From Dehalococcoidia bacterium (GTDB taxonomy: Bacteria > Chloroflexota > Dehalococcoidia > Plut-88900): a DNA stretch of 64,000 nucleotides. Position 1 is the first letter of the stretch, and every line of letters starts with the position of its first letter. The translations under genes were made by a program, and so were the position numbers. Where the stretch lies: contig CBDFLQ010000007.1 of the NCBI GenBank assembly GCA_965249275.1, positions 224,001-288,000 of the forward strand. The letters are read 5' to 3'. The notes under the pieces were generated by a model. That model saw only the letters and a program-made list of their open reading frames with translations. It had not been told where the DNA came from and made no database searches. Shown here piece by piece: positions 1-64,000 of the stretch.

Positions 1-107
1 TCACAGATGTCGACGGCGACCTGGGACCAGTCTTTTTCGACTTGGCGGGCGTCGATGAGGATGTAGTCGTTGCCGATTCCGTGCATCTTGGTGAAGCTGA
101 TGGTCAT
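1..107 (-). CDS. dapF: Diaminopimelate epimerase, N-terminal part (runs off the window start)
   Basis: Manual reverse translation MTISFTKMHGIGNDYILIDAR matches the DapF N-terminal motif FTKMHGxGND; lies directly downstream of miaA. Confidence 0.85.
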   Translation of the reverse strand, partial: MTISFTKMHGIGNDYILIDARQVEKDWSQVAVDIC

Positions 108-139
108 GGGACAGTGTTCTCCGGTTATTCAGTCAGGTC

Positions 140-1066
140 TTATATTTGCGTCTCAGATACGAATTCTGACACCCGTTCGGTTACGGGGCCGGTGAAGTCT
201 TTGCTTATATCATACCAGTCTATTCTAGGGTCTCCGGGCTTGAACCAGGCGGCTTGATGACGAATGAGCCGATGGGTCTCGGTCTTGGTCTTTTCTACTG
301 CGGCTTCCAGGGTGCATTCGCCTTTCAGGTACGAGCCGAGCTGTTTATAACCCACTCCCGACATGGATGGCAAGCCCAGACCATAGCCACGGCCCAGCAG
401 GTCGCTGACTTCCTCCACGAAGCCGGCTTCGATCATGGAGTCGACGCGGGAGTCGGTGCGGAGGTGAAGGGTGTCTCGGGGGGCGTTGAGGCCGATGACA
501 AGGATGGGATAGTCGAGGCCTTTTTTCTGGACCTGCTTGGAGAAGGGCACACCGGAGACTTCGAAGACTTCGAGGGCGCGGACTACGCGGCGGATGTTTC
601 GGGCGTCGATGGAGGCGGCAGCGTCGGGGTCAACGGTGTTGAGGCGGTCGTGGAGGGATTGGGGACCGAGGGTGGCGGCCTCTTCTGCCAGGCGGGCGCG
701 GAGGTCGGGGTTGGGGGGGACGTGGGGAATGGCCATGCCCTCCAGGAAACCCCAGACATAGAGGCCGCTTCCGCCGACGAGGATGGGGACTCGGCTTCTG
801 GAATAGATGTCGTCTACGGCGAGGTTGGCCTGTTGCAGGTAGAGGGCCAGGTTGAAGGGCTCGTCGGGGTCCACGATGTCGTAGAGATGGTGGGGGACGC
901 GGGCGAAGTCCTGGGGCGGGGGTTTGGCGGTGCCGATATCCATGTGCCGGTAGACCTGTCGGCTGTCGGCGTTGATTATCTCGCCGCCGAGGGTCTCGGC
1001 GAGGTGGAGTGCCAGGCCACTCTTGCCCGTGGCCGTAGGCCCGACGATGGCGACCAGTCCGGCCAA
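140..1066 (-). CDS. miaA: tRNA dimethylallyltransferase
   Basis: GPTATGKS P-loop, DSRQVYRHMDIGTAKP and VGGSGLY motifs. Confidence 0.97.
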   Translation of the reverse strand: MAGLVAIVGPTATGKSGLALHLAETLGGEIINADSRQVYRHMDIGTAKPPPQDFARVPHHLYDIVDPDEPFNLALYLQQANLAVDDIYSRSRVPILVGGSGLYVWGFLEGMAIPHVPPNPDLRARLAEEAATLGPQSLHDRLNTVDPDAAASIDARNIRRVVRALEVFEVSGVPFSKQVQKKGLDYPILVIGLNAPRDTLHLRTDSRVDSMIEAGFVEEVSDLLGRGYGLGLPSMSGVGYKQLGSYLKGECTLEAAVEKTKTETHRLIRHQAAWFKPGDPRIDWYDISKDFTGPVTERVSEFVSETQI

Positions 1067-1068
1067 GG

Positions 1069-1839
1069 TCAGTCCGGCCGGGCCTGGGAGGTTGCCGACA
1101 CGATGCCGGAAAAGTCGTCGGGGTCGAGGCTCGCTCCTCCGACGAGGGCTCCGTCGATATCATCGGACGTTATGAAGTCGCCGATGTTGGAGGACTTGAC
1201 GCTGCCGCCGTAGAGGATGCGCGTGTTACCTGCGGTTTGTTCGCCAAGTTGCTGCGAGATAGTTTGGCGGATAAGGGCAATGGCTTGCTCAGCGTCGGAG
1301 GCGGAGGCGGCTTTGCCGGTGCCGATTGCCCAGACTGGTTCGTAGGCGACAACGAAGTCGGCGTCTGGGGCCACGTCTTTGAGGCCGCCAATGACCTGTC
1401 GGGTGAGGACTTCTTCGGTGGTGTTGGCCTCGCGCTGGGCAAGGGTCTCACCGACGCAGAGGATGGGAGTTATGTCATGTGCCAAGGCTGAATGGAACTT
1501 GCGGTTTACGAAATCGTCGTCCTCTCCAAAGAGGGCACGGCGCTCTGAGTGGCCGACGATGACGTAGTCACAAAGACCGGAGAGCATGGTCGGGGAGACT
1601 TCGCCGGTGAATGCACCTTTGGGCTCGGGGTGGAGGTTCTGGGCACCTAGTTTGAGGGTGGAGCCGGATGTCTCGGCGCCGACGGTTGTGAGGGATATGA
1701 AGGGCGGGCATAGGAGGACTTCCACGCGGGGCGCGCCGTTCAGGTCCGAGGCTAGGGCTTTGGCGAGGGCGCGGGCTTCGTCGACGGTGGTGTTCATTTT
1801 CCAGTTGCCGGCGATGAGGGGGAGTCGGGTGTTGGGCAT
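1069..1839 (-). CDS. tpiA: Triosephosphate isomerase
   Basis: AGNWKMN, GHSERR, AYEPVWAIGTG, LYGGSV, LVGGASL motifs. Confidence 0.98.
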   Translation of the reverse strand: MPNTRLPLIAGNWKMNTTVDEARALAKALASDLNGAPRVEVLLCPPFISLTTVGAETSGSTLKLGAQNLHPEPKGAFTGEVSPTMLSGLCDYVIVGHSERRALFGEDDDFVNRKFHSALAHDITPILCVGETLAQREANTTEEVLTRQVIGGLKDVAPDADFVVAYEPVWAIGTGKAASASDAEQAIALIRQTISQQLGEQTAGNTRILYGGSVKSSNIGDFITSDDIDGALVGGASLDPDDFSGIVSATSQARPD

Positions 1840-1858
1840 TGAAGCCTCTCTCTTTTGG

Positions 1859-3070
1859 TTAGGCGCCGAATTTGATTAGTTTGCCGGCGTGGGCGAGGGC
1901 CAAGGGCATGACGTCTGTTGCGGCGAATTCGCCGAGGACGCCTTGGGCGCAGGCGCGTTCGCTGAACTTGGTCACGGTGTCGGGGCGGGCCCAGCGGCTC
2001 CACATCATGAAGGGGACGGGATGCCAGCTGTGGTTTGCCCAGATGGCGGGAGTCGAGTGGTCTCCGGCGACGACGAAAACGTCGGGGCGGAGGTCGATGA
2101 TTCTTTGTAGAGGGGCGTCGACTTCCTCCAGGGCTCGGACTTTGGCCTCGAAGTTGCCGTCTTCGCCTGCGGTGTCTGCGCCCTTGTAGTGGATGAAAAA
2201 GAAGTCGTGGTCGTCGTAGTTGGCGATCATTTCGTCGACGACATTAGTGAAACTCGGGCCCTTGGCCATGACTTTCATACCTACAAGTCGGGCGAGGCCG
2301 CGGTACATGGGGTAGGTGGCGATTCCAAGGGGGTTGAGCTTGTAAACCTCAGACATGGAAGGCATGTCCGGGAGCTTGGAGAAGCCCCGAAGGGTGAGCA
2401 TGTTGGCGGGGCTTCCAGCGTCTTTCAGGACGTCTTTGATTTTCTCGACGGCGGCGTTGACGATGTCGGCGGTGGGCTGTGCGTCGGGGTGGGTGGGGCG
2501 GACGGGCGGGGGAACGACGCCGTTGACCTGTTCATCGGTGTCGGCGAGGTCTTCGCTGAGACCCGGGCCACGGAAGACGATTACGAACCGGTGAGACTCT
2601 ACGGGATGGACATCGACCCGTGCGCCGTCGACCTCGATATTATTCAAGAGGCGGCAGAGCTCTCGGGACTCGCTGGAGGGGAGACGTCCGGCGCGGCGGT
2701 CGGTGATTACGCCCTCGGTGTTGACGGTGCAGAAGTTGCCGCGCACTGCGAGGTCGTCGGGAGTGAGGTCTATGCCAATACCGGCGGCTTCAAGGACTCC
2801 GCGCTTGATTAGGTTGGCTACCGGGTCGTAGCCGAAAAGAGCCAGGTGGCCGGGGCCGCTGCCGGGGATGATTCCGGGGGCCACGGGTACGGTGAGTCCG
2901 CACATGGAGAGGGAGGCGAGACGATCAAGGTTGGGAGTTGATGCGGTCTCAAGCTCGGCTTTGCCGGTGTCGGGGTGGGGGAGACCACCGAGGCCGTCGA
3001 TCACGAGAAAGACGATCTTGGAGTCGGTGGACCGGGAGACTTGAGAAATGAGCTGGTGGCTTTTGTTCAT
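1859..3070 (-). CDS. apgM: 2,3-bisphosphoglycerate-independent phosphoglycerate mutase (ApgM type)
   Basis: DGLGG, TPNLD, PGSGPGHLALFGYDP, GDHSTP, HSWHPVP motifs. Confidence 0.92.
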   Translation of the reverse strand: MNKSHQLISQVSRSTDSKIVFLVIDGLGGLPHPDTGKAELETASTPNLDRLASLSMCGLTVPVAPGIIPGSGPGHLALFGYDPVANLIKRGVLEAAGIGIDLTPDDLAVRGNFCTVNTEGVITDRRAGRLPSSESRELCRLLNNIEVDGARVDVHPVESHRFVIVFRGPGLSEDLADTDEQVNGVVPPPVRPTHPDAQPTADIVNAAVEKIKDVLKDAGSPANMLTLRGFSKLPDMPSMSEVYKLNPLGIATYPMYRGLARLVGMKVMAKGPSFTNVVDEMIANYDDHDFFFIHYKGADTAGEDGNFEAKVRALEEVDAPLQRIIDLRPDVFVVAGDHSTPAIWANHSWHPVPFMMWSRWARPDTVTKFSERACAQGVLGEFAATDVMPLALAHAGKLIKFGA

Positions 3071-4257
3071 GTAGCGTCCATTAGGGCGGCGACACCGGGG
3101 AGGGTGCTTCCGCCGAGAAATTCGAGGGATGCGCCGCCGCCGGTGGAGACGTGATTCATGCGGTCGGCTAGGCCGAAGGCGGCGACGGCGTCGGCGGTGG
3201 AGCCGCCACCTACCACGGTGACGGCGTCGGAATCTGCGAGGGCCTGGGCCATGTCTCGGGTGCCCGCAGAGAAGGCTGGGAACTCGTAGACGCCCATCGG
3301 GCCGTTCCAGAAGACGGTTTTGGCGCGCGTTATGTAATCTTTGAAGAGGGAAACGGTCTTGGGCCCGATGTCCAAGATTAGGGAATCGGGGGGGACGGCG
3401 TAGGCGGGGATGGTCTCGGGGGAGGCGTCAGGGCTGAACTCACCGGCCACCACGACGTCGATAGGTAAGGCAACGGTGACGTTACCCTGTTCCCCTTGAG
3501 CCATGATGCCCGACACGAAGTCGAGGCTCTGTTCTTCGTAGATGGAGCGGCCTATTTCCTGGCCCTTGGACTTGAAGAAGGTGGCGCACATACCTCCGCC
3601 CACCAGAAGTACGTCCAGTTTTTCCATGAGCCGTTCAACGACGGCGATTTTATCGCTGATCTTTGCGCCGCCGAGGAGGACGGTGAGGGGTCGGGCGGGG
3701 TTTTCGGAGGCCATGCCGAGGTATTTCAACTCCCGATCAAGGAGAAGGCCGGCGACGGAGGGGAGATGGTGGGCGACGCCCTCGGTGGAGGCGTGGGCCC
3801 TGTGGGCTGTGCCAAAGGCGTCGTTGACGAATATGTCGGCAAGGTTGGCGAGGGAGGCGGCGAATTCGGGGTCGTTGGCTTCCTCACGGAAGTCGAAACG
3901 GAGGTTTTCGAGGAAGAGGATGTCACCGGCGGAAAGGGACTCGGCCTGGGAAGCGACCCCATCACCGACTACAACGTCTGCCATTTGGACAGGTCGGCCA
4001 ATGAGGTCGGAGAGGCGTCGGGCGACGGGGGCGAGCCTGAGTTTGTCGTCCACCTTGCCTTTGGGCCGACCCATGTGTGAGCAGAGCACGAGGCTCGCTT
4101 CCCGGTCCAGAAGGAGTTGGATGGTGGGGAGGGAGGCCCTGATGCGGCTATCGTCGAGGATTGCGCCGGTCTCGGGGTCCAGGGGAACGTTGAAGTCCAC
4201 CCTGACAAGGACTCGCTTGCCGTTCACGTCTATCTCATTGACTGTTTTCTTGGTCAT
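3067..4257 (-). CDS. pgk: Phosphoglycerate kinase
   Basis: RVDFNVP, SHMGRPKG, LENLRF, NDAFGTAHRAHAS, STGGGASLEFL; start reassigned to MTKKTV (ATG at 4257). Confidence 0.97.
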   Translation of the reverse strand: MTKKTVNEIDVNGKRVLVRVDFNVPLDPETGAILDDSRIRASLPTIQLLLDREASLVLCSHMGRPKGKVDDKLRLAPVARRLSDLIGRPVQMADVVVGDGVASQAESLSAGDILFLENLRFDFREEANDPEFAASLANLADIFVNDAFGTAHRAHASTEGVAHHLPSVAGLLLDRELKYLGMASENPARPLTVLLGGAKISDKIAVVERLMEKLDVLLVGGGMCATFFKSKGQEIGRSIYEEQSLDFVSGIMAQGEQGNVTVALPIDVVVAGEFSPDASPETIPAYAVPPDSLILDIGPKTVSLFKDYITRAKTVFWNGPMGVYEFPAFSAGTRDMAQALADSDAVTVVGGGSTADAVAAFGLADRMNHVSTGGGASLEFLGGSTLPGVAALMDAT

Positions 4258-4271
4258 AGTCAGGGGTCGGC

Positions 4272-4895
4272 TTAGTGTGCCACGGGAAGGCCGCACACCT
4301 CTTCGATAGCGGTGTGGGGAATTATGCCCTCTCTGAGGATGGCAGGTCTTTCGCCCGATACGTCTACGATGGTGGAGGGTTGGGCGCCGGGGCACGGGCC
4401 CCGGTCGATTATCAAGTCGACCTTGCCGTCGAGCTGATCGGCGACTTCCTGGGCGGTGACGGGATTTGGGCCTCCGGCAATGTTGGCGCTGGTGCCGGTT
4501 ATAGGGGCGGAGAGGGCGGCGGCGAGCTGCCTGGGGACAGAGTGGTCGGGGACTCTCACGGCGACTGTCGAGCCCCAGCCATTGACGAGGCTAGGGATGT
4601 CAGGTCTGCAGCGGACGACGAGGGTCAGGGCACCGGGCCAGAATGCCTCGGCGAGGGCACGGGCGAGACCCCCGGTCTGGTCGGAGACGAGGGAGAGGTC
4701 GGCGACGGAGGATAGGAGAAGAGGGACGGGTTTGGAGTCGGGTCTTCCCTTGGCGTCGTAGAGCCTGCGCACGGCGGACTCAATGAAAGGGTGTGCGCCG
4801 AGTCCGTAAAGGGTGTCGGTAGGGAAAGCGACGAGGCCGCCGCTTTGAAGAATCGAGATAGCCTGTTCGATGTCGGTTGCGCCGGAGGTTGACAT
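4272..4895 (-). CDS. tsaC: Threonylcarbamoyl-AMP synthase (Sua5/YrdC)
   Basis: AFPTDTLYGLG, KGRP..KP, WPGALT, TSAN, PSTIVD motifs. Confidence 0.93.
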   Translation of the reverse strand: MSTSGATDIEQAISILQSGGLVAFPTDTLYGLGAHPFIESAVRRLYDAKGRPDSKPVPLLLSSVADLSLVSDQTGGLARALAEAFWPGALTLVVRCRPDIPSLVNGWGSTVAVRVPDHSVPRQLAAALSAPITGTSANIAGGPNPVTAQEVADQLDGKVDLIIDRGPCPGAQPSTIVDVSGERPAILREGIIPHTAIEEVCGLPVAH

Positions 4896-4988
4896 TGAGC
4901 AGTCGGGAGGACGGATATTACGGCGGAATTTACCTTGACTCAGTATATCACGGGTGCTAGGCTGAATCAGAGATCAACAGGAGGTTCC

Positions 4989-6671
4989 TTGGCGGAAGAG
5001 GGAGCCACAAATCTTAGCCGCAGAGTTGCGGCCACCGACGATCTAGAAGTCTCCACCTACCTTGAGATTGCGGGCAGTAAGGTAGGCCAAGCAGAGACTC
5101 CCCACCCCGACGCGCAGGTGGAACGCGCCTACCAACCGGAGTCCGTCGTCGTCCTGGATTTCGGGTCACAGTACAGTATGCTGATTGCCCGGCGGGTGCG
5201 CGAGTGCCACGTTTACTGCGAAATTCTCCCCTACAACGCACCGGCGGAGCAGGTTGCCAAGCTCAACCCCAGAGGATTCATTCTTTCCGGGGGGCCGGCG
5301 AGCGTATACGAGCCCTCGGCGCCGATGGCTCCGGCCTACATCTACGAAAGCGGGGTCCCGATCCTGGGAATCTGCTACGGCATGCAAGCCCTGACCCATC
5401 AGCTGGGGGGTAAGGTGTCGTCGGGGTTGAAGAGGGAGTACGGGCACGCAGTCCTACGTCAGAACGTGGCCGATCACCCGATCTTCAAGGGACTGCCCCT
5501 GGAGATGCCGGTTTGGATGAGCCACGGGGACGAGATCTCGGAGCCGCCACCCGGTTTCTCGAGCCTGGCGTACACCGACAACGCCCCGGTTGCAGTGCTG
5601 GGGAACGAGCGGGGGATTATCGGGCTGCAGTTTCATCCGGAGGTGTCCCACACGCCGAACGGGGCGGACATCCTCAAGAACTTCCTCTACGAGGTCTGCG
5701 GCTGCAAAGGGACTTGGACGCCTGCGAGCTTCATAACCGAGGCCACCGACAGGATTCGGGAGCAGGTGGGCGGAGGCAAGGTGATCTGCGCGCTGTCCGG
5801 GGGAGTGGACTCGGCGGTGACGGCGGCGCTGGTGCAAAAGGCAATCGGGGACCAGCTGACGTGCATCTTCGTGGACAACGGGCTGCTAAGGAGGGAGGAG
5901 TCGGAGAGGGTGAGGGGGGTGTTCGAACGGCACCTGAACCTGAACCTGATATACGTAGACGCGGTGGACAGATTCCTGGAGAGGCTGGAAGGGGTTACCG
6001 ACCCGGAGAGGAAGCGGCACATCATCGGGGAGGAGTTCATCCGGGTGTTCGAGGAGGAGGCGGGAGAGTTGGGCGAAGTGAACTACCTGGCGCAGGGGAC
6101 GCTGTACCCCGATGTAATCGAGAGCCTGCCCCCGGCGGACGCGCCCTCGGTGACGATCAAGACGCACCACAACGTCGGAGGACTCCCGGATGTGATGAAG
6201 CTGTCGCTGGTCGAGCCATTGCGGCAGCTGTTCAAGGATGAGGTTCGGGAAGTTGGGGATGAGCTGGGGATGCCCGAGGAGATGGTGTACCGGCAGCCGT
6301 TCCCGGGCCCTGGGTTGGCTATCCGAATAATCGGGGAGGTGACGAGGGAGCGGCTGGAGGTGCTTCGGAGCGCTGACTGGATAGTGATGGATGAGATCAA
6401 AGCCAGCGGGCTGTACGGTAAGCTGTGGCAGAGCTTCGCGGTGCTGACGCCACTTCATACGGTAGGTGTTATGGGAGACTTTCGCACCTATGGGAGCATA
6501 GTCGCGATCCGGGCGGTGACCAGTGAGGACGCGATGACCGCGGACTGGGCTCGGTTGCCGTACGACGTACTAGCGCAGATTTCCAGCCGTATAGTGAACG
6601 AGGTGCCGGGGGTGAACCGGGTGGTCTACGACATTTCCAGCAAGCCGCCTTCGACCATTGAGTGGGAGTAG
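4989..6671 (+). CDS. guaA: GMP synthase (glutamine-hydrolysing), with an N-terminal extension
   Basis: [41 protein letters not shown]; probable TTG start at 4989 after an AGGAGG RBS. Confidence 0.97.
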
Positions 6672-6704
6672 ACCAGAAGGGGCATCGACCTGGGTGAAGC
6701 TATC

Positions 6705-7988
6705 GTGAACATCCTGGTTGTTGGGAACGGAGGTCGGGAGCACGCGTTGGTTTGGAAGCTGGCGCAAAGCCATCGAACTGGAAAACTGTTTGTCGCGCCC
6801 GGGAATGGGGGCACGAGACAAGCAGCCGAGAATCTGGGCATTTCCGCGACGGATATTGATGGGCTGGCGTCGGCCGTGGATAAGCACAGGATTGACCTGA
6901 CGGTGGTCGGGCCGGAGGCTCCTCTGGCCGAGGGAATCGTGGACAGGTTCGAGGGGCTGGGAATCCCGGTGTTTGGGCCGAGCAAGGCCGCGGCTCGGCT
7001 GGAGTCGTCCAAGATATTCGCCAAAGAGGTGATGGAGAGGGCCGGGGTGGCGTGCGCCAAGGGAAAAGGGTTCTCTTCTGTGGAAGAGGCGCATCGTTAT
7101 GTAGAGCAGGTCGGGGGGGCGGTGGTTGTGAAGGCTGACGGTCTGGCTGCGGGCAAGGGTGTCACTGTCGCAGAGACGGTTGAGGAAGCGCACAGGGCAG
7201 TGGACGAGGCGATGGTGAGTCGGGTGTTTGGGGAGGCGGGGGACAGGGTTGTGATTGAGGAGTGTCTGAGGGGTCGGGAAGTGAGCCTTTTTGTATTTGC
7301 GGATGCGGATACGGTGTCGGCGCCGGTGACCGCGTGCGATTACAAGCGACAATTGGACGGAGACAAGGGCCCCAACACCGGCGGGATGGGCTGCTACAGC
7401 CCCGCAGAGTTCCTGGACGAGGCGCAGTCGTGGGAGCTCAGGGATACGGTTGCGGTGCCTGTAATCAAGGCTATGGCCGCAATGGGGTGCCCTTACAAAG
7501 GTGTGCTATACGTCGGGGTGATGATGACGGAGGACGGGCCGAGGGTGCTGGAGTTCAACGTCAGGCTCGGGGACCCGGAGGCGCAGGTGGTGTTGCCGAG
7601 GCTGGAGTCGGACCTGGTGGAAATCGTCGATGCGGTGGCGCACGACCGGCTGTCGGAGGTTGAAGTGAAGTGGAGCGGGGATGCGGCAGTGGCGGTTGTT
7701 CTGGCCTCGGGGAGGTATCCGGGCAAGTACCGGACAGGGTTTGCTATCTCCGGGCTGGACTCTCTGGACGGAGAAACCCTAGCCTTCCATGCAGGAACAT
7801 TTTATGATGAAGGGTCGAAAGAACTTAAGACTTCCGGCGGCCGCGTACTGAGCGTGGTGGGTCGGGGGAGGAGTTTGGAGGAGGCTCGGGTGCGGGCGTA
7901 TGACAACGTGGGAAGGGTGGGGTTTGAGGGACGGCAATATCGAAAGGACATTGGCCTCGTTGGTGAGGCCGTATCGGCAGGAGAGTGA
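6705..7988 (+). CDS. purD: Phosphoribosylamine--glycine ligase
   Basis: [38 protein letters not shown]. Confidence 0.97.
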
Positions 7989-7989
7989 C

Positions 7990-8454
7990 ATGCCTTTAGT
8001 TGGAATAGTGATGGGCAGCCCATCAGACGAACCCTATGCAAAAGAGACGACGGATATCCTGGACAAGCTGGGAATATCCTACGAGCTGAACTTCATATCC
8101 GCACACAGGACACCGGAGAAGGCCAGAGAGTACGGGATAACGGCGAGGGAGCGGGGGCTGGAGGTGATTATCGCGGGGGCCGGAATGGCGGCGCACCTGC
8201 CGGGTGTGATGGCCAGCTGGACCACCCTCCCGATAATCGGAGTGCCGCTGCCGGGGAGCGACCTGGACGGGCTGGATGCACTGCTGGCTATTGTGCAGAT
8301 GCCGGGAGGAATTCCGGTGGCGACGGTGGCGATAGGGAAGGCGGGTGCGAGGAACGCGGCGTTCTTCGCGGCGCAGATACTCGGGCTCAAACATCCGGAA
8401 ATTGCCAAGGCGCACGAGGAGCACCGGGCGCGCCTGAACTCGGGACAGCGATAA
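7990..8454 (+). CDS. purE: N5-carboxyaminoimidazole ribonucleotide mutase
   Basis: [33 protein letters not shown]; ATG at 7990. Confidence 0.97.
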
Positions 8455-9770
8455 TGATTCCTCGGTATTCAAGGCCGGCGATGTCTCGGGTGTGGGAAGA
8501 CGACGCCCGTTATGACAAGTGGCTCCAGATAGAGGTCGCCGTTTGCGAGGCGTGGACGGAAGAGGGAGTCATCCCCGAATCGGAGATGGAGCTAATCCGC
8601 GGCGCCACCTACGATCTGGCGATATTCGATGAGGCTATGAAGGAGACCAAGCACGACATGACCGCGTTCCTGCGGGCCATGTACCCGAGCGTCGGGAGCG
8701 GGGCGAGGTATCTGCACCTGGGTTTGACTACCTCCGACGTGTGGGACACTGCTCTGAGCATGCAGATGGTGGAGGCGGTGGGGCTGCTGCTGGGGGAAGT
8801 TGACCGGCTGATCCGTGCACTGGAGTCGAAAGCCCGGGAGCACAAGGACACGGTGATGATCGGGCGGACACACGGTGTGCACGCCGAGCCGATCACATTC
8901 GGGCTAAAGCTGGCGCTTTGGGTCGACGAGATGAGGCGGAACCGGGAGAGGATGGAGAGGTTGAAGGGGTCGGTGGGGGTGGGGAAGATCTCGGGGGCGG
9001 TGGGGACGTATGCCTTGGTGTCGCCGGAGATAGAGGAGCGGGTGTGCCGGAGGCTGGGCCTAACGCCGGCGCGGATTTCGAGCCAGATAGTTCAGCGGGA
9101 CATCCACGCCGAGTTTTCCATGACCCTGGCCTTGGTCGGGGCTTCTTTGGAGAAGTTTGCAACGGAGTTAAGGGGACTGCAACGCACGGAGATCCTGGAA
9201 GTCGAGGAGCCGTTCGGCAAGGGACAGACGGGGTCGTCGGCGATGCCGCACAAGCGCAATCCGATCATCTGTGAAAGGATATGCGGGCTGGCCCGGGTGA
9301 TGCGCGGGCACGTTGTGGCAGCGTTGGAGGACGTGGCGCTCTGGAACGAGAGGGACATCAGCCATTCGTCGGTGGAACGGATTATTATGCCGGACTCCTG
9401 CCTGGCGCTGGACTATTGTCTCGACCTGTTCACGGGGGTCATCGAAGGTATGACGGTCCATAGCGAGAACATGACTAGGAACCTGGAGTCGACGCGGGGG
9501 CTGGTGTTTTCGCAGAGGGTGTTGACCCGGCTTATCGAGTCGGGGCTGGACCGGAACGAGGCCTACGGGGTCGTGCAGAAGCATTCTTTGGAGTCCTGGG
9601 CAGAAGGCAAAGATTTTCGCAAGCTGCTCCTTGATGACTCACAGGTGACGGATCGGGTGCCTGCGGAGGAATTGCGATCATTGTTCGAGTACGGGTTCTA
9701 TGTACGCCACGTCGACGAGGTCTTTCGTCGGCTAGGCTTGAATAACGGCGTAACAGGTGAAGCAAAATGA
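8454..9770 (+). CDS. purB: Adenylosuccinate lyase
   Basis: [29 protein letters not shown] signature. Confidence 0.97.
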   Translation: MIPRYSRPAMSRVWEDDARYDKWLQIEVAVCEAWTEEGVIPESEMELIRGATYDLAIFDEAMKETKHDMTAFLRAMYPSVGSGARYLHLGLTTSDVWDTALSMQMVEAVGLLLGEVDRLIRALESKAREHKDTVMIGRTHGVHAEPITFGLKLALWVDEMRRNRERMERLKGSVGVGKISGAVGTYALVSPEIEERVCRRLGLTPARISSQIVQRDIHAEFSMTLALVGASLEKFATELRGLQRTEILEVEEPFGKGQTGSSAMPHKRNPIICERICGLARVMRGHVVAALEDVALWNERDISHSSVERIIMPDSCLALDYCLDLFTGVIEGMTVHSENMTRNLESTRGLVFSQRVLTRLIESGLDRNEAYGVVQKHSLESWAEGKDFRKLLLDDSQVTDRVPAEELRSLFEYGFYVRHVDEVFRRLGLNNGVTGEAK

Positions 9771-10666
9771 TAACTCTCACAGACTCGGCGCTGCCCAATA
9801 TCCTGTACCGGGGCAAGGTTAGGGACACCTACGAAGTAAAAGGCAAGCTGCTGATGGTGGCTACGGACCGGATCTCGGCGTTCGACATTGTATTGCCGAG
9901 CGGGATACCGGGTAAGGGTAAGATACTGTCCCTGATGTCGGCGTTCTGGTTCCTACGAACGGGACAGCTGGTGCCGAACCACTATATCGCAATGGCGGGG
10001 GATGCGGAGGGGTTGGGGGAGCTGGCCGGAGCGGTGGAGGCGATGGGTGTGCCGACCGAGGTAGCCGACAGGGCGATGGTGGTGAAGAAGGCGGAGAGGA
10101 TCGACATTGAGTGCATAGTGAGGGGTCACATCACGGGGTCGGCTTGGTCGGAGTACAAGAGACAGGGCACGGCGGGAACATTGCCGATGCCGGCGGGACT
10201 GTTAGAGTCCCAGAAGTTCCCGGAGCCGCTCTTCACGCCGACGACCAAGGCAGAGACGGGCCACGATGAGAACATGACGTACCAGCAGGTGCAGGACATG
10301 GTCGGCGATGAGATGGCCGACAGGCTTCGGGACACGAGCATCGCGGTGTACGCTTTCGCTCGGGACTACGCGGCGGAGCGGGGAATAATCATCGCAGACA
10401 CGAAGATGGAGTTCGGGATAATTGACGGTCAGCTGTACCTTATCGACGAATTGCTGACACCGGACTCGAGCAGGTTCTGGGATGCGGAGCAATTTGAGGT
10501 TGGCAGGTCGCAGCAGAGCTTCGACAAGCAGTACGTGAGGGACTGGTTGATAGAGTCGGGTTGGGACCGGGAACCTCCCGCTCCTCCCCTCCCTGATGAT
10601 GTGGCAAACAAAACTGCAGAGCGCTACGAAGAGGCTTACATGCGGTTGACAGGGAAAAAGCTATAA
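9767..10666 (+). CDS. purC: SAICAR synthase
   Basis: GKVRD, TDRISAFD, ADTKMEFG, DELLTPDSSRFW, DKQYVRD. Confidence 0.97.
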   Translation: MITLTDSALPNILYRGKVRDTYEVKGKLLMVATDRISAFDIVLPSGIPGKGKILSLMSAFWFLRTGQLVPNHYIAMAGDAEGLGELAGAVEAMGVPTEVADRAMVVKKAERIDIECIVRGHITGSAWSEYKRQGTAGTLPMPAGLLESQKFPEPLFTPTTKAETGHDENMTYQQVQDMVGDEMADRLRDTSIAVYAFARDYAAERGIIIADTKMEFGIIDGQLYLIDELLTPDSSRFWDAEQFEVGRSQQSFDKQYVRDWLIESGWDREPPAPPLPDDVANKTAERYEEAYMRLTGKKL

Positions 10667-10708
10667 TGGGATACTTGATTGTGAACTTAAGTACGAATAG
10701 AGGATAAT

Positions 10709-11344
10709 TTGGCAAGACGTAGAGGTCCGGTCGGGCCGCCCAGCGGCAAATCTTTCTGGCAGAAATATCAGTGGTTCATCATAGCCGGAGTGGCGCTTTT
10801 CTTTGTGATTACGGTGATCGCGCCGGCGTTGACCAACACTCCGGAGCAGCCGGAGGAAACGAATGAAGGCACTGCACCGGATGCGGTAGCCGGGGCCACG
10901 GTTCCGGGAGAGTTCTACTTCAAGTCCACGTCGGCCGAGCACATCCCCGTTGGATCCAGGGGCTCAGGGTACGCCTCCGACCCGCCCACCTCGGGTCAGC
11001 ATTGGTCCGAGCAGGGTCTGGCCCCCATTAGCTGGGGCCTCTACGGCGACATCGTTCCCGATGAAGTGCTGATTCACAACATGGAGCACGGAGGGATAAT
11101 TGCTTACTACCGTCCCTCGGCGCCGCCAGCGGAGGTGGAGCAACTCAGGCAGTTCATGATGGCGCAGCCCGGATACCCAAAGGGTTACATAGTGGCGCCG
11201 CGTGCTACGTTGCCGGCGGACATTACCCTGGCCGCTTGGGAATATTATCTGCCGCTGTTCCAGTACAATGAGGCCACGATAACATCATTCATCAACGCAC
11301 ACTATGATCAGGGCCCGGAGACGGTGGACGGACAGCTGAGATAG
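10709..11344 (+). CDS. DUF3105-like membrane-anchored protein
   Basis: N-terminal TM helix; PPTSGQHW and HNMEHG motifs, ending in GPE. Confidence 0.8.
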   Translation: MARRRGPVGPPSGKSFWQKYQWFIIAGVALFFVITVIAPALTNTPEQPEETNEGTAPDAVAGATVPGEFYFKSTSAEHIPVGSRGSGYASDPPTSGQHWSEQGLAPISWGLYGDIVPDEVLIHNMEHGGIIAYYRPSAPPAEVEQLRQFMMAQPGYPKGYIVAPRATLPADITLAAWEYYLPLFQYNEATITSFINAHYDQGPETVDGQLR

Positions 11345-11363
11345 ACGGCGCAGACACGAGGGA

Positions 11364-11612
11364 ATGTACCTAGCGAAAGTCCACGTAACGCTGAAACCGA
11401 CCGTGAACGACCCCCAGGGACTCACAATCCTGGGGGCTCTTCATTCTTTGGGATTTGCGTCAGCGCGGGAGGTGAGGGCGGGGAAGTATATTGAGGTCAG
11501 GGTGGACGAGGGGACTCAAGAGGCGGCTGAGGCGCAGGTTGGGGAGATGTGCAGGAAGCTGCTGGCCAACCCGGTGATTGAGAGTTTTTCGTTCGAGGTT
11601 TTGGAGGGGTAG
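11364..11612 (+). CDS. purS: FGAM synthase subunit PurS
   Basis: LKPTVNDPQG ... LLANPVIE motif, 82 aa. Confidence 0.95.
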   Translation: MYLAKVHVTLKPTVNDPQGLTILGALHSLGFASAREVRAGKYIEVRVDEGTQEAAEAQVGEMCRKLLANPVIESFSFEVLEG

Positions 11613-11676
11613 GACTCCCCTCAACCCCCCGTCATCACGTGTCCCCGCTATGAATCTGAGGGACAGCGTCCTCTCC

Positions 11677-11768
11677 GTCATTCCGGCCGCCGAGAGTCGG
11701 TCGAAGATGCGCCGAGGCGTGAATCCATCCTTGGGGAGAGGCCGCTCATCCTGAGCACCGTCGAAGGG
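11677..11768. repeat. Cluster of REP-like palindromic repeats
   Basis: GTCATTCCG...GAATCC unit containing the TCGAAGATGCGCCGAGGCGTGA hairpin (11701-11722), then CCGCTCATCCTGAGCACCGTCGAAGGG. Confidence 0.7.
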
Positions 11769-11820
11769 TCGAGCGGGGGGCGGTCCCGCACTGCCAATCC
11801 GTCGTGCCCGTCCCCCAAAA

Positions 11821-12490
11821 GTGACACGAACCCCTTGACTGTATGCGTACATGTGTACTATTATCCCCCTCGACTAGCTCGTCACACACCTAAACCCAAG
11901 GAGGAACCAAAAACCCAGGGGAAGCCCACCCGATCCACCCGAGGACTCAACGCCTCAGCCCATCCCAACGGCCCATACACGGGGCCCGCGGCTCAAGCGA
12001 AAGTCGCCATCTCCTCATCCCACGGGTCCCGTGCACCCTTCCCTGATCCCCAGGCGATGGAAGGTCCACAGACTATGCTCGGCAGGCCCCGTCCAACGAC
12101 GCACCTGCCGATTCAACGCTCCACATCATCGGATGCGTTTGTCCCGGCCCATTGCGCGCCGGTTTCCCGGGTAGGTCAACCGACCCCCGGTTTAGCAAGG
12201 CCCTCGTGCCTTGTTTGTCCCGCCGTCCCTGCCATCCGTCTACCCGGCGGATGCACCGGGACGCCGGTTATGAAAGTCCGCCTCAGGCGGCATCTTCCCC
12301 GTCAGCGGTCCGGTCAAGTGCCGCTGCCGGTGGGATCGGCCCCACACAACCCTGACCACAGCCGACAACGTGTGGGGATAATCCAGACCGGCGCCGACGG
12401 CTCGGCAGCAACCTCCGGCCTGGTTTCTAGTTACCGGGCCTTCCATCGCAGACCCTCCCAAACAAAACCGAAACCAACACCCCAAAACCC
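11821..12490 (+). ncRNA. Putative large structured ncRNA element, copy A
   Basis: Homologous to 23125-23766(-) and 26573-27240(+); long-range stem GCGATGGAAGGTCC (12054-12067) / GGGCCTTCCATCGC (12436-12449); many covarying hairpins; no conserved ORF. Confidence 0.7.
11835..11864 (+). promoter_or_regulatory. Sigma70-type promoter of element copy A, with SOS-box-like GTAC-N4-GTAC
   Basis: TTGACT (11835) - 18 bp - TATTAT (11859); same geometry in all three copies. Confidence 0.7.
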
Positions 12491-12673
12491 AATCGAATTT
12501 GCTGCAAGTGGAACACCCGCCTATGGAGGGCAGAACGTCCGCCTGGGGAGGTCCGCCTCAGGAGGACTAAAGAAAAACCCGGTGTGTCACTAATCTATCG
12601 AACGAGTACACCATATTGACCCCACTCCCCCCACCCCTTACCATTCCCACGCCGACCCACCAGGAGCACACCC

Positions 12674-14203
12674 TTGCCATCCACCGACTATGACGTAATC
12701 ATCATCGGCGCGGGCCACAACGGGCTCACCGCCGCCGCATATCTCGCCAAAGCCGGCCTCCGAGTCCTATCCCTCGAACGCCGCAGCGTCCTCGGCGGCG
12801 CAACCCTCACCGACGAGATATTTCCCGGCTACCGCCTTCCCCGCTATTCCTATGCCGCCCTCCTTCTAGAAGGCAAAGTTGTGCAGGACCTAGACCTCGA
12901 ATCCCACGGCCTCAAGGTCCTCCCCGTCGACCCCGAACGCATCCACCCCTTCCCCGACGGTCGAGCCGTACGAGTCTGGAACGACGACGCCCAGGTCGCC
13001 GAGGAAATCGCCCGCATCTCGCCCCCTGATGCCGACGCCTACCTCAAATGGGTCGACTTCTGGGTGAGGGCCGCCCACATCATTCACCCTTATATGCTTA
13101 CCTCCCCTCCCACCCTCGCCGAGGTCATGGCCTCCGTCCAGGGCACCGACGACGAGGCAGTCCTCGAACGTATCCTCTTCGGCTCCGCCTACGACATGCT
13201 CGACCAGTTCTTCGAGTCGGAGCAGGTCAAGGCGCTCTTCGCCTGGTCCTTCAACGACGCCCCCCTCTTCTTCGCTCGCCTGGAGACCTCCCGCTTCGGC
13301 GACCCCCGATACCAGGGCATCCTCCAGGGTGGCATGGGCAGCCTTCCCCGTTCCATCGAAGGAGCCGCCCGCTCCTACGGCGCTCAGTTCGAGACCAGCG
13401 CCGAGGTCCGACGTGTCCTCATTGAAAACTGCTCGGCCATCGGCGTAGAGCTTACCGACGGTCGTCAGATCAGGGCCGGGACGGTAGTCTCCAACCTCGA
13501 CCCCAAGCGCTCCCTCCTGGACATTGTCGACGAGGGACACCTCCCCTCCGACTTCCGGGCCCGCATCCGCTCCCTAAAGAACATGCGCGCCTCCATGAAG
13601 CTCCACGCCTCCCTCTCCGAGCCCCCTGACCTGAGCCACTACTTTGGCGGGGACTGGGACCTCGGATACCTGGGCCGTGTCAGGATGTGCCCTAGCCTCG
13701 ACCATGTGCGCGCCGGTCGCGCCGACGCCGATGCCGGCCGTCTCCCCCAGCACCCCTCCATGATCATGCAAATCCCTTCCGTCTACGACCCCTCAATGGC
13801 CCCCGAGGGCAAACACTGCATGTCGGTATGGGTCGAGACTGCCGCCTTCGAGCTAGCCGACGGCTCCTGGGACGACGCCCGGGAACAGGTCGCTGACATC
13901 ATCGTCGACGCCCTTTCCGTCTACGCCCCCAACATCAAGGACGCCATCATCGATAGGCAGGTCGTTACGCCCTTGGACCTCGTCCGCGAGGTCGGCCTCA
14001 CCAACGGCGACATCCTCCACTTGGATATGACCCCTCAACAGTTCTTCGCCTCTCGGCCCCTCCGAGGCTGGAACAGCTATCGCACCCCAATCGGAAACTA
14101 CTATCTCTGCGGAGCCGGGACCCATCCGGGCGGCTACGTGTCCGGGGCCCCGGGCCACAACGCCGCCCATGCCATCCTCCGAGACATGGAGCTCGCTTCT
14201 TGA
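12674..14203 (+). CDS. Phytoene-desaturase-like NAD(P)/FAD-dependent oxidoreductase
   Basis: IIGAGHNGL FAD-binding motif, GGMG, YLCGAGTHPGGYVSGAPG. Confidence 0.88.
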   Translation: MPSTDYDVIIIGAGHNGLTAAAYLAKAGLRVLSLERRSVLGGATLTDEIFPGYRLPRYSYAALLLEGKVVQDLDLESHGLKVLPVDPERIHPFPDGRAVRVWNDDAQVAEEIARISPPDADAYLKWVDFWVRAAHIIHPYMLTSPPTLAEVMASVQGTDDEAVLERILFGSAYDMLDQFFESEQVKALFAWSFNDAPLFFARLETSRFGDPRYQGILQGGMGSLPRSIEGAARSYGAQFETSAEVRRVLIENCSAIGVELTDGRQIRAGTVVSNLDPKRSLLDIVDEGHLPSDFRARIRSLKNMRASMKLHASLSEPPDLSHYFGGDWDLGYLGRVRMCPSLDHVRAGRADADAGRLPQHPSMIMQIPSVYDPSMAPEGKHCMSVWVETAAFELADGSWDDAREQVADIIVDALSVYAPNIKDAIIDRQVVTPLDLVREVGLTNGDILHLDMTPQQFFASRPLRGWNSYRTPIGNYYLCGAGTHPGGYVSGAPGHNAAHAILRDMELAS

Positions 14204-15021
14204 CCACCTCCCATCACCCCACCGACCCCGAACTTTTTACGTCCGAGTCCATCCGTAACAACCTCAACACTTCCTTCATGGGCCGCGACCTTCTTTTCTA
14301 CGACACCCTTCCCACCACCATGGATGTCGCCGATATGAAGGCCATGGCAGGCGCTTCCGAGGGCACTGTCATCCTCGCCGACGACCAGACGGCAGGCCGG
14401 GGCCGCTTCGACCGACAGTGGGTCGTCGAGAAAGGTGCTGCCATTGCAGTCTCGATCATCCTTCGTCCTCCACCCCCCGTCTCCGCCCGTCTCCATATAG
14501 TCTGCTCTCTCGCCGTGGCCCGTGCCGCCGAGACCGCCGCCGGACTCAAACCCGCCATCAAATGGCCCAACGATGTCCTTATCGACGGCAAAAAGACCTC
14601 CGGAATACTCCTCACTTCCAACCGGGACCGAGATGGCAAGTTATATGTGAACGCGGGTATCGGCATCAACGTCAACCAGACCGCCGAGTCCCTCTCCGAA
14701 ATCACCCCGCCCGCCACCAGCCTCCGCGTGCAGGCGGGCCAACCCGTCTCCCGTTTAGAAGTCTTCTGCGCCCTGCTCCATCACTTGGAAAAGCTCTATC
14801 TCGAAGCCGTCTCAGGCAGCGATCTGCTCGACCTGTGGCGCTCCTATCTCATCACCCTCGGCCAGCACGTTCGTGTACAATGGCGCAGAGAGGACATGCT
14901 CGGTTTCGTGGAGGAAGGCCGTGCCGAAGACATCGACGAATTCGGCCGCCTCCTCCTCCGCACCGACGAAGGCGAGCTGAAAACCCTGGTATCCGGAGAA
15001 GTTACGCTGCACGGCCAATAG
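14200..15021 (+). CDS. birA: Biotin--[acetyl-CoA-carboxylase] ligase (no N-terminal HTH)
   Basis: QTAGRGRFDRQW, KWPND, KKTSGIL, GIGINV. Confidence 0.92.
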   Translation: MTTSHHPTDPELFTSESIRNNLNTSFMGRDLLFYDTLPTTMDVADMKAMAGASEGTVILADDQTAGRGRFDRQWVVEKGAAIAVSIILRPPPPVSARLHIVCSLAVARAAETAAGLKPAIKWPNDVLIDGKKTSGILLTSNRDRDGKLYVNAGIGINVNQTAESLSEITPPATSLRVQAGQPVSRLEVFCALLHHLEKLYLEAVSGSDLLDLWRSYLITLGQHVRVQWRREDMLGFVEEGRAEDIDEFGRLLLRTDEGELKTLVSGEVTLHGQ

Positions 15022-15057
15022 CGGCCACAACCCAATCCCTTCTACACTGGTCACAAT

Positions 15058-15870
15058 ATGACGGACGCATACGATTTTTCAGGACGCGTGGCCCTTGTAA
15101 CAGGCGGAGGCTCAGGCCTCGGTAGAGAGGTCGCCGTGGCCCTTGCCAAGCTTGGCGCCGACGTCGTTGCCGCAGGCCGAAGGCCGGGCCCCATCCAGGA
15201 GACTGTCGACACCATCCTGGCCAATGGCGGCAGGGCCATCGCCGTCTCCACCGACGTGACCGACTCCCAAAAGGTCGACTCCCTTGTCGAGCGCACCGTC
15301 TCCGAGTTCGGCCGCATCGACATCCTCGTCAACAACGCCGGCATCTCCGGCGCAGATGACCCTGAGAAACCAGTATGGGAAATCACCGACGAGGTATGGC
15401 ACCGTGGCATTGACGGCGAGCTAACCGGCTCCTTCTTCTGTGCCCGTGCCGCGGGCAAGCACATGGTCGGTCAGCGCTACGGCAAGATCGTCAACGTCTC
15501 CTCCGGATTTGGTTATGGCACCCAGCGCGGCCAAGTCATGTACGGCGTCGCCAAGGCGGGCGTCATTCAGCTGACCCGAGTCCTCGCCATGCAGTGGGCC
15601 CGAGACAACGTCAACGTCAACTGCATCGTTCCCGGCCTCTTCTACACCCTCCCCGAGGAGATGGAGCGAACCATAGAAGAGCGCGGGCACCGCTTCATCC
15701 CCGTCGGTTTCGTAGCCACGGCCAAAGACCTCGTCGACCTCGTCCTCCTGCTCTGCTCCGACGCCTCGTCCTACATGACCGGCGAGAACATCATGGTCGA
15801 TGGCGCTGCTCTCATCGGCGCTTACGCTCCCTGGGGCTACCAGCCCCTCACCCCGACCCCGGAGGCCTGA
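15058..15870 (+). CDS. SDR family oxidoreductase (catalytic motifs intact)
   Basis: TGGGSGLG, NNAG, YGVAK (YxxxK). Confidence 0.92.
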   Translation: MTDAYDFSGRVALVTGGGSGLGREVAVALAKLGADVVAAGRRPGPIQETVDTILANGGRAIAVSTDVTDSQKVDSLVERTVSEFGRIDILVNNAGISGADDPEKPVWEITDEVWHRGIDGELTGSFFCARAAGKHMVGQRYGKIVNVSSGFGYGTQRGQVMYGVAKAGVIQLTRVLAMQWARDNVNVNCIVPGLFYTLPEEMERTIEERGHRFIPVGFVATAKDLVDLVLLLCSDASSYMTGENIMVDGAALIGAYAPWGYQPLTPTPEA

Positions 15871-15871
15871 C

Positions 15872-16585
15872 ATGTCCCCCGCTCCTTTCAATCTTAAGGG
15901 CAGAAACGCAGTCCTTGTGACACGGGGTGGCATCAATGCCCCCGCCCTCGCTGCCGCACTCACAGATGCAGGTGCAAGCCTCGCAGTGGTCCACCCCGAG
16001 TCGACCACCCCACCCCCCACCCCCAAGGCTGTGTCCTGGCCCGGTGACACGGATGGCCTCGAAGATGCGGTTTCCAGTGCCATTTTCGACCTCGGCGGCA
16101 TAGACATTCTTGTAAACGACCTCGCTGCCGACTTCGCCAAGCCCCTCGCCGATATGACCTATGCAGAATGGCGCACCACCATAGACCTGAACCTGGACTC
16201 GGTGTTCCTCTCCTGCAAAGCAGCCGCGAGCCACATGCTGGCACAGCAGAGGGGACGCATAGTAAACATCGCCTCGGGTCTCGGGGCACGCGTGGTGGTC
16301 AACCAGAGCGCCTTTTCGGCGGCCGAGGCCGGGGTCATCCACCTCACACGCGCCCTGGGCCTCGAGTGGGCCCGAGACAACGTTCGTGTCAATGCCATCG
16401 TCGGCGGCTGGATCGTCGACTCCGATGACGCACTCCCCGACAAGATTCGCCGCTACGTTCCCATGCAGCGCTGGGGCAGGCCCGAGGACCTCGGCGGCAC
16501 CCTCATCTACCTCGCCTCCGACTCCTGCGCCTTCACCACCGGCGAACCCGTCTTCATAGACGGCGGCATCATGATCCGAACGTAG
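15872..16585 (+). CDS. SDR-fold protein with degenerate catalytic motifs
   Basis: SDR C-terminal half is clear (GRIVNIAS, VRVNAI, TGE...DGG), but YxxxK reads FSAAE and the Gly-rich motif is degenerate; ATG at 15872. Confidence 0.8.
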   Translation: MSPAPFNLKGRNAVLVTRGGINAPALAAALTDAGASLAVVHPESTTPPPTPKAVSWPGDTDGLEDAVSSAIFDLGGIDILVNDLAADFAKPLADMTYAEWRTTIDLNLDSVFLSCKAAASHMLAQQRGRIVNIASGLGARVVVNQSAFSAAEAGVIHLTRALGLEWARDNVRVNAIVGGWIVDSDDALPDKIRRYVPMQRWGRPEDLGGTLIYLASDSCAFTTGEPVFIDGGIMIRT

Positions 16586-16635
16586 GATATGCCTGCCACT
16601 TGTGAAGTTCTGTTCCACTCGACTCTCTTTTACCT

Positions 16636-16663
16636 GTCATTCCGAGGCTCCGCGAGGAATCTA
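16636..16663. repeat. GTCATTCCG...GGAATC palindromic repeat
   Basis: GTCATTCCGAGGCTCCGCGAGGAATCTA, identical to 27286-27313. Confidence 0.8.
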
Positions 16664-16734
16664 AAGCATTATTTCGCAGCCCAGACTTAAATACCCTCAC
16701 AGCTTCGTCTACCAGCGCCGGCTTCCCCCTCCCC

Positions 16735-16758
16735 GTAGGGGCGACCGGCCAGTCGCCT
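16735..16758. repeat. GTAG-type REP-like hairpin
   Basis: GTAGG-GGCGAC-CGGCCA-GTCGCC: GTAG head followed by a GC hairpin. Confidence 0.55.
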
Positions 16759-16819
16759 TGACTCCCCACCCACCCTGGCCCTCTGGAAAACAAACCCAAT
16801 AGTACAAGGAGAACCCGAC

Positions 16820-17236
16820 ATGGCCACCAAGAAAGCCCTCCCTCTATCCGACGCCCCAGACCGCAGCCACGTTTTCAACTGGGGCCTCAAGGTTTCCGGC
16901 TTCAGCGAGCTCCTCCTCCTCACCGGCCAGATCGACGCCGACCGCGATGGCAACGTCCGACACCCAGGCGACGCCGTAGCACAGACCGAGGCCGTCTTCG
17001 ACTCCCTGGTCGGAATGCTCGAAGCTGAGGGCTGGTCCGTCGACGACGTCATCCGCGTCGAACCGACGATTACCGTGGACTCGGACTCGCCTGAGAATCG
17101 TGAAGGCATATACGCCGTCTGGGCAAACTGCTTCAAAGACGTGGCCGTGAAGCCCGCCGCAGGCACCCTGAGACTCATCAGCGCCCTCGCCCGACCCGGA
17201 TTCTTCGTAGAATTCGAATTCCTCTGCGCCCGTTAG
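16820..17236 (+). CDS. RidA/YjgF family protein
   Basis: LLTGQI, AQTEAVF, LARPGFFVEFE; AAGGAG RBS. Confidence 0.8.
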   Translation: MATKKALPLSDAPDRSHVFNWGLKVSGFSELLLLTGQIDADRDGNVRHPGDAVAQTEAVFDSLVGMLEAEGWSVDDVIRVEPTITVDSDSPENREGIYAVWANCFKDVAVKPAAGTLRLISALARPGFFVEFEFLCAR

Positions 17237-17275
17237 GGGGCACCCCTTCGTCTGGACATAAATCGCCCTGGACAT

Positions 17276-17320
17276 AAGGCATCGGCGGGAGCAATGTCTG
17301 CTCCCGCCGATGCCTTTTTT
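17276..17320 (+). terminator. Rho-independent terminator
   Basis: AAGGCATCGGCGGGAGCA / TGCTCCCGCCGATGCCTT stem followed by a T tract. Confidence 0.85.
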
Positions 17321-17403
17321 CATTTCCGCGCAATTCTCCCCACTCCCACAACTCCCTTCTCCTTCGACGGTTCTTTGTGGATCCGTATTGCACCCTTTCC
17401 TGC

Positions 17404-17630
17404 GTCATTCCGGGCCCCGAGCCGGAATCCATCATCTCCCACCCTCTCTGTCCCTCCACTGTACGGGCATCCACGAGGGTTGCTCTAGGGGCGGGGGAAT
17501 CCGTTCACCCTAGGCCTAAGTCGAAGGACAAGTGGATTCCTGGCGCGCTTCAGTCCCCTCTCCCTCAGTGGGTCGCAGATGCTGCAAGTGCGTCTTTGGC
17601 GCACGCCGAGGCGTGAGAGGGCTGGGGTGA
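17404..17630. repeat. Mosaic of REP-like repeats
   Basis: GTCATTCCGGGCCCCGAGCCGGAATCCA (17404-17431), GGAATCC/GGATTCC pair, CCCTCTCCC...GAGAGGGCTGGGGTGA containing a CGCCGAGGCG hairpin. Confidence 0.65.
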
Positions 17631-17666
17631 CTCCCTTCTACCTCTCCAGCTACAAAACACCCTCTA

Positions 17667-17774
17667 TTGCAACCCATACCCCATGTTGCTATCCCCTACC
17701 CATTGCCACCTGTATCCTGCTATGCAATCCCCCGCCCCTTGCCACCCGACTTCCTACGTGCTACCTTCCCGCCG
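17667..17774 (+). promoter_or_regulatory. Three degenerate 36-bp tandem units (promoter/operator-like) upstream of the HTH gene
   Basis: TTGC(A/C)ACC at 17667, 17703 and 17739, each followed by TGC(T/A)A at a fixed offset. Confidence 0.55.
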
Positions 17775-17786
17775 TAAGGAGGTCCC

Positions 17787-18119
17787 ATGCCCCAATCCCT
17801 CACCTGCTGGGAGACCGCCCGACGCCTGAACGTCAAACCTCTATGGGTCCACAGGCTCATCGACAGGGGAGACCTGAAGGTCGTTGGAGACGGCGTCACC
17901 GAGGAGTCCGTCAAGAAGCTCTTGCGCCGCCGCGAGGCACGGAAACGCCCCGCCGGCTACGTCAGCATCAAGCGTGCCTCAGTATTTCTCGGAGTCTCAC
18001 GGCAGCGGGTCCAGCAGCTCTGCGACTCGGGCGCCCTCCGCTCCAAGTCCGTAGAAGGCCGAGTCTGGATCGATGGAGAGAGCGTATTCAAGCGCGCGGA
18101 GGCCCAGCCCCGCCAATAG
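17787..18119 (+). CDS. Small DNA-binding protein with two excisionase-like HTH modules
   Basis: LTCWETARRLNV...VHRLIDRGDL and VSIKRASVFLGVSRQRVQQLCDSGAL; AAGGAGG RBS. Confidence 0.75.
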   Translation: MPQSLTCWETARRLNVKPLWVHRLIDRGDLKVVGDGVTEESVKKLLRRREARKRPAGYVSIKRASVFLGVSRQRVQQLCDSGALRSKSVEGRVWIDGESVFKRAEAQPRQ

Positions 18120-18236
18120 ATACCTATCATTGGAGCAATCCAACTCCCGCCCTCATTTACTGGCCTTTGGCCTTAATGTAGAATTCATCATGCTTAAACT
18201 CATGATTAGACTGTTGAATAACGCTCCGCCGAGACC

Positions 18237-19256
18237 ATGCTCCGCATAGCCCTGCCCAGCAACGCCGACTGGCTGGACCCTACCCTTGATTTCCTGAACT
18301 CATGCGGCCTCCCCGTTAAGAGGGTCACTGCCCGGCGTTATACGGGCCGCATGCCCGCTGTTCCCGGCGCTGTCGTACTTTTTCAGCGCTCCGCCGACAT
18401 CCCTCGCCAGGTGGAAGCTGGCGCCGCCGAGATCGGCCTTGCGGGCCTCGACCAGTTCCTCGAAGCTCACGCGGATGATGGGCCCGGGTTGCTCCTCGTC
18501 AAAAGCCTGCGCTTCCGTGGCGCAGATCTGGTAATCGCCGTCCCCGACTCCTGGGATGACGTCATCTCCGCCGAGGATCTGGCCAACCGCTCCAGGCAGT
18601 ACGAAAACGAGGGGAAATCCCTACGCGTAGCCACGAAGTACCCGCAGCTCACCAGGAGATATCTGGAAGACCAGGGCGCGGTCAACTTCTCTATCATCGA
18701 TGCCGGTGGCACCCTCGAAGCCGCTCCCGCTATGGGCTATGCCGACTTCATCGTCGACATCACTTCCACCGGCAACACCCTCCGGGAGAACCAGCTCAAA
18801 ACAATATCCGGTGGGACGGTTGTGAAGTCCCAGGCCTGCCTATTTGCCAACAAGGACCTCCTGAGCCGGGATCCCGACGCCCTCGCCGGTGTCCGCATCC
18901 TCCTTGAGCTCATCGAAGCCCGACTCCGTGCCTCCGAGTACTACAGCATCATTGCCAACATTCAGGGGGAATCCCCCGCCCAGATTGCAGGCCACATCCA
19001 ATCCCACCCCGAGATCGCAGGCATCGAGGGGCCTACCGTCTCCCAGGTCTTCAGCAAGGACGGCGAGACAGGCTGGTACGCCGTCACCATGGTCGTCGAG
19101 CGCGACAAGGTAATTACCGCCGTCGACCATATCCGAGGCATAGGTGGGAACGGCATCATCGTTTTCCCCACTACCTACGTGTTCGAAGCCAAGTGCACAA
19201 CCTACGACAACCTGCTCGAACAGCTGGGGCGCGCCCCGGTGGAAACGTCGGTTTAG
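18237..19256 (+). CDS. hisG: ATP phosphoribosyltransferase (long form)
   Basis: LRIALPS, VATKYP, GTLEAAP, VDITSTGNTLREN; C-terminal GPTVS regulatory domain. Confidence 0.95.
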   Translation: MLRIALPSNADWLDPTLDFLNSCGLPVKRVTARRYTGRMPAVPGAVVLFQRSADIPRQVEAGAAEIGLAGLDQFLEAHADDGPGLLLVKSLRFRGADLVIAVPDSWDDVISAEDLANRSRQYENEGKSLRVATKYPQLTRRYLEDQGAVNFSIIDAGGTLEAAPAMGYADFIVDITSTGNTLRENQLKTISGGTVVKSQACLFANKDLLSRDPDALAGVRILLELIEARLRASEYYSIIANIQGESPAQIAGHIQSHPEIAGIEGPTVSQVFSKDGETGWYAVTMVVERDKVITAVDHIRGIGGNGIIVFPTTYVFEAKCTTYDNLLEQLGRAPVETSV

Positions 19257-19260
19257 TGGG

Positions 19261-20007
19261 ATGCCCAACTCCTCGCTCCATATCTCCTTCGCCGACGACG
19301 CTGCCAGGGCCCTCGGCCACCCCCTCCTGACCGACTACTCAGGCAGCTACCTTCTCGGCTCCACGGCCCCCGACGTCCGGAACCTCGCCGGCTGGGACCG
19401 ATACCGCACCCACTTCTTCGACCTTGCCAACGACCAGCCCGGCAAAGGCATTCAGGGCCTCTTCGATACCTATCCTGAGCTCTCTGACGCCGCAAAACTC
19501 GGCAACGAGACCCGTGCCTTCGTCCTCGGCTATATGTGCCACCTGGTCACCGACGAGCACTGGATCGCCGGCGTCTACCGCCCCTATTTCGGCAAAAAGA
19601 CTTCCGCCGACCCGCTCACCAACGTCCTCGACCGAGTCCTCCAGTTCGAATTGGACAAGCGTGAGCGCAATGGCATCCGGGACCTTGATGGCGTACTGGA
19701 GGCCCTTAAGGACGCCGACACCGGTGTCAACGTCTCCTTCATTGACGCCGACCTCCTGCGCCGCTGGAGGGACGTGATGACGGAGCGCACCTCCATGGAT
19801 CTCGGCTGGGACCACCTGAGGCGATTTGTACGAAAGGCCCTCCCCCAGCATCTGAAAGATGACGAGGGTACTATGACCTCCGTCATTGCCCAGGGCCCCG
19901 AGCTTCTCTCCCGAGCCAAGGAGCAGGCCCCCGACCACGTCATCGCTTCCTTCAGAGCCAAGGCCATCGACAAGTTCGTTGACATCGCAGGGGAATACCT
20001 CTCTTGA
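19261..20007 (+). CDS. Zinc-dependent phospholipase C family protein
   Basis: MPxxxxH N-terminus, LGSTAPD, RTHFF, GYMCHLVTD; ATG at 19261. Confidence 0.75.
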   Translation: MPNSSLHISFADDAARALGHPLLTDYSGSYLLGSTAPDVRNLAGWDRYRTHFFDLANDQPGKGIQGLFDTYPELSDAAKLGNETRAFVLGYMCHLVTDEHWIAGVYRPYFGKKTSADPLTNVLDRVLQFELDKRERNGIRDLDGVLEALKDADTGVNVSFIDADLLRRWRDVMTERTSMDLGWDHLRRFVRKALPQHLKDDEGTMTSVIAQGPELLSRAKEQAPDHVIASFRAKAIDKFVDIAGEYLS

Positions 20008-21350
20008 GAGTCATCACCGACCTAACCGAGGCCCGTGACTTCCTCAGTCGGCTCCACGGCGGCCCCGACGCCCCTTTGAGTCCCAAAGTCGCCGCCGGCA
20101 TTGAACGCGTATTCGGCGAACCTCTATCTCTTCCCGAAGCCGTCACCGGCATCCTCGATGACGTCCGTACCAAAGGTGACGCCGCTCTCTTCGACTACCT
20201 CCGCCGCATCGACAACATTTCCCCCGACCACCTGGAAGTCCCCCAAAGCGCCCTTGATGCCACCCTGGATAAAATCCCCCCCAATGTCGCCGACTCCCTG
20301 AGATTTGCCGCCTGCCGCATCCAGGATTACCAGACCGAGTTAGCCCGGCACACCATCCGGGATTTCACAAGCAACGGCCTCGGCCAGAGAGTCACCGCCC
20401 TGGACAGGGTCGGCCTCTACGTTCCCGGCGGCACCGCCGTTTATCCTTCCACCGTGCTAATGACTGCCATTCCCGCCCGAGTCGCGGGCGTCCGGGAGAT
20501 CATTCTGGTAACTCCCCCCCGCCCCAATGGCTCAATCGCGCCCGTCGTCCTTGCGGCCGCGGCAATCGCCCGAGTCGATAGAGTCTTCGCCATCGGCGGC
20601 GCACAGGCCATAGCCGCCCTCGCTTACGGCACCGAGTCCATCCCCGCCGTCGACAAGATTTTTGGCCCCGGCAACGTCTTCGTACAGACCGCCAAGCGCA
20701 TGGTTTTCGGCACCGTAGGCGTCGACACCATCCAGGGCCCCACCGAGGCCGTCACCGTCGCCGATGACCACATTTCACCCTCCTGGTGCGCCGCCGACAT
20801 CCTCGCCCAGGCCGAGCACGACCCAGATTCCGTATCCATTCTCATTACCGATTCCCCGTCCCTCGCCGAGCGGGTCGAATCGGAGCTCACCGACCTACGT
20901 CAGCGTTCCCAGCGTCTCGATATCCTCACCCAGTCCATGGACGCCAATGGCGCTATTATCGTCACCGAATCCATTGAGCAGGCCATTGATCTATCCAACC
21001 TCTACGCCCCGGAACACCTCTGCCTCATGGTCCGCAACGCCGACCGCTATGTTGACCTAGTTAAGAACGCCGGGGCCCTGTTCCTGGGAGACCACTCTCC
21101 CCACGTTCTCGGGGACTACGTCGCAGGCCCGAGCCACGCCCTCCCCACGGCAGGCGCCGCCCGTTACAGCTCTGCCCTCGGCGTTAATGACTTTCTGAAA
21201 TCCATGTCTATAATCTCCCTGTCGGAAGAAGAGGCGGGCCCCCTTCTGGCGCACGGCATAGCGATTGCCCGACAGGAGGGCTTCGAGTCCCACGCCCGCT
21301 CCCTGGAAGTCCGCACCGCCCAGCATTCCGTTAGCAGCGCCGGAGACTGA
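20004..21350 (+). CDS. hisD: Histidinol dehydrogenase
   Basis: GLYVPGG, GGAQAIAALAYG, GPGN, AQAEHD, APEHL, GDYVAGPSH. Confidence 0.97.
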   Translation: MRVITDLTEARDFLSRLHGGPDAPLSPKVAAGIERVFGEPLSLPEAVTGILDDVRTKGDAALFDYLRRIDNISPDHLEVPQSALDATLDKIPPNVADSLRFAACRIQDYQTELARHTIRDFTSNGLGQRVTALDRVGLYVPGGTAVYPSTVLMTAIPARVAGVREIILVTPPRPNGSIAPVVLAAAAIARVDRVFAIGGAQAIAALAYGTESIPAVDKIFGPGNVFVQTAKRMVFGTVGVDTIQGPTEAVTVADDHISPSWCAADILAQAEHDPDSVSILITDSPSLAERVESELTDLRQRSQRLDILTQSMDANGAIIVTESIEQAIDLSNLYAPEHLCLMVRNADRYVDLVKNAGALFLGDHSPHVLGDYVAGPSHALPTAGAARYSSALGVNDFLKSMSIISLSEEEAGPLLAHGIAIARQEGFESHARSLEVRTAQHSVSSAGD

Positions 21351-21352
21351 AC

Positions 21353-22480
21353 ATGGATACGGAAAAGTCTCGACCCTCAATCCGAGACCTCATGCGCCCC
21401 GACCTCCGTCACCTCGCGGGCTACACCCCCGTCGTCCCTGTCGAGCGCCTGGTCGCCGAGACCGCAGCCTCATCTGGGGTGGCGCTGACCCCGGTCAAGC
21501 TGGACGCCAACGAAAACCCCTACGGCCCCTCTCCCCGCGTCCTCCAGGCCATATCTGAAAGCGAGGCCCTCCACACCTACCCCGACGCTGAGCAGCGCAC
21601 CCTCCGCGCCGCCCTCGCCGAGTACGCCGGGCTCGCCACCGAGAACATAATTGTCGGCAACGGCTCTGACGAAGTCCTCGACATGATTATCCGTCTCCTC
21701 CTGGAACCGGGTGATCGAGTGCTCAGCTGTATCCCCACATTCGGCATGTACAAGTTCCTCACCGACGTTGCCGGCGGCCAACTCATTGAGCTCCAACGCA
21801 CACCTGATTACGGGATTGACCTCGACGCCATAAAAGCCGCCACCGACGAACGTACCAAGCTCATCTTCCTCGCCTCCCCCAACAACCCCACCGGCAACAG
21901 TGTCCCGCGGGATAAGGTGATAGCCCTCCTGGAAATGGGCCTTTATGTTGTCATCGACGAGGCCTACTTCGAGTTTGCAGGCCACACCGTCGCCGACCTG
22001 GTCAAAGACTACGAAAACCTGATGGTAGTTAGGACATTCAGCAAGTGGGCGGGTCTCGCCGGCGTTCGAATCGGCTACGCCATCGTCTCCCCCGAGGTCT
22101 GTGCCTGCCTCAACCAGATCAAGCAGCCCTACAACATCAGCGTATTTGCCCAGATAGCCGCTTTGGAGTCTCTACGGGACCGGGATTACCTGATGCGCAA
22201 CGTCCAGGCCCTTGTGAAGGAAAGAGCCCGGCTCTTCGATTTCCTGCAGGGTCTCGACTACCTCTCTCCCGTCCCCTCTGAGGGCAACTACATCCTCTGC
22301 AACGTCATCCGTGGGAACGGCGAGCAGGTCTTCAACCTGCTGAAACAGCGTAATATATTCGTCCGGTATTATGATAGACCTAACTTGAAAAACTGCTTCC
22401 GAATCAGCGTCGGCAAGCCGGACGAAACCGACCGCCTCGTCGACGCCCTCGCAGAGATTGGCTTGGAATTGAATGGCTGA
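21353..22480 (+). CDS. hisC: Histidinol-phosphate aminotransferase
   Basis: [41 protein letters not shown]. Confidence 0.95.
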
Positions 22481-23072
22481 CAGACACGCCCTGCTCGAAC
22501 GAAAGACCGGTGAGACCGACATATCCATTGAGGTCGAGATCGACGGCACGGGCCAGTACACCGTCGACACCGGAGTCCCGATGCTCGACCACATGCTTTC
22601 CCAGCTAGCCCGTCACGGCGCTTTCGACCTCAATATCAGTGCCCGGTCCTCCACAGACCCCGACGGCCACCACACAGTCGAGGACGTTGCCATTCTCCTT
22701 GGAAGGGCCTTTGGCCAGGCTCTCGGGGACCGCACGGGCATCGTCAGGATGTCCCATGCCCTTGTACCCCTCGACGAGGCCCTCGCCCTTGTTGCTCTGG
22801 ACCTCGGCGGCCGAGGCTACGCCCAGGTCGACCTATCCTTCACCCAGCCCGTAGTAGGCGGCCTCACCTCCGACATGGCTCGGCACTTCCTGGAGTCCTT
22901 CGCCATCGAAGGCCGCTTCAACATCCATGCCAAAATTGAAGCTGGCACGAACGACCACCACAAAATCGAGGCCCTATTCAAAGCCCTCGCCAAATCCATG
23001 GACGCCGCCTCCCGCATAGACTCCCGCACCGCCTCCCAAGTCCCCAGCACCAAAGGCGTCATAGAAACCTAG
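22473..23072 (+). CDS. hisB: Imidazoleglycerol-phosphate dehydratase
   Basis: RKTGET, HHTVED, NDHHKIE, PSTKG. Confidence 0.97.
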
Positions 23073-23124
23073 AACGTCCGGGGGCCGCTTAGACCTTCTC
23101 TGGGAGGAGGGTATTCAGTTGTGG

Positions 23125-23766
23125 AGGGAAACTCGGTTTTGCTTGTTTGGATTGTTGGGAGGGGGAAGGCGATGGAAGGTCCGGGACTCGAGGGCAGGGG
23201 CGGGAGGCCAGCCTGCGATTACCCCACCTGTCTCTGCTGTGGCGGACGAGAGAGGCGGGGTGTCTCGTCCACAAGAGGGCACTCGACCATTCGGAGGGAT
23301 GGGAGTGCGACTCAACTTCCGCCGCTGGGTGGGAATCTCCGAGGGAACGACGGTGGAGTCGGAGCCTGGGGCACGAAGGCCCCTGGCCAGCCCTACATTA
23401 GCGGGCTCGTATATTCGCGTGCTATGCGCATAGCGTTGACTCAAATGCTTCGGGTGAGGGAGCGTTGAATCGGCTGGCGTTGTAAGGGTGGATGCCCTTA
23501 GAGTCTATGGACCTACCATCGCCTGATGGTCAGGGAAGGGATAGCCGGGGCCTTTAGTATGAGGAGATGGCGACTTTCGCTTGAGCCGGAGGGCGTCGCG
23601 CGGCGCACCTGCGGGATGGGCTAGGACGTTGAGTCCTCTGCTATGTGGGCCGGGGCTGGGGTTCCCCCTGGGTATTGGCGCCTCCTTTGGGATTAGGGTG
23701 AGTGATTGGCCTATCGAGGGTGAATATAGCACAAGTGTTTTGCTTGAGTCAAGGGGTTCGCGTCAC
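23125..23766 (-). ncRNA. Putative large structured ncRNA element, copy B (inverted)
   Basis: Reverse complement begins GTGACGCGAACCCC-TTGACT-18bp-TATATT; long-range stem 23509-23524 / 23167-23182; shares blocks GAGGACTCAACG, AGCCCATCCC, GGCTCAAGCGAAAGTCGCCATCTCCTCAT. Confidence 0.7.
23723..23752 (-). promoter_or_regulatory. Sigma70-type promoter of element copy B
   Basis: TTGACT (23752-23747) - 18 bp - extended TGc-TATATT (23728-23723). Confidence 0.65.
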
Positions 23767-23837
23767 TCGCTTCAGCGAGTCTTCGACCCCATCCCCTTTC
23801 ATGCGGGAGGGGACGCCACCCCATTCCGCTCTTGAGA

Positions 23838-24004
23838 CCCTTCGACTCGGCTCACGCCACGGCGCATCTTCGACAGGGCGAGCGGAATACCCTGCCCCCA
23901 GGAATGGAAAGGGCGTATTTCGTGAGCCGGTTCAGGGGAGGGGGGGTGCGACCACGAGAGTCGTTCCTAGGGGGGAGGGATCACCCTCACCCTAGCCCTC
24001 TCCC
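23838..24004. repeat. REP-like repeats
   Basis: CCCTTCGAC..GCTC[insert]AGGGCGAGCGG (from 23838) and CCCTCACCCTAGCCCTCTCCC (23984-24004). Confidence 0.65.
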
Positions 24005-24006
24005 AT

Positions 24007-25212
24007 TGTATAGACCGGGGACATAGGTAACAGTTGTTCGGAGACATGGGTTACACCATAAGGCATGATAAATCTGATTCAGGAGGGTTTTCATGCCATG
24101 GAAGGTTGCAAGTGCCATGTCTCAACGCGAAGAGTTCGTCGCCCTGGCGCAGTCCGAGGATGTGAATATGAGCGAGCTGTGTCTGCGCAGTGGGATCAGC
24201 CGCAAGACCGGCTACAAGTGGCTGAGACGATGCCTTGAAGGCGGAGAGCAGAGTCTGGATGATCTCCCGAAGCGTCCCCGTCACTCCCCGAACCGCACGG
24301 GCGCCGAGATGGAGCAGCTCGTCGTAGACCTTCGTAGGGAGCACCCCACCAAGGGAGGACACGTACTGGCCAGGATGCTCAAGGATAGTGGTCACAACGG
24401 CGTGCCGTCCAAGAGCACGGTCACGGCCATCCTCAGGCGACATCGACTTATAGAGCCGGCCGACAGCCTCAAGCACAAGCCGTACAGGCGCTTCGAGCAC
24501 CAACGGCCCAACGACCTTTGGCAAATGGACTTCAAGGGGCATATCCCAGTAGACAGTGGTGGACGGTGTCACCCACTGACGGTACTGGACGACCATTCGA
24601 GGTTCTCCCTGGGCGTGAGGGCTTGTGCAGACGAGAAGACTCAGACCGTCCATGACCATCTCACGTCCATCTTCCGCCGCTACGGCATGCCCAACACGAT
24701 ACTGGTAGACAATGGCTCCCCCTGGGGCAGCGACTTCTACCACCCCTTCACCCCGCTCACCGTCTGGCTGGTGCACCTGGGAGTCAGGGTGGTCCATAGC
24801 AGGCCATACCATCCCCAGACTCTCGGCAAGCTTGAACGCTTCCACAGGTCCCTCAAGACGGAACTGCTCCAGGGAAGTAAATACACCGACCTGTCCCACT
24901 GCCAGAGCAGCTTTGACAGGTGGAGAGACTTCTACAACCTCCAGCGGCCTCACCACGCCCTGGACCTCGATACCCCTGCCAGCAGATACACCATCAGCCC
25001 TCGGCCTTTCCCGGAGACCCTTCCGGCCGTCGAGTACGATGCCGATGACCAGGTACGCTCCGTCGATGTCAACGGCCGAATATCCTTCCTGGGCAGATCA
25101 CTTCCCATCGGTAAAGCCTTCAGAAACAGGCGGGTCGCGCTGAGGCCCACGGCCAACGATGGCACATGGAAGGTCTTTTTCTCCGTACAGCCCATCGCTA
25201 CCATAGATCTAG
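24007..25212 (+). mobile_element. IS481-family insertion sequence, right end not found
   Basis: 5'-TGT terminus followed by repeated GACATAGGTAACA/GACATGGGTTACA motifs, then a DDE transposase; no matching right end beyond the IS5. Confidence 0.85.
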
Positions 25213-25223
25213 GAAACCTCTGA
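24093..25223 (+). CDS. IS481 family transposase (last codons read into the IS5)
   Basis: MPWK start, HTH ISRKTGYKW, WQMDFKG, DDHSRF, VDNGSPW, PQTLGKLERFH. Confidence 0.93.
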   Translation: MPWKVASAMSQREEFVALAQSEDVNMSELCLRSGISRKTGYKWLRRCLEGGEQSLDDLPKRPRHSPNRTGAEMEQLVVDLRREHPTKGGHVLARMLKDSGHNGVPSKSTVTAILRRHRLIEPADSLKHKPYRRFEHQRPNDLWQMDFKGHIPVDSGGRCHPLTVLDDHSRFSLGVRACADEKTQTVHDHLTSIFRRYGMPNTILVDNGSPWGSDFYHPFTPLTVWLVHLGVRVVHSRPYHPQTLGKLERFHRSLKTELLQGSKYTDLSHCQSSFDRWRDFYNLQRPHHALDLDTPASRYTISPRPFPETLPAVEYDADDQVRSVDVNGRISFLGRSLPIGKAFRNRRVALRPTANDGTWKVFFSVQPIATIDLGNL

Positions 25224-26408
25224 ACAAGTCTAAGGGCATAGGTAATAGGTAAGATAGGGAGAGTAAGGCCAAAGCTGAGGTGAGATTTGATGGAGCAGCC
25301 GACATTTGCAGACTTGGAATACGAGGGCAAGAAGCGAAAGACCCGCCGGGAGATATTTCTGGAGCGGATGGAGGACCTGGTTCCATGGGGAAAGTTAGAG
25401 GAGCGAATCCGGCCCTACTATTCCAGGGCGGGCCGTGGACGGAGGCCCTACGAGTTGTCGGTGATGCTGCGGATACACTGCGTGCAGCTGTTCTACAACC
25501 TGAGCGATCCGGGCATGGAGGACATGCTCTACGAGGTGGAGTCGGTGAGGCGGTTCGCAGGTCTGAGGCTGTCCGGCCCCTTGCCTGACGAGACTACGAT
25601 ACTGAACTTCCGCCATCTGCTGGAAGAGCAGGAGTTGGGTCGGGGGCTGTTCGAGGAGATCAACCGTCATCTGGAGTCTCGGGGACTGAGGCTCAGGGAG
25701 GGTACGATTGTGGATGCGAGCATCATCGAGGCGCCGGCGTCTACGAAGAACCGTGCTGGAGAGCGAGACCCCGATATGCACCAAGTGAAGAAGGGGAAGG
25801 AGTGGCACTTCGGTATGAAAGTGCACATTGGTGCAGACGCTGACACGGGGGTGGTGCACAGTATGAGTACGACAGCTGCGAACGTGCATGACGTGACGGA
25901 GGCGCACCGGCTGCTGCATGGAGGGGAGAGGCGAGTGTGGGGAGATGCGGGATATCAGGGAGTGGAGAAGCGGGCGGAGAATCGGGATATGGATGTGGAG
26001 TGGCGGGTGGCGATGAGACCTGGACGGCGTCGGAAACTGAGGGCGGGGAGCTGCGAGGCCTTAGCGGAGAAGAGCAAATCATCCATCAGGGCTAAGGTGG
26101 AGCATCCGTTCCTGTACGTGAAACGGCACTTCGGCTACGCCAAGGTCCGCTACAGGGGCTTGTACAAGAACACGCAACGGGTGGCGATGCTGCTGGGGCT
26201 GGCCAACTTGGTAAGGGCCGAGCGCCACTTAGCGGTGTGACGGAGGAGCAGTGTGGTCAAATCCGGGTCGATGGTGACTGGATGCCCTGACAGGCCAGAA
26301 CATAGGATGCAAATAAGCCACCGAGACGCAACATTACGACCCAACCTCTCCCCAAAACTCCATGCAAGACAACCTAAGCTGGTTTACAGTGAGTTGTTCA
26401 GAGCTTCC
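25213..26408 (+). mobile_element. IS5-family insertion sequence, 1196 bp, flanked by CTAG
   Basis: Imperfect 18-bp TIRs GAAACCTCTGAACAAGTC / GAGTTGTTCAGAGCTTCC; CTAG at 25209-25212 and 26409-26412. Confidence 0.92.
25287..26240 (+). CDS. IS5 family transposase
   Basis: PDETTILNFR, IVDASII, FGMKVHIG, GDAGYQG, RAKVEHPF, RYRGL. Confidence 0.95.
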   Translation: MMEQPTFADLEYEGKKRKTRREIFLERMEDLVPWGKLEERIRPYYSRAGRGRRPYELSVMLRIHCVQLFYNLSDPGMEDMLYEVESVRRFAGLRLSGPLPDETTILNFRHLLEEQELGRGLFEEINRHLESRGLRLREGTIVDASIIEAPASTKNRAGERDPDMHQVKKGKEWHFGMKVHIGADADTGVVHSMSTTAANVHDVTEAHRLLHGGERRVWGDAGYQGVEKRAENRDMDVEWRVAMRPGRRRKLRAGSCEALAEKSKSSIRAKVEHPFLYVKRHFGYAKVRYRGLYKNTQRVAMLLGLANLVRAERHLAV

Positions 26409-26464
26409 CTAGGACTTGTCCTCTCACGCCCTTCCTAGTCTTCCTTCCCCTCCCCCCTGGTAAC

Positions 26465-26505
26465 GACATATCAGCAATGTTGCAAGGCAACATTGCTGAT
26501 ATGTC
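26465..26505. repeat. Perfect 19-bp inverted repeat with a 3-nt loop
   Basis: GACATATCAGCAATGTTGC-AAG-GCAACATTGCTGATATGTC. Confidence 0.9.
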
Positions 26506-26572
26506 AATAAAACAGGGCGGGTGGGCGGGACTCAATATATCCCTGAGGGTGGTGGGGGGGCCTCTCCCAAAT

Positions 26573-27240
26573 GTGACACGAACCCCTTGACCTAATTGGA
26601 ACGTGTGTACTATTATTCCTCTCGACTAGCTCGTCACCCATTCCTAACGTAAAGGAGGAACCACAACACAGGGGGAATCCCAGCCCCGGCCCACACGAGG
26701 ACTCAACGTCCAAGCCCATCCCGCCGAGCGGCGTTAGCCGCTCCTAGGCTCAAGCGAAAGCCGCCATCTTCTCATACCATAGGCCCCGGCTTATCCTTCC
26801 CCCACCATCCACGCGATGGAAGGTCCGTAGACTATAAGCGGCAAGCCCTGTCCAAGGGCCCCTGCCGATACAACGCTCCCCTCATCAGGAGCGTATACCT
26901 CGCCCTCGCAGGCGAATACGCTGACCCCGCCAATGGCCGGGCTTAGATACAGGGCCTTTGAGCCCATAACCGACTCCCCCGCCGACGCCTTCGGAGAGGC
27001 ACGCGCACCCCTCGGCGGCTCCGAGTCCCGCTCCCATCCCTCTGCATGGTCGAGCACTTCTGGTGGTCGGGACGCCCCACACCGAGAATCCCTCGGGTCC
27101 CCTCCACATCCTCTCAGAAGCTAGGGGCTGTCCTGTGCAGGCAGTCGACGCCCACAGGCACCGGCACAGGCCTAACCGCCTCCCTGCCCAACACTCTCGG
27201 ACCTTCCATCGCCACCCTCCCCACACCAAACAAAAATCCA
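26573..27240 (+). ncRNA. Putative large structured ncRNA element, copy C
   Basis: Perfect 15-bp long-range stem 26813-26827 / 27198-27212; same conserved blocks and hairpin order as copies A and B. Confidence 0.7.
26587..26616 (+). promoter_or_regulatory. Sigma70-type promoter of element copy C, with SOS-box-like GAAC-N4-GTAC
   Basis: TTGACC - 18 bp - TATTAT; GAACGTGTGTAC at 26599-26610. Confidence 0.7.
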
Positions 27241-27285
27241 GAGTCCCAACTCCCAACTGAATAACCGACGGCCTCCCGCTCCCCT

Positions 27286-27313
27286 GTCATTCCGAGGCTC
27301 CGCGAGGAATCTA
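27286..27313. repeat. GTCATTCCG...GGAATC palindromic repeat
   Basis: Identical to 16636-16663. Confidence 0.8.
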
Positions 27314-27355
27314 GGACTTGCCCACCCACATCCTTCATAGCCTTCCCCCAACCCC

Positions 27356-28423
27356 CTATCCCGGGAAATGCGGCATCACCTCCCTCGCAAACAACCGCAT
27401 CGAGCTCCGAGTCTTCCGCGCGTCCATCCCCCCGATCTGCATCCACGCCAGTATGTGCGTTGCCCCGCGGGCCTGGTCCTCCTCCACCGCACGGCACACG
27501 TCATCGGGCGTCCCGACCATGAACGGTTTGCCCAGGAAATGCACCTTCCCTAACTCTGCAAGATCGGGTAATTCCTCCGCACTCGGCAAAGGCAGCATCC
27601 CGAACATCTCCCCCGCCATAGAATCGAATATGCCCGCCTCCGTGTACTTGGGCAGATAGCCGCGCATCTGCGCCAGGGCATGTGGGGCGTAGTCCCTCCA
27701 CGCCTGCTCCTTCGTCTCCCCGACATAGCAGTTCCGTATAACGTTCCTGAAATACTGTCCCGGGTCCCGACCGTACTTTCTCAGCGCCCGTTCGTACGGC
27801 CCGAGCATGTTCGCATCCCGGGGCCCGGTCAGGTGACAGCCGTACCTCGCCGCCCGATCTATTGCCGGCGGTATCTCATCCCCCACCGGCCTCTTCTCCG
27901 CCGCAACCCATATGGGTGGGTGTGGTTTCTGTACGGGACGGGGCAGCATCGTCACCCCATCGAAGTGAAAGTGGCGGCCCTTGAAAGTGAAGTTCTCTTC
28001 CGTGAACAACCCAATGATCGACTGCAGTCCCTCCTCCATCCTCCGTCCCCGCTCACTCCTCGGCACGTCCAGCGTATCGAATTCCGTCTTCTCGTACCCG
28101 ATCCCCAGGCCCAGGTCGAACCGACCATTGGACAACACGTCCACCATCGCCGCGTTCTCCGCAATTATCAGCGGATGATGCAGGGGCAAGATGCTGATAT
28201 TCGTCCCGATCCTTATCCGACTCGTCCTTGCGGCCATCGCTGCGCAGAGGATAAAGGGGTTGGGTGGGTACTGGGCGTCGAAGTGGTGCTCGGCAGTCCA
28301 CACTTGGTCGAAACCCAGGTCCTCTGCCAGCTCGGTGAGCTCCAGTACCTGCTGATAGTTCTCAGTGTCGGGAGTGCGAAACTCGGCCGGGTTCTCTGCG
28401 AAAAAGAACAGTCCAAACTTCAT
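27356..28423 (-). CDS. LLM class flavin-dependent oxidoreductase
   Basis: MKFGLF, GFDQVWTAEHHF, SNGRFDLGLG, PRPVQKPHPPIW. Confidence 0.92.
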   Translation of the reverse strand: MKFGLFFFAENPAEFRTPDTENYQQVLELTELAEDLGFDQVWTAEHHFDAQYPPNPFILCAAMAARTSRIRIGTNISILPLHHPLIIAENAAMVDVLSNGRFDLGLGIGYEKTEFDTLDVPRSERGRRMEEGLQSIIGLFTEENFTFKGRHFHFDGVTMLPRPVQKPHPPIWVAAEKRPVGDEIPPAIDRAARYGCHLTGPRDANMLGPYERALRKYGRDPGQYFRNVIRNCYVGETKEQAWRDYAPHALAQMRGYLPKYTEAGIFDSMAGEMFGMLPLPSAEELPDLAELGKVHFLGKPFMVGTPDDVCRAVEEDQARGATHILAWMQIGGMDARKTRSSMRLFAREVMPHFPG

Positions 28424-28493
28424 ACTTAGGTTCTCCGTTCTGACATGGATTCAAGCCTGCTTAGGCTTGCTCTCCGAAGAATAGCAGGCAACC

Positions 28494-29732
28494 TCATCTC
28501 ACCCTCCGGATCCCGGACTGCGTCACCACCGTAAGGAGCACCACCCCCAGGAAAGCTATGCTGCTATATGTCACCGCCCTCTGCACCCCAATCCACTCCG
28601 CTAAGCCTCCCATGTACAGCATGCCCAACGGCAATGATCCAATCGCCATTGCCACCGCCCCCATCGCCCGACCCCTCATCTCCGGCGACGAAACTGTCGT
28701 CGCTATGGTGGTCTGCATCGTGGTGAATCCCGACTGCCCTAGACCGGCAAATAGCAAAGGCAGAAGAGCCAGCCAGTAGACCGGGGCAAAGCTGAACAAC
28801 AGCACCCCCACACCTAATATCAACGAACCTATTATGAAAATCTCTCCCCTGTATCTCATACTCCCCAACGCCGCAATGACCACCGCCCCAATCATAGAGC
28901 CCATGCCATCCATCCCGCTCATGAATCCCAACCCCGTCCCCCCGACCCCGTAGACGTCCCGCGCGAAAACGGGATGCAGTTGTATGTGAGGAAACACCAG
29001 CGTGTTGGCCGCCAGGGTGATCATCAATAACCCCCTCATGGCCCCATTGCGCCACACATACTTCAACCCAAGGACAATGCCTTTCACCATTGGCTCTCGA
29101 TTGGTGTCCTCTTGCCTCGGCGAGGGCACCGGGACCCTGATTACGAACAGCAGTCCCAGCAGCACCGATACCGCGATGAAGAAGTAGGCCTCCCCCGGTC
29201 CCGCAACGTCCAGCATCCACCCCGCCACCCACCTCCCCACCATCGCCGAACCCATCCACGAGGCCACATTTATCGCCATGGCATTGACTACGACTTTTTC
29301 GGGGACAACATCTCGGATTATCGAATGCCTGACCGGGTAATCGATCGCCCAGGCAATGCCGATCAGAAACGCACCCAGGTACATCTGCCACAGGTTCAGC
29401 AAGTCCAGGAACAGCGTGACTCCCATCCCCGCCGATAGCACGAAGTTCAGGAACTGCGCCCCCATCAGCATCCGCTTGCGTGGCCACCTGTCTGCCTGGG
29501 CCCCAGCCACAAAGCCCAGCGTCCCCATCGGCAGCAACCGAAACGCCCCGACCAGCGCCACTAGGAAAGGCGAGTCCGTTCGTTCCAGCACCACCCACCC
29601 TAGAATGATGTAGTCCATCCAGAACGGCAGATGCCAGAGCTGGCTTACGAACCACAGCTTCCTCCAGTCCCGATGCTCCAGCGATCTGAGAGCTCGGGAG
29701 CGGGTTAACCAGCCGGACCGGTTCTGCTGCAC
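28494..29732 (-). CDS. MFS transporter
   Basis: About 12 hydrophobic segments, GAQADRWPRK motif A, MRGRAMG. Confidence 0.9.
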   Translation of the reverse strand: MQQNRSGWLTRSRALRSLEHRDWRKLWFVSQLWHLPFWMDYIILGWVVLERTDSPFLVALVGAFRLLPMGTLGFVAGAQADRWPRKRMLMGAQFLNFVLSAGMGVTLFLDLLNLWQMYLGAFLIGIAWAIDYPVRHSIIRDVVPEKVVVNAMAINVASWMGSAMVGRWVAGWMLDVAGPGEAYFFIAVSVLLGLLFVIRVPVPSPRQEDTNREPMVKGIVLGLKYVWRNGAMRGLLMITLAANTLVFPHIQLHPVFARDVYGVGGTGLGFMSGMDGMGSMIGAVVIAALGSMRYRGEIFIIGSLILGVGVLLFSFAPVYWLALLPLLFAGLGQSGFTTMQTTIATTVSSPEMRGRAMGAVAMAIGSLPLGMLYMGGLAEWIGVQRAVTYSSIAFLGVVLLTVVTQSGIRRVR

Positions 29733-29919
29733 TCTGCTATTGCCTCGGCCCGAGGGTATCTGCGGCTAGGATTGCGCATGAGACGGGTAGGTCTCACAAG
29801 AAAGGGCGGTTGCCGTATTCTATAGGAAGCCCCTGCCCTATCCAAATCACCCAGGGTTTGACCCTCCACCCGAGTGCACCTATTATCTGATAGCCCCGCC
29901 CCTTGCCCCCTACCTGCTT

Positions 29920-31395
29920 ATGGACTGGCGACAACACTACCGAAAAAACCTGGTCACCCCTGACGAAGCGGTCTCTACCATCGCCTCTGGCGACGGAGTG
30001 ACCGTTTCCGTCAATCCCCATCCTAACCTTATATTGGATGCTCTCGCCGCCCGTCGAGGTGAGTTGCGAGGCGTAAGGCTCCACCTCCTGGGGCCTCACT
30101 ACGACCCCGGCTGGCTCCAACCCGGCTGGGACGACTCTTTCCCCATCACCATCATGTTCTACCTCGGCGACGTCGCCCGACCCGCCCACGACCAGCGTTA
30201 CGTCGACTTCCAGCCCATGCTCCTCTCAACCGCCATGAAACCCTTCGACGAGGAAGCCCGTCAGCCCCATGTCGTCGACTACCTGTTCATCGTCGTCTCC
30301 CCACCCGACGATCACGGCTTCTGCAGTTTCGGCGCCGAGCTTTGGGACAAGCGCCGCGTCGCTAAATACGCATCCAGCGTCATCGCTGAAGTCGACGAGA
30401 ACCAGGTCCGGACCTACGGCTCCAACTATATCCACGTTTCGGAAATCGACCGATTCGTCGAACATACGCCTCCCGCCCTATCCATCAAAGCAGGACAGAA
30501 GCTCCTGGATACCCTTCCCGAGGGCGAACTCAGATCAGAGCTCGAGAGAATCTCGCCGCTTATGTCTGATGTACAGCGCCAGGAGGCCATCCCCACTCTG
30601 ATGCGCGTCAACATCTCGCAGGTCCGCGGTTGGGCCCGCTGGGCAGGTTGGGTCCCTCCTCCCGAGCCAATACTGAAGATTGCCGAATACGTCCATGGCC
30701 TCGTCCATGACGGAGATTCCGTTCAGATCGGCGTCGGCACTCCGGGCGTATACCTTCCGGGCCTGGGCGTATTCGACGACAAGAAAGACCTCGGCTGGCA
30801 CGCCGAGATGTCGGCCCCCGGCATCCTCTCTCTCGTCGAAAGGGGCATAGTCAACGGCAGCCGAAAGACCATTCACCAGGGCAAGGCCGTCTTTTCCGGC
30901 CTGATGGGCAGCACCCCCGCCGAGGTTGAGTTCGCTAAGGAAAACCCGCTGGTGGAGCTCTGGGACGCCGACCACATCCTCGACATGCGGAACATCGCTT
31001 CCAACCCCAACCACGTCGCCATCAACAACGCCATCTCCATAGACCTGACCGGCCAGATCAACTCCGAGACCCTGTTCGGTGGCAGGCTCTACAACGGCAC
31101 CGGCGGCCAGCCCGAACTCCACATGGGGGCCATCTTTTCCGAAGGGGGCCGAGCCTTAACCCTGCTCACCTCCACGGCTCTCGGAGGCGCAGTGTCCAAG
31201 ATTGTCGCCCAGCACGAAGAAGGCGCCGCTATTACCATTCCGCGCACCTTTGCCGACTATGTGGTCACCGAGTACGGTGTCGCCCGACTCCTCGGCAAGT
31301 CCGTACGGGAGCGCGCCCGAGCCCTCATTAGCATCGCCCATCCCGACTTCCGCCCCGAGTTGGAGAGGGTCGCCAAACAGTTGTATTATCCCTAA
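29920..31395 (+). CDS. Acetyl-CoA hydrolase / 4-hydroxybutyrate CoA-transferase family protein
   Basis: VSPPDDHGFCSFG, QIGVG, INNAISIDLTGQ, GTGGQ, DYVVTEYG, IAHPDFR. Confidence 0.88.
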   Translation: MDWRQHYRKNLVTPDEAVSTIASGDGVTVSVNPHPNLILDALAARRGELRGVRLHLLGPHYDPGWLQPGWDDSFPITIMFYLGDVARPAHDQRYVDFQPMLLSTAMKPFDEEARQPHVVDYLFIVVSPPDDHGFCSFGAELWDKRRVAKYASSVIAEVDENQVRTYGSNYIHVSEIDRFVEHTPPALSIKAGQKLLDTLPEGELRSELERISPLMSDVQRQEAIPTLMRVNISQVRGWARWAGWVPPPEPILKIAEYVHGLVHDGDSVQIGVGTPGVYLPGLGVFDDKKDLGWHAEMSAPGILSLVERGIVNGSRKTIHQGKAVFSGLMGSTPAEVEFAKENPLVELWDADHILDMRNIASNPNHVAINNAISIDLTGQINSETLFGGRLYNGTGGQPELHMGAIFSEGGRALTLLTSTALGGAVSKIVAQHEEGAAITIPRTFADYVVTEYGVARLLGKSVRERARALISIAHPDFRPELERVAKQLYYP

Positions 31396-31410
31396 CGAGG
31401 TGAACCATCC

Positions 31411-32466
31411 ATGAAATTCGGCATCTTCTACCAGATCCCCTGCCACGCCGACCAGTACGCCCCCGACAGATATCGCGAAGTCCTCTACCAGATCGAACTC
31501 GCCGAAGACCTCGGCTTCGACTCCGTCTGGCTGGGAGAACTCCACTTCGATGCTGCCCTCGGCATCATGCCCTCCATCAACATCATGGCCGGCGCCATTG
31601 CCCAGCGCACCTCTCGGATGCGCATCGGCCTTGGCGTGAGTATCATCCCCATGCACGACCCCCTTCTCAACGCCGAGGAAGCCGCTATGGTGGACAACTT
31701 GAGCGATGGCAGGCTGGAATTCGGAGTTGGGCGTGGCGTCCTCACCTTCTACGATCCTTTCCGAATCAAGCCCCAGGAGAGCCGCGAGCGTTACGCCGAA
31801 GCGCTGGACATAATCGTCGGGGCCTGGACCCAAGACCCCTTCTCCTACGAAGGCAAGCATTTCCAGGTGCGTGAAGCATCTCTGGTGCCCAAGCCCGTCC
31901 AGCAGCCCCACCCACCCCTCACCGTCGCCGCCAGTGGCAGCCAGGGCGTTTTCGACGTAGCCGCTAAGCGAGGCATGGGCGTGATGGCCGGACTCTTCCT
32001 CACTCCCATGGAAACCCTCAAGGACCGTGCCGCAACCTATCGCCAGGTTGAGACCGACGCCGGCCTACCCCACAAGCCCGAGTTCATGAAAATTCTCCAG
32101 CCCACCTTCGTCTCCGAAACCGTAGCGGAAGCTCAGGAAGCCACCAGGGCCAGCGTCGACCAGTATTTCGACGCTCTGAAAATGAATCTGGACTCTCCTG
32201 CAGGCGACAGGATCATAGAAGCCGTCCCCGAGTACAGCCACTTCAAAGAGGCCCGAGACGAGCACTCTCACGAGCAAATCGTGAAAAAGGGCATGGACCT
32301 CTACCTCACACCCGACAAGACCACCGAAAGGCTCAACTGGTTCAAGTCGGAGCTCCCCGTCGGCGAGATGCTCCACTGGTTCGAAATGGGCGGCCTCGTC
32401 CCCCACGAAAAGATCGTCGACTCCATGAAGCTATTCGCCAGGGAAGTCATCCCCAACTTCCGTTAA
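31411..32466 (+). CDS. LLM class flavin-dependent oxidoreductase
   Basis: MKFGIF, GFDSVWLGELHF, SDGRLEFGVGRG, PKPVQQPHPP. Confidence 0.92.
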   Translation: MKFGIFYQIPCHADQYAPDRYREVLYQIELAEDLGFDSVWLGELHFDAALGIMPSINIMAGAIAQRTSRMRIGLGVSIIPMHDPLLNAEEAAMVDNLSDGRLEFGVGRGVLTFYDPFRIKPQESRERYAEALDIIVGAWTQDPFSYEGKHFQVREASLVPKPVQQPHPPLTVAASGSQGVFDVAAKRGMGVMAGLFLTPMETLKDRAATYRQVETDAGLPHKPEFMKILQPTFVSETVAEAQEATRASVDQYFDALKMNLDSPAGDRIIEAVPEYSHFKEARDEHSHEQIVKKGMDLYLTPDKTTERLNWFKSELPVGEMLHWFEMGGLVPHEKIVDSMKLFAREVIPNFR

Positions 32467-32480
32467 ATGGAAAGCACCTA

Positions 32481-32550
32481 CCCGCTCGCCCTGTCGCAGA
32501 TCCGCCGAGGCGGAAGCCTGCTGAAAGTGCGCCTCTGGAGCATCGAAGGG
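32481..32550. repeat. REP-like repeat with nested hairpin
   Basis: CCCGCTCGCCCTG[TCGCAGATCCGCCGAGGCGGA...]AGCATCGAAGGG. Confidence 0.55.
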
Positions 32551-32592
32551 TTTATCGAACGGGTGTCAGCACCTAACGTCCAAAGGCGGTGA

Positions 32593-33825
32593 TTGACCAT
32601 CCTTCAAGACGCCGATAGTTTCAAAGGCAGATGGATCGTCGTCGGCACCCTCACCTCGGGTGTGGCTATGGCCCTATCGTCCATATTCGTCATTGGCCTC
32701 CTCCTCCCCGACATAGCCGAGGATCTGGACCTCTCACCGGTCCAGCAAGGCTGGCTCGGTGCCTCCGTAGTTTTCGGAAACCTATTTCTCGCCATTCCTC
32801 TTAACCTCTGGCTCTCCAGGTACAGACCTTGGCGCGTGGCCTTCATCACCTTCCTGGGAATCGGCGGCTTCACCCTCCTCCAGGCCTTCGCCCCGAATTT
32901 CGCCATCCTGATCATTGGACGCGTTGGCCTTGGCATCAGCTTCATAGCCAATCAGTCCCCAAGAGCCTTGATCATCCAGCAGTGGTCGCCTCCCGGCAAA
33001 GTACAAGTCACCACGGGTGTAGTCTTCGGCGCCATAGATCTCATCATGGGCGTCATCTTCTTCCTGACTCCCGTACTCAACAACGCTCTGGGCGGTTGGC
33101 GTCCCGTTCTTATGGTTTTGGGCGCATTGGGGTTAACCACCGCCGCAGCTTGGACCATCCTTGGAAAAGAAAGAGAGATTGGCGAATACCGAACGAGGCT
33201 GGAGTCCCAGCGGGAAAACCCTTTGCTCTCGGTCCTCAAGTACAAGCAGTTGTGGTTGATGGGTTTGGGCATGTTGGCCGTGTCCGTCGGCGGCTCTGCC
33301 TTCGAACACTTCTGGCCCACCCATGCAGAGGAAGGATTGCTGGTCTCCGATAATGTCCCCGGAGCGGTTTTTGGCATCAGCCTATTCGGCGCTGGCGCGG
33401 CGGTCTACCTCTTCAACGTCATACCCTTCTTCAACAGGTTCCGCACAACTACCCTTGCCCTCTCCGGACTCTCCACCGCCGCCGTCAACGCAGGCCTCCT
33501 GTTCATTACCAACCCAACCTTCCTTATCCTCCTTTCCATCCCCCGAGGCGTGGCAAATCTCTATTTTCCACTGCTAATGATCATGGTCTATCAGCTCCCC
33601 GGCATCCGCCCCCGGGAAGTCGCCGTGGGCATCGCGTTCATGCAGACCTCAATCTGGTTGGGTAATGCCATAGGCCCACTTATCGTGGGATACGTCCAGG
33701 AAGCCTCAGGAGACCTACGCCTCGCCCTATTGTGCATCGCCTTCACTGGCACACTTTTAATGCCCGTCGCCCTAGCCCTCCACGGCCTCCGTGACCCCAG
33801 CGACGAAGACTCTCATAGCAAATGA
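32593..33825 (+). CDS. MFS transporter
   Basis: 410 aa, about 12 TM segments, IGPLIVG motif. Confidence 0.85.
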   Translation: MTILQDADSFKGRWIVVGTLTSGVAMALSSIFVIGLLLPDIAEDLDLSPVQQGWLGASVVFGNLFLAIPLNLWLSRYRPWRVAFITFLGIGGFTLLQAFAPNFAILIIGRVGLGISFIANQSPRALIIQQWSPPGKVQVTTGVVFGAIDLIMGVIFFLTPVLNNALGGWRPVLMVLGALGLTTAAAWTILGKEREIGEYRTRLESQRENPLLSVLKYKQLWLMGLGMLAVSVGGSAFEHFWPTHAEEGLLVSDNVPGAVFGISLFGAGAAVYLFNVIPFFNRFRTTTLALSGLSTAAVNAGLLFITNPTFLILLSIPRGVANLYFPLLMIMVYQLPGIRPREVAVGIAFMQTSIWLGNAIGPLIVGYVQEASGDLRLALLCIAFTGTLLMPVALALHGLRDPSDEDSHSK

Positions 33826-33864
33826 TGCATCGAATGAACACGGAGCCAAATGAGCAGGTCTAGC

Positions 33865-34362
33865 TTACTGCACTGGTCCCTTGCCGATAACTTCCAGGTA
33901 AGCCTCCAGTCGTTCGTGAAGCCACTCCGCCATCGACTCCCAATTTCCACGGGCTCGCGTCTCTACGCGACGATGCGTCACAACCGCGTAATGGTCTGAA
34001 ACTACGCCTACATCAACGCCTAGTTCGCTCCGAATGGGCTCTTCGTAACCCTCAAGATTAGGAAACACATCTTCGAACGGCGCTCCCCAGGGAGACGTGC
34101 AATAGATACCCACTTCCCTTTTAGCAAGATATTGCGACACGACTATTCCGGGGTGCTGCGTGTTGTACCAAGTGTTGCTGCGTGCATAACCTGGGCGTAG
34201 GCCTGCACTGCCCGCATCCTCCGGATAGTTTTCGGCGTAGAATGCCCAGAACTCCCTTCTGAACTCCCCGACCTCGCTGATGGCTTTTGCGGTTCGCCTT
34301 GACAATTGCTTTTCCATGCGCTGGGCTTGGCCCATGTATCCAGCTCGGTGCCAGCGTCCCAC
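33865..34362 (-). CDS. Hypothetical protein (DUF4268-like; start may be 34317)
   Basis: FW..F...Y N-terminal pattern and NW...AEWL C-terminal pattern; weak family resemblance only. Confidence 0.55.
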   Translation of the reverse strand: MGRWHRAGYMGQAQRMEKQLSRRTAKAISEVGEFRREFWAFYAENYPEDAGSAGLRPGYARSNTWYNTQHPGIVVSQYLAKREVGIYCTSPWGAPFEDVFPNLEGYEEPIRSELGVDVGVVSDHYAVVTHRRVETRARGNWESMAEWLHERLEAYLEVIGKGPVQ

Positions 34363-34385
34363 CCCTCCCCTCCTGGCCCTTTACT

Positions 34386-35993
34386 TCAAACGGCCAAGGC
34401 CATTCCATCGGCGCCCGGGTCCGCCCCGCCCGTCCACACCCCATCGTCTATACGAATCCCGTGCACCCACGCAAAGGCGTAGGACACGGGCCAACGGACC
34501 ACCTCGTACCCCTGCGCCTCCAGTTCCTTGGTTACGAATCTCGGGATCCGGTTGCTCACGTCGATGGGATTGCTCGTCGCAGAGAACCGCGCCGCCGACA
34601 CCGCGTCCGACATCGACATCTCGAAGTCCAGCACGTTCATCAAGACCTGCAATACCCCCATCGTGATCTGCGTGCCGCCCGGCGCTCCTATCACCACGTA
34701 CGGCTCGTCGCCGCGGAAGACTATTGACGGACACATTGACGAAAAGCGGCTTTTGCCTGGCGCTAGACTCCCTGCTCGACCGGGCCGAGGGTCGAACACC
34801 GCCATGCACCCGTTGTACATGAATCCCAGCCCCTCCGTAATTGCGCCTGACGGCATTCCCAGCGAGTGCGTCATGGTGAACAGGTTCCCTTCCTCGTCGG
34901 CCACGCACACCTGTGTCGTGCTCTTGGATTCCACCGCCTCTTTCATCCTCTCCACCACTCCCCTCTCGCCCCTCTCTATCGCCGACGCCAATTCCCGAGC
35001 ATAGTCCTTGGACGTGAGCCGGGACACGGGAACTTCTACAAAGGCAGGGTCCCCGACATGGGCGTCCTTGTCCGCCGTGGCCCGTTTCATCGCCTCGGTT
35101 ACCACCTTCACGTACTCCGCCGAGTTGTGCCCCATTCCCGCAACGTCGAAGTTCTCCAGGATGTTCAGCATCTCCAGCAGCACGACGCCCCCGCCCGGCG
35201 GCTGGTTTGTCGCCACGTCAAAGCCCCGATACGTCCCCCGAAGAGGCTCGCAATGCGTGGTCCGGTATTCAGCCAGGTCTTGCGCCGAAATCAGCCCCCC
35301 ATTTGCATCCATGTCCTCGACTATCCGAGAAGCGATGTCCCCCAAGTAGAAGTCGTCAGGCCCGACCTTGGCCAACTGCTCCAACGTCGCCGTCATGTCC
35401 GGGTTGTCCAGCCGCTCCCCAACCTTCTTCAAAGATCCATCCCCGTTGAAATACACCCGCCTCCCCGTCTCCGTCAGCTTCAGCCGCTCCGAGGGGCTCG
35501 TCCTGCCGAATCGCTCATCGTTCGTCCACCAGTTATACATGTGAGGTCGTACCACAACCCCCTCCTTGGCGTGCGCGATGGCTGGAGCCAGAATCTCCGC
35601 CCATGGCATGCGTCCCCAGGCTTCATGTGCCTCAGCATATGCCTTAAGACTTCCCGGCACCGTGACCGACTGGTATCCGAGGTCATTCGCATTACCCTTA
35701 AGGATGAACCCGAAACCGTCCCGAGCCTCACCCTCGATCAGGTCCTCCCACATGTCGGGTCTCGTGGCCCGTGGCGACTTGCCGTGAAAGTCGATGCACC
35801 TGTGCACCCCCAGGCCCGGCAGATACGCCTGCAGACTCCCGAACCCGGCGATCCCCGTCATCTGAGGGTCCACTACCCCCTGCACGAATGCACACGCTAT
35901 TCCGGCGTCTATGGCGTTGCCGCCCTCTTTCAATACCATGGCCCCGGCTTCTACGGCCTCGGGCTGGGGAGCTACTATCATCCCTCGGGTCAT
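34386..35993 (-). CDS. ggt: Gamma-glutamyltransferase
   Basis: GGNAIDA, VPG, PPGGG, catalytic TTQ, GAPGGTQI, GADP. Confidence 0.9.
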   Translation of the reverse strand: MTRGMIVAPQPEAVEAGAMVLKEGGNAIDAGIACAFVQGVVDPQMTGIAGFGSLQAYLPGLGVHRCIDFHGKSPRATRPDMWEDLIEGEARDGFGFILKGNANDLGYQSVTVPGSLKAYAEAHEAWGRMPWAEILAPAIAHAKEGVVVRPHMYNWWTNDERFGRTSPSERLKLTETGRRVYFNGDGSLKKVGERLDNPDMTATLEQLAKVGPDDFYLGDIASRIVEDMDANGGLISAQDLAEYRTTHCEPLRGTYRGFDVATNQPPGGGVVLLEMLNILENFDVAGMGHNSAEYVKVVTEAMKRATADKDAHVGDPAFVEVPVSRLTSKDYARELASAIERGERGVVERMKEAVESKSTTQVCVADEEGNLFTMTHSLGMPSGAITEGLGFMYNGCMAVFDPRPGRAGSLAPGKSRFSSMCPSIVFRGDEPYVVIGAPGGTQITMGVLQVLMNVLDFEMSMSDAVSAARFSATSNPIDVSNRIPRFVTKELEAQGYEVVRWPVSYAFAWVHGIRIDDGVWTGGADPGADGMALAV

Positions 35994-36009
35994 TCGAATG
36001 CCTCCATTT

Positions 36010-36468
36010 TCAACTTTGCGCCCACCGAGCTAGGGCCTTCTCCGGCGACGCGATATCTTCTATCGACGTGTAGTAGTAGTCCTGCCACTCTTCTTGCGGG
36101 ATTCCGGTGAACAACATCAGATTTAGGGGATATTCGCCACTGTCGCTCGCGCTCCGGAAGTCGTCTCGGAACAGAAAGGTAGGCTTCTTCAAGGCAATCG
36201 CCATACCCAGTTCCACCATCACTCCCTCATCCGGTGGAACTCCGTTGACCACCGCAAATATCCCATCTGACTCCACAACGTCCAGATAGTCCGCCTGCCC
36301 GATCCTGTACGCCCACCCCGCTGCCGCAAAGTCGACCTGGTTGTTCCGGGCGAAAGGCTCCCAGACGTCCAACCCCAGGCCCTCCAGCACAGCCACCAGC
36401 TCAGGTAATAGCAGCGTCTTCTGCTGTGTTGAAAACCCGTAAGGGTTGGCTAGGTATATCTTCTTCAT
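36010..36468 (-). CDS. Nucleoside 2-deoxyribosyltransferase family protein
   Basis: IYLANP, DEGVMVELGMAIAL, NLML; ATG at 36468 overlaps the upstream stop. Confidence 0.85.
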   Translation of the reverse strand: MKKIYLANPYGFSTQQKTLLLPELVAVLEGLGLDVWEPFARNNQVDFAAAGWAYRIGQADYLDVVESDGIFAVVNGVPPDEGVMVELGMAIALKKPTFLFRDDFRSASDSGEYPLNLMLFTGIPQEEWQDYYYTSIEDIASPEKALARWAQS

Positions 36469-36878
36469 CCACGCGCTTCCCGGTCGGCGGCCCTCCATAA
36501 CGAAATCGCCTCGAATATCAGCACTACCAGGACAATGGATATCAGGTAGTCCCACAACGCGAACACAGGGTCCCTGTCCGGGTCCATCTTGGCCATGTAC
36601 TGCAGCAGATATCGGATATCTACCATTGCAACCAGGGCAGTGATCACATCCCTCGGCAATTGGGCCAGGTGGGCTCCACCATTTCTGCGAATCCGCAGGG
36701 AATCGAGCACGTTGGCCAAGACAACCAGCCCGAGCACCGCCATCACCCCCGGGTCGGCAGCGTAGTCGAAGATAACGTGCGCCGCATCCTCATCGAAGAC
36801 AAACACTATCATGGCTGCCAAAAGCAACGCCGCCGCGATAACGCACAGGATCGCCAGTCCCTTTCGCCAAGGCATCAT
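36465..36878 (-). CDS. Hypothetical membrane protein
   Basis: About 4 hydrophobic segments; GGAGG RBS before MMPWRK. Confidence 0.6.
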   Translation of the reverse strand: MMPWRKGLAILCVIAAALLLAAMIVFVFDEDAAHVIFDYAADPGVMAVLGLVVLANVLDSLRIRRNGGAHLAQLPRDVITALVAMVDIRYLLQYMAKMDPDRDPVFALWDYLISIVLVVLIFEAISLWRAADREARG

Positions 36879-37003
36879 TTCAACCCCTCCTCCCGGGCCC
36901 CCGACACGGGGCCCGTTCTTGAGAATTGAGGCCAGTATAGGGTCTTTACCGCCGCACGAAAAGCAGAAAAGCCTCCCCCTCTCCACCAAACCGCCACAGC
37001 CGT

Positions 37004-37031
37004 GTCATTCCGATGCCCCGCGAGGAATCTA
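37004..37031. repeat. GTCATTCCG...GGAATC palindromic repeat
   Basis: GTCATTCCGATGCCCCGCGAGGAATCTA, 2 mismatches to the 16636/27286 copies. Confidence 0.75.
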
Positions 37032-37277
37032 ACGCGTTGATACCCCACTCTACCTACGCATATCAAAGGCTACGCGACCTTGCGAAGAGACTCGCCCATC
37101 TCCCATATTCGTCATTACTGCGGCATCAAGCTCACGAAGAACAGTCTATCCATTTTCTCAGCAGTCAACTAATATCAATTGTGTCCAGCGCCAACCGTTG
37201 TCAAAACTGAACCCCGCATATCAGGTGCTACACTGTCCCCCGCGTCCCCCCGCCCCACTCCCCAGGAGGTCAAAACT

Positions 37278-39299
37278 TTGCCTGCCCAAGATTCTCTTCA
37301 ACTCCGCCTTCAAATAGACACCCGAGAGACCTTCGGCGAAGGTCTCGAGTTCGGAGATACCGGCTCCTACGAGAAAATTGTCGGCAAAGTCCATTTCGCC
37401 GTAGACCCCGACTCCCCGGCCTACTCCTCTGTCGTAGATATCCAGTACGCCCCCCGCAACCCCGAGGGCCTTGTCGAGTTCTCCACCTCCTTCTTTCTCC
37501 TCAAACCTGCCGACATGTCCCGTGGCAACCGCCGCCTCGTCTACGACGTCAACAACCGCGGTACCAAGCTCCTCGTCCATTTCCTGAATGATGCTCCGCT
37601 TACTGACAACCCGTCCACGCCGGAGCACGCGGGAAACGGCTTTCTAATGAGGCGCGGCTATACAGTCCTCTGGTCGGGCTGGCAGGGAGACATCCTCCCC
37701 AATGAAAACCTCATGTTGATGGACCTGCCGGTCGCCTCCATAAACGGGGCGCCAATCACTGGTCCAGTCCGTGTCGAGTTCTCACCCGGTGACGAAATCA
37801 CCAAGCTGGGTCCCGAGGCAGCCCGCTGTATGCCCCTCAGTGGAAACGCTTATACGAATAGCTACCCCCCTGCCTCCCTGGACACCTCCAATGCCGTCTT
37901 CACTTTTCGAGAGTACGAGACCGACCCCCGAATCCCCTTCCACCCCGACGCCTGGCAATACGCCAAGCTCGATCCATCCGGCAAAATCGTGCCATCCCCC
38001 ACTGACGTCTATCTCCCCCAGGGATTCAAGTCAGGCTGGATATACGAGCTTGTATATATGGCCAAAGACCCACGAGTCATGGGCCTGGGCTTCACCGGCG
38101 TCCGAGACCTGATCTCCTTCTTGATAAACGCCGACACCGATTCGGAAGGCGCTCCGAACCCTGTCCGGGACAACGACGCCGGTATCGAGAAAGCCTACGG
38201 CTGGGGCTGCTCGCAGAGTGCGCGCTTTCTGCGGGAGTTCGTATACCGGGGCTTCAACGAAGACACACACGGCAGGCAGGTCTTCGCCGGTATTTCTCCC
38301 TTCGTGTCGGGCGGAGGCCGGGTATTTGTTAACTATCGATTCTCGCAGCCGGGCCGGTACCCGAGACAGCACTACGACCACCTCTACCCCTCCGACCAGT
38401 TCCCTCACGCCTATCCCGTCACCACCGACCCCCTGACAGGCAGAACCGACGGTATCCTGAAACGTCCTCCCACCGACCCTCTGGTCATTCACACCCAGTC
38501 CGCCTCCGAGTATTGGCAGCGCCGCGGCTCTCTTGTCCACACCGACTCCCTCGGCAACGACTTACCCGACCACGAACGCTCCCGCGTCTACCTCTTCGCC
38601 TCCGCAGAGCACAGCCCCGACCATATCAACGGCCCCATCTACGACCAGTTCAAGCACCCATCCAACCCTCTCAACGTCACTGCCCTACTCCGAGCCATGA
38701 TAGACAACCTTGATGATTGGGTTACGGCTGGCACTCCCCCACCCGACAGCCGTGTCCCCACCCGCGAAGCTGAGACCTGCGTTCCAGCAGAAGTCTCCAA
38801 TTCTCGCTTCCCAGCCATCCCCGGCGTCCAGGCGCCATCTGCCCCAAACCGCCTCTTCGTCCAAGACCATGGCTCCGATTTCGATCAGGGAGTTCTGTCC
38901 GTGGAGCCTCCCATCGAAGACAAGGGCAAAGAATATACGGTGTTGGTCCCACATGTGGATGCCGACGGTAACGACGTCCCCGGTATCAGAGGCCCGGAAC
39001 TCGAGGTCCCGCTTGCAACCTATACCGGCTGGAACTTCAGGCCCCAGGGCGCCGCTGAGAAGGCTATGGCCGCAGTAAACGGCAGCTATCTGCCTTTCGC
39101 CAAGACCCGCGCGGAGCGACTGGAAAAAGGTGATCCCCGCTCTTCCATCGAGGAGCGCTATGGGTCCCGACCCCACTACGTAAAGCTGGTCGCCCTAGCC
39201 TCACAGCGGCTGGTGGAGGAGCGCCTAATCCTGGAAGAGGACGCCGACCGGTTCGTGGAACAGGCGATGGTTGAGCCCGCCTTCGACGAAATAGGCTAG
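37278..39299 (+). CDS. Alpha/beta hydrolase domain-containing protein
   Basis: VNNRG, WSGWQGD, GCSQSARFLR, SEYW, PLATYTGWN, SIEERY; TTG start after AGGAGG. Confidence 0.8.
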   Translation: MPAQDSLQLRLQIDTRETFGEGLEFGDTGSYEKIVGKVHFAVDPDSPAYSSVVDIQYAPRNPEGLVEFSTSFFLLKPADMSRGNRRLVYDVNNRGTKLLVHFLNDAPLTDNPSTPEHAGNGFLMRRGYTVLWSGWQGDILPNENLMLMDLPVASINGAPITGPVRVEFSPGDEITKLGPEAARCMPLSGNAYTNSYPPASLDTSNAVFTFREYETDPRIPFHPDAWQYAKLDPSGKIVPSPTDVYLPQGFKSGWIYELVYMAKDPRVMGLGFTGVRDLISFLINADTDSEGAPNPVRDNDAGIEKAYGWGCSQSARFLREFVYRGFNEDTHGRQVFAGISPFVSGGGRVFVNYRFSQPGRYPRQHYDHLYPSDQFPHAYPVTTDPLTGRTDGILKRPPTDPLVIHTQSASEYWQRRGSLVHTDSLGNDLPDHERSRVYLFASAEHSPDHINGPIYDQFKHPSNPLNVTALLRAMIDNLDDWVTAGTPPPDSRVPTREAETCVPAEVSNSRFPAIPGVQAPSAPNRLFVQDHGSDFDQGVLSVEPPIEDKGKEYTVLVPHVDADGNDVPGIRGPELEVPLATYTGWNFRPQGAAEKAMAAVNGSYLPFAKTRAERLEKGDPRSSIEERYGSRPHYVKLVALASQRLVEERLILEEDADRFVEQAMVEPAFDEIG

Positions 39300-40270
39300 C
39301 CTACGCTTAATCTGTCCAGCGCCTCGAGCACCGGGGCCAGCTCTTCGGTTGTCTTCGGAGTGGTCGGGTCCAGGCAAATCTGTATGTGAGATATGCCCTC
39401 GCGCTCGTAACGGAGTAATTCCTCGGCTATAGCCTCAGGAGAGCCCGAAAGGGGTTTCAGAGGAGCCTGCCCCGCCAACTGATCGCTCGGAAGGCGGTCC
39501 CACCAGGGGTCGGCATTAGCGTCGGCCATTAGTACGGCGTGGCTGCGCTCCAAAGTGGCCGGGTCCCGACTCTGCTCTCGGCAAGCTTCATCGACAATCG
39601 GGCGCATTCTTTTCGCCCCCTCGACGCTGTTGAGCGTATCATCGTAGTAGGCGTTCCACATATCGGCGTATTTGGCCGTCAAGGCCATCATCCGGGGCCT
39701 GCTCGCCCCCATCAATATCGGCGGCCCCCCCGCCCGAGGCCCCTGCGGACGAAGCTCGCACGCACGTGCGCTGTAAAACTTGCCTTCAAAGTCTACCTGG
39801 CCGTTCTTAAGCAGGCCGTGGACTATCTGGATCGCCTCTTCGAATCGGCTTACCTTGTTGTCGAATGGGAACCCATAGGAATTGTACTCGAACTTGTGGT
39901 ATCCGGACCCGACACCCAGGATCAGCCTGCCATCGCTGATCTCCTCGACAGTGGAGGCCATCTTGGCAAGCAGGGCCGGGTTACGCCAGCCTATAGCCAG
40001 CACCAATGTCCCTAGCTCCACGCGGTTGGTTGTCGCCGCCAACGCCGAGAGGAGTGACCAGACTTCCCACACACCTCGGGCCTGGTCTTCGCCCTCCAGC
40101 AGGTAAATGAGGTGGTCTACAAGCCAAATCGAGTCGAAGCCAACGTCTTCGGCCAGAGCAGCGATTTCCCTGAGCTCTTGCCAATTGCTCATTCCCGGCC
40201 CTCGGAGGCCCTCCGTCTGGGGTAGCATCAAACCGACCTTCAACGTCCTCGAACCGCTTGCAACCGTCAT
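39296..40270 (-). CDS. LLM class flavin-dependent oxidoreductase
   Basis: GFDSIWLVDH, RNPALLAKMA, SDGRLILGVG, PPILMG. Confidence 0.9.
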   Translation of the reverse strand: MTVASGSRTLKVGLMLPQTEGLRGPGMSNWQELREIAALAEDVGFDSIWLVDHLIYLLEGEDQARGVWEVWSLLSALAATTNRVELGTLVLAIGWRNPALLAKMASTVEEISDGRLILGVGSGYHKFEYNSYGFPFDNKVSRFEEAIQIVHGLLKNGQVDFEGKFYSARACELRPQGPRAGGPPILMGASRPRMMALTAKYADMWNAYYDDTLNSVEGAKRMRPIVDEACREQSRDPATLERSHAVLMADANADPWWDRLPSDQLAGQAPLKPLSGSPEAIAEELLRYEREGISHIQICLDPTTPKTTEELAPVLEALDRLSVG

Positions 40271-40421
40271 GTTTCACTCCTTGGACTATTTTGGGGATCC
40301 ATTCCCCGTATGGTAGTTCACAACCCCTGGCGTACGAAGAAATTATATACTTGTGCGGGCTCCCGGCCACCAGGGTGTGCGATGTTCGGCGTCCCGCCGT
40401 GGCCTTACGTTCATCGGAACA

Positions 40422-40838
40422 ATGTCTTACAACTTCCTCATACTGACTGTCTGCGCTTCTTTGTTCGCCTTGCGCGTGCTTGGGCAAGTATTGGTGGTGA
40501 CCCGAGCCCCCCGTTGGCTTCCTTCCAACAAGCACTGGTACTCAGGGCTTCTGCCCTACAGATTTCTACTGCCGGCACAGTTGCTCTTGCTGGCAATCAT
40601 GATGGCGATAACTCTGGCAGTCTATCGGGATGAGCCATTTTTTGCGACCGACCGCTGGGACCGGGCAGCGCCAATTCTCGCCGTCATTTCCGGGGTCTAC
40701 TTCGTGTCGATGGCCCTCCGCTACGTCCTGACTATGGCGCTGCGCCCCGAGCGAAGGTGGTTCAAACGCACCATCCCGATCTGGTTCCACATGGTCCTGG
40801 CCATTGCTCTTTGGGCATTCGCCGACTACCTGCGGTAG
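40422..40838 (+). CDS. Hypothetical membrane protein
   Basis: 4 TM segments, WYSGLLPY motif; overlaps the 3' end of the FMO gene convergently. Confidence 0.65.
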   Translation: MSYNFLILTVCASLFALRVLGQVLVVTRAPRWLPSNKHWYSGLLPYRFLLPAQLLLLAIMMAITLAVYRDEPFFATDRWDRAAPILAVISGVYFVSMALRYVLTMALRPERRWFKRTIPIWFHMVLAIALWAFADYLR

Positions 40839-41950
40839 TTGCTCTCCGCAATAACTCGTGCCACCCGTTTTGCATCAATGCGAATATTGTAGAGCCCGCC
40901 TCGTCCATCGTAGTTGTGGCCGATGAAATACAGTCCCGAATAGTTTGCGCTGCACACCCTGTCTCTCCGATCGCCGAATCCACACTCATCTCTGGCCCCG
41001 TAAACACCCATCCATTCAATTGCCGCACGATATCCGGTCGCAAGTATCACCTGGTCCCCGACCCACTCGGAACCATCCGAAAAACGGACGCCGCCCTCGG
41101 TCATTTTAGCCACTCCGGGCCTCAACTTTATGCGCCCCGCTTCAATATGTTCCAGGATCCCGCGGCCGATCACGGGGACGTCCGGGCAGTCATCCTTCAT
41201 CTGTTTTCTCGGTAGCCGGGCCGACCCTGGCCTCAGCAAGCCGCCTATCAGCCCCATCCCACCCACAACGCGCCTTTGTGCAGAATTTGGGACACACGAC
41301 ATCATCCAGCCGAAATACTGGGTCGGGATGCCAGCGATGCTCTTAGGGATAACATTGGCCCCCGACCGAATGGATACTGTTACTTCTATTCCAGCTTCAG
41401 CCATCTCCGATGCAATCTCCGACCCCGAGTTCCCGATCCCGACCACCAATGCTCGCCGCCCTGGCCTATCATCGGGCCGCCGATATTCCGTGCTGTGGAA
41501 TATCACCCCTCCATAAGACGACATCCCATCAAAGTCCGGGACCACAGGCGAAGTCATAATGCCGGTGGCAACGATCACGGATCTCGCCGTATATTCGCCC
41601 CGCGTCGTTTCGACGACCCACGCACCGTTGTCCTGTCTCAGTCCGGTCACTTCCGTGCGCTCCCGTAAGGGCAATGCAAACCTGTCCGCGTATCCTGCAA
41701 CGTATGAGGTGAATTCTGAAAGTGTCGGGAACAGGGAAGTTTGGGGCGGGAAGGACATTCCCGGAAGTGCGCTAAGGTGCTTGCCTGTGTGCAACCTCAG
41801 GCCATCGTAGACGTGCCCCCACATCCAGCCTGCATGGCCTCCTCTTTCAAGCACTACGTTGGAAATGCCCCGCATTCCCAGCTGTTGAGAGGTCGCAAGC
41901 CCGGCCGGCCCTCCTCCCACGACGACAGCGTCGAAGCTCTCAACAGGCAT
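40826..41950 (-). CDS. Flavin-containing monooxygenase (YUCCA/ArsO-like class B FMO)
   Basis: GGGPAG, W..VYDGLRLH, ATG, FHSTEYR, GIGNSG, ATGY. Confidence 0.88.
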   Translation of the reverse strand: MPVESFDAVVVGGGPAGLATSQQLGMRGISNVVLERGGHAGWMWGHVYDGLRLHTGKHLSALPGMSFPPQTSLFPTLSEFTSYVAGYADRFALPLRERTEVTGLRQDNGAWVVETTRGEYTARSVIVATGIMTSPVVPDFDGMSSYGGVIFHSTEYRRPDDRPGRRALVVGIGNSGSEIASEMAEAGIEVTVSIRSGANVIPKSIAGIPTQYFGWMMSCVPNSAQRRVVGGMGLIGGLLRPGSARLPRKQMKDDCPDVPVIGRGILEHIEAGRIKLRPGVAKMTEGGVRFSDGSEWVGDQVILATGYRAAIEWMGVYGARDECGFGDRRDRVCSANYSGLYFIGHNYDGRGGLYNIRIDAKRVARVIAESNYRR

Positions 41951-42003
41951 GGTCTTCCTTTACCTCGACGCTTGTCTTCACCCGACTGGAAGCGTCCACA
42001 GGC

Positions 42004-43662
42004 CTAAATGTTCAACTCCTTCACCACTTCCCCGTTGTCTTCCCCATCCGGCAGACCCAGCAGCTCGTCCTTGAACTGTATGTCCCTCACGGCCCGAGCC
42101 AGCTTGGCTTCGACTCGGCGGGAAGACCAACCTTCCGACATTACCTGAATGAGAGGAGCATGTAGTCGCCCCGACCTCCTCTTCTGCTCGTACTCGATGT
42201 TCAGCCCCGACAACGCTTCATCGATGGCTCTGCCAAGCCTAAGCGCCGCCTCATCGGCAACCGGGTTCTCCTTGAATTCCAGCTGCAACGCGTACCGGGA
42301 CTCCTCGGCCCGACCCACCGCACGGTAATATTCGACCTTAACACCCACAGATGCCTGTGCTTCCGACACAGCCTGGATCAATTGCGACACATGCAGCTTT
42401 TCGCCCTCTAGGTTCACCATGTCCCGGCCCTTTCGCAGGAACTCCAACATCGGCGTCCCGTTGTGGAATCCCGATACCCGCACAACGTCGTTGATGTCGT
42501 ACCGGTATAGGCCGTTGGGCGAGGTGATCAGGACGTAGTAGCTCTCACCGTCCTCCAGTTCCCCGACCGTCAGGACGCTTGGAGCGTCGCTTTCAATCTC
42601 ACCCTCTGTGATGAACTCGTAGAAATTGGCCCCAAGGGTCGGGATGCCCCTGCATCCATCATCCTCGATAGGTAGGGTCACGTACGCCTCACTTGATAGA
42701 TACCCGATGTCCCGGAATGGCGTTCCCTGCTGGAACCATGGCCGCAGCCTATCCACAGTCGATCCCACGCTCCCTCCCTTCCAGCACCCGACCAACGCAA
42801 GCTCGGGCCAATAGCCTTCCGGCCTCAGCGACCCCGAGTTAGCCACCATCCTCTCCAACGTACTAGCCCGCTTCGGGTTCGGCCTAAGCTGGGCCTTCAC
42901 TTCCTCACGCACCCCCTCTGAGATATCAAATTCTCTGGAAAGAGAGCCATCGTGGATGTCCTTTATCAGCCGGTCCCGGTACCTGTCCGCGGTCGTGATA
43001 AGCCGCAGGATAGTGCTGGGGTTGGGCGTAGCCACCAGGGAAACACGTTGCTCTATGGCAAACCGCATGATCGCGTAGTATTTCGCCTCAAAGTCCTTGA
43101 TGGTGAACACGGGGTAGGGGACCGCATAACGCCGGCGTATGACCCAGGATGCTTTCTTGTATATGTTCCCGGAAGCCGACCCGAAGGGAATGCCGCTCTC
43201 CGTATGGCCCTCTACGGCCGGACTCACAATCACCAGCGCCTTGTGATCGAGCACCTTGGGATGGTCCACGAGACATCGATATAGCCAGAGCCGAGACAGC
43301 CGTTTGGACATGCGCCCCGTGGCACGTGTCACGGGGATGGACTTAGGCTGTCCGGACGTACCGCTCGTCAGCGCGAACATATACGGATCTTCGGCGGTCA
43401 GGACGCCGCGCTCTCCCCACTTCACCTTGTCGACCCACGGGCGGAATGACTCATAGTCAGCGATGAGCACGCAGCCCTGGTAATCTTCCACCGACCGCAT
43501 CGACGAAAAACCGTGTTCCCTCCCGTACGCCGTGTCTCGGTTAGTTCTCAGGATACGTCGAAGGAGCTTCCACTGGGCTTCCTCCGGGTGCTTGGTAATA
43601 TTCTCGAACCTGCTCCACGACCACCGCCCCTTCAGCCCCGACAGTTGAGAGACGAAGGACAT
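42004..43662 (-). CDS. GH3 family acyl-adenylate/amide synthetase
   Basis: TSGTSGQPKSIP, YLSSE, FYEF, GLYRYDINDVV, NLEGEK. Confidence 0.9.
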   Translation of the reverse strand: MSFVSQLSGLKGRWSWSRFENITKHPEEAQWKLLRRILRTNRDTAYGREHGFSSMRSVEDYQGCVLIADYESFRPWVDKVKWGERGVLTAEDPYMFALTSGTSGQPKSIPVTRATGRMSKRLSRLWLYRCLVDHPKVLDHKALVIVSPAVEGHTESGIPFGSASGNIYKKASWVIRRRYAVPYPVFTIKDFEAKYYAIMRFAIEQRVSLVATPNPSTILRLITTADRYRDRLIKDIHDGSLSREFDISEGVREEVKAQLRPNPKRASTLERMVANSGSLRPEGYWPELALVGCWKGGSVGSTVDRLRPWFQQGTPFRDIGYLSSEAYVTLPIEDDGCRGIPTLGANFYEFITEGEIESDAPSVLTVGELEDGESYYVLITSPNGLYRYDINDVVRVSGFHNGTPMLEFLRKGRDMVNLEGEKLHVSQLIQAVSEAQASVGVKVEYYRAVGRAEESRYALQLEFKENPVADEAALRLGRAIDEALSGLNIEYEQKRRSGRLHAPLIQVMSEGWSSRRVEAKLARAVRDIQFKDELLGLPDGEDNGEVVKELNI

Positions 43663-43664
43663 AT

Positions 43665-45545
43665 CTAGCCTCCGCTTTTCACCTTCACAATGTCGTCCGC
43701 GAGTCTTTCAAGGATGTCGTCGTCAACCTCAACCCCCAGCCCCGTACCCAAGACCAGGCCCCCTCTTCCCTCGTACCCAAACATCACCGGGTCCCGGGTG
43801 AGATCCTCAGTCAGCAGGTGCGTCCCGAACGACCCTTCCACGTACTCAACTGCCGGCAAATGTGCCACGAGATGCCGCCCCGCCGCCGACAACAACGATG
43901 TCTCCCCAACCTGCGCCCCCACCTGCACCTTAACCCCTGCCTCCAATCCAAGTTCCGCTATCCGCAACGAAGAGATTAACCCTCCGCACTTCGATGCCCG
44001 GACGTTGAACACGTCACACGCCTGTTCTCGGATGAGGTTGACAGCATCATCAAAGGTGACCAGCGACTCATCGGCAATGACGTTGAGGCCGGTCTCTTGC
44101 CGGACTCGCCGCATGCCTTCCAAATTCGAGGCGGCCACCGGTTGCTCCACAGCAGTTATGTCAAACATCCGTAGCTGGTTCAAAGCCGAACCAGCCTCGG
44201 GGCCCGACCAGGCGCCGTTAGCATCCACCCTGATATCTACATCTTTTCCGGCAACATCCCTGACCGCCTGCAGCCTCTCAACGTCCTTCTCCACACCCAC
44301 CTTTACTTTAAGATTCGTAAACCCGGCTTGCATATACCGTTCCGCCGTGGCACGCGCTATCTGCGGGTCAGTCGCATCTATCAGGCCGGTGTACGTCACA
44401 TGCCCTCTGACCGGCCCCAGCCACGAGGCAATAGATTCCCCGGAACGCTTGAAAGCCCAGTCCAGCAAGGCCAGCTCCAAGGCGCACATCGTTGCGTTCC
44501 AGGCCACAACACCGGTGCCTTTCGAAAGGCGTTCAGCCCACTCCCCCACAAAAGACCCTATCTGTTCCACAGCCCCCACGCCCGACCCAAACTCCAGCTT
44601 CATCACCTCCGGCCCAATCCTGCTCTTCAGTGCTTCGACCACCCCGGCCACGTCCTCCCCGGTAACATAGGCCCTCGGCAACCCCTCCCCATACCCCCTT
44701 GACCCGTCACTCCCCGTTAGCCGGACAACTACTGAATCGCTGGTCGAGCGGCTCGTCTTGGAGTGCACGAAGGCTCGATTAAACGGGATGTGCAAAGGAA
44801 ATACTTCCAGGCTCACGATCCTGCTCGGCCCCGGCCTCCGACCCAGCTTGGACCCGAGGGGGAAATAACGTTTCAGCACAACGTTACGCACAAACGTCCT
44901 GCTCAGTATCTGTTCCACTTCATCGGGCCGGAACCCGTAGTAAGAAATGTAACCCTGAAGTGTTCGCTTCCCTTCTTCTGCGTGCCGGACATCCACTTCT
45001 CCATGCAGCGTGAACCACTGCACCGCCTCCACTGAAAGCCCGTAGTGCCCGGTCATCGACTCCGCTATCCCGTCGCTCGCCCGAGACAGGAACAGCTCGA
45101 ATGCAACGGTTTCCAGCAGCATCGAGAGTCCCAGGTCTCGGAGACTCTCATACGGCACCCTCCCCGACCCAAACTCCCGTCGAGCCTCGTCCGCCTCGGC
45201 ATTGAGCCGTATTACGTCGGCTTCGGAAAACCCGATACCCCTGGCTAGGTCTATCAGCATCTCCGGGTGCGCCTTTTCTCCCTCGTACAGCCCCATCTCC
45301 TCCATCAGGTTCCCCTTAACCATGTCCGCAGCGTCCCGTGGCGCGACAGCGAACAAAAATGAAAGTATCTGCACAGAGTTCAGGTGCGTGACAATGAAGC
45401 TACGGAAGAACTCGCGCAGGTCTTCTCGGGCCATATCGCCCGACAGTATGGCTAGCACTCGAGAATCGGCTAGAGCCTCGGTGGTAGTCCCTTCCAGGGT
45501 CTTCTTAATTGTGTTCTCAATCGAATTATGTAATGTGTCTGGCAA
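43665..45545 (-). CDS. Fusion of an HO-like diiron (TenA/PqqC/CADD-type) domain and an enolase-superfamily epimerase domain
   Basis: N-term NLMEEMG...HPEM...E...WFTLHGEVDVRH; C-term KVKVG, VDANGAW, EQP, ADES, KCGG, GAQVGE. Confidence 0.8.
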   Translation of the reverse strand: MPDTLHNSIENTIKKTLEGTTTEALADSRVLAILSGDMAREDLREFFRSFIVTHLNSVQILSFLFAVAPRDAADMVKGNLMEEMGLYEGEKAHPEMLIDLARGIGFSEADVIRLNAEADEARREFGSGRVPYESLRDLGLSMLLETVAFELFLSRASDGIAESMTGHYGLSVEAVQWFTLHGEVDVRHAEEGKRTLQGYISYYGFRPDEVEQILSRTFVRNVVLKRYFPLGSKLGRRPGPSRIVSLEVFPLHIPFNRAFVHSKTSRSTSDSVVVRLTGSDGSRGYGEGLPRAYVTGEDVAGVVEALKSRIGPEVMKLEFGSGVGAVEQIGSFVGEWAERLSKGTGVVAWNATMCALELALLDWAFKRSGESIASWLGPVRGHVTYTGLIDATDPQIARATAERYMQAGFTNLKVKVGVEKDVERLQAVRDVAGKDVDIRVDANGAWSGPEAGSALNQLRMFDITAVEQPVAASNLEGMRRVRQETGLNVIADESLVTFDDAVNLIREQACDVFNVRASKCGGLISSLRIAELGLEAGVKVQVGAQVGETSLLSAAGRHLVAHLPAVEYVEGSFGTHLLTEDLTRDPVMFGYEGRGGLVLGTGLGVEVDDDILERLADDIVKVKSGG

Positions 45546-45568
45546 AAATGTTCACTTTCCTAACCGAC

Positions 45569-47779
45569 TCACGCGTCCGAAAGTCTCCCCTCTTGGCGCA
45601 GGTGTATCCGGGCTAACTTCAACTCCTCGTAATCAAACTCGTCCCCTAAACGCTCCTTCACAGGCCCGAGCAAGGCGCTGCCCGACTCCCGAAACGCTTC
45701 TTCGATAATGCCCAATCTTCCAGGCTCGGGGGCAACATGGGTCAGGTCCAACCGAAATCCCTGGTAGGTAATGCGTTCCATGTGCCCGATAACGGTGTTC
45801 CTGGCCAGACCCCGCTCGTTGGCTATCTGGTCGATTGACAGTCCTTGCGCCAGCATCTCTCTTGTAGTTTCGTGGGTGCCGCTAAGGGGTCCCCCGCGCG
45901 AATATCCGTTACGGTTTGCGCCCCCATTCCGAGGCGCCAGTGCCAGGAGTTCAGCGCCCGTCGGCACTTCCACGTTGTTCGCCTCAACGTACTCCTTGAT
46001 GACGCTGACGAACTCAGGGCCGTACTCCTGCAGCTTCACCTCCCCAACCCCGTGCATCCGAGAAAACTCCTCTTTGCTGCACGGGTAAGCTGCAGCCATG
46101 TGGCGCAGGGAGACGTCGCCGAATACAACGTAAGGCGGGACTCCGCGTTCCTCGGCCAGCCGCTTCCGCAGGGCACGCAGCTCTTGAAAAAGGTCTTCAT
46201 CGTATTTGAACGCATCGCCACCGGGCCTCGACCTCCCAGCTCGTCTGTCCATTGTCGGCTTGACCAATGTTAGCGACTCCCGTTGCTTGAGGAACGCCCA
46301 GCCCTCGGGGGAGAGGGAAAGGGTAGGATAGTCTCCTTCGTTTCGGACCAGCAGTCCCTTCGCCTGAATCTGGCCGAAGACCTCCTTGAGTTGACGCTTG
46401 CTGAAGTCTTTGACAATGCCGTAAACGCTCAATTGGTCGTGCCCCAATGCCAACACCCGCTTGTCCCGGCTCCCGACCAGCACGTCGATCACATGGTTCG
46501 CCCCGAACCTCTCGTCGGTCCGCACTACCGCCGAGAGTACCTTCTGAGCGACTTCCGTGGCGTCGAACCTATTGTCGGTATCGATGCAGATGTCACATGC
46601 CCCGCAGTCTTCCTCCTCCCATTCCTCTCCGAAATATCTGAGCAGGAATCGCCGTCGGCAGGTCGGAAGCTGGGCGTATTCCACCATCTTGTCCAGCTTC
46701 TGCTGGGCGTTGCGCCGCTCCCTCTCATCTTCCATCTGCCCGATGAAATACTCCTGCTTCACCCTGTCCCCGAGAGTGAAGAAGAGGACGCAGTCACTTG
46801 GCAGCCCGTCCCTCCCGGCCCGGCCCGTTTCCTGGTAGTAACCCTCCACCGACTTCGGCAGATTATGATGCACGACGAGCCGCACATCCGGTTTGTCGAT
46901 GCCCATGCCAAAAGCGATAGTCGCAACGATGATGGGAACCCTGTCCCGTATGAAGTCATCCTGGGTCTGCCTCCGGAGTTCGGGCGTCAGTCCCGCATGG
47001 TATGGAAGGGCGGGAAAACCCTGTCCGTTCAGCTTACGAGCCAAGTCCTCAGTCTCCTGGCGCGAGAAGCAATAGATGATGACCGACTGGTCCCGATGCT
47101 TTTCAAGGAGTGAGATCAGCTCACCCCAGGAGTCTGTCTTGGGCCGCACCGAGTAGCTGAGGTTCGCCCTGTTGAAGCTCGACAGGTACACCCGACCCCG
47201 CTCCAGCCCCAGCTGCTGGACGATGTCCTCCCGCACCTTCTCGGTGGCGGTTGCTGTCAGGGCAATCACCGGCACCGACGGAAAGTCCCGCCTCAGGTCC
47301 AGCAGGTTGCGGTAATCCGGCCGAAACTCGTGACCCCACTCGGAGATGCAGTGAGCCTCATCAATGGCGATTAAACTCAGGTCCAACTCTTGAAGAAACC
47401 GTCGAAACAGAGGCGCAGGCAGACGTTCGGGCGCCACGTACAGGAGCTTAACTAATCCGGCCTTTACTTCGCTCTGCACTCGATCTATTTCCTTCCAGGA
47501 CAGGGAGCTGTTGATAAACCGGGCGGCTATCCCGTTGGCATTCAGCGCGTCTACCTGGTCCTTCATCAGGGCAATCAGCGGAGAGACCACCAACGTGACT
47601 CCTTCGAATATCAGTGCAGGCAGTTGATAACAGAGCGACTTACCACCACCCGTTGGCATCAGCGCAAGGCTGTCCCGTCCAGCGAGGACATTGCCGATTA
47701 TCTCGCCCTGCGGTGCCCAGAAGCTGTCATAACCGAAGCGCGACCTCAGGACGGCAAGTGTATCGACAGCGATGTTCAT
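45569..47779 (-). CDS. recQ: ATP-dependent DNA helicase RecQ
   Basis: MPTGGGKSLCYQ, DEAHCISEWGHEFRP, YYQETGRAGRDG, RQC and HRDC domains. Confidence 0.97.
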   Translation of the reverse strand: MNIAVDTLAVLRSRFGYDSFWAPQGEIIGNVLAGRDSLALMPTGGGKSLCYQLPALIFEGVTLVVSPLIALMKDQVDALNANGIAARFINSSLSWKEIDRVQSEVKAGLVKLLYVAPERLPAPLFRRFLQELDLSLIAIDEAHCISEWGHEFRPDYRNLLDLRRDFPSVPVIALTATATEKVREDIVQQLGLERGRVYLSSFNRANLSYSVRPKTDSWGELISLLEKHRDQSVIIYCFSRQETEDLARKLNGQGFPALPYHAGLTPELRRQTQDDFIRDRVPIIVATIAFGMGIDKPDVRLVVHHNLPKSVEGYYQETGRAGRDGLPSDCVLFFTLGDRVKQEYFIGQMEDERERRNAQQKLDKMVEYAQLPTCRRRFLLRYFGEEWEEEDCGACDICIDTDNRFDATEVAQKVLSAVVRTDERFGANHVIDVLVGSRDKRVLALGHDQLSVYGIVKDFSKRQLKEVFGQIQAKGLLVRNEGDYPTLSLSPEGWAFLKQRESLTLVKPTMDRRAGRSRPGGDAFKYDEDLFQELRALRKRLAEERGVPPYVVFGDVSLRHMAAAYPCSKEEFSRMHGVGEVKLQEYGPEFVSVIKEYVEANNVEVPTGAELLALAPRNGGANRNGYSRGGPLSGTHETTREMLAQGLSIDQIANERGLARNTVIGHMERITYQGFRLDLTHVAPEPGRLGIIEEAFRESGSALLGPVKERLGDEFDYEELKLARIHLRQEGRLSDA

Positions 47780-48011
47780 GGAGTGAAAAGCCTAACTCTC
47801 GAGATCGACCAAGGGAACTAATGGAATATTACCCTTAATGCAACTTGGAAAGAAGCTTGGCTGCCGGGATGCACCACGAAGGTTCCGGCGTGATCGAGTA
47901 GTTCGAACCATCTATTGAGTCATCCCAGCCACCCGACCTCCACACACTCACCCCTATATAATACCGACAAGCAAGCATTGTCCCGGCAAATGTTCGTTAA
48001 GGCGTACAACG

Positions 48012-49274
48012 ATGCCCCAAGACCCCCTAGATAAAGGCCCAGGCCCCCTCACCGGCGTAAGAGTCCTCGACTTTACCAGGGCTCTGGCGGGCCCTTTCTG
48101 TACCCGGCTCCTCTGCGACCTGGGAGCCGAGGTGATCAAGATCGAACCCCCGCCCGGCGACCAGTCCCGAGACTTCATGTACGTAACCGAGGAGGGCATC
48201 AGCGGTTACTTCATGCAGCACAATGTCGGGAAAAAAGGCTTGTGTATCGACCTGCGCTTGCCCTCCGGCATCGCGCTTGCGAAGGCGCTGGCAGATCTCT
48301 CCGACGTGGTTGTCGAGAACTACAGGCCCGGTGTCATGGGCCGCCTTGGGCTCGACTACCCCACCCTTACCAAGACTAATCCCGGACTCGTGATGTGCTC
48401 CATATCGGGATACGGGCAGGAAGGCAGCTACGTCCATAGGCCCGCTGCCGATCACACTGCCCAGGCCATGAGCGGCGTAGCACATCTCAACGGAGACCCC
48501 GATGGCCGCCCTCGACTCGTCGGGACCGCTGTAGGCGACACAGTAGGAGGAGCCCATGCCTTCGGGGCCATCTGCGCCGCTCTATACAGGCGGGCCGTAA
48601 CCCAAAAGGGCGAATACATAGACCTCTCCCTGGTCGACAGCCTGATTTGGCAGAACGAGTGGGCCTTCGAGTATCGCCTCCTGAGCGGTGGCCGGGACCT
48701 CCCAAAGAAAAGCCGACCAGTGGTTAACGTACATGGCATCTACAAGGCCCGGGACGGCTACATCACACTCGCCGCTGTTACTCAGGAGGGATGGGAGAAC
48801 CTGACGAGAGTCATGGAAAAGCCTGCATTGGCCTCCGACCCTCGATTCCTCACTCCACGGGACAGAGAGCTTCGCTGGAAAGACGTAGACCGGATCATCG
48901 AAGACTGGGTGATGACCTTCCCCTCGGCCCGAGCCGCCGTCCACGCTTTTACCGACGTCGGAGGTCTGGTAGGCAGCGAAGTGCTCTCCGTCCCGGACGT
49001 CTTGGAAGACCCTCGCATGGAGGAAAGAGGCCTGTTAGCTGATGTGGTAGATCCAGTCCTCGGGCCTGTGAAGGTGCTCAACTCGCCTTTCAAGTTCGCC
49101 GGGTCCATGTCCGGGCCCCGAGCCCACGCGCCCTTACGCGGTGAGCACACCGTCGCCGTCCTCCGCGACCTGTTGGGACTGTCAAGGGAGCGAGTCTTGG
49201 AGTTGATGGGAGAAGGCGCAGTTATCATCGAAGAGCGTGCCGTCGAAGCGGCCTTACGAGACCTGGGCGTTTAA
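48012..49274 (+). CDS. CaiB/BaiF family CoA transferase
   Basis: PLTGVRVLDF, LGAEVIKIEPP, ENYRPG, SISGYGQ. Confidence 0.92.
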   Translation: MPQDPLDKGPGPLTGVRVLDFTRALAGPFCTRLLCDLGAEVIKIEPPPGDQSRDFMYVTEEGISGYFMQHNVGKKGLCIDLRLPSGIALAKALADLSDVVVENYRPGVMGRLGLDYPTLTKTNPGLVMCSISGYGQEGSYVHRPAADHTAQAMSGVAHLNGDPDGRPRLVGTAVGDTVGGAHAFGAICAALYRRAVTQKGEYIDLSLVDSLIWQNEWAFEYRLLSGGRDLPKKSRPVVNVHGIYKARDGYITLAAVTQEGWENLTRVMEKPALASDPRFLTPRDRELRWKDVDRIIEDWVMTFPSARAAVHAFTDVGGLVGSEVLSVPDVLEDPRMEERGLLADVVDPVLGPVKVLNSPFKFAGSMSGPRAHAPLRGEHTVAVLRDLLGLSRERVLELMGEGAVIIEERAVEAALRDLGV

Positions 49275-49294
49275 TACCTCGAGCCGGAGGAGCC

Positions 49295-50512
49295 ATGAAA
49301 CAAGAGAGCCTCGTCCAGGACGAAGAACGGGTTATCACCGACGAAATGCTGGCTTTGGCCCGCAGCCGCATCGGTGTCCCGATGAAGGTACACGTTCCTT
49401 TCAATGAGTTCGTTACCGTGGACGCCATTAGGCACTTCGCCCACGGCACCGGCGACGACAACCCCCTTTACTGCGACGGGAACTACGGCGCCAAGACCCG
49501 ATGGGGCAACACGATTGCCCCTCCCCTCTTCTACAGAAGCACAGGCAACCCCGAGCCCCGAGACTGGAGCAAGGAAGACAGTGTCAGGGCCCGGGACCCC
49601 CTCAGTGGCATCCACTCCTGGTACGTGGGCGAGACCATCCACTTGCTCCGGCCCATCTTCCCAGGCGACCAGCTATTCGCCCGACGTTTTCGCCAGGACC
49701 TCCTCGAAAAGCGGAGCTCCTTTACCGGCGGCCGAGCAGTCATAGAGGTAGTTCGACAGGAGTTCAGAAACCAGCGCGGAGAATTGGTGGTCGTGGCAGA
49801 CGAGAAAGAGTTCCGCGGAGGCCGGCAAAAGAAGTGGGGGGAGCGAACGAAATACGCCCACTATGAGCGCCAGAGCTACACTCCGGAGGACCTCGAAACC
49901 CTTGACCGCGCCTACGAGTCGGAAGCGAGAAGAGGCGGCTCTCTGCGATACTGGGAGAACGTAGTCCAAGGTGAGGCATTGCCTTTCCTCGTGAAGGGCC
50001 CCCTCACCGTCACCGACATGGTCAACTGGAAAATGGGTGGTGGCTTGGCCATGCTGTTCCACGGCGCCCACCGCCTAGCCTATCAGTGGCGCAAAGCCCA
50101 CCCCCGAGCCTATGTTACTAACGCCGACGGTATCCCCGACATAGCAGAATCGGTGCACTGGGACGAGCATATAGCCCGTCTCACCGGAAACCCTTACCCC
50201 TACGACTTCGGAGAGCAAAGGGTGGCTTGGCTCACCCACCTCATCACGGAATGGATGGGGGACGACGCTTGGCTCCTCTCTCTTGAAAGCCAAGTCCGCC
50301 GCTTTGTCTACATAGGGGATACTGTCTGGATCAAAGGTGAGGTGACGGATAAAGAGGTCAGAGACGGCGAGCACCGAGTGACGATCAACGTGAAGGCAGA
50401 AGACCACCGGAATGAAGTAACCGCCATCGGCACCGCGACGGTCCTCCTCCCATCCCGAGCCGAAGGCCCCGTGACCCTTCCACCGAAACTGAAGCTGGCC
50501 TCGGCAGGTTAG
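49295..50512 (+). CDS. Double hotdog MaoC-like acyl dehydratase
   Basis: IRHFAHGTGDDNPLY, IAPP, second domain with HWD and GDT. Confidence 0.82.
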   Translation: MKQESLVQDEERVITDEMLALARSRIGVPMKVHVPFNEFVTVDAIRHFAHGTGDDNPLYCDGNYGAKTRWGNTIAPPLFYRSTGNPEPRDWSKEDSVRARDPLSGIHSWYVGETIHLLRPIFPGDQLFARRFRQDLLEKRSSFTGGRAVIEVVRQEFRNQRGELVVVADEKEFRGGRQKKWGERTKYAHYERQSYTPEDLETLDRAYESEARRGGSLRYWENVVQGEALPFLVKGPLTVTDMVNWKMGGGLAMLFHGAHRLAYQWRKAHPRAYVTNADGIPDIAESVHWDEHIARLTGNPYPYDFGEQRVAWLTHLITEWMGDDAWLLSLESQVRRFVYIGDTVWIKGEVTDKEVRDGEHRVTINVKAEDHRNEVTAIGTATVLLPSRAEGPVTLPPKLKLASAG

Positions 50513-50552
50513 TCTCTAACATACCGGCGGTAGAGGATCCTTTGTGATGACA

Positions 50553-52955
50553 TCACGCCAGCACCCCTTCCGCCTGTAACCTTCTGATTTCTTCCTCAGA
50601 CATGTGGAGCAGTCCACCAAAGACATAGTCGTTGTCTTCACCAAAACGGTGGCAGCGCTCTATCTGTGCGGGCGTTTCAGATAAATGGATGAAAGGCCCG
50701 GGGTACTCTACAGAGCCTATCTCCGGGTCATCGACACCGGTGAAAAACCCCCGGGAGCGGAGATTGAGATCTTCGAAAATGCGTTTCCCATCCTGGACTA
50801 CCCCCGCTGGCACACCGGCTTCTTGAAGAAAGTTCATTACTGTCTCGGGTGCGCGCTCCCGGGTCCAATCCTCTATCAGTTGGTCCAACTCATCCTGATT
50901 GGCGTGCCGACCGGCCATATCCCCAAACCTCGCATCCCTACACCATGTGGGACTCCCCAACGCCCGACAAAGGCCTTCCCATTCTTCCTCGCTGCCGACC
51001 GCAATGGCGCACCATACATCGCTGCCCTTGCACCGATATACGCTGTGGGGAGCCATCCACGCATGTCGATTGCCCAAAGGCTGGGATACGGTCCCGTTGA
51101 CGAAATAGTCCAGGTACTCCGTCCCGAGGACCGCCGCCATTGCCTCAGTCTGGGCCAGCTCGATGAGTTGCCCCTCACCGGTTCGGTCCCTGTGGCGCAA
51201 TGCAGCCATAATGGCGACGCTGCCCATCGCCGCGCTCAAATAATCGGGAGTCCAGACCGGAGGGCCTGCGGGTTCCGGGTCGTCCGGGTAAGACCACAGG
51301 TGATAAAGACCGGTGATGCTCATGGCAACCGACGCCATCCCCAGATAATCTCGCTGGAATCCCGAGAGCCCGAATGCCGGGAGCCGAGCCATGAGGATGT
51401 CTTTCCGTAGCGCTTTCAGCTCTTCGTAGCCTAAACCCCACCTCTCCATCACCCGGGGACTGAAGTTCTCCACCACGACATCGCAAAATGGCACAAGCCG
51501 TCGAATAACCTCGCGTCCCTCCTCCGTACCCATGTTGACCGTAACACTTCGCTTGTTCCGGTTGACATCTGCGAAGGTTACCTTTTGCTGGAGAACTACC
51601 TTCGGGTCCAGGTCCGCTCTCGCCCGACCCCTCTGCTGCCTTGCATCCGACTCGACCTTTATAACCTCCGCACCGTTCTCACCCAAGACTTGTGTCAGCA
51701 CCGGCCCCGCTATGGCAAAAGTGAAGTCCAGGACACGAATCCCTTGAAGAGGCAAACTCGTTCCAGGCTTACCTGTCTGTCCCGCTTCAACCGAAGGCCG
51801 CAGCACCGGCGTTTTGGTTGCCGAAAGAACAGTGAGCACGTCTACGTTATGTTCACTTAAGCCGGGGGCGGGAGCGAAGATCGCACCGGGGGTCTCACTC
51901 ATCCTTAAGGGGCTGCACACTAGCCTGCTTCTGCCCGATACCGGGTGCTCCACGTCCACGAACAGGCCCCGTTCCAAAGCATATGGGTCCCGAGTGAATT
52001 CGTCGGGCCGGTTGATCGGGCCAATTGGGATCCGGTATTCCTGTCCTTTTCGGAACAGTTCGTCCTTGGACAACCCCCTCATGAACTGCAGTACTTGGGG
52101 CTCTATGAATTCGAGGTTTGCATTGCGTACGTGTCGGTTCTCCCAAATCGGGTCCATGAGGGCTTCCGGCCTGCCCATCCATTCAAGCAAATTGTGCCAG
52201 TGCCCACGAGGAATGATTACAACGTGGCAGAAACCGTCGCTGCCCGGGTAAACGCCCTCCGGCATTCCTCCACCCAAAGGGCCTCGGTTCCCCTCTCGCA
52301 CCAGGACGGCCCTATTGGCGCTGTAGTTCACCACTATGTGCTGCTGTGATGCACTCACTTCTTGGCACGACACATCCACCCGCTGCCCTAGGCCCGTGCT
52401 CTCCCGGTGTCTTAAAGCCATGAGCAGGCCAAATGCGGCGTAGGTTGACGCCAGCTGGTAGGGCTGACATTCAGGCTCGGCCAAAGGCGCCCGTGCGGGC
52501 GAACCGCACAGGTACATTACACCACCCATGGCCGATACCACGATGCTCGGCGCCTTGAAGCCGCTGTAAGGCCCATCGACCCCAAATCCCGTGATCGACG
52601 CCACCACCAGGGCCGGGTTTTCTTTCCTCAGGCTCTCGTAGTCAAAAGCCCCCTCCACCGGGGTCTCTATTATGGCATCGGCGGTGCGGGCCAGTCCTCG
52701 GAATGTCTCCCTCCCTTGGCCCGTGGTTATGTCGAGCGTGACACTCTTCTTGTTGGTGTTCAGGTGGAGGAAGCGCAGGCTTGCTTCGTCATCAGGCGCC
52801 CCGTGCCTGAACGGGCCTATGCGCCTTGCCGGATCGCCCCCAGGAGGCTCGACCTTTATAACTTCCGCACCGAGATCGGCTAGCAGACGACCACAGAACT
52901 GCCCCTCCACCCCTGCCATATCCAGAATGCGTATCCCGTCTAAAGCCGTCTTCAT
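50553..52955 (-). CDS. CoA transferase with two fused CaiB domains
   Basis: Two copies of L.GIR.LD / GAEVIKVE / N.NK.SV. Confidence 0.9.
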   Translation of the reverse strand: MKTALDGIRILDMAGVEGQFCGRLLADLGAEVIKVEPPGGDPARRIGPFRHGAPDDEASLRFLHLNTNKKSVTLDITTGQGRETFRGLARTADAIIETPVEGAFDYESLRKENPALVVASITGFGVDGPYSGFKAPSIVVSAMGGVMYLCGSPARAPLAEPECQPYQLASTYAAFGLLMALRHRESTGLGQRVDVSCQEVSASQQHIVVNYSANRAVLVREGNRGPLGGGMPEGVYPGSDGFCHVVIIPRGHWHNLLEWMGRPEALMDPIWENRHVRNANLEFIEPQVLQFMRGLSKDELFRKGQEYRIPIGPINRPDEFTRDPYALERGLFVDVEHPVSGRSRLVCSPLRMSETPGAIFAPAPGLSEHNVDVLTVLSATKTPVLRPSVEAGQTGKPGTSLPLQGIRVLDFTFAIAGPVLTQVLGENGAEVIKVESDARQQRGRARADLDPKVVLQQKVTFADVNRNKRSVTVNMGTEEGREVIRRLVPFCDVVVENFSPRVMERWGLGYEELKALRKDILMARLPAFGLSGFQRDYLGMASVAMSITGLYHLWSYPDDPEPAGPPVWTPDYLSAAMGSVAIMAALRHRDRTGEGQLIELAQTEAMAAVLGTEYLDYFVNGTVSQPLGNRHAWMAPHSVYRCKGSDVWCAIAVGSEEEWEGLCRALGSPTWCRDARFGDMAGRHANQDELDQLIEDWTRERAPETVMNFLQEAGVPAGVVQDGKRIFEDLNLRSRGFFTGVDDPEIGSVEYPGPFIHLSETPAQIERCHRFGEDNDYVFGGLLHMSEEEIRRLQAEGVLA

Positions 52956-52977
52956 AGGCGCTTATGAGTTTGTATCC

Positions 52978-53418
52978 TCAGGCCTTCGTCCGATATCCGC
53001 CCGTGTAGTAGTTCCACGAAAACAGTTTGGAAACTTCTACTCGTACAAGGACAGGGTTGATGGACTGCTTGAGCGATTCCGAGTACCTGAGCCCTGCGTC
53101 AGGTCCAAGATACCTTACGCAAATGCGTTCAATATACTCTGCCGCCTTGGACTCGGATTCCTCCACCTCCCCCGAACCGTATATCGTGACCTGTCTGTAG
53201 GGATAGTGATCGTCGTCGATGAGAAACGACATCCTCGCATCATTTTGGAGTGCCTTGGCCCTCGGCGCGGCCCTTCCGCAGAAAAAGAAAAGTTTGTCGT
53301 CTTCATACAGATACCAGGTGGCGACAAGATAAGGAAAACCGTCTGGGCTGTTGGAAGCCGCCCTGACAATTCGCGGTTCCTCCAAAAACCGCCGTACTTC
53401 TTCCTTGGACATTTTCAT
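52978..53418 (-). CDS. Pyridoxamine 5'-phosphate oxidase-like (PPOX) protein
   Basis: DGFPYLVATWY, KALQNDARMS, SWNY. Confidence 0.8.
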   Translation of the reverse strand: MKMSKEEVRRFLEEPRIVRAASNSPDGFPYLVATWYLYEDDKLFFFCGRAAPRAKALQNDARMSFLIDDDHYPYRQVTIYGSGEVEESESKAAEYIERICVRYLGPDAGLRYSESLKQSINPVLVRVEVSKLFSWNYYTGGYRTKA

Positions 53419-53540
53419 GGCGTAAACCTTCCCTTATTTGTTAATGAGAATACAGGACCATTTTCTCATTCCTTCGGCGCACTACAGTCGGCTAAGGCAA
53501 GAAACTACACATACCAGGCCCTGCATCGATCAGCGTCCGA

Positions 53541-54479
53541 CTAGAATATCGCCAGCGGATTAGCCGGAGACCCGGTGGCATTGTGGAATCTAAGGGGTGC
53601 TACAACCATCATGAACTCCCATCGATTCCGCCGAGCACATTCCACAGCGAGGTCCTCGAGATTGGCGTTGTCAATGAGCCAAAGCCCCAGGTGTGGAATG
53701 CCTATAGCGTGATTCGGCGACCGGATGCCTTCGTAGCCTGAGGGCCAGACCTCGTTGGATTGGTCACCGGCCAGCATGGCTATGTCCCGAGCCCGCCACC
53801 ACGGTATGCACGACGCATGTGGCCCGGGCCTCGGATCATCCGACGCCGAAAGTTCCCCGGAATAGCACCGCGCCAAATGCCCCGTGCGGATTAGCAGCAC
53901 ATCCCCGGATTCCACTCTCACACCCTGGGCCTTCTCTGCCTCTTCCAGTTCTTCGGGGAAGATTGGCTCGGGGTCCATCAGCCACTTCATCCCCCGCAGC
54001 CGGGGAATGTCCAGCAGCACTCCCCTGGTAACGACCCCCTGGGCCAGAAGCTCTATCGATTCCACCTCGGCCCCCGTGCCGCTCTTGACCAGGTTGGCCG
54101 GGAATCCGTTGTACATACGGCCTTCGGTAAAGATGTGGCAGAGAGCATCGACATGCGTGATCGAATTGCCGTGGTAGGCCACACCTATAAAGTCCCCCGA
54201 TTCCTCAGCGTCCGGGCCTGCCTCCCCGGTCTCCGTCATGTAGTGCAGCACCTGTGACATCGTTTCTCCGGGCAGGTCCTTGGATATGGTCCATGCACAG
54301 GAAACGGACGTCCCATCCATTACAAGCTCCGCCGCCTGACGACGCTTCTCATCGGTTACCAGGTTCAGCGTCCCCAGCTGGTCGTCGGCGCCCCATCTGC
54401 CCCAGTTGGAGCAGCTTCCGGCATATCCAAGGACCTCTTCTTCTGTCGGCAATATTCGGCTGTTCATACTTATTTCCAA
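53541..54479 (-). CDS. Cyclase family (kynurenine formamidase-like) protein
   Basis: NWGRWGADDQLGTLN, THVDALCH, RGVLLD, GSPANPLA. Confidence 0.88.
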   Translation of the reverse strand: MEISMNSRILPTEEEVLGYAGSCSNWGRWGADDQLGTLNLVTDEKRRQAAELVMDGTSVSCAWTISKDLPGETMSQVLHYMTETGEAGPDAEESGDFIGVAYHGNSITHVDALCHIFTEGRMYNGFPANLVKSGTGAEVESIELLAQGVVTRGVLLDIPRLRGMKWLMDPEPIFPEELEEAEKAQGVRVESGDVLLIRTGHLARCYSGELSASDDPRPGPHASCIPWWRARDIAMLAGDQSNEVWPSGYEGIRSPNHAIGIPHLGLWLIDNANLEDLAVECARRNRWEFMMVVAPLRFHNATGSPANPLAIF

Positions 54480-54573
54480 GCTCCTGATAACCTATAAGCT
54501 CACTGACGAGTCCCTGCAAGTCTTAACCTTTACGATAGGGCACGTCAATCATTGTCCGTGAAACACACTTGAA

Positions 54574-54603
54574 CAGGCCCGCAACAGTGTGTGTTCGGGC
54601 CTG
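54574..54603. terminator. Possible terminator hairpin downstream of sixA
   Basis: CAGGCCCG...CGGGCCTG stem; no strong U tract. Confidence 0.4.
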
Positions 54604-54617
54604 CTTCTCACCGACCA

Positions 54618-55121
54618 CTAACCGAGCCCGATCATCTGGTCGGGCGTCATTAGCCATTCGAGCCACCCGCACCGGGTACCGCCCAACGATACCAGCCTGA
54701 GCTTACACAACGCGCCCTTCTTTAGACGGATTAACGCGGTCGGGTCTCCGCTCACGACCATCGAGACAAAGCTGCTGAGGTGTGGCTCATGCCCGACTAC
54801 CATCACGTTGTCCATCGATGCGTGCTTTGAAGCCAGCTCTTCCAAGAGCAGATAAGGATGCGCCTCTGGGACAAGGGCATTGGATGTCACTAGCTCGCCG
54901 GGTCTTGCAAGGCCGTCTCTGATTATCTGCGCGGTCTGGGCGGCGCGTAGCAGTGGACTGCTAATCATCAGGTCAAGTGACAGATCGATGGCATGCAGCC
55001 CCTTAACCTGTTGAGTCAGTTTAGTATTCCCGTGTTGCGTCAGCGGCCGTTCGTCGTCGTTTGGGTACTCGTGCCAATCTCGTTCGGCTGCAACGCCGTG
55101 TCTTAGTACGTACAAATCCAT
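54618..55121 (-). CDS. sixA: Phosphohistidine phosphatase SixA
   Basis: LRHG, RPLT, SSPLLRAAQT, VGHEP, KKG. Confidence 0.9.
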   Translation of the reverse strand: MDLYVLRHGVAAERDWHEYPNDDERPLTQHGNTKLTQQVKGLHAIDLSLDLMISSPLLRAAQTAQIIRDGLARPGELVTSNALVPEAHPYLLLEELASKHASMDNVMVVGHEPHLSSFVSMVVSGDPTALIRLKKGALCKLRLVSLGGTRCGWLEWLMTPDQMIGLG

Positions 55122-55293
55122 GCTAGCTGGAAACCCTCCTAGCCTAGCGGAACAATGTTGCCCGAGTCCGGCGCAAAACGGTGCGGTTAAATCGCACAGC
55201 CTACAGATTATGTCGCCTATCGGCTACATCGCGCAGCATTATGTAACCAAGCCATAGCCGAAAGCAACAGAACCTCGAGACTAACGCCAACCC

Positions 55294-55322
55294 TTGACAC
55301 TTCGCGCCCGTGCCAATATCCT
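55294..55322 (+). promoter_or_regulatory. Sigma70 promoter upstream of the riboswitch
   Basis: TTGACA - 17 bp - TATCCT. Confidence 0.6.
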
Positions 55323-55336
55323 CATTCCCAAATCAT

Positions 55337-55510
55337 AAACACAAACCACTCCCCGTTCAGGTGCCCATCCAGGGAGAATAGGGAAGGCGGTGAAAAACCG
55401 CCGCGGTAGCGCCACTGTAAGCGGGATTTGGAGTCGGAGTCCACTGTCGGTTAACCGATGGGAAGGGCCCGGCACCCGAGATCCACCCGCAAGCCAGGAG
55501 ACCTGCCCGA
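55337..55510 (+). promoter_or_regulatory. Cobalamin (AdoCbl) riboswitch
   Basis: AGGTGC...AATAGGGAA.GCGGTGAAAAACCGC..GCCACTGT...CCACTG..GGGAAGG...AAGCCAGGAGACCTGCC (B12 box), upstream of a btu-type ABC operon. Confidence 0.93.
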
Positions 55511-55619
55511 ACAGGAGGTGACCACTCTCCGCATAAGAGAGGGTCCCTAGCGCGTTGGGCAAGAGTCCCGGGCAGAGCGCAACAAGACCTCCAGCGGAGA
55601 ACCGCAGGAGGTCGTTTTT

Positions 55620-56696
55620 TTGAGGGTTGTCAGCCTCAATACTCTGCGAATCTACCGTCAATCGGGCGTCGCCACCCGGCTCGCGGTCGGCTCCTCAGTT
55701 CTCCTTCTCCTCGTCTTGGCAACCGCCCTTGCTTCACTCAGTCTCGGGCCCGTCAACATACCCGTAGACCACGTCGCTTCAATTGTCCTGTCATATCTCG
55801 GACTCGATTTCGCGACGTTTGGACGCACCGAACAGCTCGTCATCGAGCAGATCAGGATTCCAAGGATTCTGGTCGGGGCCCTTGTCGGCATGGCCTTGGG
55901 CGTCGCTGGCGCAACCATGCAAGGCCTCTTCCGTAACCCGATGGCCGACCCCGGTATCATCGGCATCTCCGCAGGCGGCGCGGTGGGAGCAGTTGTGGCC
56001 ATCGCCTCTGGGCTGGCCAGTCTCTTCTTCTTGGCCCTGCCCGCATTTGCATTCGTAGGCGCGGTCGCTGCCTCATTCCTGGTCTACGGCATAGCCGCCG
56101 TCGGTGGCCGCTTCTCAATGGCCACGCTGCTTCTTGCGGGAGTGGCAGTTAACGCATTCCTGGGGGCCATTGTCTCCGCAATCATCATCCTCTTGCCCGA
56201 CAATGGAGCCCTCCGGGAGATATTGTTCTGGCTCGCGGGCGGCCTCGACTCCCGCTCCTGGGAGCACGTTCGTATCGCCGCTCCACTGATACTCGGCGGG
56301 ACGGCGGTGATAGTAGTCATGGCACGAGACCTGAATCTGCTAACTCTCGGCGACGATGAAGCTCGCTCCATGGGTGTCCGAGTCGGCCTCACCCGCGTCT
56401 CCCTTCTAACAGCAGCAGCTCTAGCGACGGGCGCCGCCGTGGCCGTGAGCGGGACTATAGCCTTTGTTGGGCTCGTCACGCCCCATATTCTTCGCCTGGT
56501 CCTCGGCCCCGATCACCGGGTGCTGATTCCCATGAGCGCCCTTGGAGGTGCTGTGTTCGTCGTACTGGCCGACACGGTTGCCAGGACCATCATCCAACCC
56601 GCCGAGTTTCGTGTAGGTGTCCTAACGGCATTTGTCGGGGCGCCCTTTTTCATTTTTCTACTCATCAGGAACAACCGACAGGTGTATTCATTGTGA
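55620..56696 (+). CDS. btuC: Cobalamin/iron-chelate ABC transporter permease
   Basis: RIPR, FRNPMADPGIIG, GDDEARSMG, FVGLVTPH, GAPFF; riboswitch context. Confidence 0.88.
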   Translation: MRVVSLNTLRIYRQSGVATRLAVGSSVLLLLVLATALASLSLGPVNIPVDHVASIVLSYLGLDFATFGRTEQLVIEQIRIPRILVGALVGMALGVAGATMQGLFRNPMADPGIIGISAGGAVGAVVAIASGLASLFFLALPAFAFVGAVAASFLVYGIAAVGGRFSMATLLLAGVAVNAFLGAIVSAIIILLPDNGALREILFWLAGGLDSRSWEHVRIAAPLILGGTAVIVVMARDLNLLTLGDDEARSMGVRVGLTRVSLLTAAALATGAAVAVSGTIAFVGLVTPHILRLVLGPDHRVLIPMSALGGAVFVVLADTVARTIIQPAEFRVGVLTAFVGAPFFIFLLIRNNRQVYSL

Positions 56697-56721
56697 AATA
56701 CGGCAACTGAAAGGAGCCATC

Positions 56722-57912
56722 GTGTCCATTAGAAAGCTCAGTGCCCTCTTCGTCGCCCTTGCGGTCTTGCTGGTATTGGTCCTGGCGGCATGTTCATCCG
56801 CAACGCCAACGCCTGCACCAACAATCTCTCCGACCACAAGCCCAGTCTCGACAACCGTTCCACCTACCATCCAAGCCCCAGCCCCGACAGAGGTTCCAAC
56901 CGTGCCCTCGGCTCCGGCCCCGACAACGGCACCATCCCCGGTTCCACCCGCGCAGCTCGACCCCACACCCACTCCCAAACCGGCTGTCAACTACTTCGAA
57001 GGCGTCCCGGGTATCGTTGATCCCACCAACTTCGGATGGCCGCGTGATGTCGAGGGAGTAAACGGCATCGTCAGCATCCCTAGCAAACCTCTCCGTGTCA
57101 TCACGGCCTCCGTCGGCCACGATGAAATAACGCTGGCTCTGGTGCCCAAGGAACGGCTCGTAGGGGTAGGAAGTTCTACCAAGAGTGTCACCTACTCCAA
57201 CGTGGCCCCTTTAGTTCAAGACATAGCCGAGATCACCCGTGACCCCGAGACCATAATCACCCTATCCCCGGACGTCGTCGTCACTAGCCCCTACTTCGCT
57301 GCAGAGGGAATCGATGCCCTTTCAAGGCTTGGCATTCCGGTAGTCCAGACCGACTTGCACCAGGGCCCCGAGGCACGAATAGACAACATTCTGCTCATGG
57401 GTTATATCTTCGGAGAGGAAGACCGTGCCGTAGAGTTCGCTGCAGAGGTTGGGGATAGATATGAATCTCTGGTGTCAGTCACCGGGACAGCCGAACCGAA
57501 GCCTCGGGTGCTGGCGTTGACCCAGTATTCCGACACCATCTGGACCGCTGGCAGAAACTCTACAGAGGGCAGTGTCATTACTGCCGCAGGTGGAATCAAT
57601 GCAGCCGAAGAAGCAGGAATAGAAAGTAACCAGACTACGAGTCTGGAGGGAGTCATCGCCATGTCTCCCGATATCATCGTCATTGCCCAACCCGTGGAAT
57701 TCGGCGCCGCCGAGTTCCGGCAAAGCCTTCTCGACAACGAAGCCCTCGCCGAGGTCCCTGCAATCAAGAACGGCCAGGTTCACTTAGTTGAAGGCAAGCA
57801 CTTCACCACGCTCTCCTACTGGAACATCCGTGGTGCGGAAGATTTGGCCCATTTACTTTGGCCGAACCTATTCCCCGAACCCATAACCACCCCATTCACC
57901 CTCGCCGAATAG
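56722..57912 (+). CDS. btuF: Cobalamin ABC transporter substrate-binding lipoprotein with a Pro/Thr-rich linker
   Basis: LAAC lipobox, PT-rich linker, periplasmic binding domain (PDVV, AGGIN, PAIKNG); GTG after AAGGAG. Confidence 0.85.
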   Translation: MSIRKLSALFVALAVLLVLVLAACSSATPTPAPTISPTTSPVSTTVPPTIQAPAPTEVPTVPSAPAPTTAPSPVPPAQLDPTPTPKPAVNYFEGVPGIVDPTNFGWPRDVEGVNGIVSIPSKPLRVITASVGHDEITLALVPKERLVGVGSSTKSVTYSNVAPLVQDIAEITRDPETIITLSPDVVVTSPYFAAEGIDALSRLGIPVVQTDLHQGPEARIDNILLMGYIFGEEDRAVEFAAEVGDRYESLVSVTGTAEPKPRVLALTQYSDTIWTAGRNSTEGSVITAAGGINAAEEAGIESNQTTSLEGVIAMSPDIIVIAQPVEFGAAEFRQSLLDNEALAEVPAIKNGQVHLVEGKHFTTLSYWNIRGAEDLAHLLWPNLFPEPITTPFTLAE

Positions 57913-57917
57913 AGTAC

Positions 57918-58727
57918 ATGATGAAAAACGGCACATCTCTTGCAATCAACGCGCATGCCCTCTCATACGAGGTAGACGCAAAAGCCCTGCTGTCCAACGT
58001 GGACTTGCACGCCAGGCGTGGTCAATTCGTTGGGCTTATAGGCCCAAACGGGGCGGGCAAGACCACCCTTCTCAGGGCCTTGGCAGGAATACTCCGCTAT
58101 CGGGAAGGCGCCGTTCTGTTGGAGGGCGCCGACTTGAAGGATGCCACGCCCAGGGAAATTGCAAAGACCCTCGGCCTCGTCCCCCAGATTGCTCCTTACA
58201 CCCACGGTTTCACTGCTCTCGAGCTGGTGGTCATGGGACGGTACCCCCACATAGGACGATTTCAGATCGAGGGTAAGGAAGACGGTCAAATCGCCAGGAA
58301 CGCGATGAAGTTAACCGAGACAGAGCAGTTCGCCGACCGGACCCTAGATACCCTTTCCGGCGGAGAGCGTCAACGGGTCTTCGTCGCTCGGGCCCTGGCA
58401 CAGCAACCCCGCATCCTTTTGCTCGACGAACCGACGTCCAACCTCGATGTCCTTCATCAGCTCAAGGTGCTCGGCCTCGTGAGGCGGCTCGTTGACGACG
58501 GCCTGACGGCAGTCGCCGCCATCCACGACCTCCACATGGCTGCACGTTATTGCGATCAGCTCGTACTGATGAAAGATGGCCGGGTCCTCGCCCAGGGCTC
58601 CCCCGAGGAAGTCCTGACTCCCGAGATAATCGAATCTGCCTTTGGTGTGAAAGCTTCCGTGTACCGAGACCCGATAACAGACTCTCTTACCATGACCTTG
58701 ATCGGCCCAGCGGACGAGCGTCCATAA
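57918..58727 (+). CDS. btuD: Cobalamin/iron-chelate ABC transporter ATPase
   Basis: GPNGAGKTT, LSGGERQR, LLDEPT, HDL. Confidence 0.9.
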   Translation: MMKNGTSLAINAHALSYEVDAKALLSNVDLHARRGQFVGLIGPNGAGKTTLLRALAGILRYREGAVLLEGADLKDATPREIAKTLGLVPQIAPYTHGFTALELVVMGRYPHIGRFQIEGKEDGQIARNAMKLTETEQFADRTLDTLSGGERQRVFVARALAQQPRILLLDEPTSNLDVLHQLKVLGLVRRLVDDGLTAVAAIHDLHMAARYCDQLVLMKDGRVLAQGSPEEVLTPEIIESAFGVKASVYRDPITDSLTMTLIGPADERP

Positions 58728-58889
58728 GTTGGGATAGCGGTTAAGCTCGACGTAGTACCGCCCACCGAGCTAGGCCGCATCTACGCCGACGAACTTGGCC
58801 GTGCCAACCAACTCGTCGCGGCCGAGGCTGACGAAGTCTTCTTCATGGCCGCTGGGCTGTCGCTTACTCTAAAGAGCCCAAATCAATAG
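58728..58889 (+). pseudogene. cobU: C-terminal remnant of adenosylcobinamide kinase/guanylyltransferase
   Basis: Manual translation VG...VVPPTELGRIYADELGRANQLVAAEADEVFFMAAGLSLTLK matches the CobU/CobP C-terminus; N-terminal two thirds are missing. Confidence 0.75.
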
Positions 58890-58959
58890 GGCAGTACAGG
58901 TGTCCGGCAGGCTTTCAATATTAGCGAAGTCCGATGGCGCCGAAGACGAGTTGGTAGAG

Positions 58960-59409
58960 TCAGCTGCCCGTGCCTGTCATCATCGCTGTGAAACGTCTCT
59001 GCATCTCTTCCGGCGTTACCTCTTCGAGAAAATGCCCGACATTCCAGCGATGCCCGGAAGGGTCTCGAAACCAGCCCGACCGCTCGCCGTAGAACTGGTC
59101 CTCCGGTTCGCTCTCGATCTCGGTCACCGCCTCGACCGCTCGACGAAACACCGCGTCGGCATCATCGACTTGCAGGTGCATCGTGACTGAGGTGCCACCC
59201 AACGTCAGCGGTCCTACAATGCCGTATTCAGGGAACTCTTCGGCCAGCATGAGCGTCGTTCCACCGAAATCGAGCACGGCGTGCCCAATGCGCCCATTGG
59301 GATCCGTCAGTCGAAACTTCTCAGTCGCCCCGAATACCGACTTATAGAACTCAATCGCCCTGGCGGCATCATTGACCTGCAGATATGCGAGCAGGTGATG
59401 GATCTTCAT
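58960..59409 (-). CDS. VOC/glyoxalase (PhnB-like) protein
   Basis: AIEFYKSVFGA, GRIGHA, DQFYGER, DPSGHRW. Confidence 0.9.
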   Translation of the reverse strand: MKIHHLLAYLQVNDAARAIEFYKSVFGATEKFRLTDPNGRIGHAVLDFGGTTLMLAEEFPEYGIVGPLTLGGTSVTMHLQVDDADAVFRRAVEAVTEIESEPEDQFYGERSGWFRDPSGHRWNVGHFLEEVTPEEMQRRFTAMMTGTGS

Positions 59410-59502
59410 TCAGCAGCACACTACTTTCTACGGGGAGTTGATCTTGCGGTCGCCATCGCGGCATCCAAAGACCACTAGAAGTTCTTGATTATGTGAAGGA
59501 GT

Positions 59503-59577
59503 TGGTGGGCCCGCCTGGATTCGAACCAGGGACCAATCGGTTATGAGCCGACCGCTCTGCCGCTGAGCTACGAGCCC
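59503..59577 (-). tRNA. tRNA with CAT anticodon, probably tRNA-Ile2 (lysidine-modified)
   Basis: GGGCTCG acceptor stem, anticodon arm GTCGG-CTCATAA-CCGAT, GGTTCGAATCC T-loop, encoded ACCA; lacks initiator features. Confidence 0.9.
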
Positions 59578-59681
59578 CGGGAACTCAATTCTATCCCACC
59601 CCTCCCCACCCCGCAACACGGCTTTGCCGTGATATCCTCCCCTCCCACACCCTATCTAAACCCCTGAGAAACTATACCCAC

Positions 59682-60425
59682 ATGCACACTCAAACTGTCG
59701 AATTTACATCCGAAAGCCAGACCGTACGCGGCGACCTCATCGTCCCCGCTCCCGGGTCTCCCTGCATCCTCATGTCACATGGCTTCGAGGCCAGCAAGGA
59801 CGGCACCAAGTGGTCGTTCCTGACCCCGAGGCTCGTTGATCGCAGTTATACCGTGCTCAAATTCAACTATCGGGGCTGCGGTTACGGCTCGGAAGCCAGC
59901 GACGGCCTCTTCGAGGACACTACCCTATCAGCCCGCATCGCCGACTACCGCGCCGCCCTCGACTTCCTCCAGGCCGCCGATGTCGACCCGAACCGAATCG
60001 CCGTCATTGGCTCAAGCTTCGGTGGTGAAATTCCCGTCGCCGCCCAAGACCCTCGGGTCAAAGCCTACGTCCTTCTCGCCACCCCCTCCCGACCCCAAAC
60101 ACCCACCGAAGAACAGCTCGCCGAGTGCCAGGCCACCGGTTATTTCTCTCTCCCCTCGGGAAAGAGGCTCACACAAGCGTATTTCGAGGATGGGGAACGA
60201 TACGACCTGTGCAGTGCCGCCGCTCAACTGGACCGACCTACCTTGATCATCCACGGCGGTCTCGATGACGACGTCCCGGTTGAGCAGGCTAGGGAACTCT
60301 ACGCCCACGCCCGAGAACCCAAGAGGCTCGAAATCTTCGAAGGCGCCGAGCACGCCCTGCGCAGGACGGAGGACATGCAACGCATCCTCGAACTGAGCCT
60401 CGGCTGGCTAGGAACTTACCTGTAG
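59682..60425 (+). CDS. Alpha/beta hydrolase
   Basis: SHGF, GSSFGG nucleophile elbow, HGGLD, GAEH. Confidence 0.88.
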   Translation: MHTQTVEFTSESQTVRGDLIVPAPGSPCILMSHGFEASKDGTKWSFLTPRLVDRSYTVLKFNYRGCGYGSEASDGLFEDTTLSARIADYRAALDFLQAADVDPNRIAVIGSSFGGEIPVAAQDPRVKAYVLLATPSRPQTPTEEQLAECQATGYFSLPSGKRLTQAYFEDGERYDLCSAAAQLDRPTLIIHGGLDDDVPVEQARELYAHAREPKRLEIFEGAEHALRRTEDMQRILELSLGWLGTYL

Positions 60426-60439
60426 AAGACTAAGCAGCT

Positions 60440-61582
60440 CTAGTTCATCTTGTAGAGGTCCAGCGCGTTCTCACCCATCACCTTGCGCTGGTCCTCTTCC
60501 GGCAACTTGGAAAGCGTTTCCCTGAGCGTCTTCACCGGCCCGGTCCACGAGTCCGAGTGCGGATAGTCGTAAGCCCACAGCACCCTGTCGGCCCCTAGGA
60601 GTTCTGCCGTAAGCGCTCCATATTCGTCTTCCGGCTCCATGGAGATCCAACCTCGGGTCTTGAAATAGGTGCTCGGCTCCTCTTTCGACTCCATCGAGAA
60701 TCCGATGACCTCGAACTTCTCATCCATCCTGTCCAAGATGTAGGGCATCCACAAAGTCCCCGACTCCAGCACTACCAACCGGAACGTCGGGAACCGGTCG
60801 AAAACGCCGCCCTGGAAGAAGCTCATGAAACTGAGCTGAATATCCTGTGAAGTGCTGAAGATCCACCAGGAAGGCTTGTCAATCTCGGGGTGCAGGAGAC
60901 TGCCGGTCGGAGTTCCGCCTGCGCTCACATGCAACGCGGGCGGGAGGTCTTGCTCCTGGAATTCCGCCCACAACGGGTCCCAATACCGTGACCCGTAAGA
61001 CCTGTCGTGGGGGGGCGTAGCCGGGCACATGACCGCTCTCGGCCCGACCCCCGCAGTCCTTTTCAATTCCTTCACGGCTTCATTCACGTCCGTCCACGGG
61101 AGCGTGATGGCTGGATAAAGCCGGTCGGGATGTGCACTGCAAAAGTCGACCAGCCAATCGTTATATACGCGGCAATAGGCAGCAGCAAGCGCGGGGTCCT
61201 TGGTTCCCCCTGCCCAACTCAACCCCAGGGATGGATATAGAATGCTTTTGTCGATCCCTTCCATGTCCATCAATTCGACCCGGGCATCGGGATTACAGGC
61301 CCCGGGATTCATCTCGCGGCCCTGCTCCCAGGTAACCGACGGGTTTTCGAAAATATTCTTCTGGCGCCACTCGCGAGTCCTACTAACGGTGGCCATGTTG
61401 GCGCTGGTGCCCTTGCTGAGGAATCTGTCGCCTTTGCCTTCGGAGAACCACTGCTCCAGCCCGTCCTCCCCGACTCCCATGTGCATCGCCATGTCCCGGT
61501 ATTCCGGCTCGATATTCCTAGTCCAAAGGTCTGACGGCTCCAGGATGTGACCATCGACATCTATAACGAGTGACTTCTTCAC
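60440..61582 (-). CDS. Amidohydrolase_2 family protein
   Basis: DVDGHILEP, LYPS, YNDW, LH, LESG, DYPHSD. Confidence 0.9.
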   Translation of the reverse strand: MKKSLVIDVDGHILEPSDLWTRNIEPEYRDMAMHMGVGEDGLEQWFSEGKGDRFLSKGTSANMATVSRTREWRQKNIFENPSVTWEQGREMNPGACNPDARVELMDMEGIDKSILYPSLGLSWAGGTKDPALAAAYCRVYNDWLVDFCSAHPDRLYPAITLPWTDVNEAVKELKRTAGVGPRAVMCPATPPHDRSYGSRYWDPLWAEFQEQDLPPALHVSAGGTPTGSLLHPEIDKPSWWIFSTSQDIQLSFMSFFQGGVFDRFPTFRLVVLESGTLWMPYILDRMDEKFEVIGFSMESKEEPSTYFKTRGWISMEPEDEYGALTAELLGADRVLWAYDYPHSDSWTGPVKTLRETLSKLPEEDQRKVMGENALDLYKMN

Positions 61583-61665
61583 GCCTTCTTACCTCCTGGC
61601 TCAATACCGGCTATTGGTGCCCCTATTATATAGTCCCCGCTCGTCTCTTTCCTACGACTACGTCT

Positions 61666-62808
61666 CTATTGCAACCTATATAGCTCAACCGCATTGTTCC
61701 CCGCCACGAGACAGCGTTCTTCCGGCGATAGACCTTCCAGCAGCTTCGTAAGGTGCTTTATAGGTTCCGTCGCCGAATCGGAATGCGGATAGTCGTACGC
61801 CCACAATACCCTATCCGCTCCCAGTTTCTCAATTGCAAACGGCCCGAATTCGTCGTTCGGCTCCAGCGATATCCAGCACTGAGTCTTAAAGTACTCGCTC
61901 GGCCGCATCACCGACCCCGCCGTAAAGCCAATCACCGCCTGCATCTCATCCATTCTGTCGAGAATCCAAGGCATCCACGCGCACCCCGCCTCCAGTACCA
62001 CCAGCCGAAGCTCCGGGAACCGGTCGAACACGCCGCCTTGGAAGAAGCTAACGAAACCCAGGATCGTGTCCAGGGACCCGGTGACGAAGTCCCACCAGCT
62101 CGGCTGAGTGAACTCCGGATACAGGATGCTGCCCACAGTCGTTCCCGCATTGCCCACGTGGAGCGATACGGGTACGCCTTGATAAACAAACTCCGCCCAC
62201 ACCGGGTCCCATCGGGGGCGCCCGTAGGACATGTCTCCCGGCGGCGTGTTCGGCGCCTTCACCGCCCTGGCCCCGAAACCCGACGTACGCTTCAACTCCT
62301 GCACGGTAAGTTGCACGTCCCCCCAGGGCAGCGTGACGGCAGGAAACAGTCGGCCCGGGACATGGGAGCAAAAATCCCGGATCCACTTGTTGTAGGCACG
62401 GCAGTGCGCCGCACTCAACTCGGTATCCTCAATCCTCGGTAGGGTGAGCCCTATTGAGGGATAGAGGATACTTATGTCAATTCCCTCCTCGTCCATCATC
62501 CCCGCGCGGCGGTCCGGTTGCCATGCCGGAGGATTCATCTCCAGACCTTCAGCCCAACCAACGCGATGGTTGTCGAAGATGTTTTCCTTCCGCCATTCCA
62601 AGCTTTTGCCAATGGAGGCTGCATCAGCCGCCGTCCCACCGGAGAAGAAGGCGATGGGCTGCCGATCGACACTCCAGCACTCCAACCCAGCCCGGTCCTC
62701 CTCCACGCGCATGGCCCGATCCCGGAACGCGGGTTCGATGTATTCCAGCCACAGGTCGGCAGGCTCAAGAATGTGCCCGTCCACGTCCACGAAGCGCATT
62801 CCGGTCAC
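61666..62808 (-). CDS. Amidohydrolase_2 family protein (paralog of the adjacent gene)
   Basis: DVDGHILEP, LYPS, FFQGGVFDRFP, LWAYDYPHSD. Confidence 0.9.
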   Translation of the reverse strand: MTGMRFVDVDGHILEPADLWLEYIEPAFRDRAMRVEEDRAGLECWSVDRQPIAFFSGGTAADAASIGKSLEWRKENIFDNHRVGWAEGLEMNPPAWQPDRRAGMMDEEGIDISILYPSIGLTLPRIEDTELSAAHCRAYNKWIRDFCSHVPGRLFPAVTLPWGDVQLTVQELKRTSGFGARAVKAPNTPPGDMSYGRPRWDPVWAEFVYQGVPVSLHVGNAGTTVGSILYPEFTQPSWWDFVTGSLDTILGFVSFFQGGVFDRFPELRLVVLEAGCAWMPWILDRMDEMQAVIGFTAGSVMRPSEYFKTQCWISLEPNDEFGPFAIEKLGADRVLWAYDYPHSDSATEPIKHLTKLLEGLSPEERCLVAGNNAVELYRLQ

Positions 62809-62865
62809 TATTGCCCTCTAGCTATCACTCTAACTCTACGACCGACAACCCTATGCGACCACAAA

Positions 62866-64000
62866 CTAGGTGTCGAAAATCGATATGTAAGGTTCGTAGA
62901 AGAACACCCGGTTGCGTCTGCGTCCCGTGACATCACTAAGAATCCCGATGTCAACTAGACGAGACACCAAATCGTTGGCCGATGGATAACTAACCCCCAG
63001 GGTCTTCTGGACATCTTTGACCATTATGTACGGCTGGCGAAACAAGTCCCCTAACAAGCGATGCCCGTTGCCCGCCAATCGTCCCATCCGATTGCTTATC
63101 ATCGAGCGGTGTTCATCTGCTAGTGATACGATCCTCCTCACAGTAGCAGTTGCCTCTACACTAACCTCTGCAATGCCTTGCAGGAAAAAGGCCAGCCAGC
63201 TCTCCCAGTCGCCTTTGTCTCTGACACCCTGTAGCAAAGCGTAGTATTGGGAGCGATGCACTTTGAAGAAGTAGGAGAGATACAGCACCGGTTTCAACAG
63301 TATCTCACGCTCGCATAGAAGAAAGGTGATGAGTAGCCTTCCTATGCGGCCGTTACCGTCCAGGAACGGGTGGATCGTTTCGAAATGGGCATGGATCAGA
63401 CCGAGTCGGATCAGGAAAGGGAGACCGTTCTGATGGTGCAGAAACTGCTCCCACTCCCCTAGCAGGCTTAGGACTTGAGCGGGGGGTGGAGGGACGAACT
63501 CGGTGGTGCTAATAGTAGAATTTTGCGAACCTATCCAATTCTGTTCCGTGCGCAATTCACCAGGCGTCAATTTTGAGCCGCGCACCCCGGCGAGTAGCCT
63601 CTGGTGTATCTCCCTTACTAACCTGATTGAAACTGGGAGCTCGGAAAGCCGCTCAAGCCCGTATTTCATGGCTTGGATATAGTTTATGACTTCGAAGGCA
63701 TCGTCCGGTCTATGGGGCGATGCTATTCGAGCCTCAGCGGAGAGGACATCCTGTAATGAGCTTTGTGTTCCCTCGATTTGGCTGGAAAGAACAGCCTCCT
63801 TGCGTACATACATGAACACAAACAGGTCCGCGGCCGGCAAGGACTGAATAGAGCCATCCAGCCTGCCTAGTGCGAGATCCGCATCAGACAAACGCTGCTG
63901 CAGCACGCCCGATATGTCAAGTGGTGGATCCGGGGGCAGAGGGGCAGGTATGAAGGCGGAGTATCCGGTGGGCTGAAGCTGATAATATCCTGCCCTTTGT
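62866..64000 (-). CDS. Fic family protein (5' end beyond the window)
   Basis: HPFLDGNGRIGR Fic motif, SSQIEG motif, C-terminal wHTH; frame stays open to the window edge (RAGYYQLQPTGYSAFIPAPLPP). Confidence 0.92.
   Translation of the reverse strand, partial: QRAGYYQLQPTGYSAFIPAPLPPDPPLDISGVLQQRLSDADLALGRLDGSIQSLPAADLFVFMYVRKEAVLSSQIEGTQSSLQDVLSAEARIASPHRPDDAFEVINYIQAMKYGLERLSELPVSIRLVREIHQRLLAGVRGSKLTPGELRTEQNWIGSQNSTISTTEFVPPPPAQVLSLLGEWEQFLHHQNGLPFLIRLGLIHAHFETIHPFLDGNGRIGRLLITFLLCEREILLKPVLYLSYFFKVHRSQYYALLQGVRDKGDWESWLAFFLQGIAEVSVEATATVRRIVSLADEHRSMISNRMGRLAGNGHRLLGDLFRQPYIMVKDVQKTLGVSYPSANDLVSRLVDIGILSDVTGRRRNRVFFYEPYISIFDT

Follow-up and report, generated by a model that had tools for sequence, protein, structure and literature searches.

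As a rule, non-autonomous transposons of bacteria are short and have a nondescript interior. Miniature inverted-repeat elements (MITEs) usually stay under ~600 bp, and the Correia elements of Neisseria are intergenic, multi-copy sequences with inverted repeats, target duplications, promoter activity and an RNA fold and with no transposase. Insertion sequences of the IS3 and IS481 families encode rve-type DDE transposases and have TG...CA ends, duplications of 3 to 5 or 4 to 15 bp, and a left-end promoter. The BOX repeats of pneumococci are modular (boxA-boxB-boxC), HEARO is a multi-copy RNA borne by mobile elements, and integration targeted to promoters is known from yeast retrotransposons. 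BOX, RUP and SPRITE are interspersed intergenic repeats of pneumococci (PMC3049150). OLE, ROOL and GOLLD are described as large ornate RNAs (PMC12286853), and in putative mobile promoters the same promoter-bearing sequence lies upstream of many unrelated genes (PMC3575422).

Three copies (A, B, and C) of the element described here lie in a window of 64,000 nt, the whole stretch of DNA that was analysed. The first-pass annotation had presented them as a candidate new large noncoding RNA (ncRNA) family similar in scale to OLE, ROOL and GOLLD. They are indeed noncoding and folded and match no Rfam family, but a free-standing gene family is a reading that overlooks the transposon by which the RNA is carried. 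The new finding is that we are dealing with a transposable unit, and a non-autonomous mobile element is a better frame for it than a free-standing ncRNA family. The three copies probably represent genus-wide non-autonomous DNA transposons of ~0.74 to 0.9 kb, with a putative promoter-driven structured ncRNA of ~600 to 700 nt as their cargo.

Like MITEs and Correia elements, these elements are multi-copy and intergenic, with terminal inverted repeats, target duplications, a promoter and an RNA fold and with no transposase. The features of a MITE that we found are inverted repeats, a duplication of fixed length, empty sites and the lack of a transposase inside; the size is not that of a MITE, as the termini of complete copies are 739 to 902 bp apart. 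Compared with Correia elements and MITEs, the elements are five to eight times larger, have a 5-bp duplication, land at the edge of −35 hexamers, contain exchangeable modules, and enclose a multi-helix RNA with a full sigma-70-type promoter that is better kept than the ends. The TG...CA ends, the 5-bp duplication and the inward left-end promoter followed by a Shine-Dalgarno-like AAGGAGG resemble IS3 and IS481, but the elements lack a transposase open reading frame (ORF). IS481-like copies occur in the genome; we examined IS481-like and IS3-like elements for a transposase with matching ends and found none in this set, only TGTA(C) being common to both.

BOX repeats are interspersed, intergenic and modular like the elements, but BOX units are tens of nucleotides long, have no promoter coupled to a 600-nt conserved fold, and belong to another clade. 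With OLE, ROOL and GOLLD, the elements share a length of 600 to 800 nt, many helices, conserved unpaired blocks and the lack of an ORF (PMC12286853). They differ from these RNAs and from HEARO in having no Rfam match, in numbering 40 to 70 copies per genome, and in lying inside a DDE-type transposon, and the nuclease families that partner HEARO and omega RNAs were absent from our searches of the genome. As with putative mobile promoters (PMC3575422), one promoter-bearing sequence recurs upstream of many unrelated genes; here, in contrast, each downstream gene retains a promoter of its own, as judged from empty sites, and the promoter carried by the element putatively drives the element's own RNA.

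Copy number, distribution, and layout

The genome under study (G000; Dehalococcoidia, 2.9 Mb, assembly 87% complete) gave 54 strong matches to the 5′ module, one of them truncated by a contig end, and thus holds at least 53 full copies. A further 13 weaker matches constitute a sister family, and seven more consist of the promoter only. The "three dispersed copies" of the first-pass annotation were therefore too few, although all three occur where it had placed them, align over ~700 nt with a mean column identity of 71%, and contain every block that it named in the same order (Table 1). The family was present in all nine genomes of this sponge-associated genus, with 23 to 69 model matches per genome and ~400 loci in total, and was not found in three other genera of the same taxonomic family or in 146 other genomes of the class Dehalococcoidia. 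Nearest copies are 71 to 96.6% identical; the family is therefore old, yet not decayed.

The element is laid out as a sigma-70-like promoter, a 165-nt 5′ module, an exchangeable 3′ domain of 305 to 540 nt, a closing helix of 14 to 17 bp, and an A/C-rich tail. In copy A, the 5′ module contains the blocks AAGGAGG, AGGGAAG, GAGGACTCAACG, AGCCCATCCCAA, a variable hairpin, GGCTCAAGCGAAAGTCGCCATCTCCTC and CCCTTCCCT. The closing helix encloses 368 nt in copy A and 326 nt in copy B, as had been reported, and 372 nt in copy C rather than the 370 nt given earlier. Copy B is missing beside hisB in four sister genomes, and copy C has orthologues in two (G002 and G005). The protein encoded by the IS481-like element between B and C (ORF 24093-25223) carries an rve and an HTH domain.

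Table 1. Coordinates of copies A, B, and C and of neighbouring features in the window
Feature	Position	Strand	Basis or remark
Copy A, upstream box GTGACAC to right terminus ...GAGTACA	11821..12610	+	Left terminus not recognised
Promoter P1 of copy A, TTGACT-18-TATTAT	11835..11864	+	Promoter scan
Conserved 5′ module of copy A	11898..12053	+	Alignments and pair counts
Closing helix of copy A, 5′ arm GCGATGGAAGGTCC	12054..12067	+	
Exchangeable 3′ domain of copy A, type 1 (13 copies in G000)	12068..12435	+	
Closing helix of copy A, 3′ arm GGGCCTTCCATCGC	12436..12449	+	
A/C-rich, G-poor tail of copy A, rut-like	12450..12500	+	Base composition
Tandem small hairpin repeats GGAAC.TCCGCC...GG.GGA, nested in copy A	12510..12567	+	
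Right terminal inverted repeat ("box") of copy A, end ...GAGTACA	12584..12610	+	
CCATA, site of right target-site duplication of copy A	12611..12615	+	Left counterpart not found
Host promoter TTGACC-17-TACCAT adjoining copy A	12616..12644	+	Promoter scan
Copy B	23111..23766	-	Termini not recognised
Promoter P1 of copy B	23752..23723	-	
Closing-helix arms of copy B	23522..23509 and 23182..23169	-	
IS481-like insertion sequence between B and C	24007..25208	+	Right end interrupted
IS5-like insertion sequence	25209..26412	+	ORF 25287-26240, DDE_Tnp_1
Copy C	26573..27263	+	Termini not recognised
Promoter P1 of copy C	26587..26616	+	
Closing-helix arms of copy C	26813..26826 and 27199..27212	+	

Termini and insertion sites

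Complete copies start with TGATCCCGTTCA and end with CGAACGAGTACA, giving TG...CA termini. The terminal inverted repeats are imperfect and combine a CGTTC with a GTGACA block: when the left end, TGATCCCGTTCACATAGAGGGGTGACA, is compared with the right end in reverse complement, TGTACTCGTTCGGTAGATTAGTGACAC, both show TG, CYCGTTC and GTGACA. We took 66 elements of G000 into the terminus and neighbour counts, and the left terminus was recognisable in 16 of them, the right in 26, and both in 15. The right-terminal box occurs 23 times in the genome, each time 690 to 880 nt downstream of an element start.

Among the 15 complete copies, 10 lie between perfect 5-bp direct repeats and a further 2 between repeats matching at four of five positions (shuffled flank pairings, mean of 0.8 perfect and maximum of 5 in 2,000 shuffles); the flanking 5-mers of the other 3 are unrelated. 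At 11 loci from other genomes, the repeats match at five of five positions in 4 cases and at four of five in 5. Two clean empty sites were found, G000:C7:435742-436163 as the counterpart of an 874-nt insert in G002 and G000:C5:630264-630792 as the counterpart of a 763-nt insert in G001 (duplication, TTTCG). The left junction is blurred in a third presence/absence case. The alternative raised in the first-pass annotation, a non-autonomous RNA-based mobile element, is thus the better fit as regards a non-autonomous and mobile element, but the TG...CA ends, inverted repeats, 5-bp duplications and empty sites are those of a DNA-based one.

The right end typically lies 5 bp from a host TTGnnn hexamer, with TAnnnT 16 to 18 nt further on. 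At 16 of 26 right ends, TTG opens the hexamer that follows the duplication, and at 21 of 26 TAnnnT comes 16 to 18 nt later; this adjacency to −35 hexamers may partly mirror which insertions survive. The host promoter adjoining copy A belongs to the downstream amine-oxidase-like gene (12674-14203). Other host genes at right ends are, as we read their N-termini, presumably proA, argC, uvrA, ribF, def and lgt.

RNA fold

The element RNA is strongly folded, its helices being more conserved than its loops with some compensatory change, and the hairpins with compensatory changes named in the first-pass annotation are found in A, B, and C. The fold z-scores for the sense and antisense strands are −4.92 and −2.75 in A, −6.29 and −1.36 in C, and −4.12 and −4.25 in B. 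The earlier strand claim from G-U wobbles is accordingly borne out only in part: A and C fold better in the sense direction, and B folds equally well in antisense. Among the 19 copies with a type-1 3′ domain, G-U exceeds A-C by 120 to 30 when cells are counted but by 28 to 23 when column pairs are counted, and the structure behind both counts was predicted on the sense strand.

In the same 19 copies, identity is 97.1% in paired columns and 88.9% in unpaired columns, and eight pairs are altered on both sides, compared with 2.7 in shuffles (0/500). Within the 5′ module, 93.6% of cells pair (shuffled, 88.3%), the covariation score is 0.184 (shuffled, 0.098), and the pairing pattern is repeated in 97 other copies. 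Hairpins of differing sequence occupy the same place in different copies. Compensatory changes in the conserved module are few, and many of them amount to two or three subfamily states. A conserved secondary structure with compensatory change is present, and its support is moderate. The strictly conserved unpaired blocks are GAGGACUCAACG, AGCCCAUCCCAA and CAAGC.

Modules have been swapped between copies, and small hairpin repeats are nested in the elements, which hold 36 of the 74 copies of these repeats in the genome. G000 is also rich in other intergenic palindromes.

Promoter and transcription

The promoter scan identified TTGACT or TTGACC, an 18-nt spacer, and TATTAT or TATATT in A, B, and C (10 of 12 consensus matches); across positions 11500-12800 it returned three sites, compared with 0.2 in shuffles. 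Of 53 copies, 51 have retained the TTGAC of promoter P1 and every one has a TAnnnT-type hexamer, with a variable spacer between them. RNA-library contigs (85 to 253 nt; depth, 2 to 6) cover parts of A and C and also cover flanking genes, DNA carry-over being possible. Transcription of the element is therefore only weakly indicated. The tail has a mean composition of 35% A, 41% C, 13% G and 11% T, and no intrinsic terminators were found in the A, B, and C regions. Rho was found in eight of eight congeners and not in the 87%-complete assembly of G000.

A rut-like tail, a lack of intrinsic terminators in these regions and the presence of Rho in the genus would suit a cis-acting leader or insulator, in which P1 transcripts would be long leaders and Rho termination in the tail, tuned by the fold, would set how far transcription reads through into the downstream host gene or interferes with it. 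Crude ORF calls put a gene of the same orientation downstream in 44 of 66 cases, and the right ends adjoin promoters of housekeeping genes if the names read from N-termini are right. Yet 22 of the 66 copies, including B and C, face a convergent gene, the host promoter works without the element as judged from the empty sites, and a 600-nt conserved fold with exchangeable domains far exceeds the needs of an attenuator. We consider this explanation quite unlikely.

Searches for proteins and known RNA families

The conserved ATG in GCGATGG opens frames of 4 to 254 amino acids that differ even among the 13 closest copies, in agreement with the earlier statement that no ORF is shared. Ten internal ORFs gave no Pfam match at an E value of ≤1, and no transposase was found inside. 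No family of Rfam 15 matched either: its covariance models, among them OLE, ROOL, GOLLD, HEARO and group II introns, gave no element match at the gathering score, none at an E value of ≤10 on copy A, and none at an E value of ≤1 on 10 loci spanning the domain types. The first-pass annotation had proposed a search for co-occurring reverse transcriptase, TnpB/IscB, HUH and IS110 proteins; RVT_1, PF07282 (TnpB zinc ribbon), PF01548 (IS110 DEDD) and PF01797 (Y1) had no matches in G000 (87% complete), while the positive controls matched. A recurrent neighbouring protein was sought around the elements, and none was found.

A multi-copy structured RNA in a mobile unit is reminiscent of HEARO and omega RNAs. 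An RNA-guided or retro-type element (group II intron, retron, IS110 bridge RNA, or TnpB/IscB omega RNA) is nevertheless very improbable here and is largely refuted by the lack of an Rfam match and of a partner enzyme in G000; in addition, TG...CA ends together with target duplications are indicative of a DDE enzyme.

Apparent selection on the RNA

The 3′ domain of copy C is 97.2% identical to its orthologue in G002 and 96.0% identical to that in G005, and third codon positions of the gene next to it are 89.0% and 80.6% identical, respectively. The domain therefore diverges four to five times less than third codon positions. The intergenic flanks of copy C likewise show 97 to 99% conservation, and the RNA is thus not alone in diverging little. 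Across the family, conservation is higher in the interior than at the termini, with the promoter hexamers and the 165-nt module in all 53 copies and the ends in 16 and 26 of 66. As most copies have no recognisable termini but retain the promoter and RNA, the RNA itself seems to be the thing kept by selection.

This asymmetry bears on two other explanations. In a selfish MITE-like repeat, the promoter and ribosome-binding site (AAGGAGG) would be left over from a transposase gene, the structure would stem from inverted or palindromic repeats, and the RNA would have no function. The terminal inverted repeats, duplications, empty sites, nested hairpin repeats and intergenic palindromes are what such a repeat would show, as are the modest covariation and the equal folding of both strands of copy B. 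Its ends, however, should be the best-kept part, contrary to the counts above; moreover, helices are more conserved than loops, the 3′ domain diverges slowly relative to third codon positions, and the copies are old yet not decayed. We regard a selfish repeat as unlikely. Alternatively, the host may have domesticated a trans-acting RNA family of transposon origin, such as a ribonucleoprotein (RNP) scaffold, a sponge or an RNA-only assembly. This is possible, if somewhat doubtful: the interior is conserved beyond the ends, the strictly conserved unpaired blocks suggest tertiary or protein contacts, and 23 to 69 copies are retained in every genome of the genus, but no neighbouring protein recurs, expression is putative given only short RNA-library contigs on A and C, and a housekeeping RNA would not usually have dozens of divergent paralogs.

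Proposed mechanism and implications

For the preferred reading, a non-autonomous DNA transposon with a structured RNA as cargo, we propose that an rve-type (IS3/IS481-like) DDE transposase acts in trans to cut the element and insert it at the upstream edge of −35 hexamers, where insertion would spare the host promoter. P1 in the left end would transcribe inward, and a 5′ hairpin and the exposed AAGGAGG may stabilise the RNA. The 5′ module is predicted to fold via the long-range helices AGGGAAG/CUUCCCU and GAGGA/UCCUC, and the 14- to 17-bp helix would bear one of at least nine interchangeable 3′ domains. The C-rich, G-poor tail could load Rho, so that transcription would stop ahead of the host promoter. 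Modules would be exchanged between copies by recombination.

More tentatively, and with little confidence, the RNA might be a new large modular class that works with the DDE transposase, for instance by scaffolding or guiding integration at the −35 edge, or that forms an RNP or RNA-only assembly that the host needs; the exchangeable 3′ domains would in that case form a combinatorial repertoire that the transposon disseminates.

Set against the usual short non-autonomous transposon, the element is large, and purifying selection apparently acts on its promoter and 600-nt fold across dozens of old copies. RNA domains are shuffled from copy to copy, and the element sits with base precision next to host −35 hexamers. 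Should the RNA prove functional, it would be a large RNA borne by a transposon and having no known protein partner, and the element would be a bacterial counterpart of the promoter-targeted integration of yeast retrotransposons. For annotation, the loci in the nine genomes are at present unannotated or miscalled as ORFs, an example being a 252-amino-acid frame in copy A.

Anatomy of the element

The three copies (A, B, and C) reported by the first-pass annotation are real, lie where it placed them, and contain all of the sequence blocks that it listed. They align over ~700 nt with a mean column identity of 71%, and each carries the proposed promoter as a sigma-70-type site (TTGACY, 18 nt, and TATTAT or TATATT; 10/12 matches). 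The sequence enclosed by the long-range stem is 368 nt long in A and 326 nt in B, as claimed, but 372 rather than 370 nt in C. A sequence scan found no intrinsic terminator in the three copies. The parts of the element, a nonautonomous unit of ~0.74 to 0.9 kb, are listed in 5′-to-3′ order in the table; the 3′-domain types are represented by 16, 13, 11, 4, 3, 2, 2, 1, and 1 copies.

Parts of the element from 5′ to 3′ and features of the window
Feature	Window position	Strand	Details
Part 1 (5′ end)			GTGACA box
Part 2			TTGAC, ~17-18 nt, TAnnAT-type hexamer
Part 3			Small palindromic hairpin; at least four sequence types
Part 4			AAGGAGG
Part 5			Conserved module: AGGGAAG, GAGGACUCAACG, AGCCCAUCCCAA, variable hairpin, GGCUCAAGC, CCAUCUCCUC, CCCUUCCCU
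Part 6			Closing helix GCGAUGGAAG plus 4-7 more pairs varying with domain type
Part 7			3′ domain, 305-540 nt including arms; at least nine types
Part 8			A/C-rich tail (A 35, C 41, G 13, T 11%), ending in CACAACUGAAUA
Part 9 (3′ end)			Terminal box, in 26/66 copies
Copy A	11821-12610	+	
Right terminus of A	End 12610	+	Recognized; followed by 5-mer CCATA and host promoter 12616-12644
Copy B	23111-23766	-	
Copy C	26573-27263	+	
RNA-run contig	12104-12234		132 nt, no differences
RNA-run contig	12078-12325		253 nt, 11 differences
Small hairpin repeats	12510-12567		Example
Flanking palindromic repeats	11600-11820, 23770-24000, 27263-27355		
Insertion sequences	24007-26412		IS481-like and IS5-like, back to back, between B and C
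Cobalamin riboswitch	55342-55524	+	Rfam, 106.5 bits
tRNA	59506-59577	-	Rfam, 69 bits

Ends, target duplications, and empty sites

The unit is a transposon. Comparing element flanks from other genomes of the genus with G000, the genome that holds the window, yielded three candidate empty sites, two of them with clean junctions. The sister genome G002 carries an 874-nt insert preceded by ...CCAAAA and followed by TTGAGCC, and G000 reads ...CCCAAAATTGAGCC uninterrupted; in G001, a 763-nt insert has TTTCG on either side, and G000 reads GCTTTCGTTGACAG. The inserted unit starts with TGATC(C/T)CGTTCA and ends with CGAACGAGT(A/G)CA. The element ends, TGATCCCGTTCA...CGAACGAGTACA, are therefore TG...CA termini with imperfect inverted repeats.

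G000 contains 23 occurrences of a 28-nt box, GTGTCACTAATCTACCGAACGAGTACAC, each of them 690 to 880 nt downstream of an element start and on the same strand; this box is the right terminal repeat. Examined by eye as a possible dif-like site or RNA hairpin, it showed no consistent cross-species pairing. Both termini are recognizable in 15 of the 66 G000 elements, 739 to 902 bp apart, and the 5-mers flanking these 15 are identical in 10, match at 4/5 positions in two, and are unmatched in three (shuffled pairings: mean, 0.8 perfect; maximum, 5; 2,000 shuffles). For 11 elements in other genomes, several of them orthologues of G000 insertions, the match is 5/5 in four, 4/5 in five, 3/5 in one, and 1/5 in one. 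Within the window, neither terminus of B or C could be found, even at relaxed stringency, nor could the left terminus of A.

At one G000 element (C6:148097), the right 5-mer and host hexamer (CCCAA TTGACC) recur 222 nt upstream of the element's promoter, which suggests that the duplication there is longer or the arrangement nested.

Insertion beside host promoters

The hexamer that follows the right-hand duplication begins with TTG in 16 of 26 cases, a TAnnnT sequence lies 16 to 18 nt beyond it in 21 of 26, and both clean empty sites carry the hexamer without the element. The element therefore inserts on the upstream border of −35 hexamers of the host, and the host promoter is retained. The genes behind the abutted promoters are diverse (a Pfam check was made for the window's gene only); from their N termini, we take them to be housekeeping genes, e.g., proA, argC, uvrA, ribF, def, and lgt. 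By crude open reading frame (ORF) calling, the downstream gene is codirectional in 44/66 copies and the upstream gene is divergent in 42/66.

Copy B is missing beside hisB in four sister genomes, and copy C is common to G000, G002, and G005. Elements also mark rearrangement breakpoints between species: in five congeners (G001, G004, G006, G007, and G008), the genes flanking locus A are 8 to 10 kb apart and mutually inverted, and the breakpoint lies in the intergenic region that holds the element.

Copy number and distribution

An iterated nhmmer search (E ≤ 0.001) of G000 (2.9 Mb in 7 contigs, 59% G+C, 87% complete) returned 74 matches. Of these, 54 are strong matches to the 243-nt 5′ part, one being truncated at a contig end, and 7 contain the promoter only. 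The 13 weaker matches (e.g., C6:141657, C5:169173, and C7:453337) form a sister family. It shares the promoter and the type of closing helix and 3′ domain; its 5′ module differs (CCCAGGCCCGAC...GGACUAAAGGAGUCCCAUGAGUCGCAC...), and an additional middle module is present in some members.

R1, a covariance model of the 165-nt module, matched all nine genomes of the genus (23 to 69 matches each, among only 150 candidates scored per genome) and had no match in three other genera of the family (genomes 80 to 94% complete). In a sample of the class, 5 of 151 genomes matched, all five from this genus. A phage origin was rejected, as a 24-base motif had no match in the viral contigs searched; the motif is present in five short contigs of one metagenome assembly.

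Apparent constraint on the RNA

Judged by their sequences, the copies are old, with nearest-neighbor identities of 71 to 96.6% and none above. TTGAC is retained in 51 of 53 copies, and the promoter spacer is only 30 to 60% conserved. The left terminus is recognizable in 16/66 copies and the right in 26/66, and all 53 copies have kept the 165-nt module intact; the module thus outlasts the mobility ends, the opposite of what is expected of a merely selfish repeat.

For 19 copies with the 3′-domain type of copy A, RNAalifold predicted 133 pairs, with 97.9% of cells able to pair. Eight pairs differ on both sides, compared with 2.7 when shuffled (0/500), and identity is 97.1% in paired versus 88.9% in unpaired columns. 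In the 5′ module, the proposed helices (AGGGAAG/CUUCCCU, GAGGA/UCCUC, AGCC/GGCU, and a small hairpin) pair in 93.6% of cells in 76 copies versus 88.3% when shuffled, with a covariation score of 0.184 versus 0.098 (0/500). In 97 further copies, whose alignment leans towards the model, pairing is 93.7 versus 89.3 and covariation is 0.123 versus 0.060. The AGGGAAG/CUUCCCU helix also appears when A, B, and C are each folded singly to minimum energy. The compensatory hairpins noted previously hold up: hairpins at the same position, such as that between AGCCCAUCCCAA and GGCUCAAGC, have quite different sequences across copies, as do several 3′-domain hairpins at homologous positions. Closing-helix covariation reflects two or three domain classes.

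The strand claimed earlier from G-U wobbles is only partly borne out: by fold z-scores (sense/antisense), A and C favor the sense strand (−4.92/−2.75 and −6.29/−1.36), and B folds equally well in antisense (−4.12/−4.25). Counted in cells, G-U outnumbers A-C by 120 to 30, but in column pairs the excess is only 28 to 23; the underlying structure prediction was made on the sense strand. Between G000 and its orthologues, the 3′ domain of copy C has an identity of 97.2% in G002 and 96.0% in G005, compared with 89.0% and 80.6% at third codon positions of the adjoining gene, and the intergenic flanks are also 97 to 99% conserved. Signs of expression come from three RNA or RNA-like runs, whose short contigs cover parts of A and C (see the table for examples) and the flanking genes too, and DNA carry-over is possible; shares in these runs (X18 to X20) are small (0.06 to 0.12), the runs consist of contigs only, and uncovered bins and depths are evidence neither way. 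Selection may act on the RNA itself.

We weighed other identities for the conserved sequence. A known RNA family was rejected on the absence of Rfam matches in or near the copies: at the gathering score, the whole window contains only a cobalamin riboswitch and a tRNA, both outside the copies; copy A has no match at E ≤ 10; and ten loci of other domain types gave, at E ≤ 1, only a subthreshold tRNA outside the element. The observation that no ORF is shared was borne out. Frames from the ATG in the conserved GCGATGG run for 4 to 254 amino acids and differ even among the 13 closest copies, and ten internal ORFs had no Pfam match at E ≤ 1; a coding or eroded gene was rejected on these grounds. 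A RiPP-like arrangement of conserved leader and variable core was rejected on the lengths of indels in the conserved module, which are not multiples of three.

Module exchange

Leader, hairpin, and 3′-domain types combine freely among the 53 copies. At locus A, G002 and G005 share the 5′ module with G000 (88% identity) but carry an unrelated 3′ domain (43%); the swapped segment spans precisely GCGATGGAA to TTCCATCGC. In copy C, 97 to 99% identity holds for the 3′ domain and the flanks, against 74% for the promoter-leader and 86% for the 5′ module. The idea that the 3′ domain is a nested MITE in its own right is not supported, because the domain was found only within promoter-bearing elements of this or the sister family.

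Mobilization and relation to known elements

Ends, duplications, empty sites, and promoter adjacency make up the demonstrated part of the mechanism. TG...CA ends with short duplications are marks of IS3/IS481-type rve transposases, and the mobilizing enzyme would be of this class, going by these family traits. No partner transposase with matching ends was found among the IS481-like and IS3-like elements examined: the element ends match those of the IS481-like elements and of one IS3-like element in G005 no further than TGTA(C). The partner enzymes that had been proposed for a search were not found in G000 either; reverse transcriptase, TnpB zinc-ribbon, IS110, and Y1 transposase domains numbered zero (assembly 87% complete; positive controls respond), leaving no retroelement, TnpB, IS110, or IS200/605 partner there. 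No neighboring protein recurs among 67 loci; at 11 of the 67, an IS481-like transposase is no more than 4.5 kb away, and large paralog families, luciferase-like and amidohydrolase-like genes, also recur nearby.

The left-end promoter may once have driven a transposase gene and would now transcribe the RNA. In Bacillus, Shine-Dalgarno-like sequences act as stabilizers, and by analogy the 5′ hairpin and exposed AAGGAGG could stabilize the RNA. The tail might serve as a Rho loading site that shields the host promoter; Rho is present in 8/8 congeners, one copy each, and its RNA-binding domain was not found in the G000 assembly (87% complete).

In the way it works, the element resembles a MITE or an IS3/IS481-type element that has been reduced by deletion, with an unusual cargo. 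It has terminal repeats, target duplications, empty sites, and no internal transposase (four of six traits of the class); it exceeds the usual size of a MITE, and no partner was found among the IS481-like and IS3-like elements examined. Its RNA belongs to none of the Rfam families. What sets the element apart is a conserved, promoter-driven, modular 600-nt RNA as cargo, better preserved than the ends, together with domain shuffling and base-precise placement beside −35 hexamers. We think it unlikely that this RNA takes a functional part in transposition or represents a new ribonucleoprotein RNA. Full-text literature searches found no published description of the element, which is not proof of absence.

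Resident insertion sequences and intergenic repeats

IS481-like copies are present in G000, one of them between B and C, where its right end is interrupted by the IS5-like element. A scan meant to read the duplication length of the resident IS481-like element from paired ends located nine ends and no pairs. Resident insertion sequence copies are 96 to 99% identical across genomes (G002 and G005).

A small hairpin repeat (RTCCGCY, 3 to 4 nt, and GGMGGA, often preceded by GGAAC) occurs 74 times in G000. The elements contain 36 of these (31 in the sense orientation), frequently arrayed in tandem and located in loops, and the remaining 38 lie in other intergenic repeats. Other intergenic palindromic repeats flank the elements, e.g., GTCATTCCGAGGCTCCGCGAGGAATC and CCCCTCTCCC...GGGAGAGGGCTAGGGTGAGGGTGATCCC, and the IS481-like element has inserted repeatedly beside repeats of the latter kind.

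Follow-up and report, generated by a model that had tools for sequence, protein, structure and literature searches.

The window, the whole stretch of 64,000 nucleotides analysed here (G000:C7:224001-288000, G000 being the genome of the window), belongs to a 2.9-Mb genome of seven contigs with 59% G+C and contains three copies, A, B and C, of an element of ∼650 nt that has no conserved reading frame. The body of copy C, a non-coding element, lies on the forward strand at 26621-27280 (ends approximate), as judged by alignment of the three copies, blastn and an nhmmer match to the conserved core that spans window 26645-26839 (genome C7:250645-250839). The body of copy A was placed by the same means at 11869-12460 of the forward strand (3′ end approximate), and that of copy B, by alignment and nhmmer, at 23100-23715 of the reverse strand (ends approximate). 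Rfam, searched at gathering thresholds, placed no family on the elements; its only matches elsewhere in the window were a cobalamin riboswitch at 55342-55524 (forward strand, 106.5 bits) and a tRNA gene at 59506-59577 (reverse strand).

A perfect Shine-Dalgarno-like AAGGAGG occurs at 11898-11904, at 26652-26658 and, on the reverse strand, at 23685-23679, and it is conserved ∼30-45 nt into every element subtype in all species; the window copies have no start codon at the usual distance after it. A hairpin-forming repeat of ∼36 nt (TGTCATTCCGAGGCTCCGCGAGGAATCT...) is found at 16635-16670, 27285-27320 and 37003-37038, with a weaker copy at 11630-11665. It lies at gene or element ends, another copy is present upstream of lexA (G000 C6:∼159440), and it looks REP-like or terminator-like. 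Nine sequencing-run records labelled RNA contain small shares of copy C, and in assembled contigs of four metatranscriptome runs from three studies, pieces 90-99% alike cover parts of 26671-27460. No piece covered 26300-26668 in these four runs, whose assembled contigs show neither a transcription start nor expression.

Each copy is preceded by a promoter that, like all element promoters considered here, was predicted from the consensus only. At copy C, an upstream block, GTGACACGAACCCCTTGAC (26573-26591, forward strand), ends in the −35 element TTGAC (26587-26591). The dyad GAAC-GTGT-GTAC follows at 26599-26610, with one mismatch to the Gram-positive LexA operator GAAC-N4-GTTC (the Cheo box), and directly adjoins the −10 hexamer TATTAT at 26611-26616. 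At copy A, the upstream block and −35 element occupy 11821-11839 of the forward strand, the dyad GTAC-ATGT-GTAC 11847-11858, and TATTAT 11859-11864. At copy B, on the reverse strand, TTGAC (23752-23748) precedes the dyad AAAC-ACTT-GTGC (23740-23729) and TATATT (23728-23723). The layout is TTGACn, 6 nt, the 12-mer and then the −10 hexamer, which gives an 18-nt spacer. The block GTGACACGAACCCCTTGAC is common to the three window copies (0, 1 and 0 mismatches) and, with ≤4 mismatches, is also found upstream of the genome's other copies. The first-pass annotation had described an imperfect SOS-box-like motif directly before the −10 box of each copy, in an otherwise unconserved spacer. This description held: the three 12-mers are where it had placed them, none is a perfect GAAC-N4-GTTC, and the 7 nt separating TTGAC from the box differ among A, B and C and average 0.4 bits genome-wide.

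Conservation of the dyad across the genome

Element membership was defined solely by nhmmer, with a profile built on the conserved 5′ core of the RNA. This profile identified 54 element copies in the genome, 53 of them with an intact 5′ end. The promoter was present in all 53, and in all 53 the best match to the LexA matrix described below was at the same offset, with a 16-mer that starts 4-5 nt after TTGAC and abuts the −10. When the 678 promoter-like strings of the genome (TTGA[CTA]-N16-20-TAnnnT) were considered, 67 carried nnAC-N4-GTnC against the −10, a number that by our own estimate would be ∼1-2 from base composition, and all 67 had the same upstream block. Of these, 53 belong to the core-type elements, 13 to elements whose 5′ end differs (fam4) and one to a protein gene (C7:348984). 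The upstream block also precedes close variants of the box at five more promoters, among them those of two terS-like cassettes (GTAC or GCAC-ACAT-ATTC) and of one unannotated unit (GAAC-ATAT-GTTG). A same-module promoter at G000 C5:231932-232700 has the best Cheo-like box of its kind, GAAC-ATAT-GTTG (score 15.2 under the LexA matrix); an ATG lies 7 nt after the −10 and opens a 230-aa frame for which we found no Pfam or PHROGs match.

In every copy the 12-mer sits between the predicted −35 and −10 elements and abuts the latter. Five of its positions (A3, C4, G9, T10 and C12) are invariant in all 67 sites, and position 1 is G or A. Among the 53 copies (29 distinct 12-mers), information content from position 1 to position 12 is 1.03, 0.36, 1.99 and 1.99 bits in the left half-site, 0.79, 0.85, 0.04 and 1.12 bits in the four centre bases that separate the half-sites, and 1.99, 1.99, 0.48 and 1.99 bits in the right half-site. 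The most frequent half-site pairs were GAAC/GTGC (14 sites), AAAC/GTAC (13), GTAC/GTAC (13), AGAC/GTTC (10), GTAC/GTTC (7) and GAAC/GTAC (6), with AAAC/GTGC (2), ATAC/GTTC (1) and GCAC/GTAC (1) being rarer. As in the window, no site was a perfect GAAC-N4-GTTC (0 of 67): 27 had one core mismatch and 40 had two. Since all copies share descent, the sites counted here cannot be treated as independent of one another.

The combination of an unchanging AC-N4-GT dyad, a centre that varies largely freely and a drifting spacer around it is the pattern of a protein-dimer site. We weighed the alternative that there is no operator, and that the conserved bases are either the promoter itself (a −16 or extended −10 element) or were inherited with a recently amplified promoter. 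The shared ancestry of all copies favors this explanation, as does the overlap of the right half with the −16 region. The −16/extended −10 motif is TRTGnTATAAT; T-G-T-G precedes the −10 in the 16 of 67 sites in which position 11 is G, and the TGTGC ahead of TATATT in copy B also fits the motif. However, position 11 is not G in the other 51 sites, which therefore lack an extended −10, yet G9, T10 and C12 are fixed in them as well. Furthermore, the left-half AC is invariant although it lies ∼20 nt upstream of the −10, where we know of no polymerase contact, whereas the centre four bases and the 7 upstream spacer bases diverged freely in the same copies. The invariance pattern thus goes beyond what shared ancestry alone would leave, and known polymerase contacts cover only part of the right half. 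We consider an explanation without an operator distinctly unlikely, and conclude that the dyad is real, is kept by selection in this lineage and is placed to repress.

Comparison with LexA operators

The genome encodes a single protein with a LexA_DNA_bind domain, an equivalog match to TIGR00498, and the same gene, at G000 C6:159597-160226, encodes its only S24 peptidase. Upstream of this lexA gene are TTGACA, 17 nt and TATTAT, followed by AGAACGCCCGTTCC. LexA of the GAAC-N4-GTTC type has reportedly been described for Dehalococcoides, as the first-pass annotation had noted. The host operator is of this type: such a site lies upstream of lexA here and is perfect in 21 of 26 relatives' sites. 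These 26 sites came from a survey in which lexA was matched in 55 of 61 genomes (30 loci among the matches listed). The best GAAC-N4-GTTC-like site upstream of each lexA was taken, and the 26 that were usable were combined into a symmetrised 16-nt matrix, which is partly circular since the sites were picked by their likeness to GAAC-N4-GTTC. Position 2 is A in 24 of the 26 operators and position 11 is T in 25. The non-perfect sites include GTAC-N4-GTTC in two sister species (G006 and G008), a right half of ATTC at locus L006 and a right half of TTTC at L031. At the lexA genes of two other Dehalococcoidia (L004 and L005, the latter left out of the matrix), 6 nt separate TTGACA from GAAC-TGAT-GTGC, which in turn adjoins the −10.

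Under this matrix the window copies scored 10.32 (A), 6.76 (B) and 15.59 (C), compared with 17.8 for the host lexA operator; the per-position frequencies of such scores in the genome are 5e-5, 2.6e-4 and 3e-6, respectively. Copy C ranks approximately tenth among 2.9 million genome positions and copy B is the weakest of the 67, so that all 67 sites score ≥6.76 (median 10.06, maximum 16.67), a level reached by 756 of the 2.9 million positions. The other 611 promoter-like strings had a median of −6.5. Twelve of them reached 6.76 and eight reached 9, one of the eight being the distal recA promoter and five having the same upstream block. Module sites made up 9 of the 15 genome positions scoring ≥15, 19 of the 64 scoring ≥12 and 53 of the 322 scoring ≥9. 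A decoy matrix with swapped half-sites, run on 34 of the 67 sites, gave scores of ≤2.0. Thus, the possibility that the three window sites might score at background under a matrix of lexA operators, which the first-pass annotation had named as a refutation, was not what we found; with the 26 relatives' operators as the reference they are well above it. High-scoring matches within genes (for example, C6:152602 and C6:157111) were set aside as chance matches in coding sequence without promoter context.

The element dyad shares with the Cheo box its symmetry, a free 4-nt centre, identical bases at A3, C4, G9, T10 and C12, a preference for A or G at position 5 and overlap with the promoter, and its placement is identical to that in the two Dehalococcoidia lexA promoters with GAAC-TGAT-GTGC. 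It differs in having 1-2 core mismatches in each element copy and no constraint at positions 2 and 11, and in that ∼67 sites serve one RNA family whereas three non-element operons have convincing sites. The LexA motif of Fibrobacter, with a GCAC-N4-GTGC core, is said to differ at the same positions 2 and 11. These positions are also where the cyanobacterial LexA motif departs from the Gram-positive one, according to the part of the literature consulted (PMC3091678). The cyanobacterial box is quoted there as RGTACNNNDGTWCB/AGTACWNWTGTACT (Mazon et al. 2004), and GTAC half-sites are common to it and the element sites: relative to the motif as quoted, 7 of the 67 sites have no mismatch, 34 have one and 26 have two. 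The perfect matches include copy A, whose 14-mer (the dyad plus one base on each side) has 0 mismatches to RGTACNNNDGTWCB on the opposite strand, and five AGTACTTATGTTCT sites. The host LexA is not cyanobacterial, its own operator being GAAC-N4-GTTC, so this match does not show binding; for a LexA of the host type, acceptance of GTAC is indicated only by the lexA genes of G006 and G008, which are preceded by GTAC-N4-GTTC.

The best single reading, to which we give about an even chance, is that the dyad is a LexA site. It draws on observed features of the dyad, namely the agreement of its invariant positions with the LexA core, its scores and the geometry shared with a lexA promoter, as well as on half-site variants that link the sets of sites (see below). 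As we infer it from the sequence, the 12-mer would be an operator, (G/A)nAC-N4-GTnC, for a dimeric repressor, and the most likely binder would be the genome's single LexA. The operator would fill the 3′ two thirds of the 18-nt spacer and touch the −10, leaving RNA polymerase no access once protein is bound. The ∼67 element promoters, together with the terS-like/terL cassettes that have the same promoter, would then carry SOS operators of weak to medium strength. Without damage, LexA would keep these promoters shut; they would be released once RecA-stimulated self-cleavage lowered the LexA level, and DNA damage would induce the RNA.

One point against LexA is that lexA operators hardly vary at positions 2 and 11, where the elements are free. 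Such freedom fits either a LexA that is indifferent to these positions or a protein that reads only AC-N4-GT. The dyad could accordingly be the operator of a different dimeric protein that reads AC-N4-GT plus C12, such as a regulator of terS/terL and the RNA elements, with a likeness to LexA sites that is partial and coincidental. The lack of any perfect LexA box among the 67 sites is consistent with this idea, and a matrix derived from the elements gave the lexA operator a low score (9.7) and found many non-SOS sites. However, all five invariant positions fall on those of the LexA core, with register and spacing in agreement, a coincidence that we estimate at ∼1 in 1000 for an unrelated site. 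On the balance of these points and those from the sister species below, we regard a different regulator as rather unlikely.

The dyad in sister species and at terS-like/terL cassettes

The genus is represented by nine genomes (G000-G008). The element core was detected by blastn in all nine and in none of the 52 other Dehalococcoidia searched; copy numbers per genome are to be read as at least the values obtained, with 13 candidates scored per genome. Among element promoters, the box was present in the G000 register in all 14 fetched from G001, G002, G003 and G005 and in 11 of 13 from G007. In contrast, none was found at the RNA-element promoters of G004 (0 of 13), G006 (0 of 11) or G008 (0 of 12). 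The expectation in the first-pass annotation that the motif should recur in additional copies was therefore correct for this genome (67 of 67) and for five sister species (25 of 27 promoters), and failed in the remaining three (0 of 36). Its suggestion that the RNA may be LexA-repressed and inducible by DNA damage is partly supported: the five invariant positions agree with the LexA core and scores are high, but there is no perfect copy, positions 2 and 11 are free and three species lack the box.

The element promoters without a box in G004, G006 and G008 still have good −35 and −10 elements, as would be expected if there were no operator. Since these promoters are good without it, the element can do without the box, which is specific to one lineage. 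Most of their spacers are unrelated and score ≤3.6. In some copies, TTAC-N4-GTGC is shifted by one base towards the −35 (scores 4-6). Ten of the 36 promoters have a GAAC-N4-ATTC scoring ≥9 immediately past the −10, which may reflect site turnover or be part of the RNA. In G004, an inverted repeat, TTTGCT-N11-AGCAAA, brackets the −35 of element promoters (L062, L063 and L065-L071) and may be another operator.

The same promoter and box also precede protein-coding cassettes, in which a small terS-like gene comes before a gene for the large terminase subunit (PHROGs E = 2.6e-6). Orphan cassettes of this kind are found outside the window at G000 C7:110680-112614, C5:3-2109 and C6:411198, and each of the nine genus genomes has 1-4 copies of full-length terL. 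By blastn, cassettes and elements share identity only over the first 17-51 nt, ending after ∼46 nt, and the RNA-core profile had no match in six protein-gene loci. Transcription units with nothing else in common have thus all kept the box, which argues further against a promoter without an operator. In 16 of 17 cassette loci from the nine genomes, the best-scoring site within 900 nt upstream of terL was xxAC-N4-[GA]TxC abutting a −10-like hexamer; the exception was locus L147, which had no such box upstream of terL.

Cassette boxes of G000, G001, G002, G003 and G005 are GTAC or GCAC-N4-ATTC and score 12.3-14.0, and those of G007 score 13.7-17.8. Those of G004, G006 and G008 (GCAC-N4-ATTC, AAAC or GTAC-N4-GTCC, and GCAC-N4-GTGC) keep the dyad yet score 3.4-8.3 under the LexA matrix, which would suit a regulator other than LexA. 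Because the dyad is conserved at the cassette promoter in all nine genomes, it is old there and was apparently passed on to the RNA elements. The C7:110680 cassette lies among housekeeping genes with no prophage, with PEPCK and UbiA upstream and YidC and Jag further downstream. There is no candidate regulator gene beside it, which counts against a dedicated regulator of the terS/terL and RNA units. A phage repressor was also considered as the binder and rejected, since no regulator or phage gene is beside this cassette and the genome has no second S24 peptidase.

The bodies of nine fam4 elements (C7:453540-454052, C6:128987-129415, C5:734776-735120 and six more) match terL residues ∼194-374 at 47-74% identity in frames without stops. 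Some of the RNA elements may therefore be terL fragments or even still be coding. The middle part of copy C (compare window 26823-27232) has ∼69% DNA identity to one fam4 element.

SOS-type genes and a possible element-dominated regulon

Outside the module, convincing LexA-type promoters were found at three genes only: lexA, a radical-SAM/HhH gene and recA. The radical-SAM/HhH gene is preceded by the best LexA-matrix position in the genome (20.15) and matches TIGR03916, putative DNA modification/repair radical SAM protein, with 276.5 bits, under the curated cut-off of 343.5. Its promoter has boxes in all nine genus genomes, often two in tandem, with scores from 20 down to 7 and half-sites that include GAAT, ATTC, GTGC and GACC. 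Unlike the element boxes, these boxes vary at C4 (to T) and at G9 (to A). Degeneracy at different positions in the two sets argues against one protein with fixed contacts and hence for a different regulator at the elements. On the other side, half-site variants link the sets: GTAC occurs in the G006 and G008 lexA operators and in the elements, and ATTC in the radical-SAM and cassette promoters. The element boxes fall within the lower and middle score range of the predicted sites at SOS-type genes in the genus.

The distal recA promoter contains GAAC-ACAT-ATCC (10.9) in G000, G002 and G005, GAAC-ACAC-ATAC (13.1) in G003 and GAAC-ACAT-ATAC (11.5) in G001. At recA of G006, G007 and G008 the search gave no site above −0.6, and a LexA-like distal promoter is thus limited to the G000 clade (the G004 locus was not counted). 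A proximal recA promoter (G000 C5:375322; L102-L109) has a TATTAT or TATCAT −10 that ends 7 nt before the ATG and would give a leaderless mRNA; eight of the nine genus genomes share it, again with the G004 locus not counted.

If LexA does bind the dyad, a repeated element supplies most of the genome's LexA-type operators, and an orphan RNA family gains a testable expression condition, DNA damage, the main gap for its function. The shared promoter links this RNA family to the terS/terL cassettes. We tentatively entertain a further possibility, which we hold to be less probable than LexA binding itself: the LexA regulon of the genus may have been taken over by a selfish, terminase-derived and mostly non-coding family, together with the ancestral terS/terL cassettes, at ∼20:1 over the convincing SOS operators of the host. 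In that event, DNA damage would set off production of a large structured RNA and the terminase pair in a burst across the genome, and before any damage LexA titration by the numerous weak sites would move the threshold of the SOS response. To our knowledge, no large structured RNA family has been found wired to the SOS response, so this would be the first if LexA binds. If LexA does not bind, the dyad marks another regulator of ∼70 promoters, and the box could be used as bait.

By analogy, the closest precedents in the portions of the literature consulted appear to be phage GIL01 (PMC4551915) and the 13E12 repeats of Mycobacterium tuberculosis (PMC3381160). At promoter P1 of GIL01, host LexA is described as acting at a good box and at a degenerate box helped by gp7 (PMC4551915). 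In GIL01 the boxes follow the transcription start and depend on a co-factor from the phage, of which no counterpart is known here; in both cases, if LexA binds the element dyad, a mobile or phage-related unit would borrow host LexA at low-information sites. The 13E12 family is described as being under direct LexA control and bound in ChIP-seq (PMC3381160). It is protein-coding with ∼ten members, whereas the family described here has ∼67 copies of mostly non-coding RNAs with putative LexA sites. Both are multicopy repeat families with SOS or SOS-like boxes of the GAAC-N4-GTTC type in their promoters, and several 13E12 boxes are reported to have 2-3 mismatches (PMC3381160).
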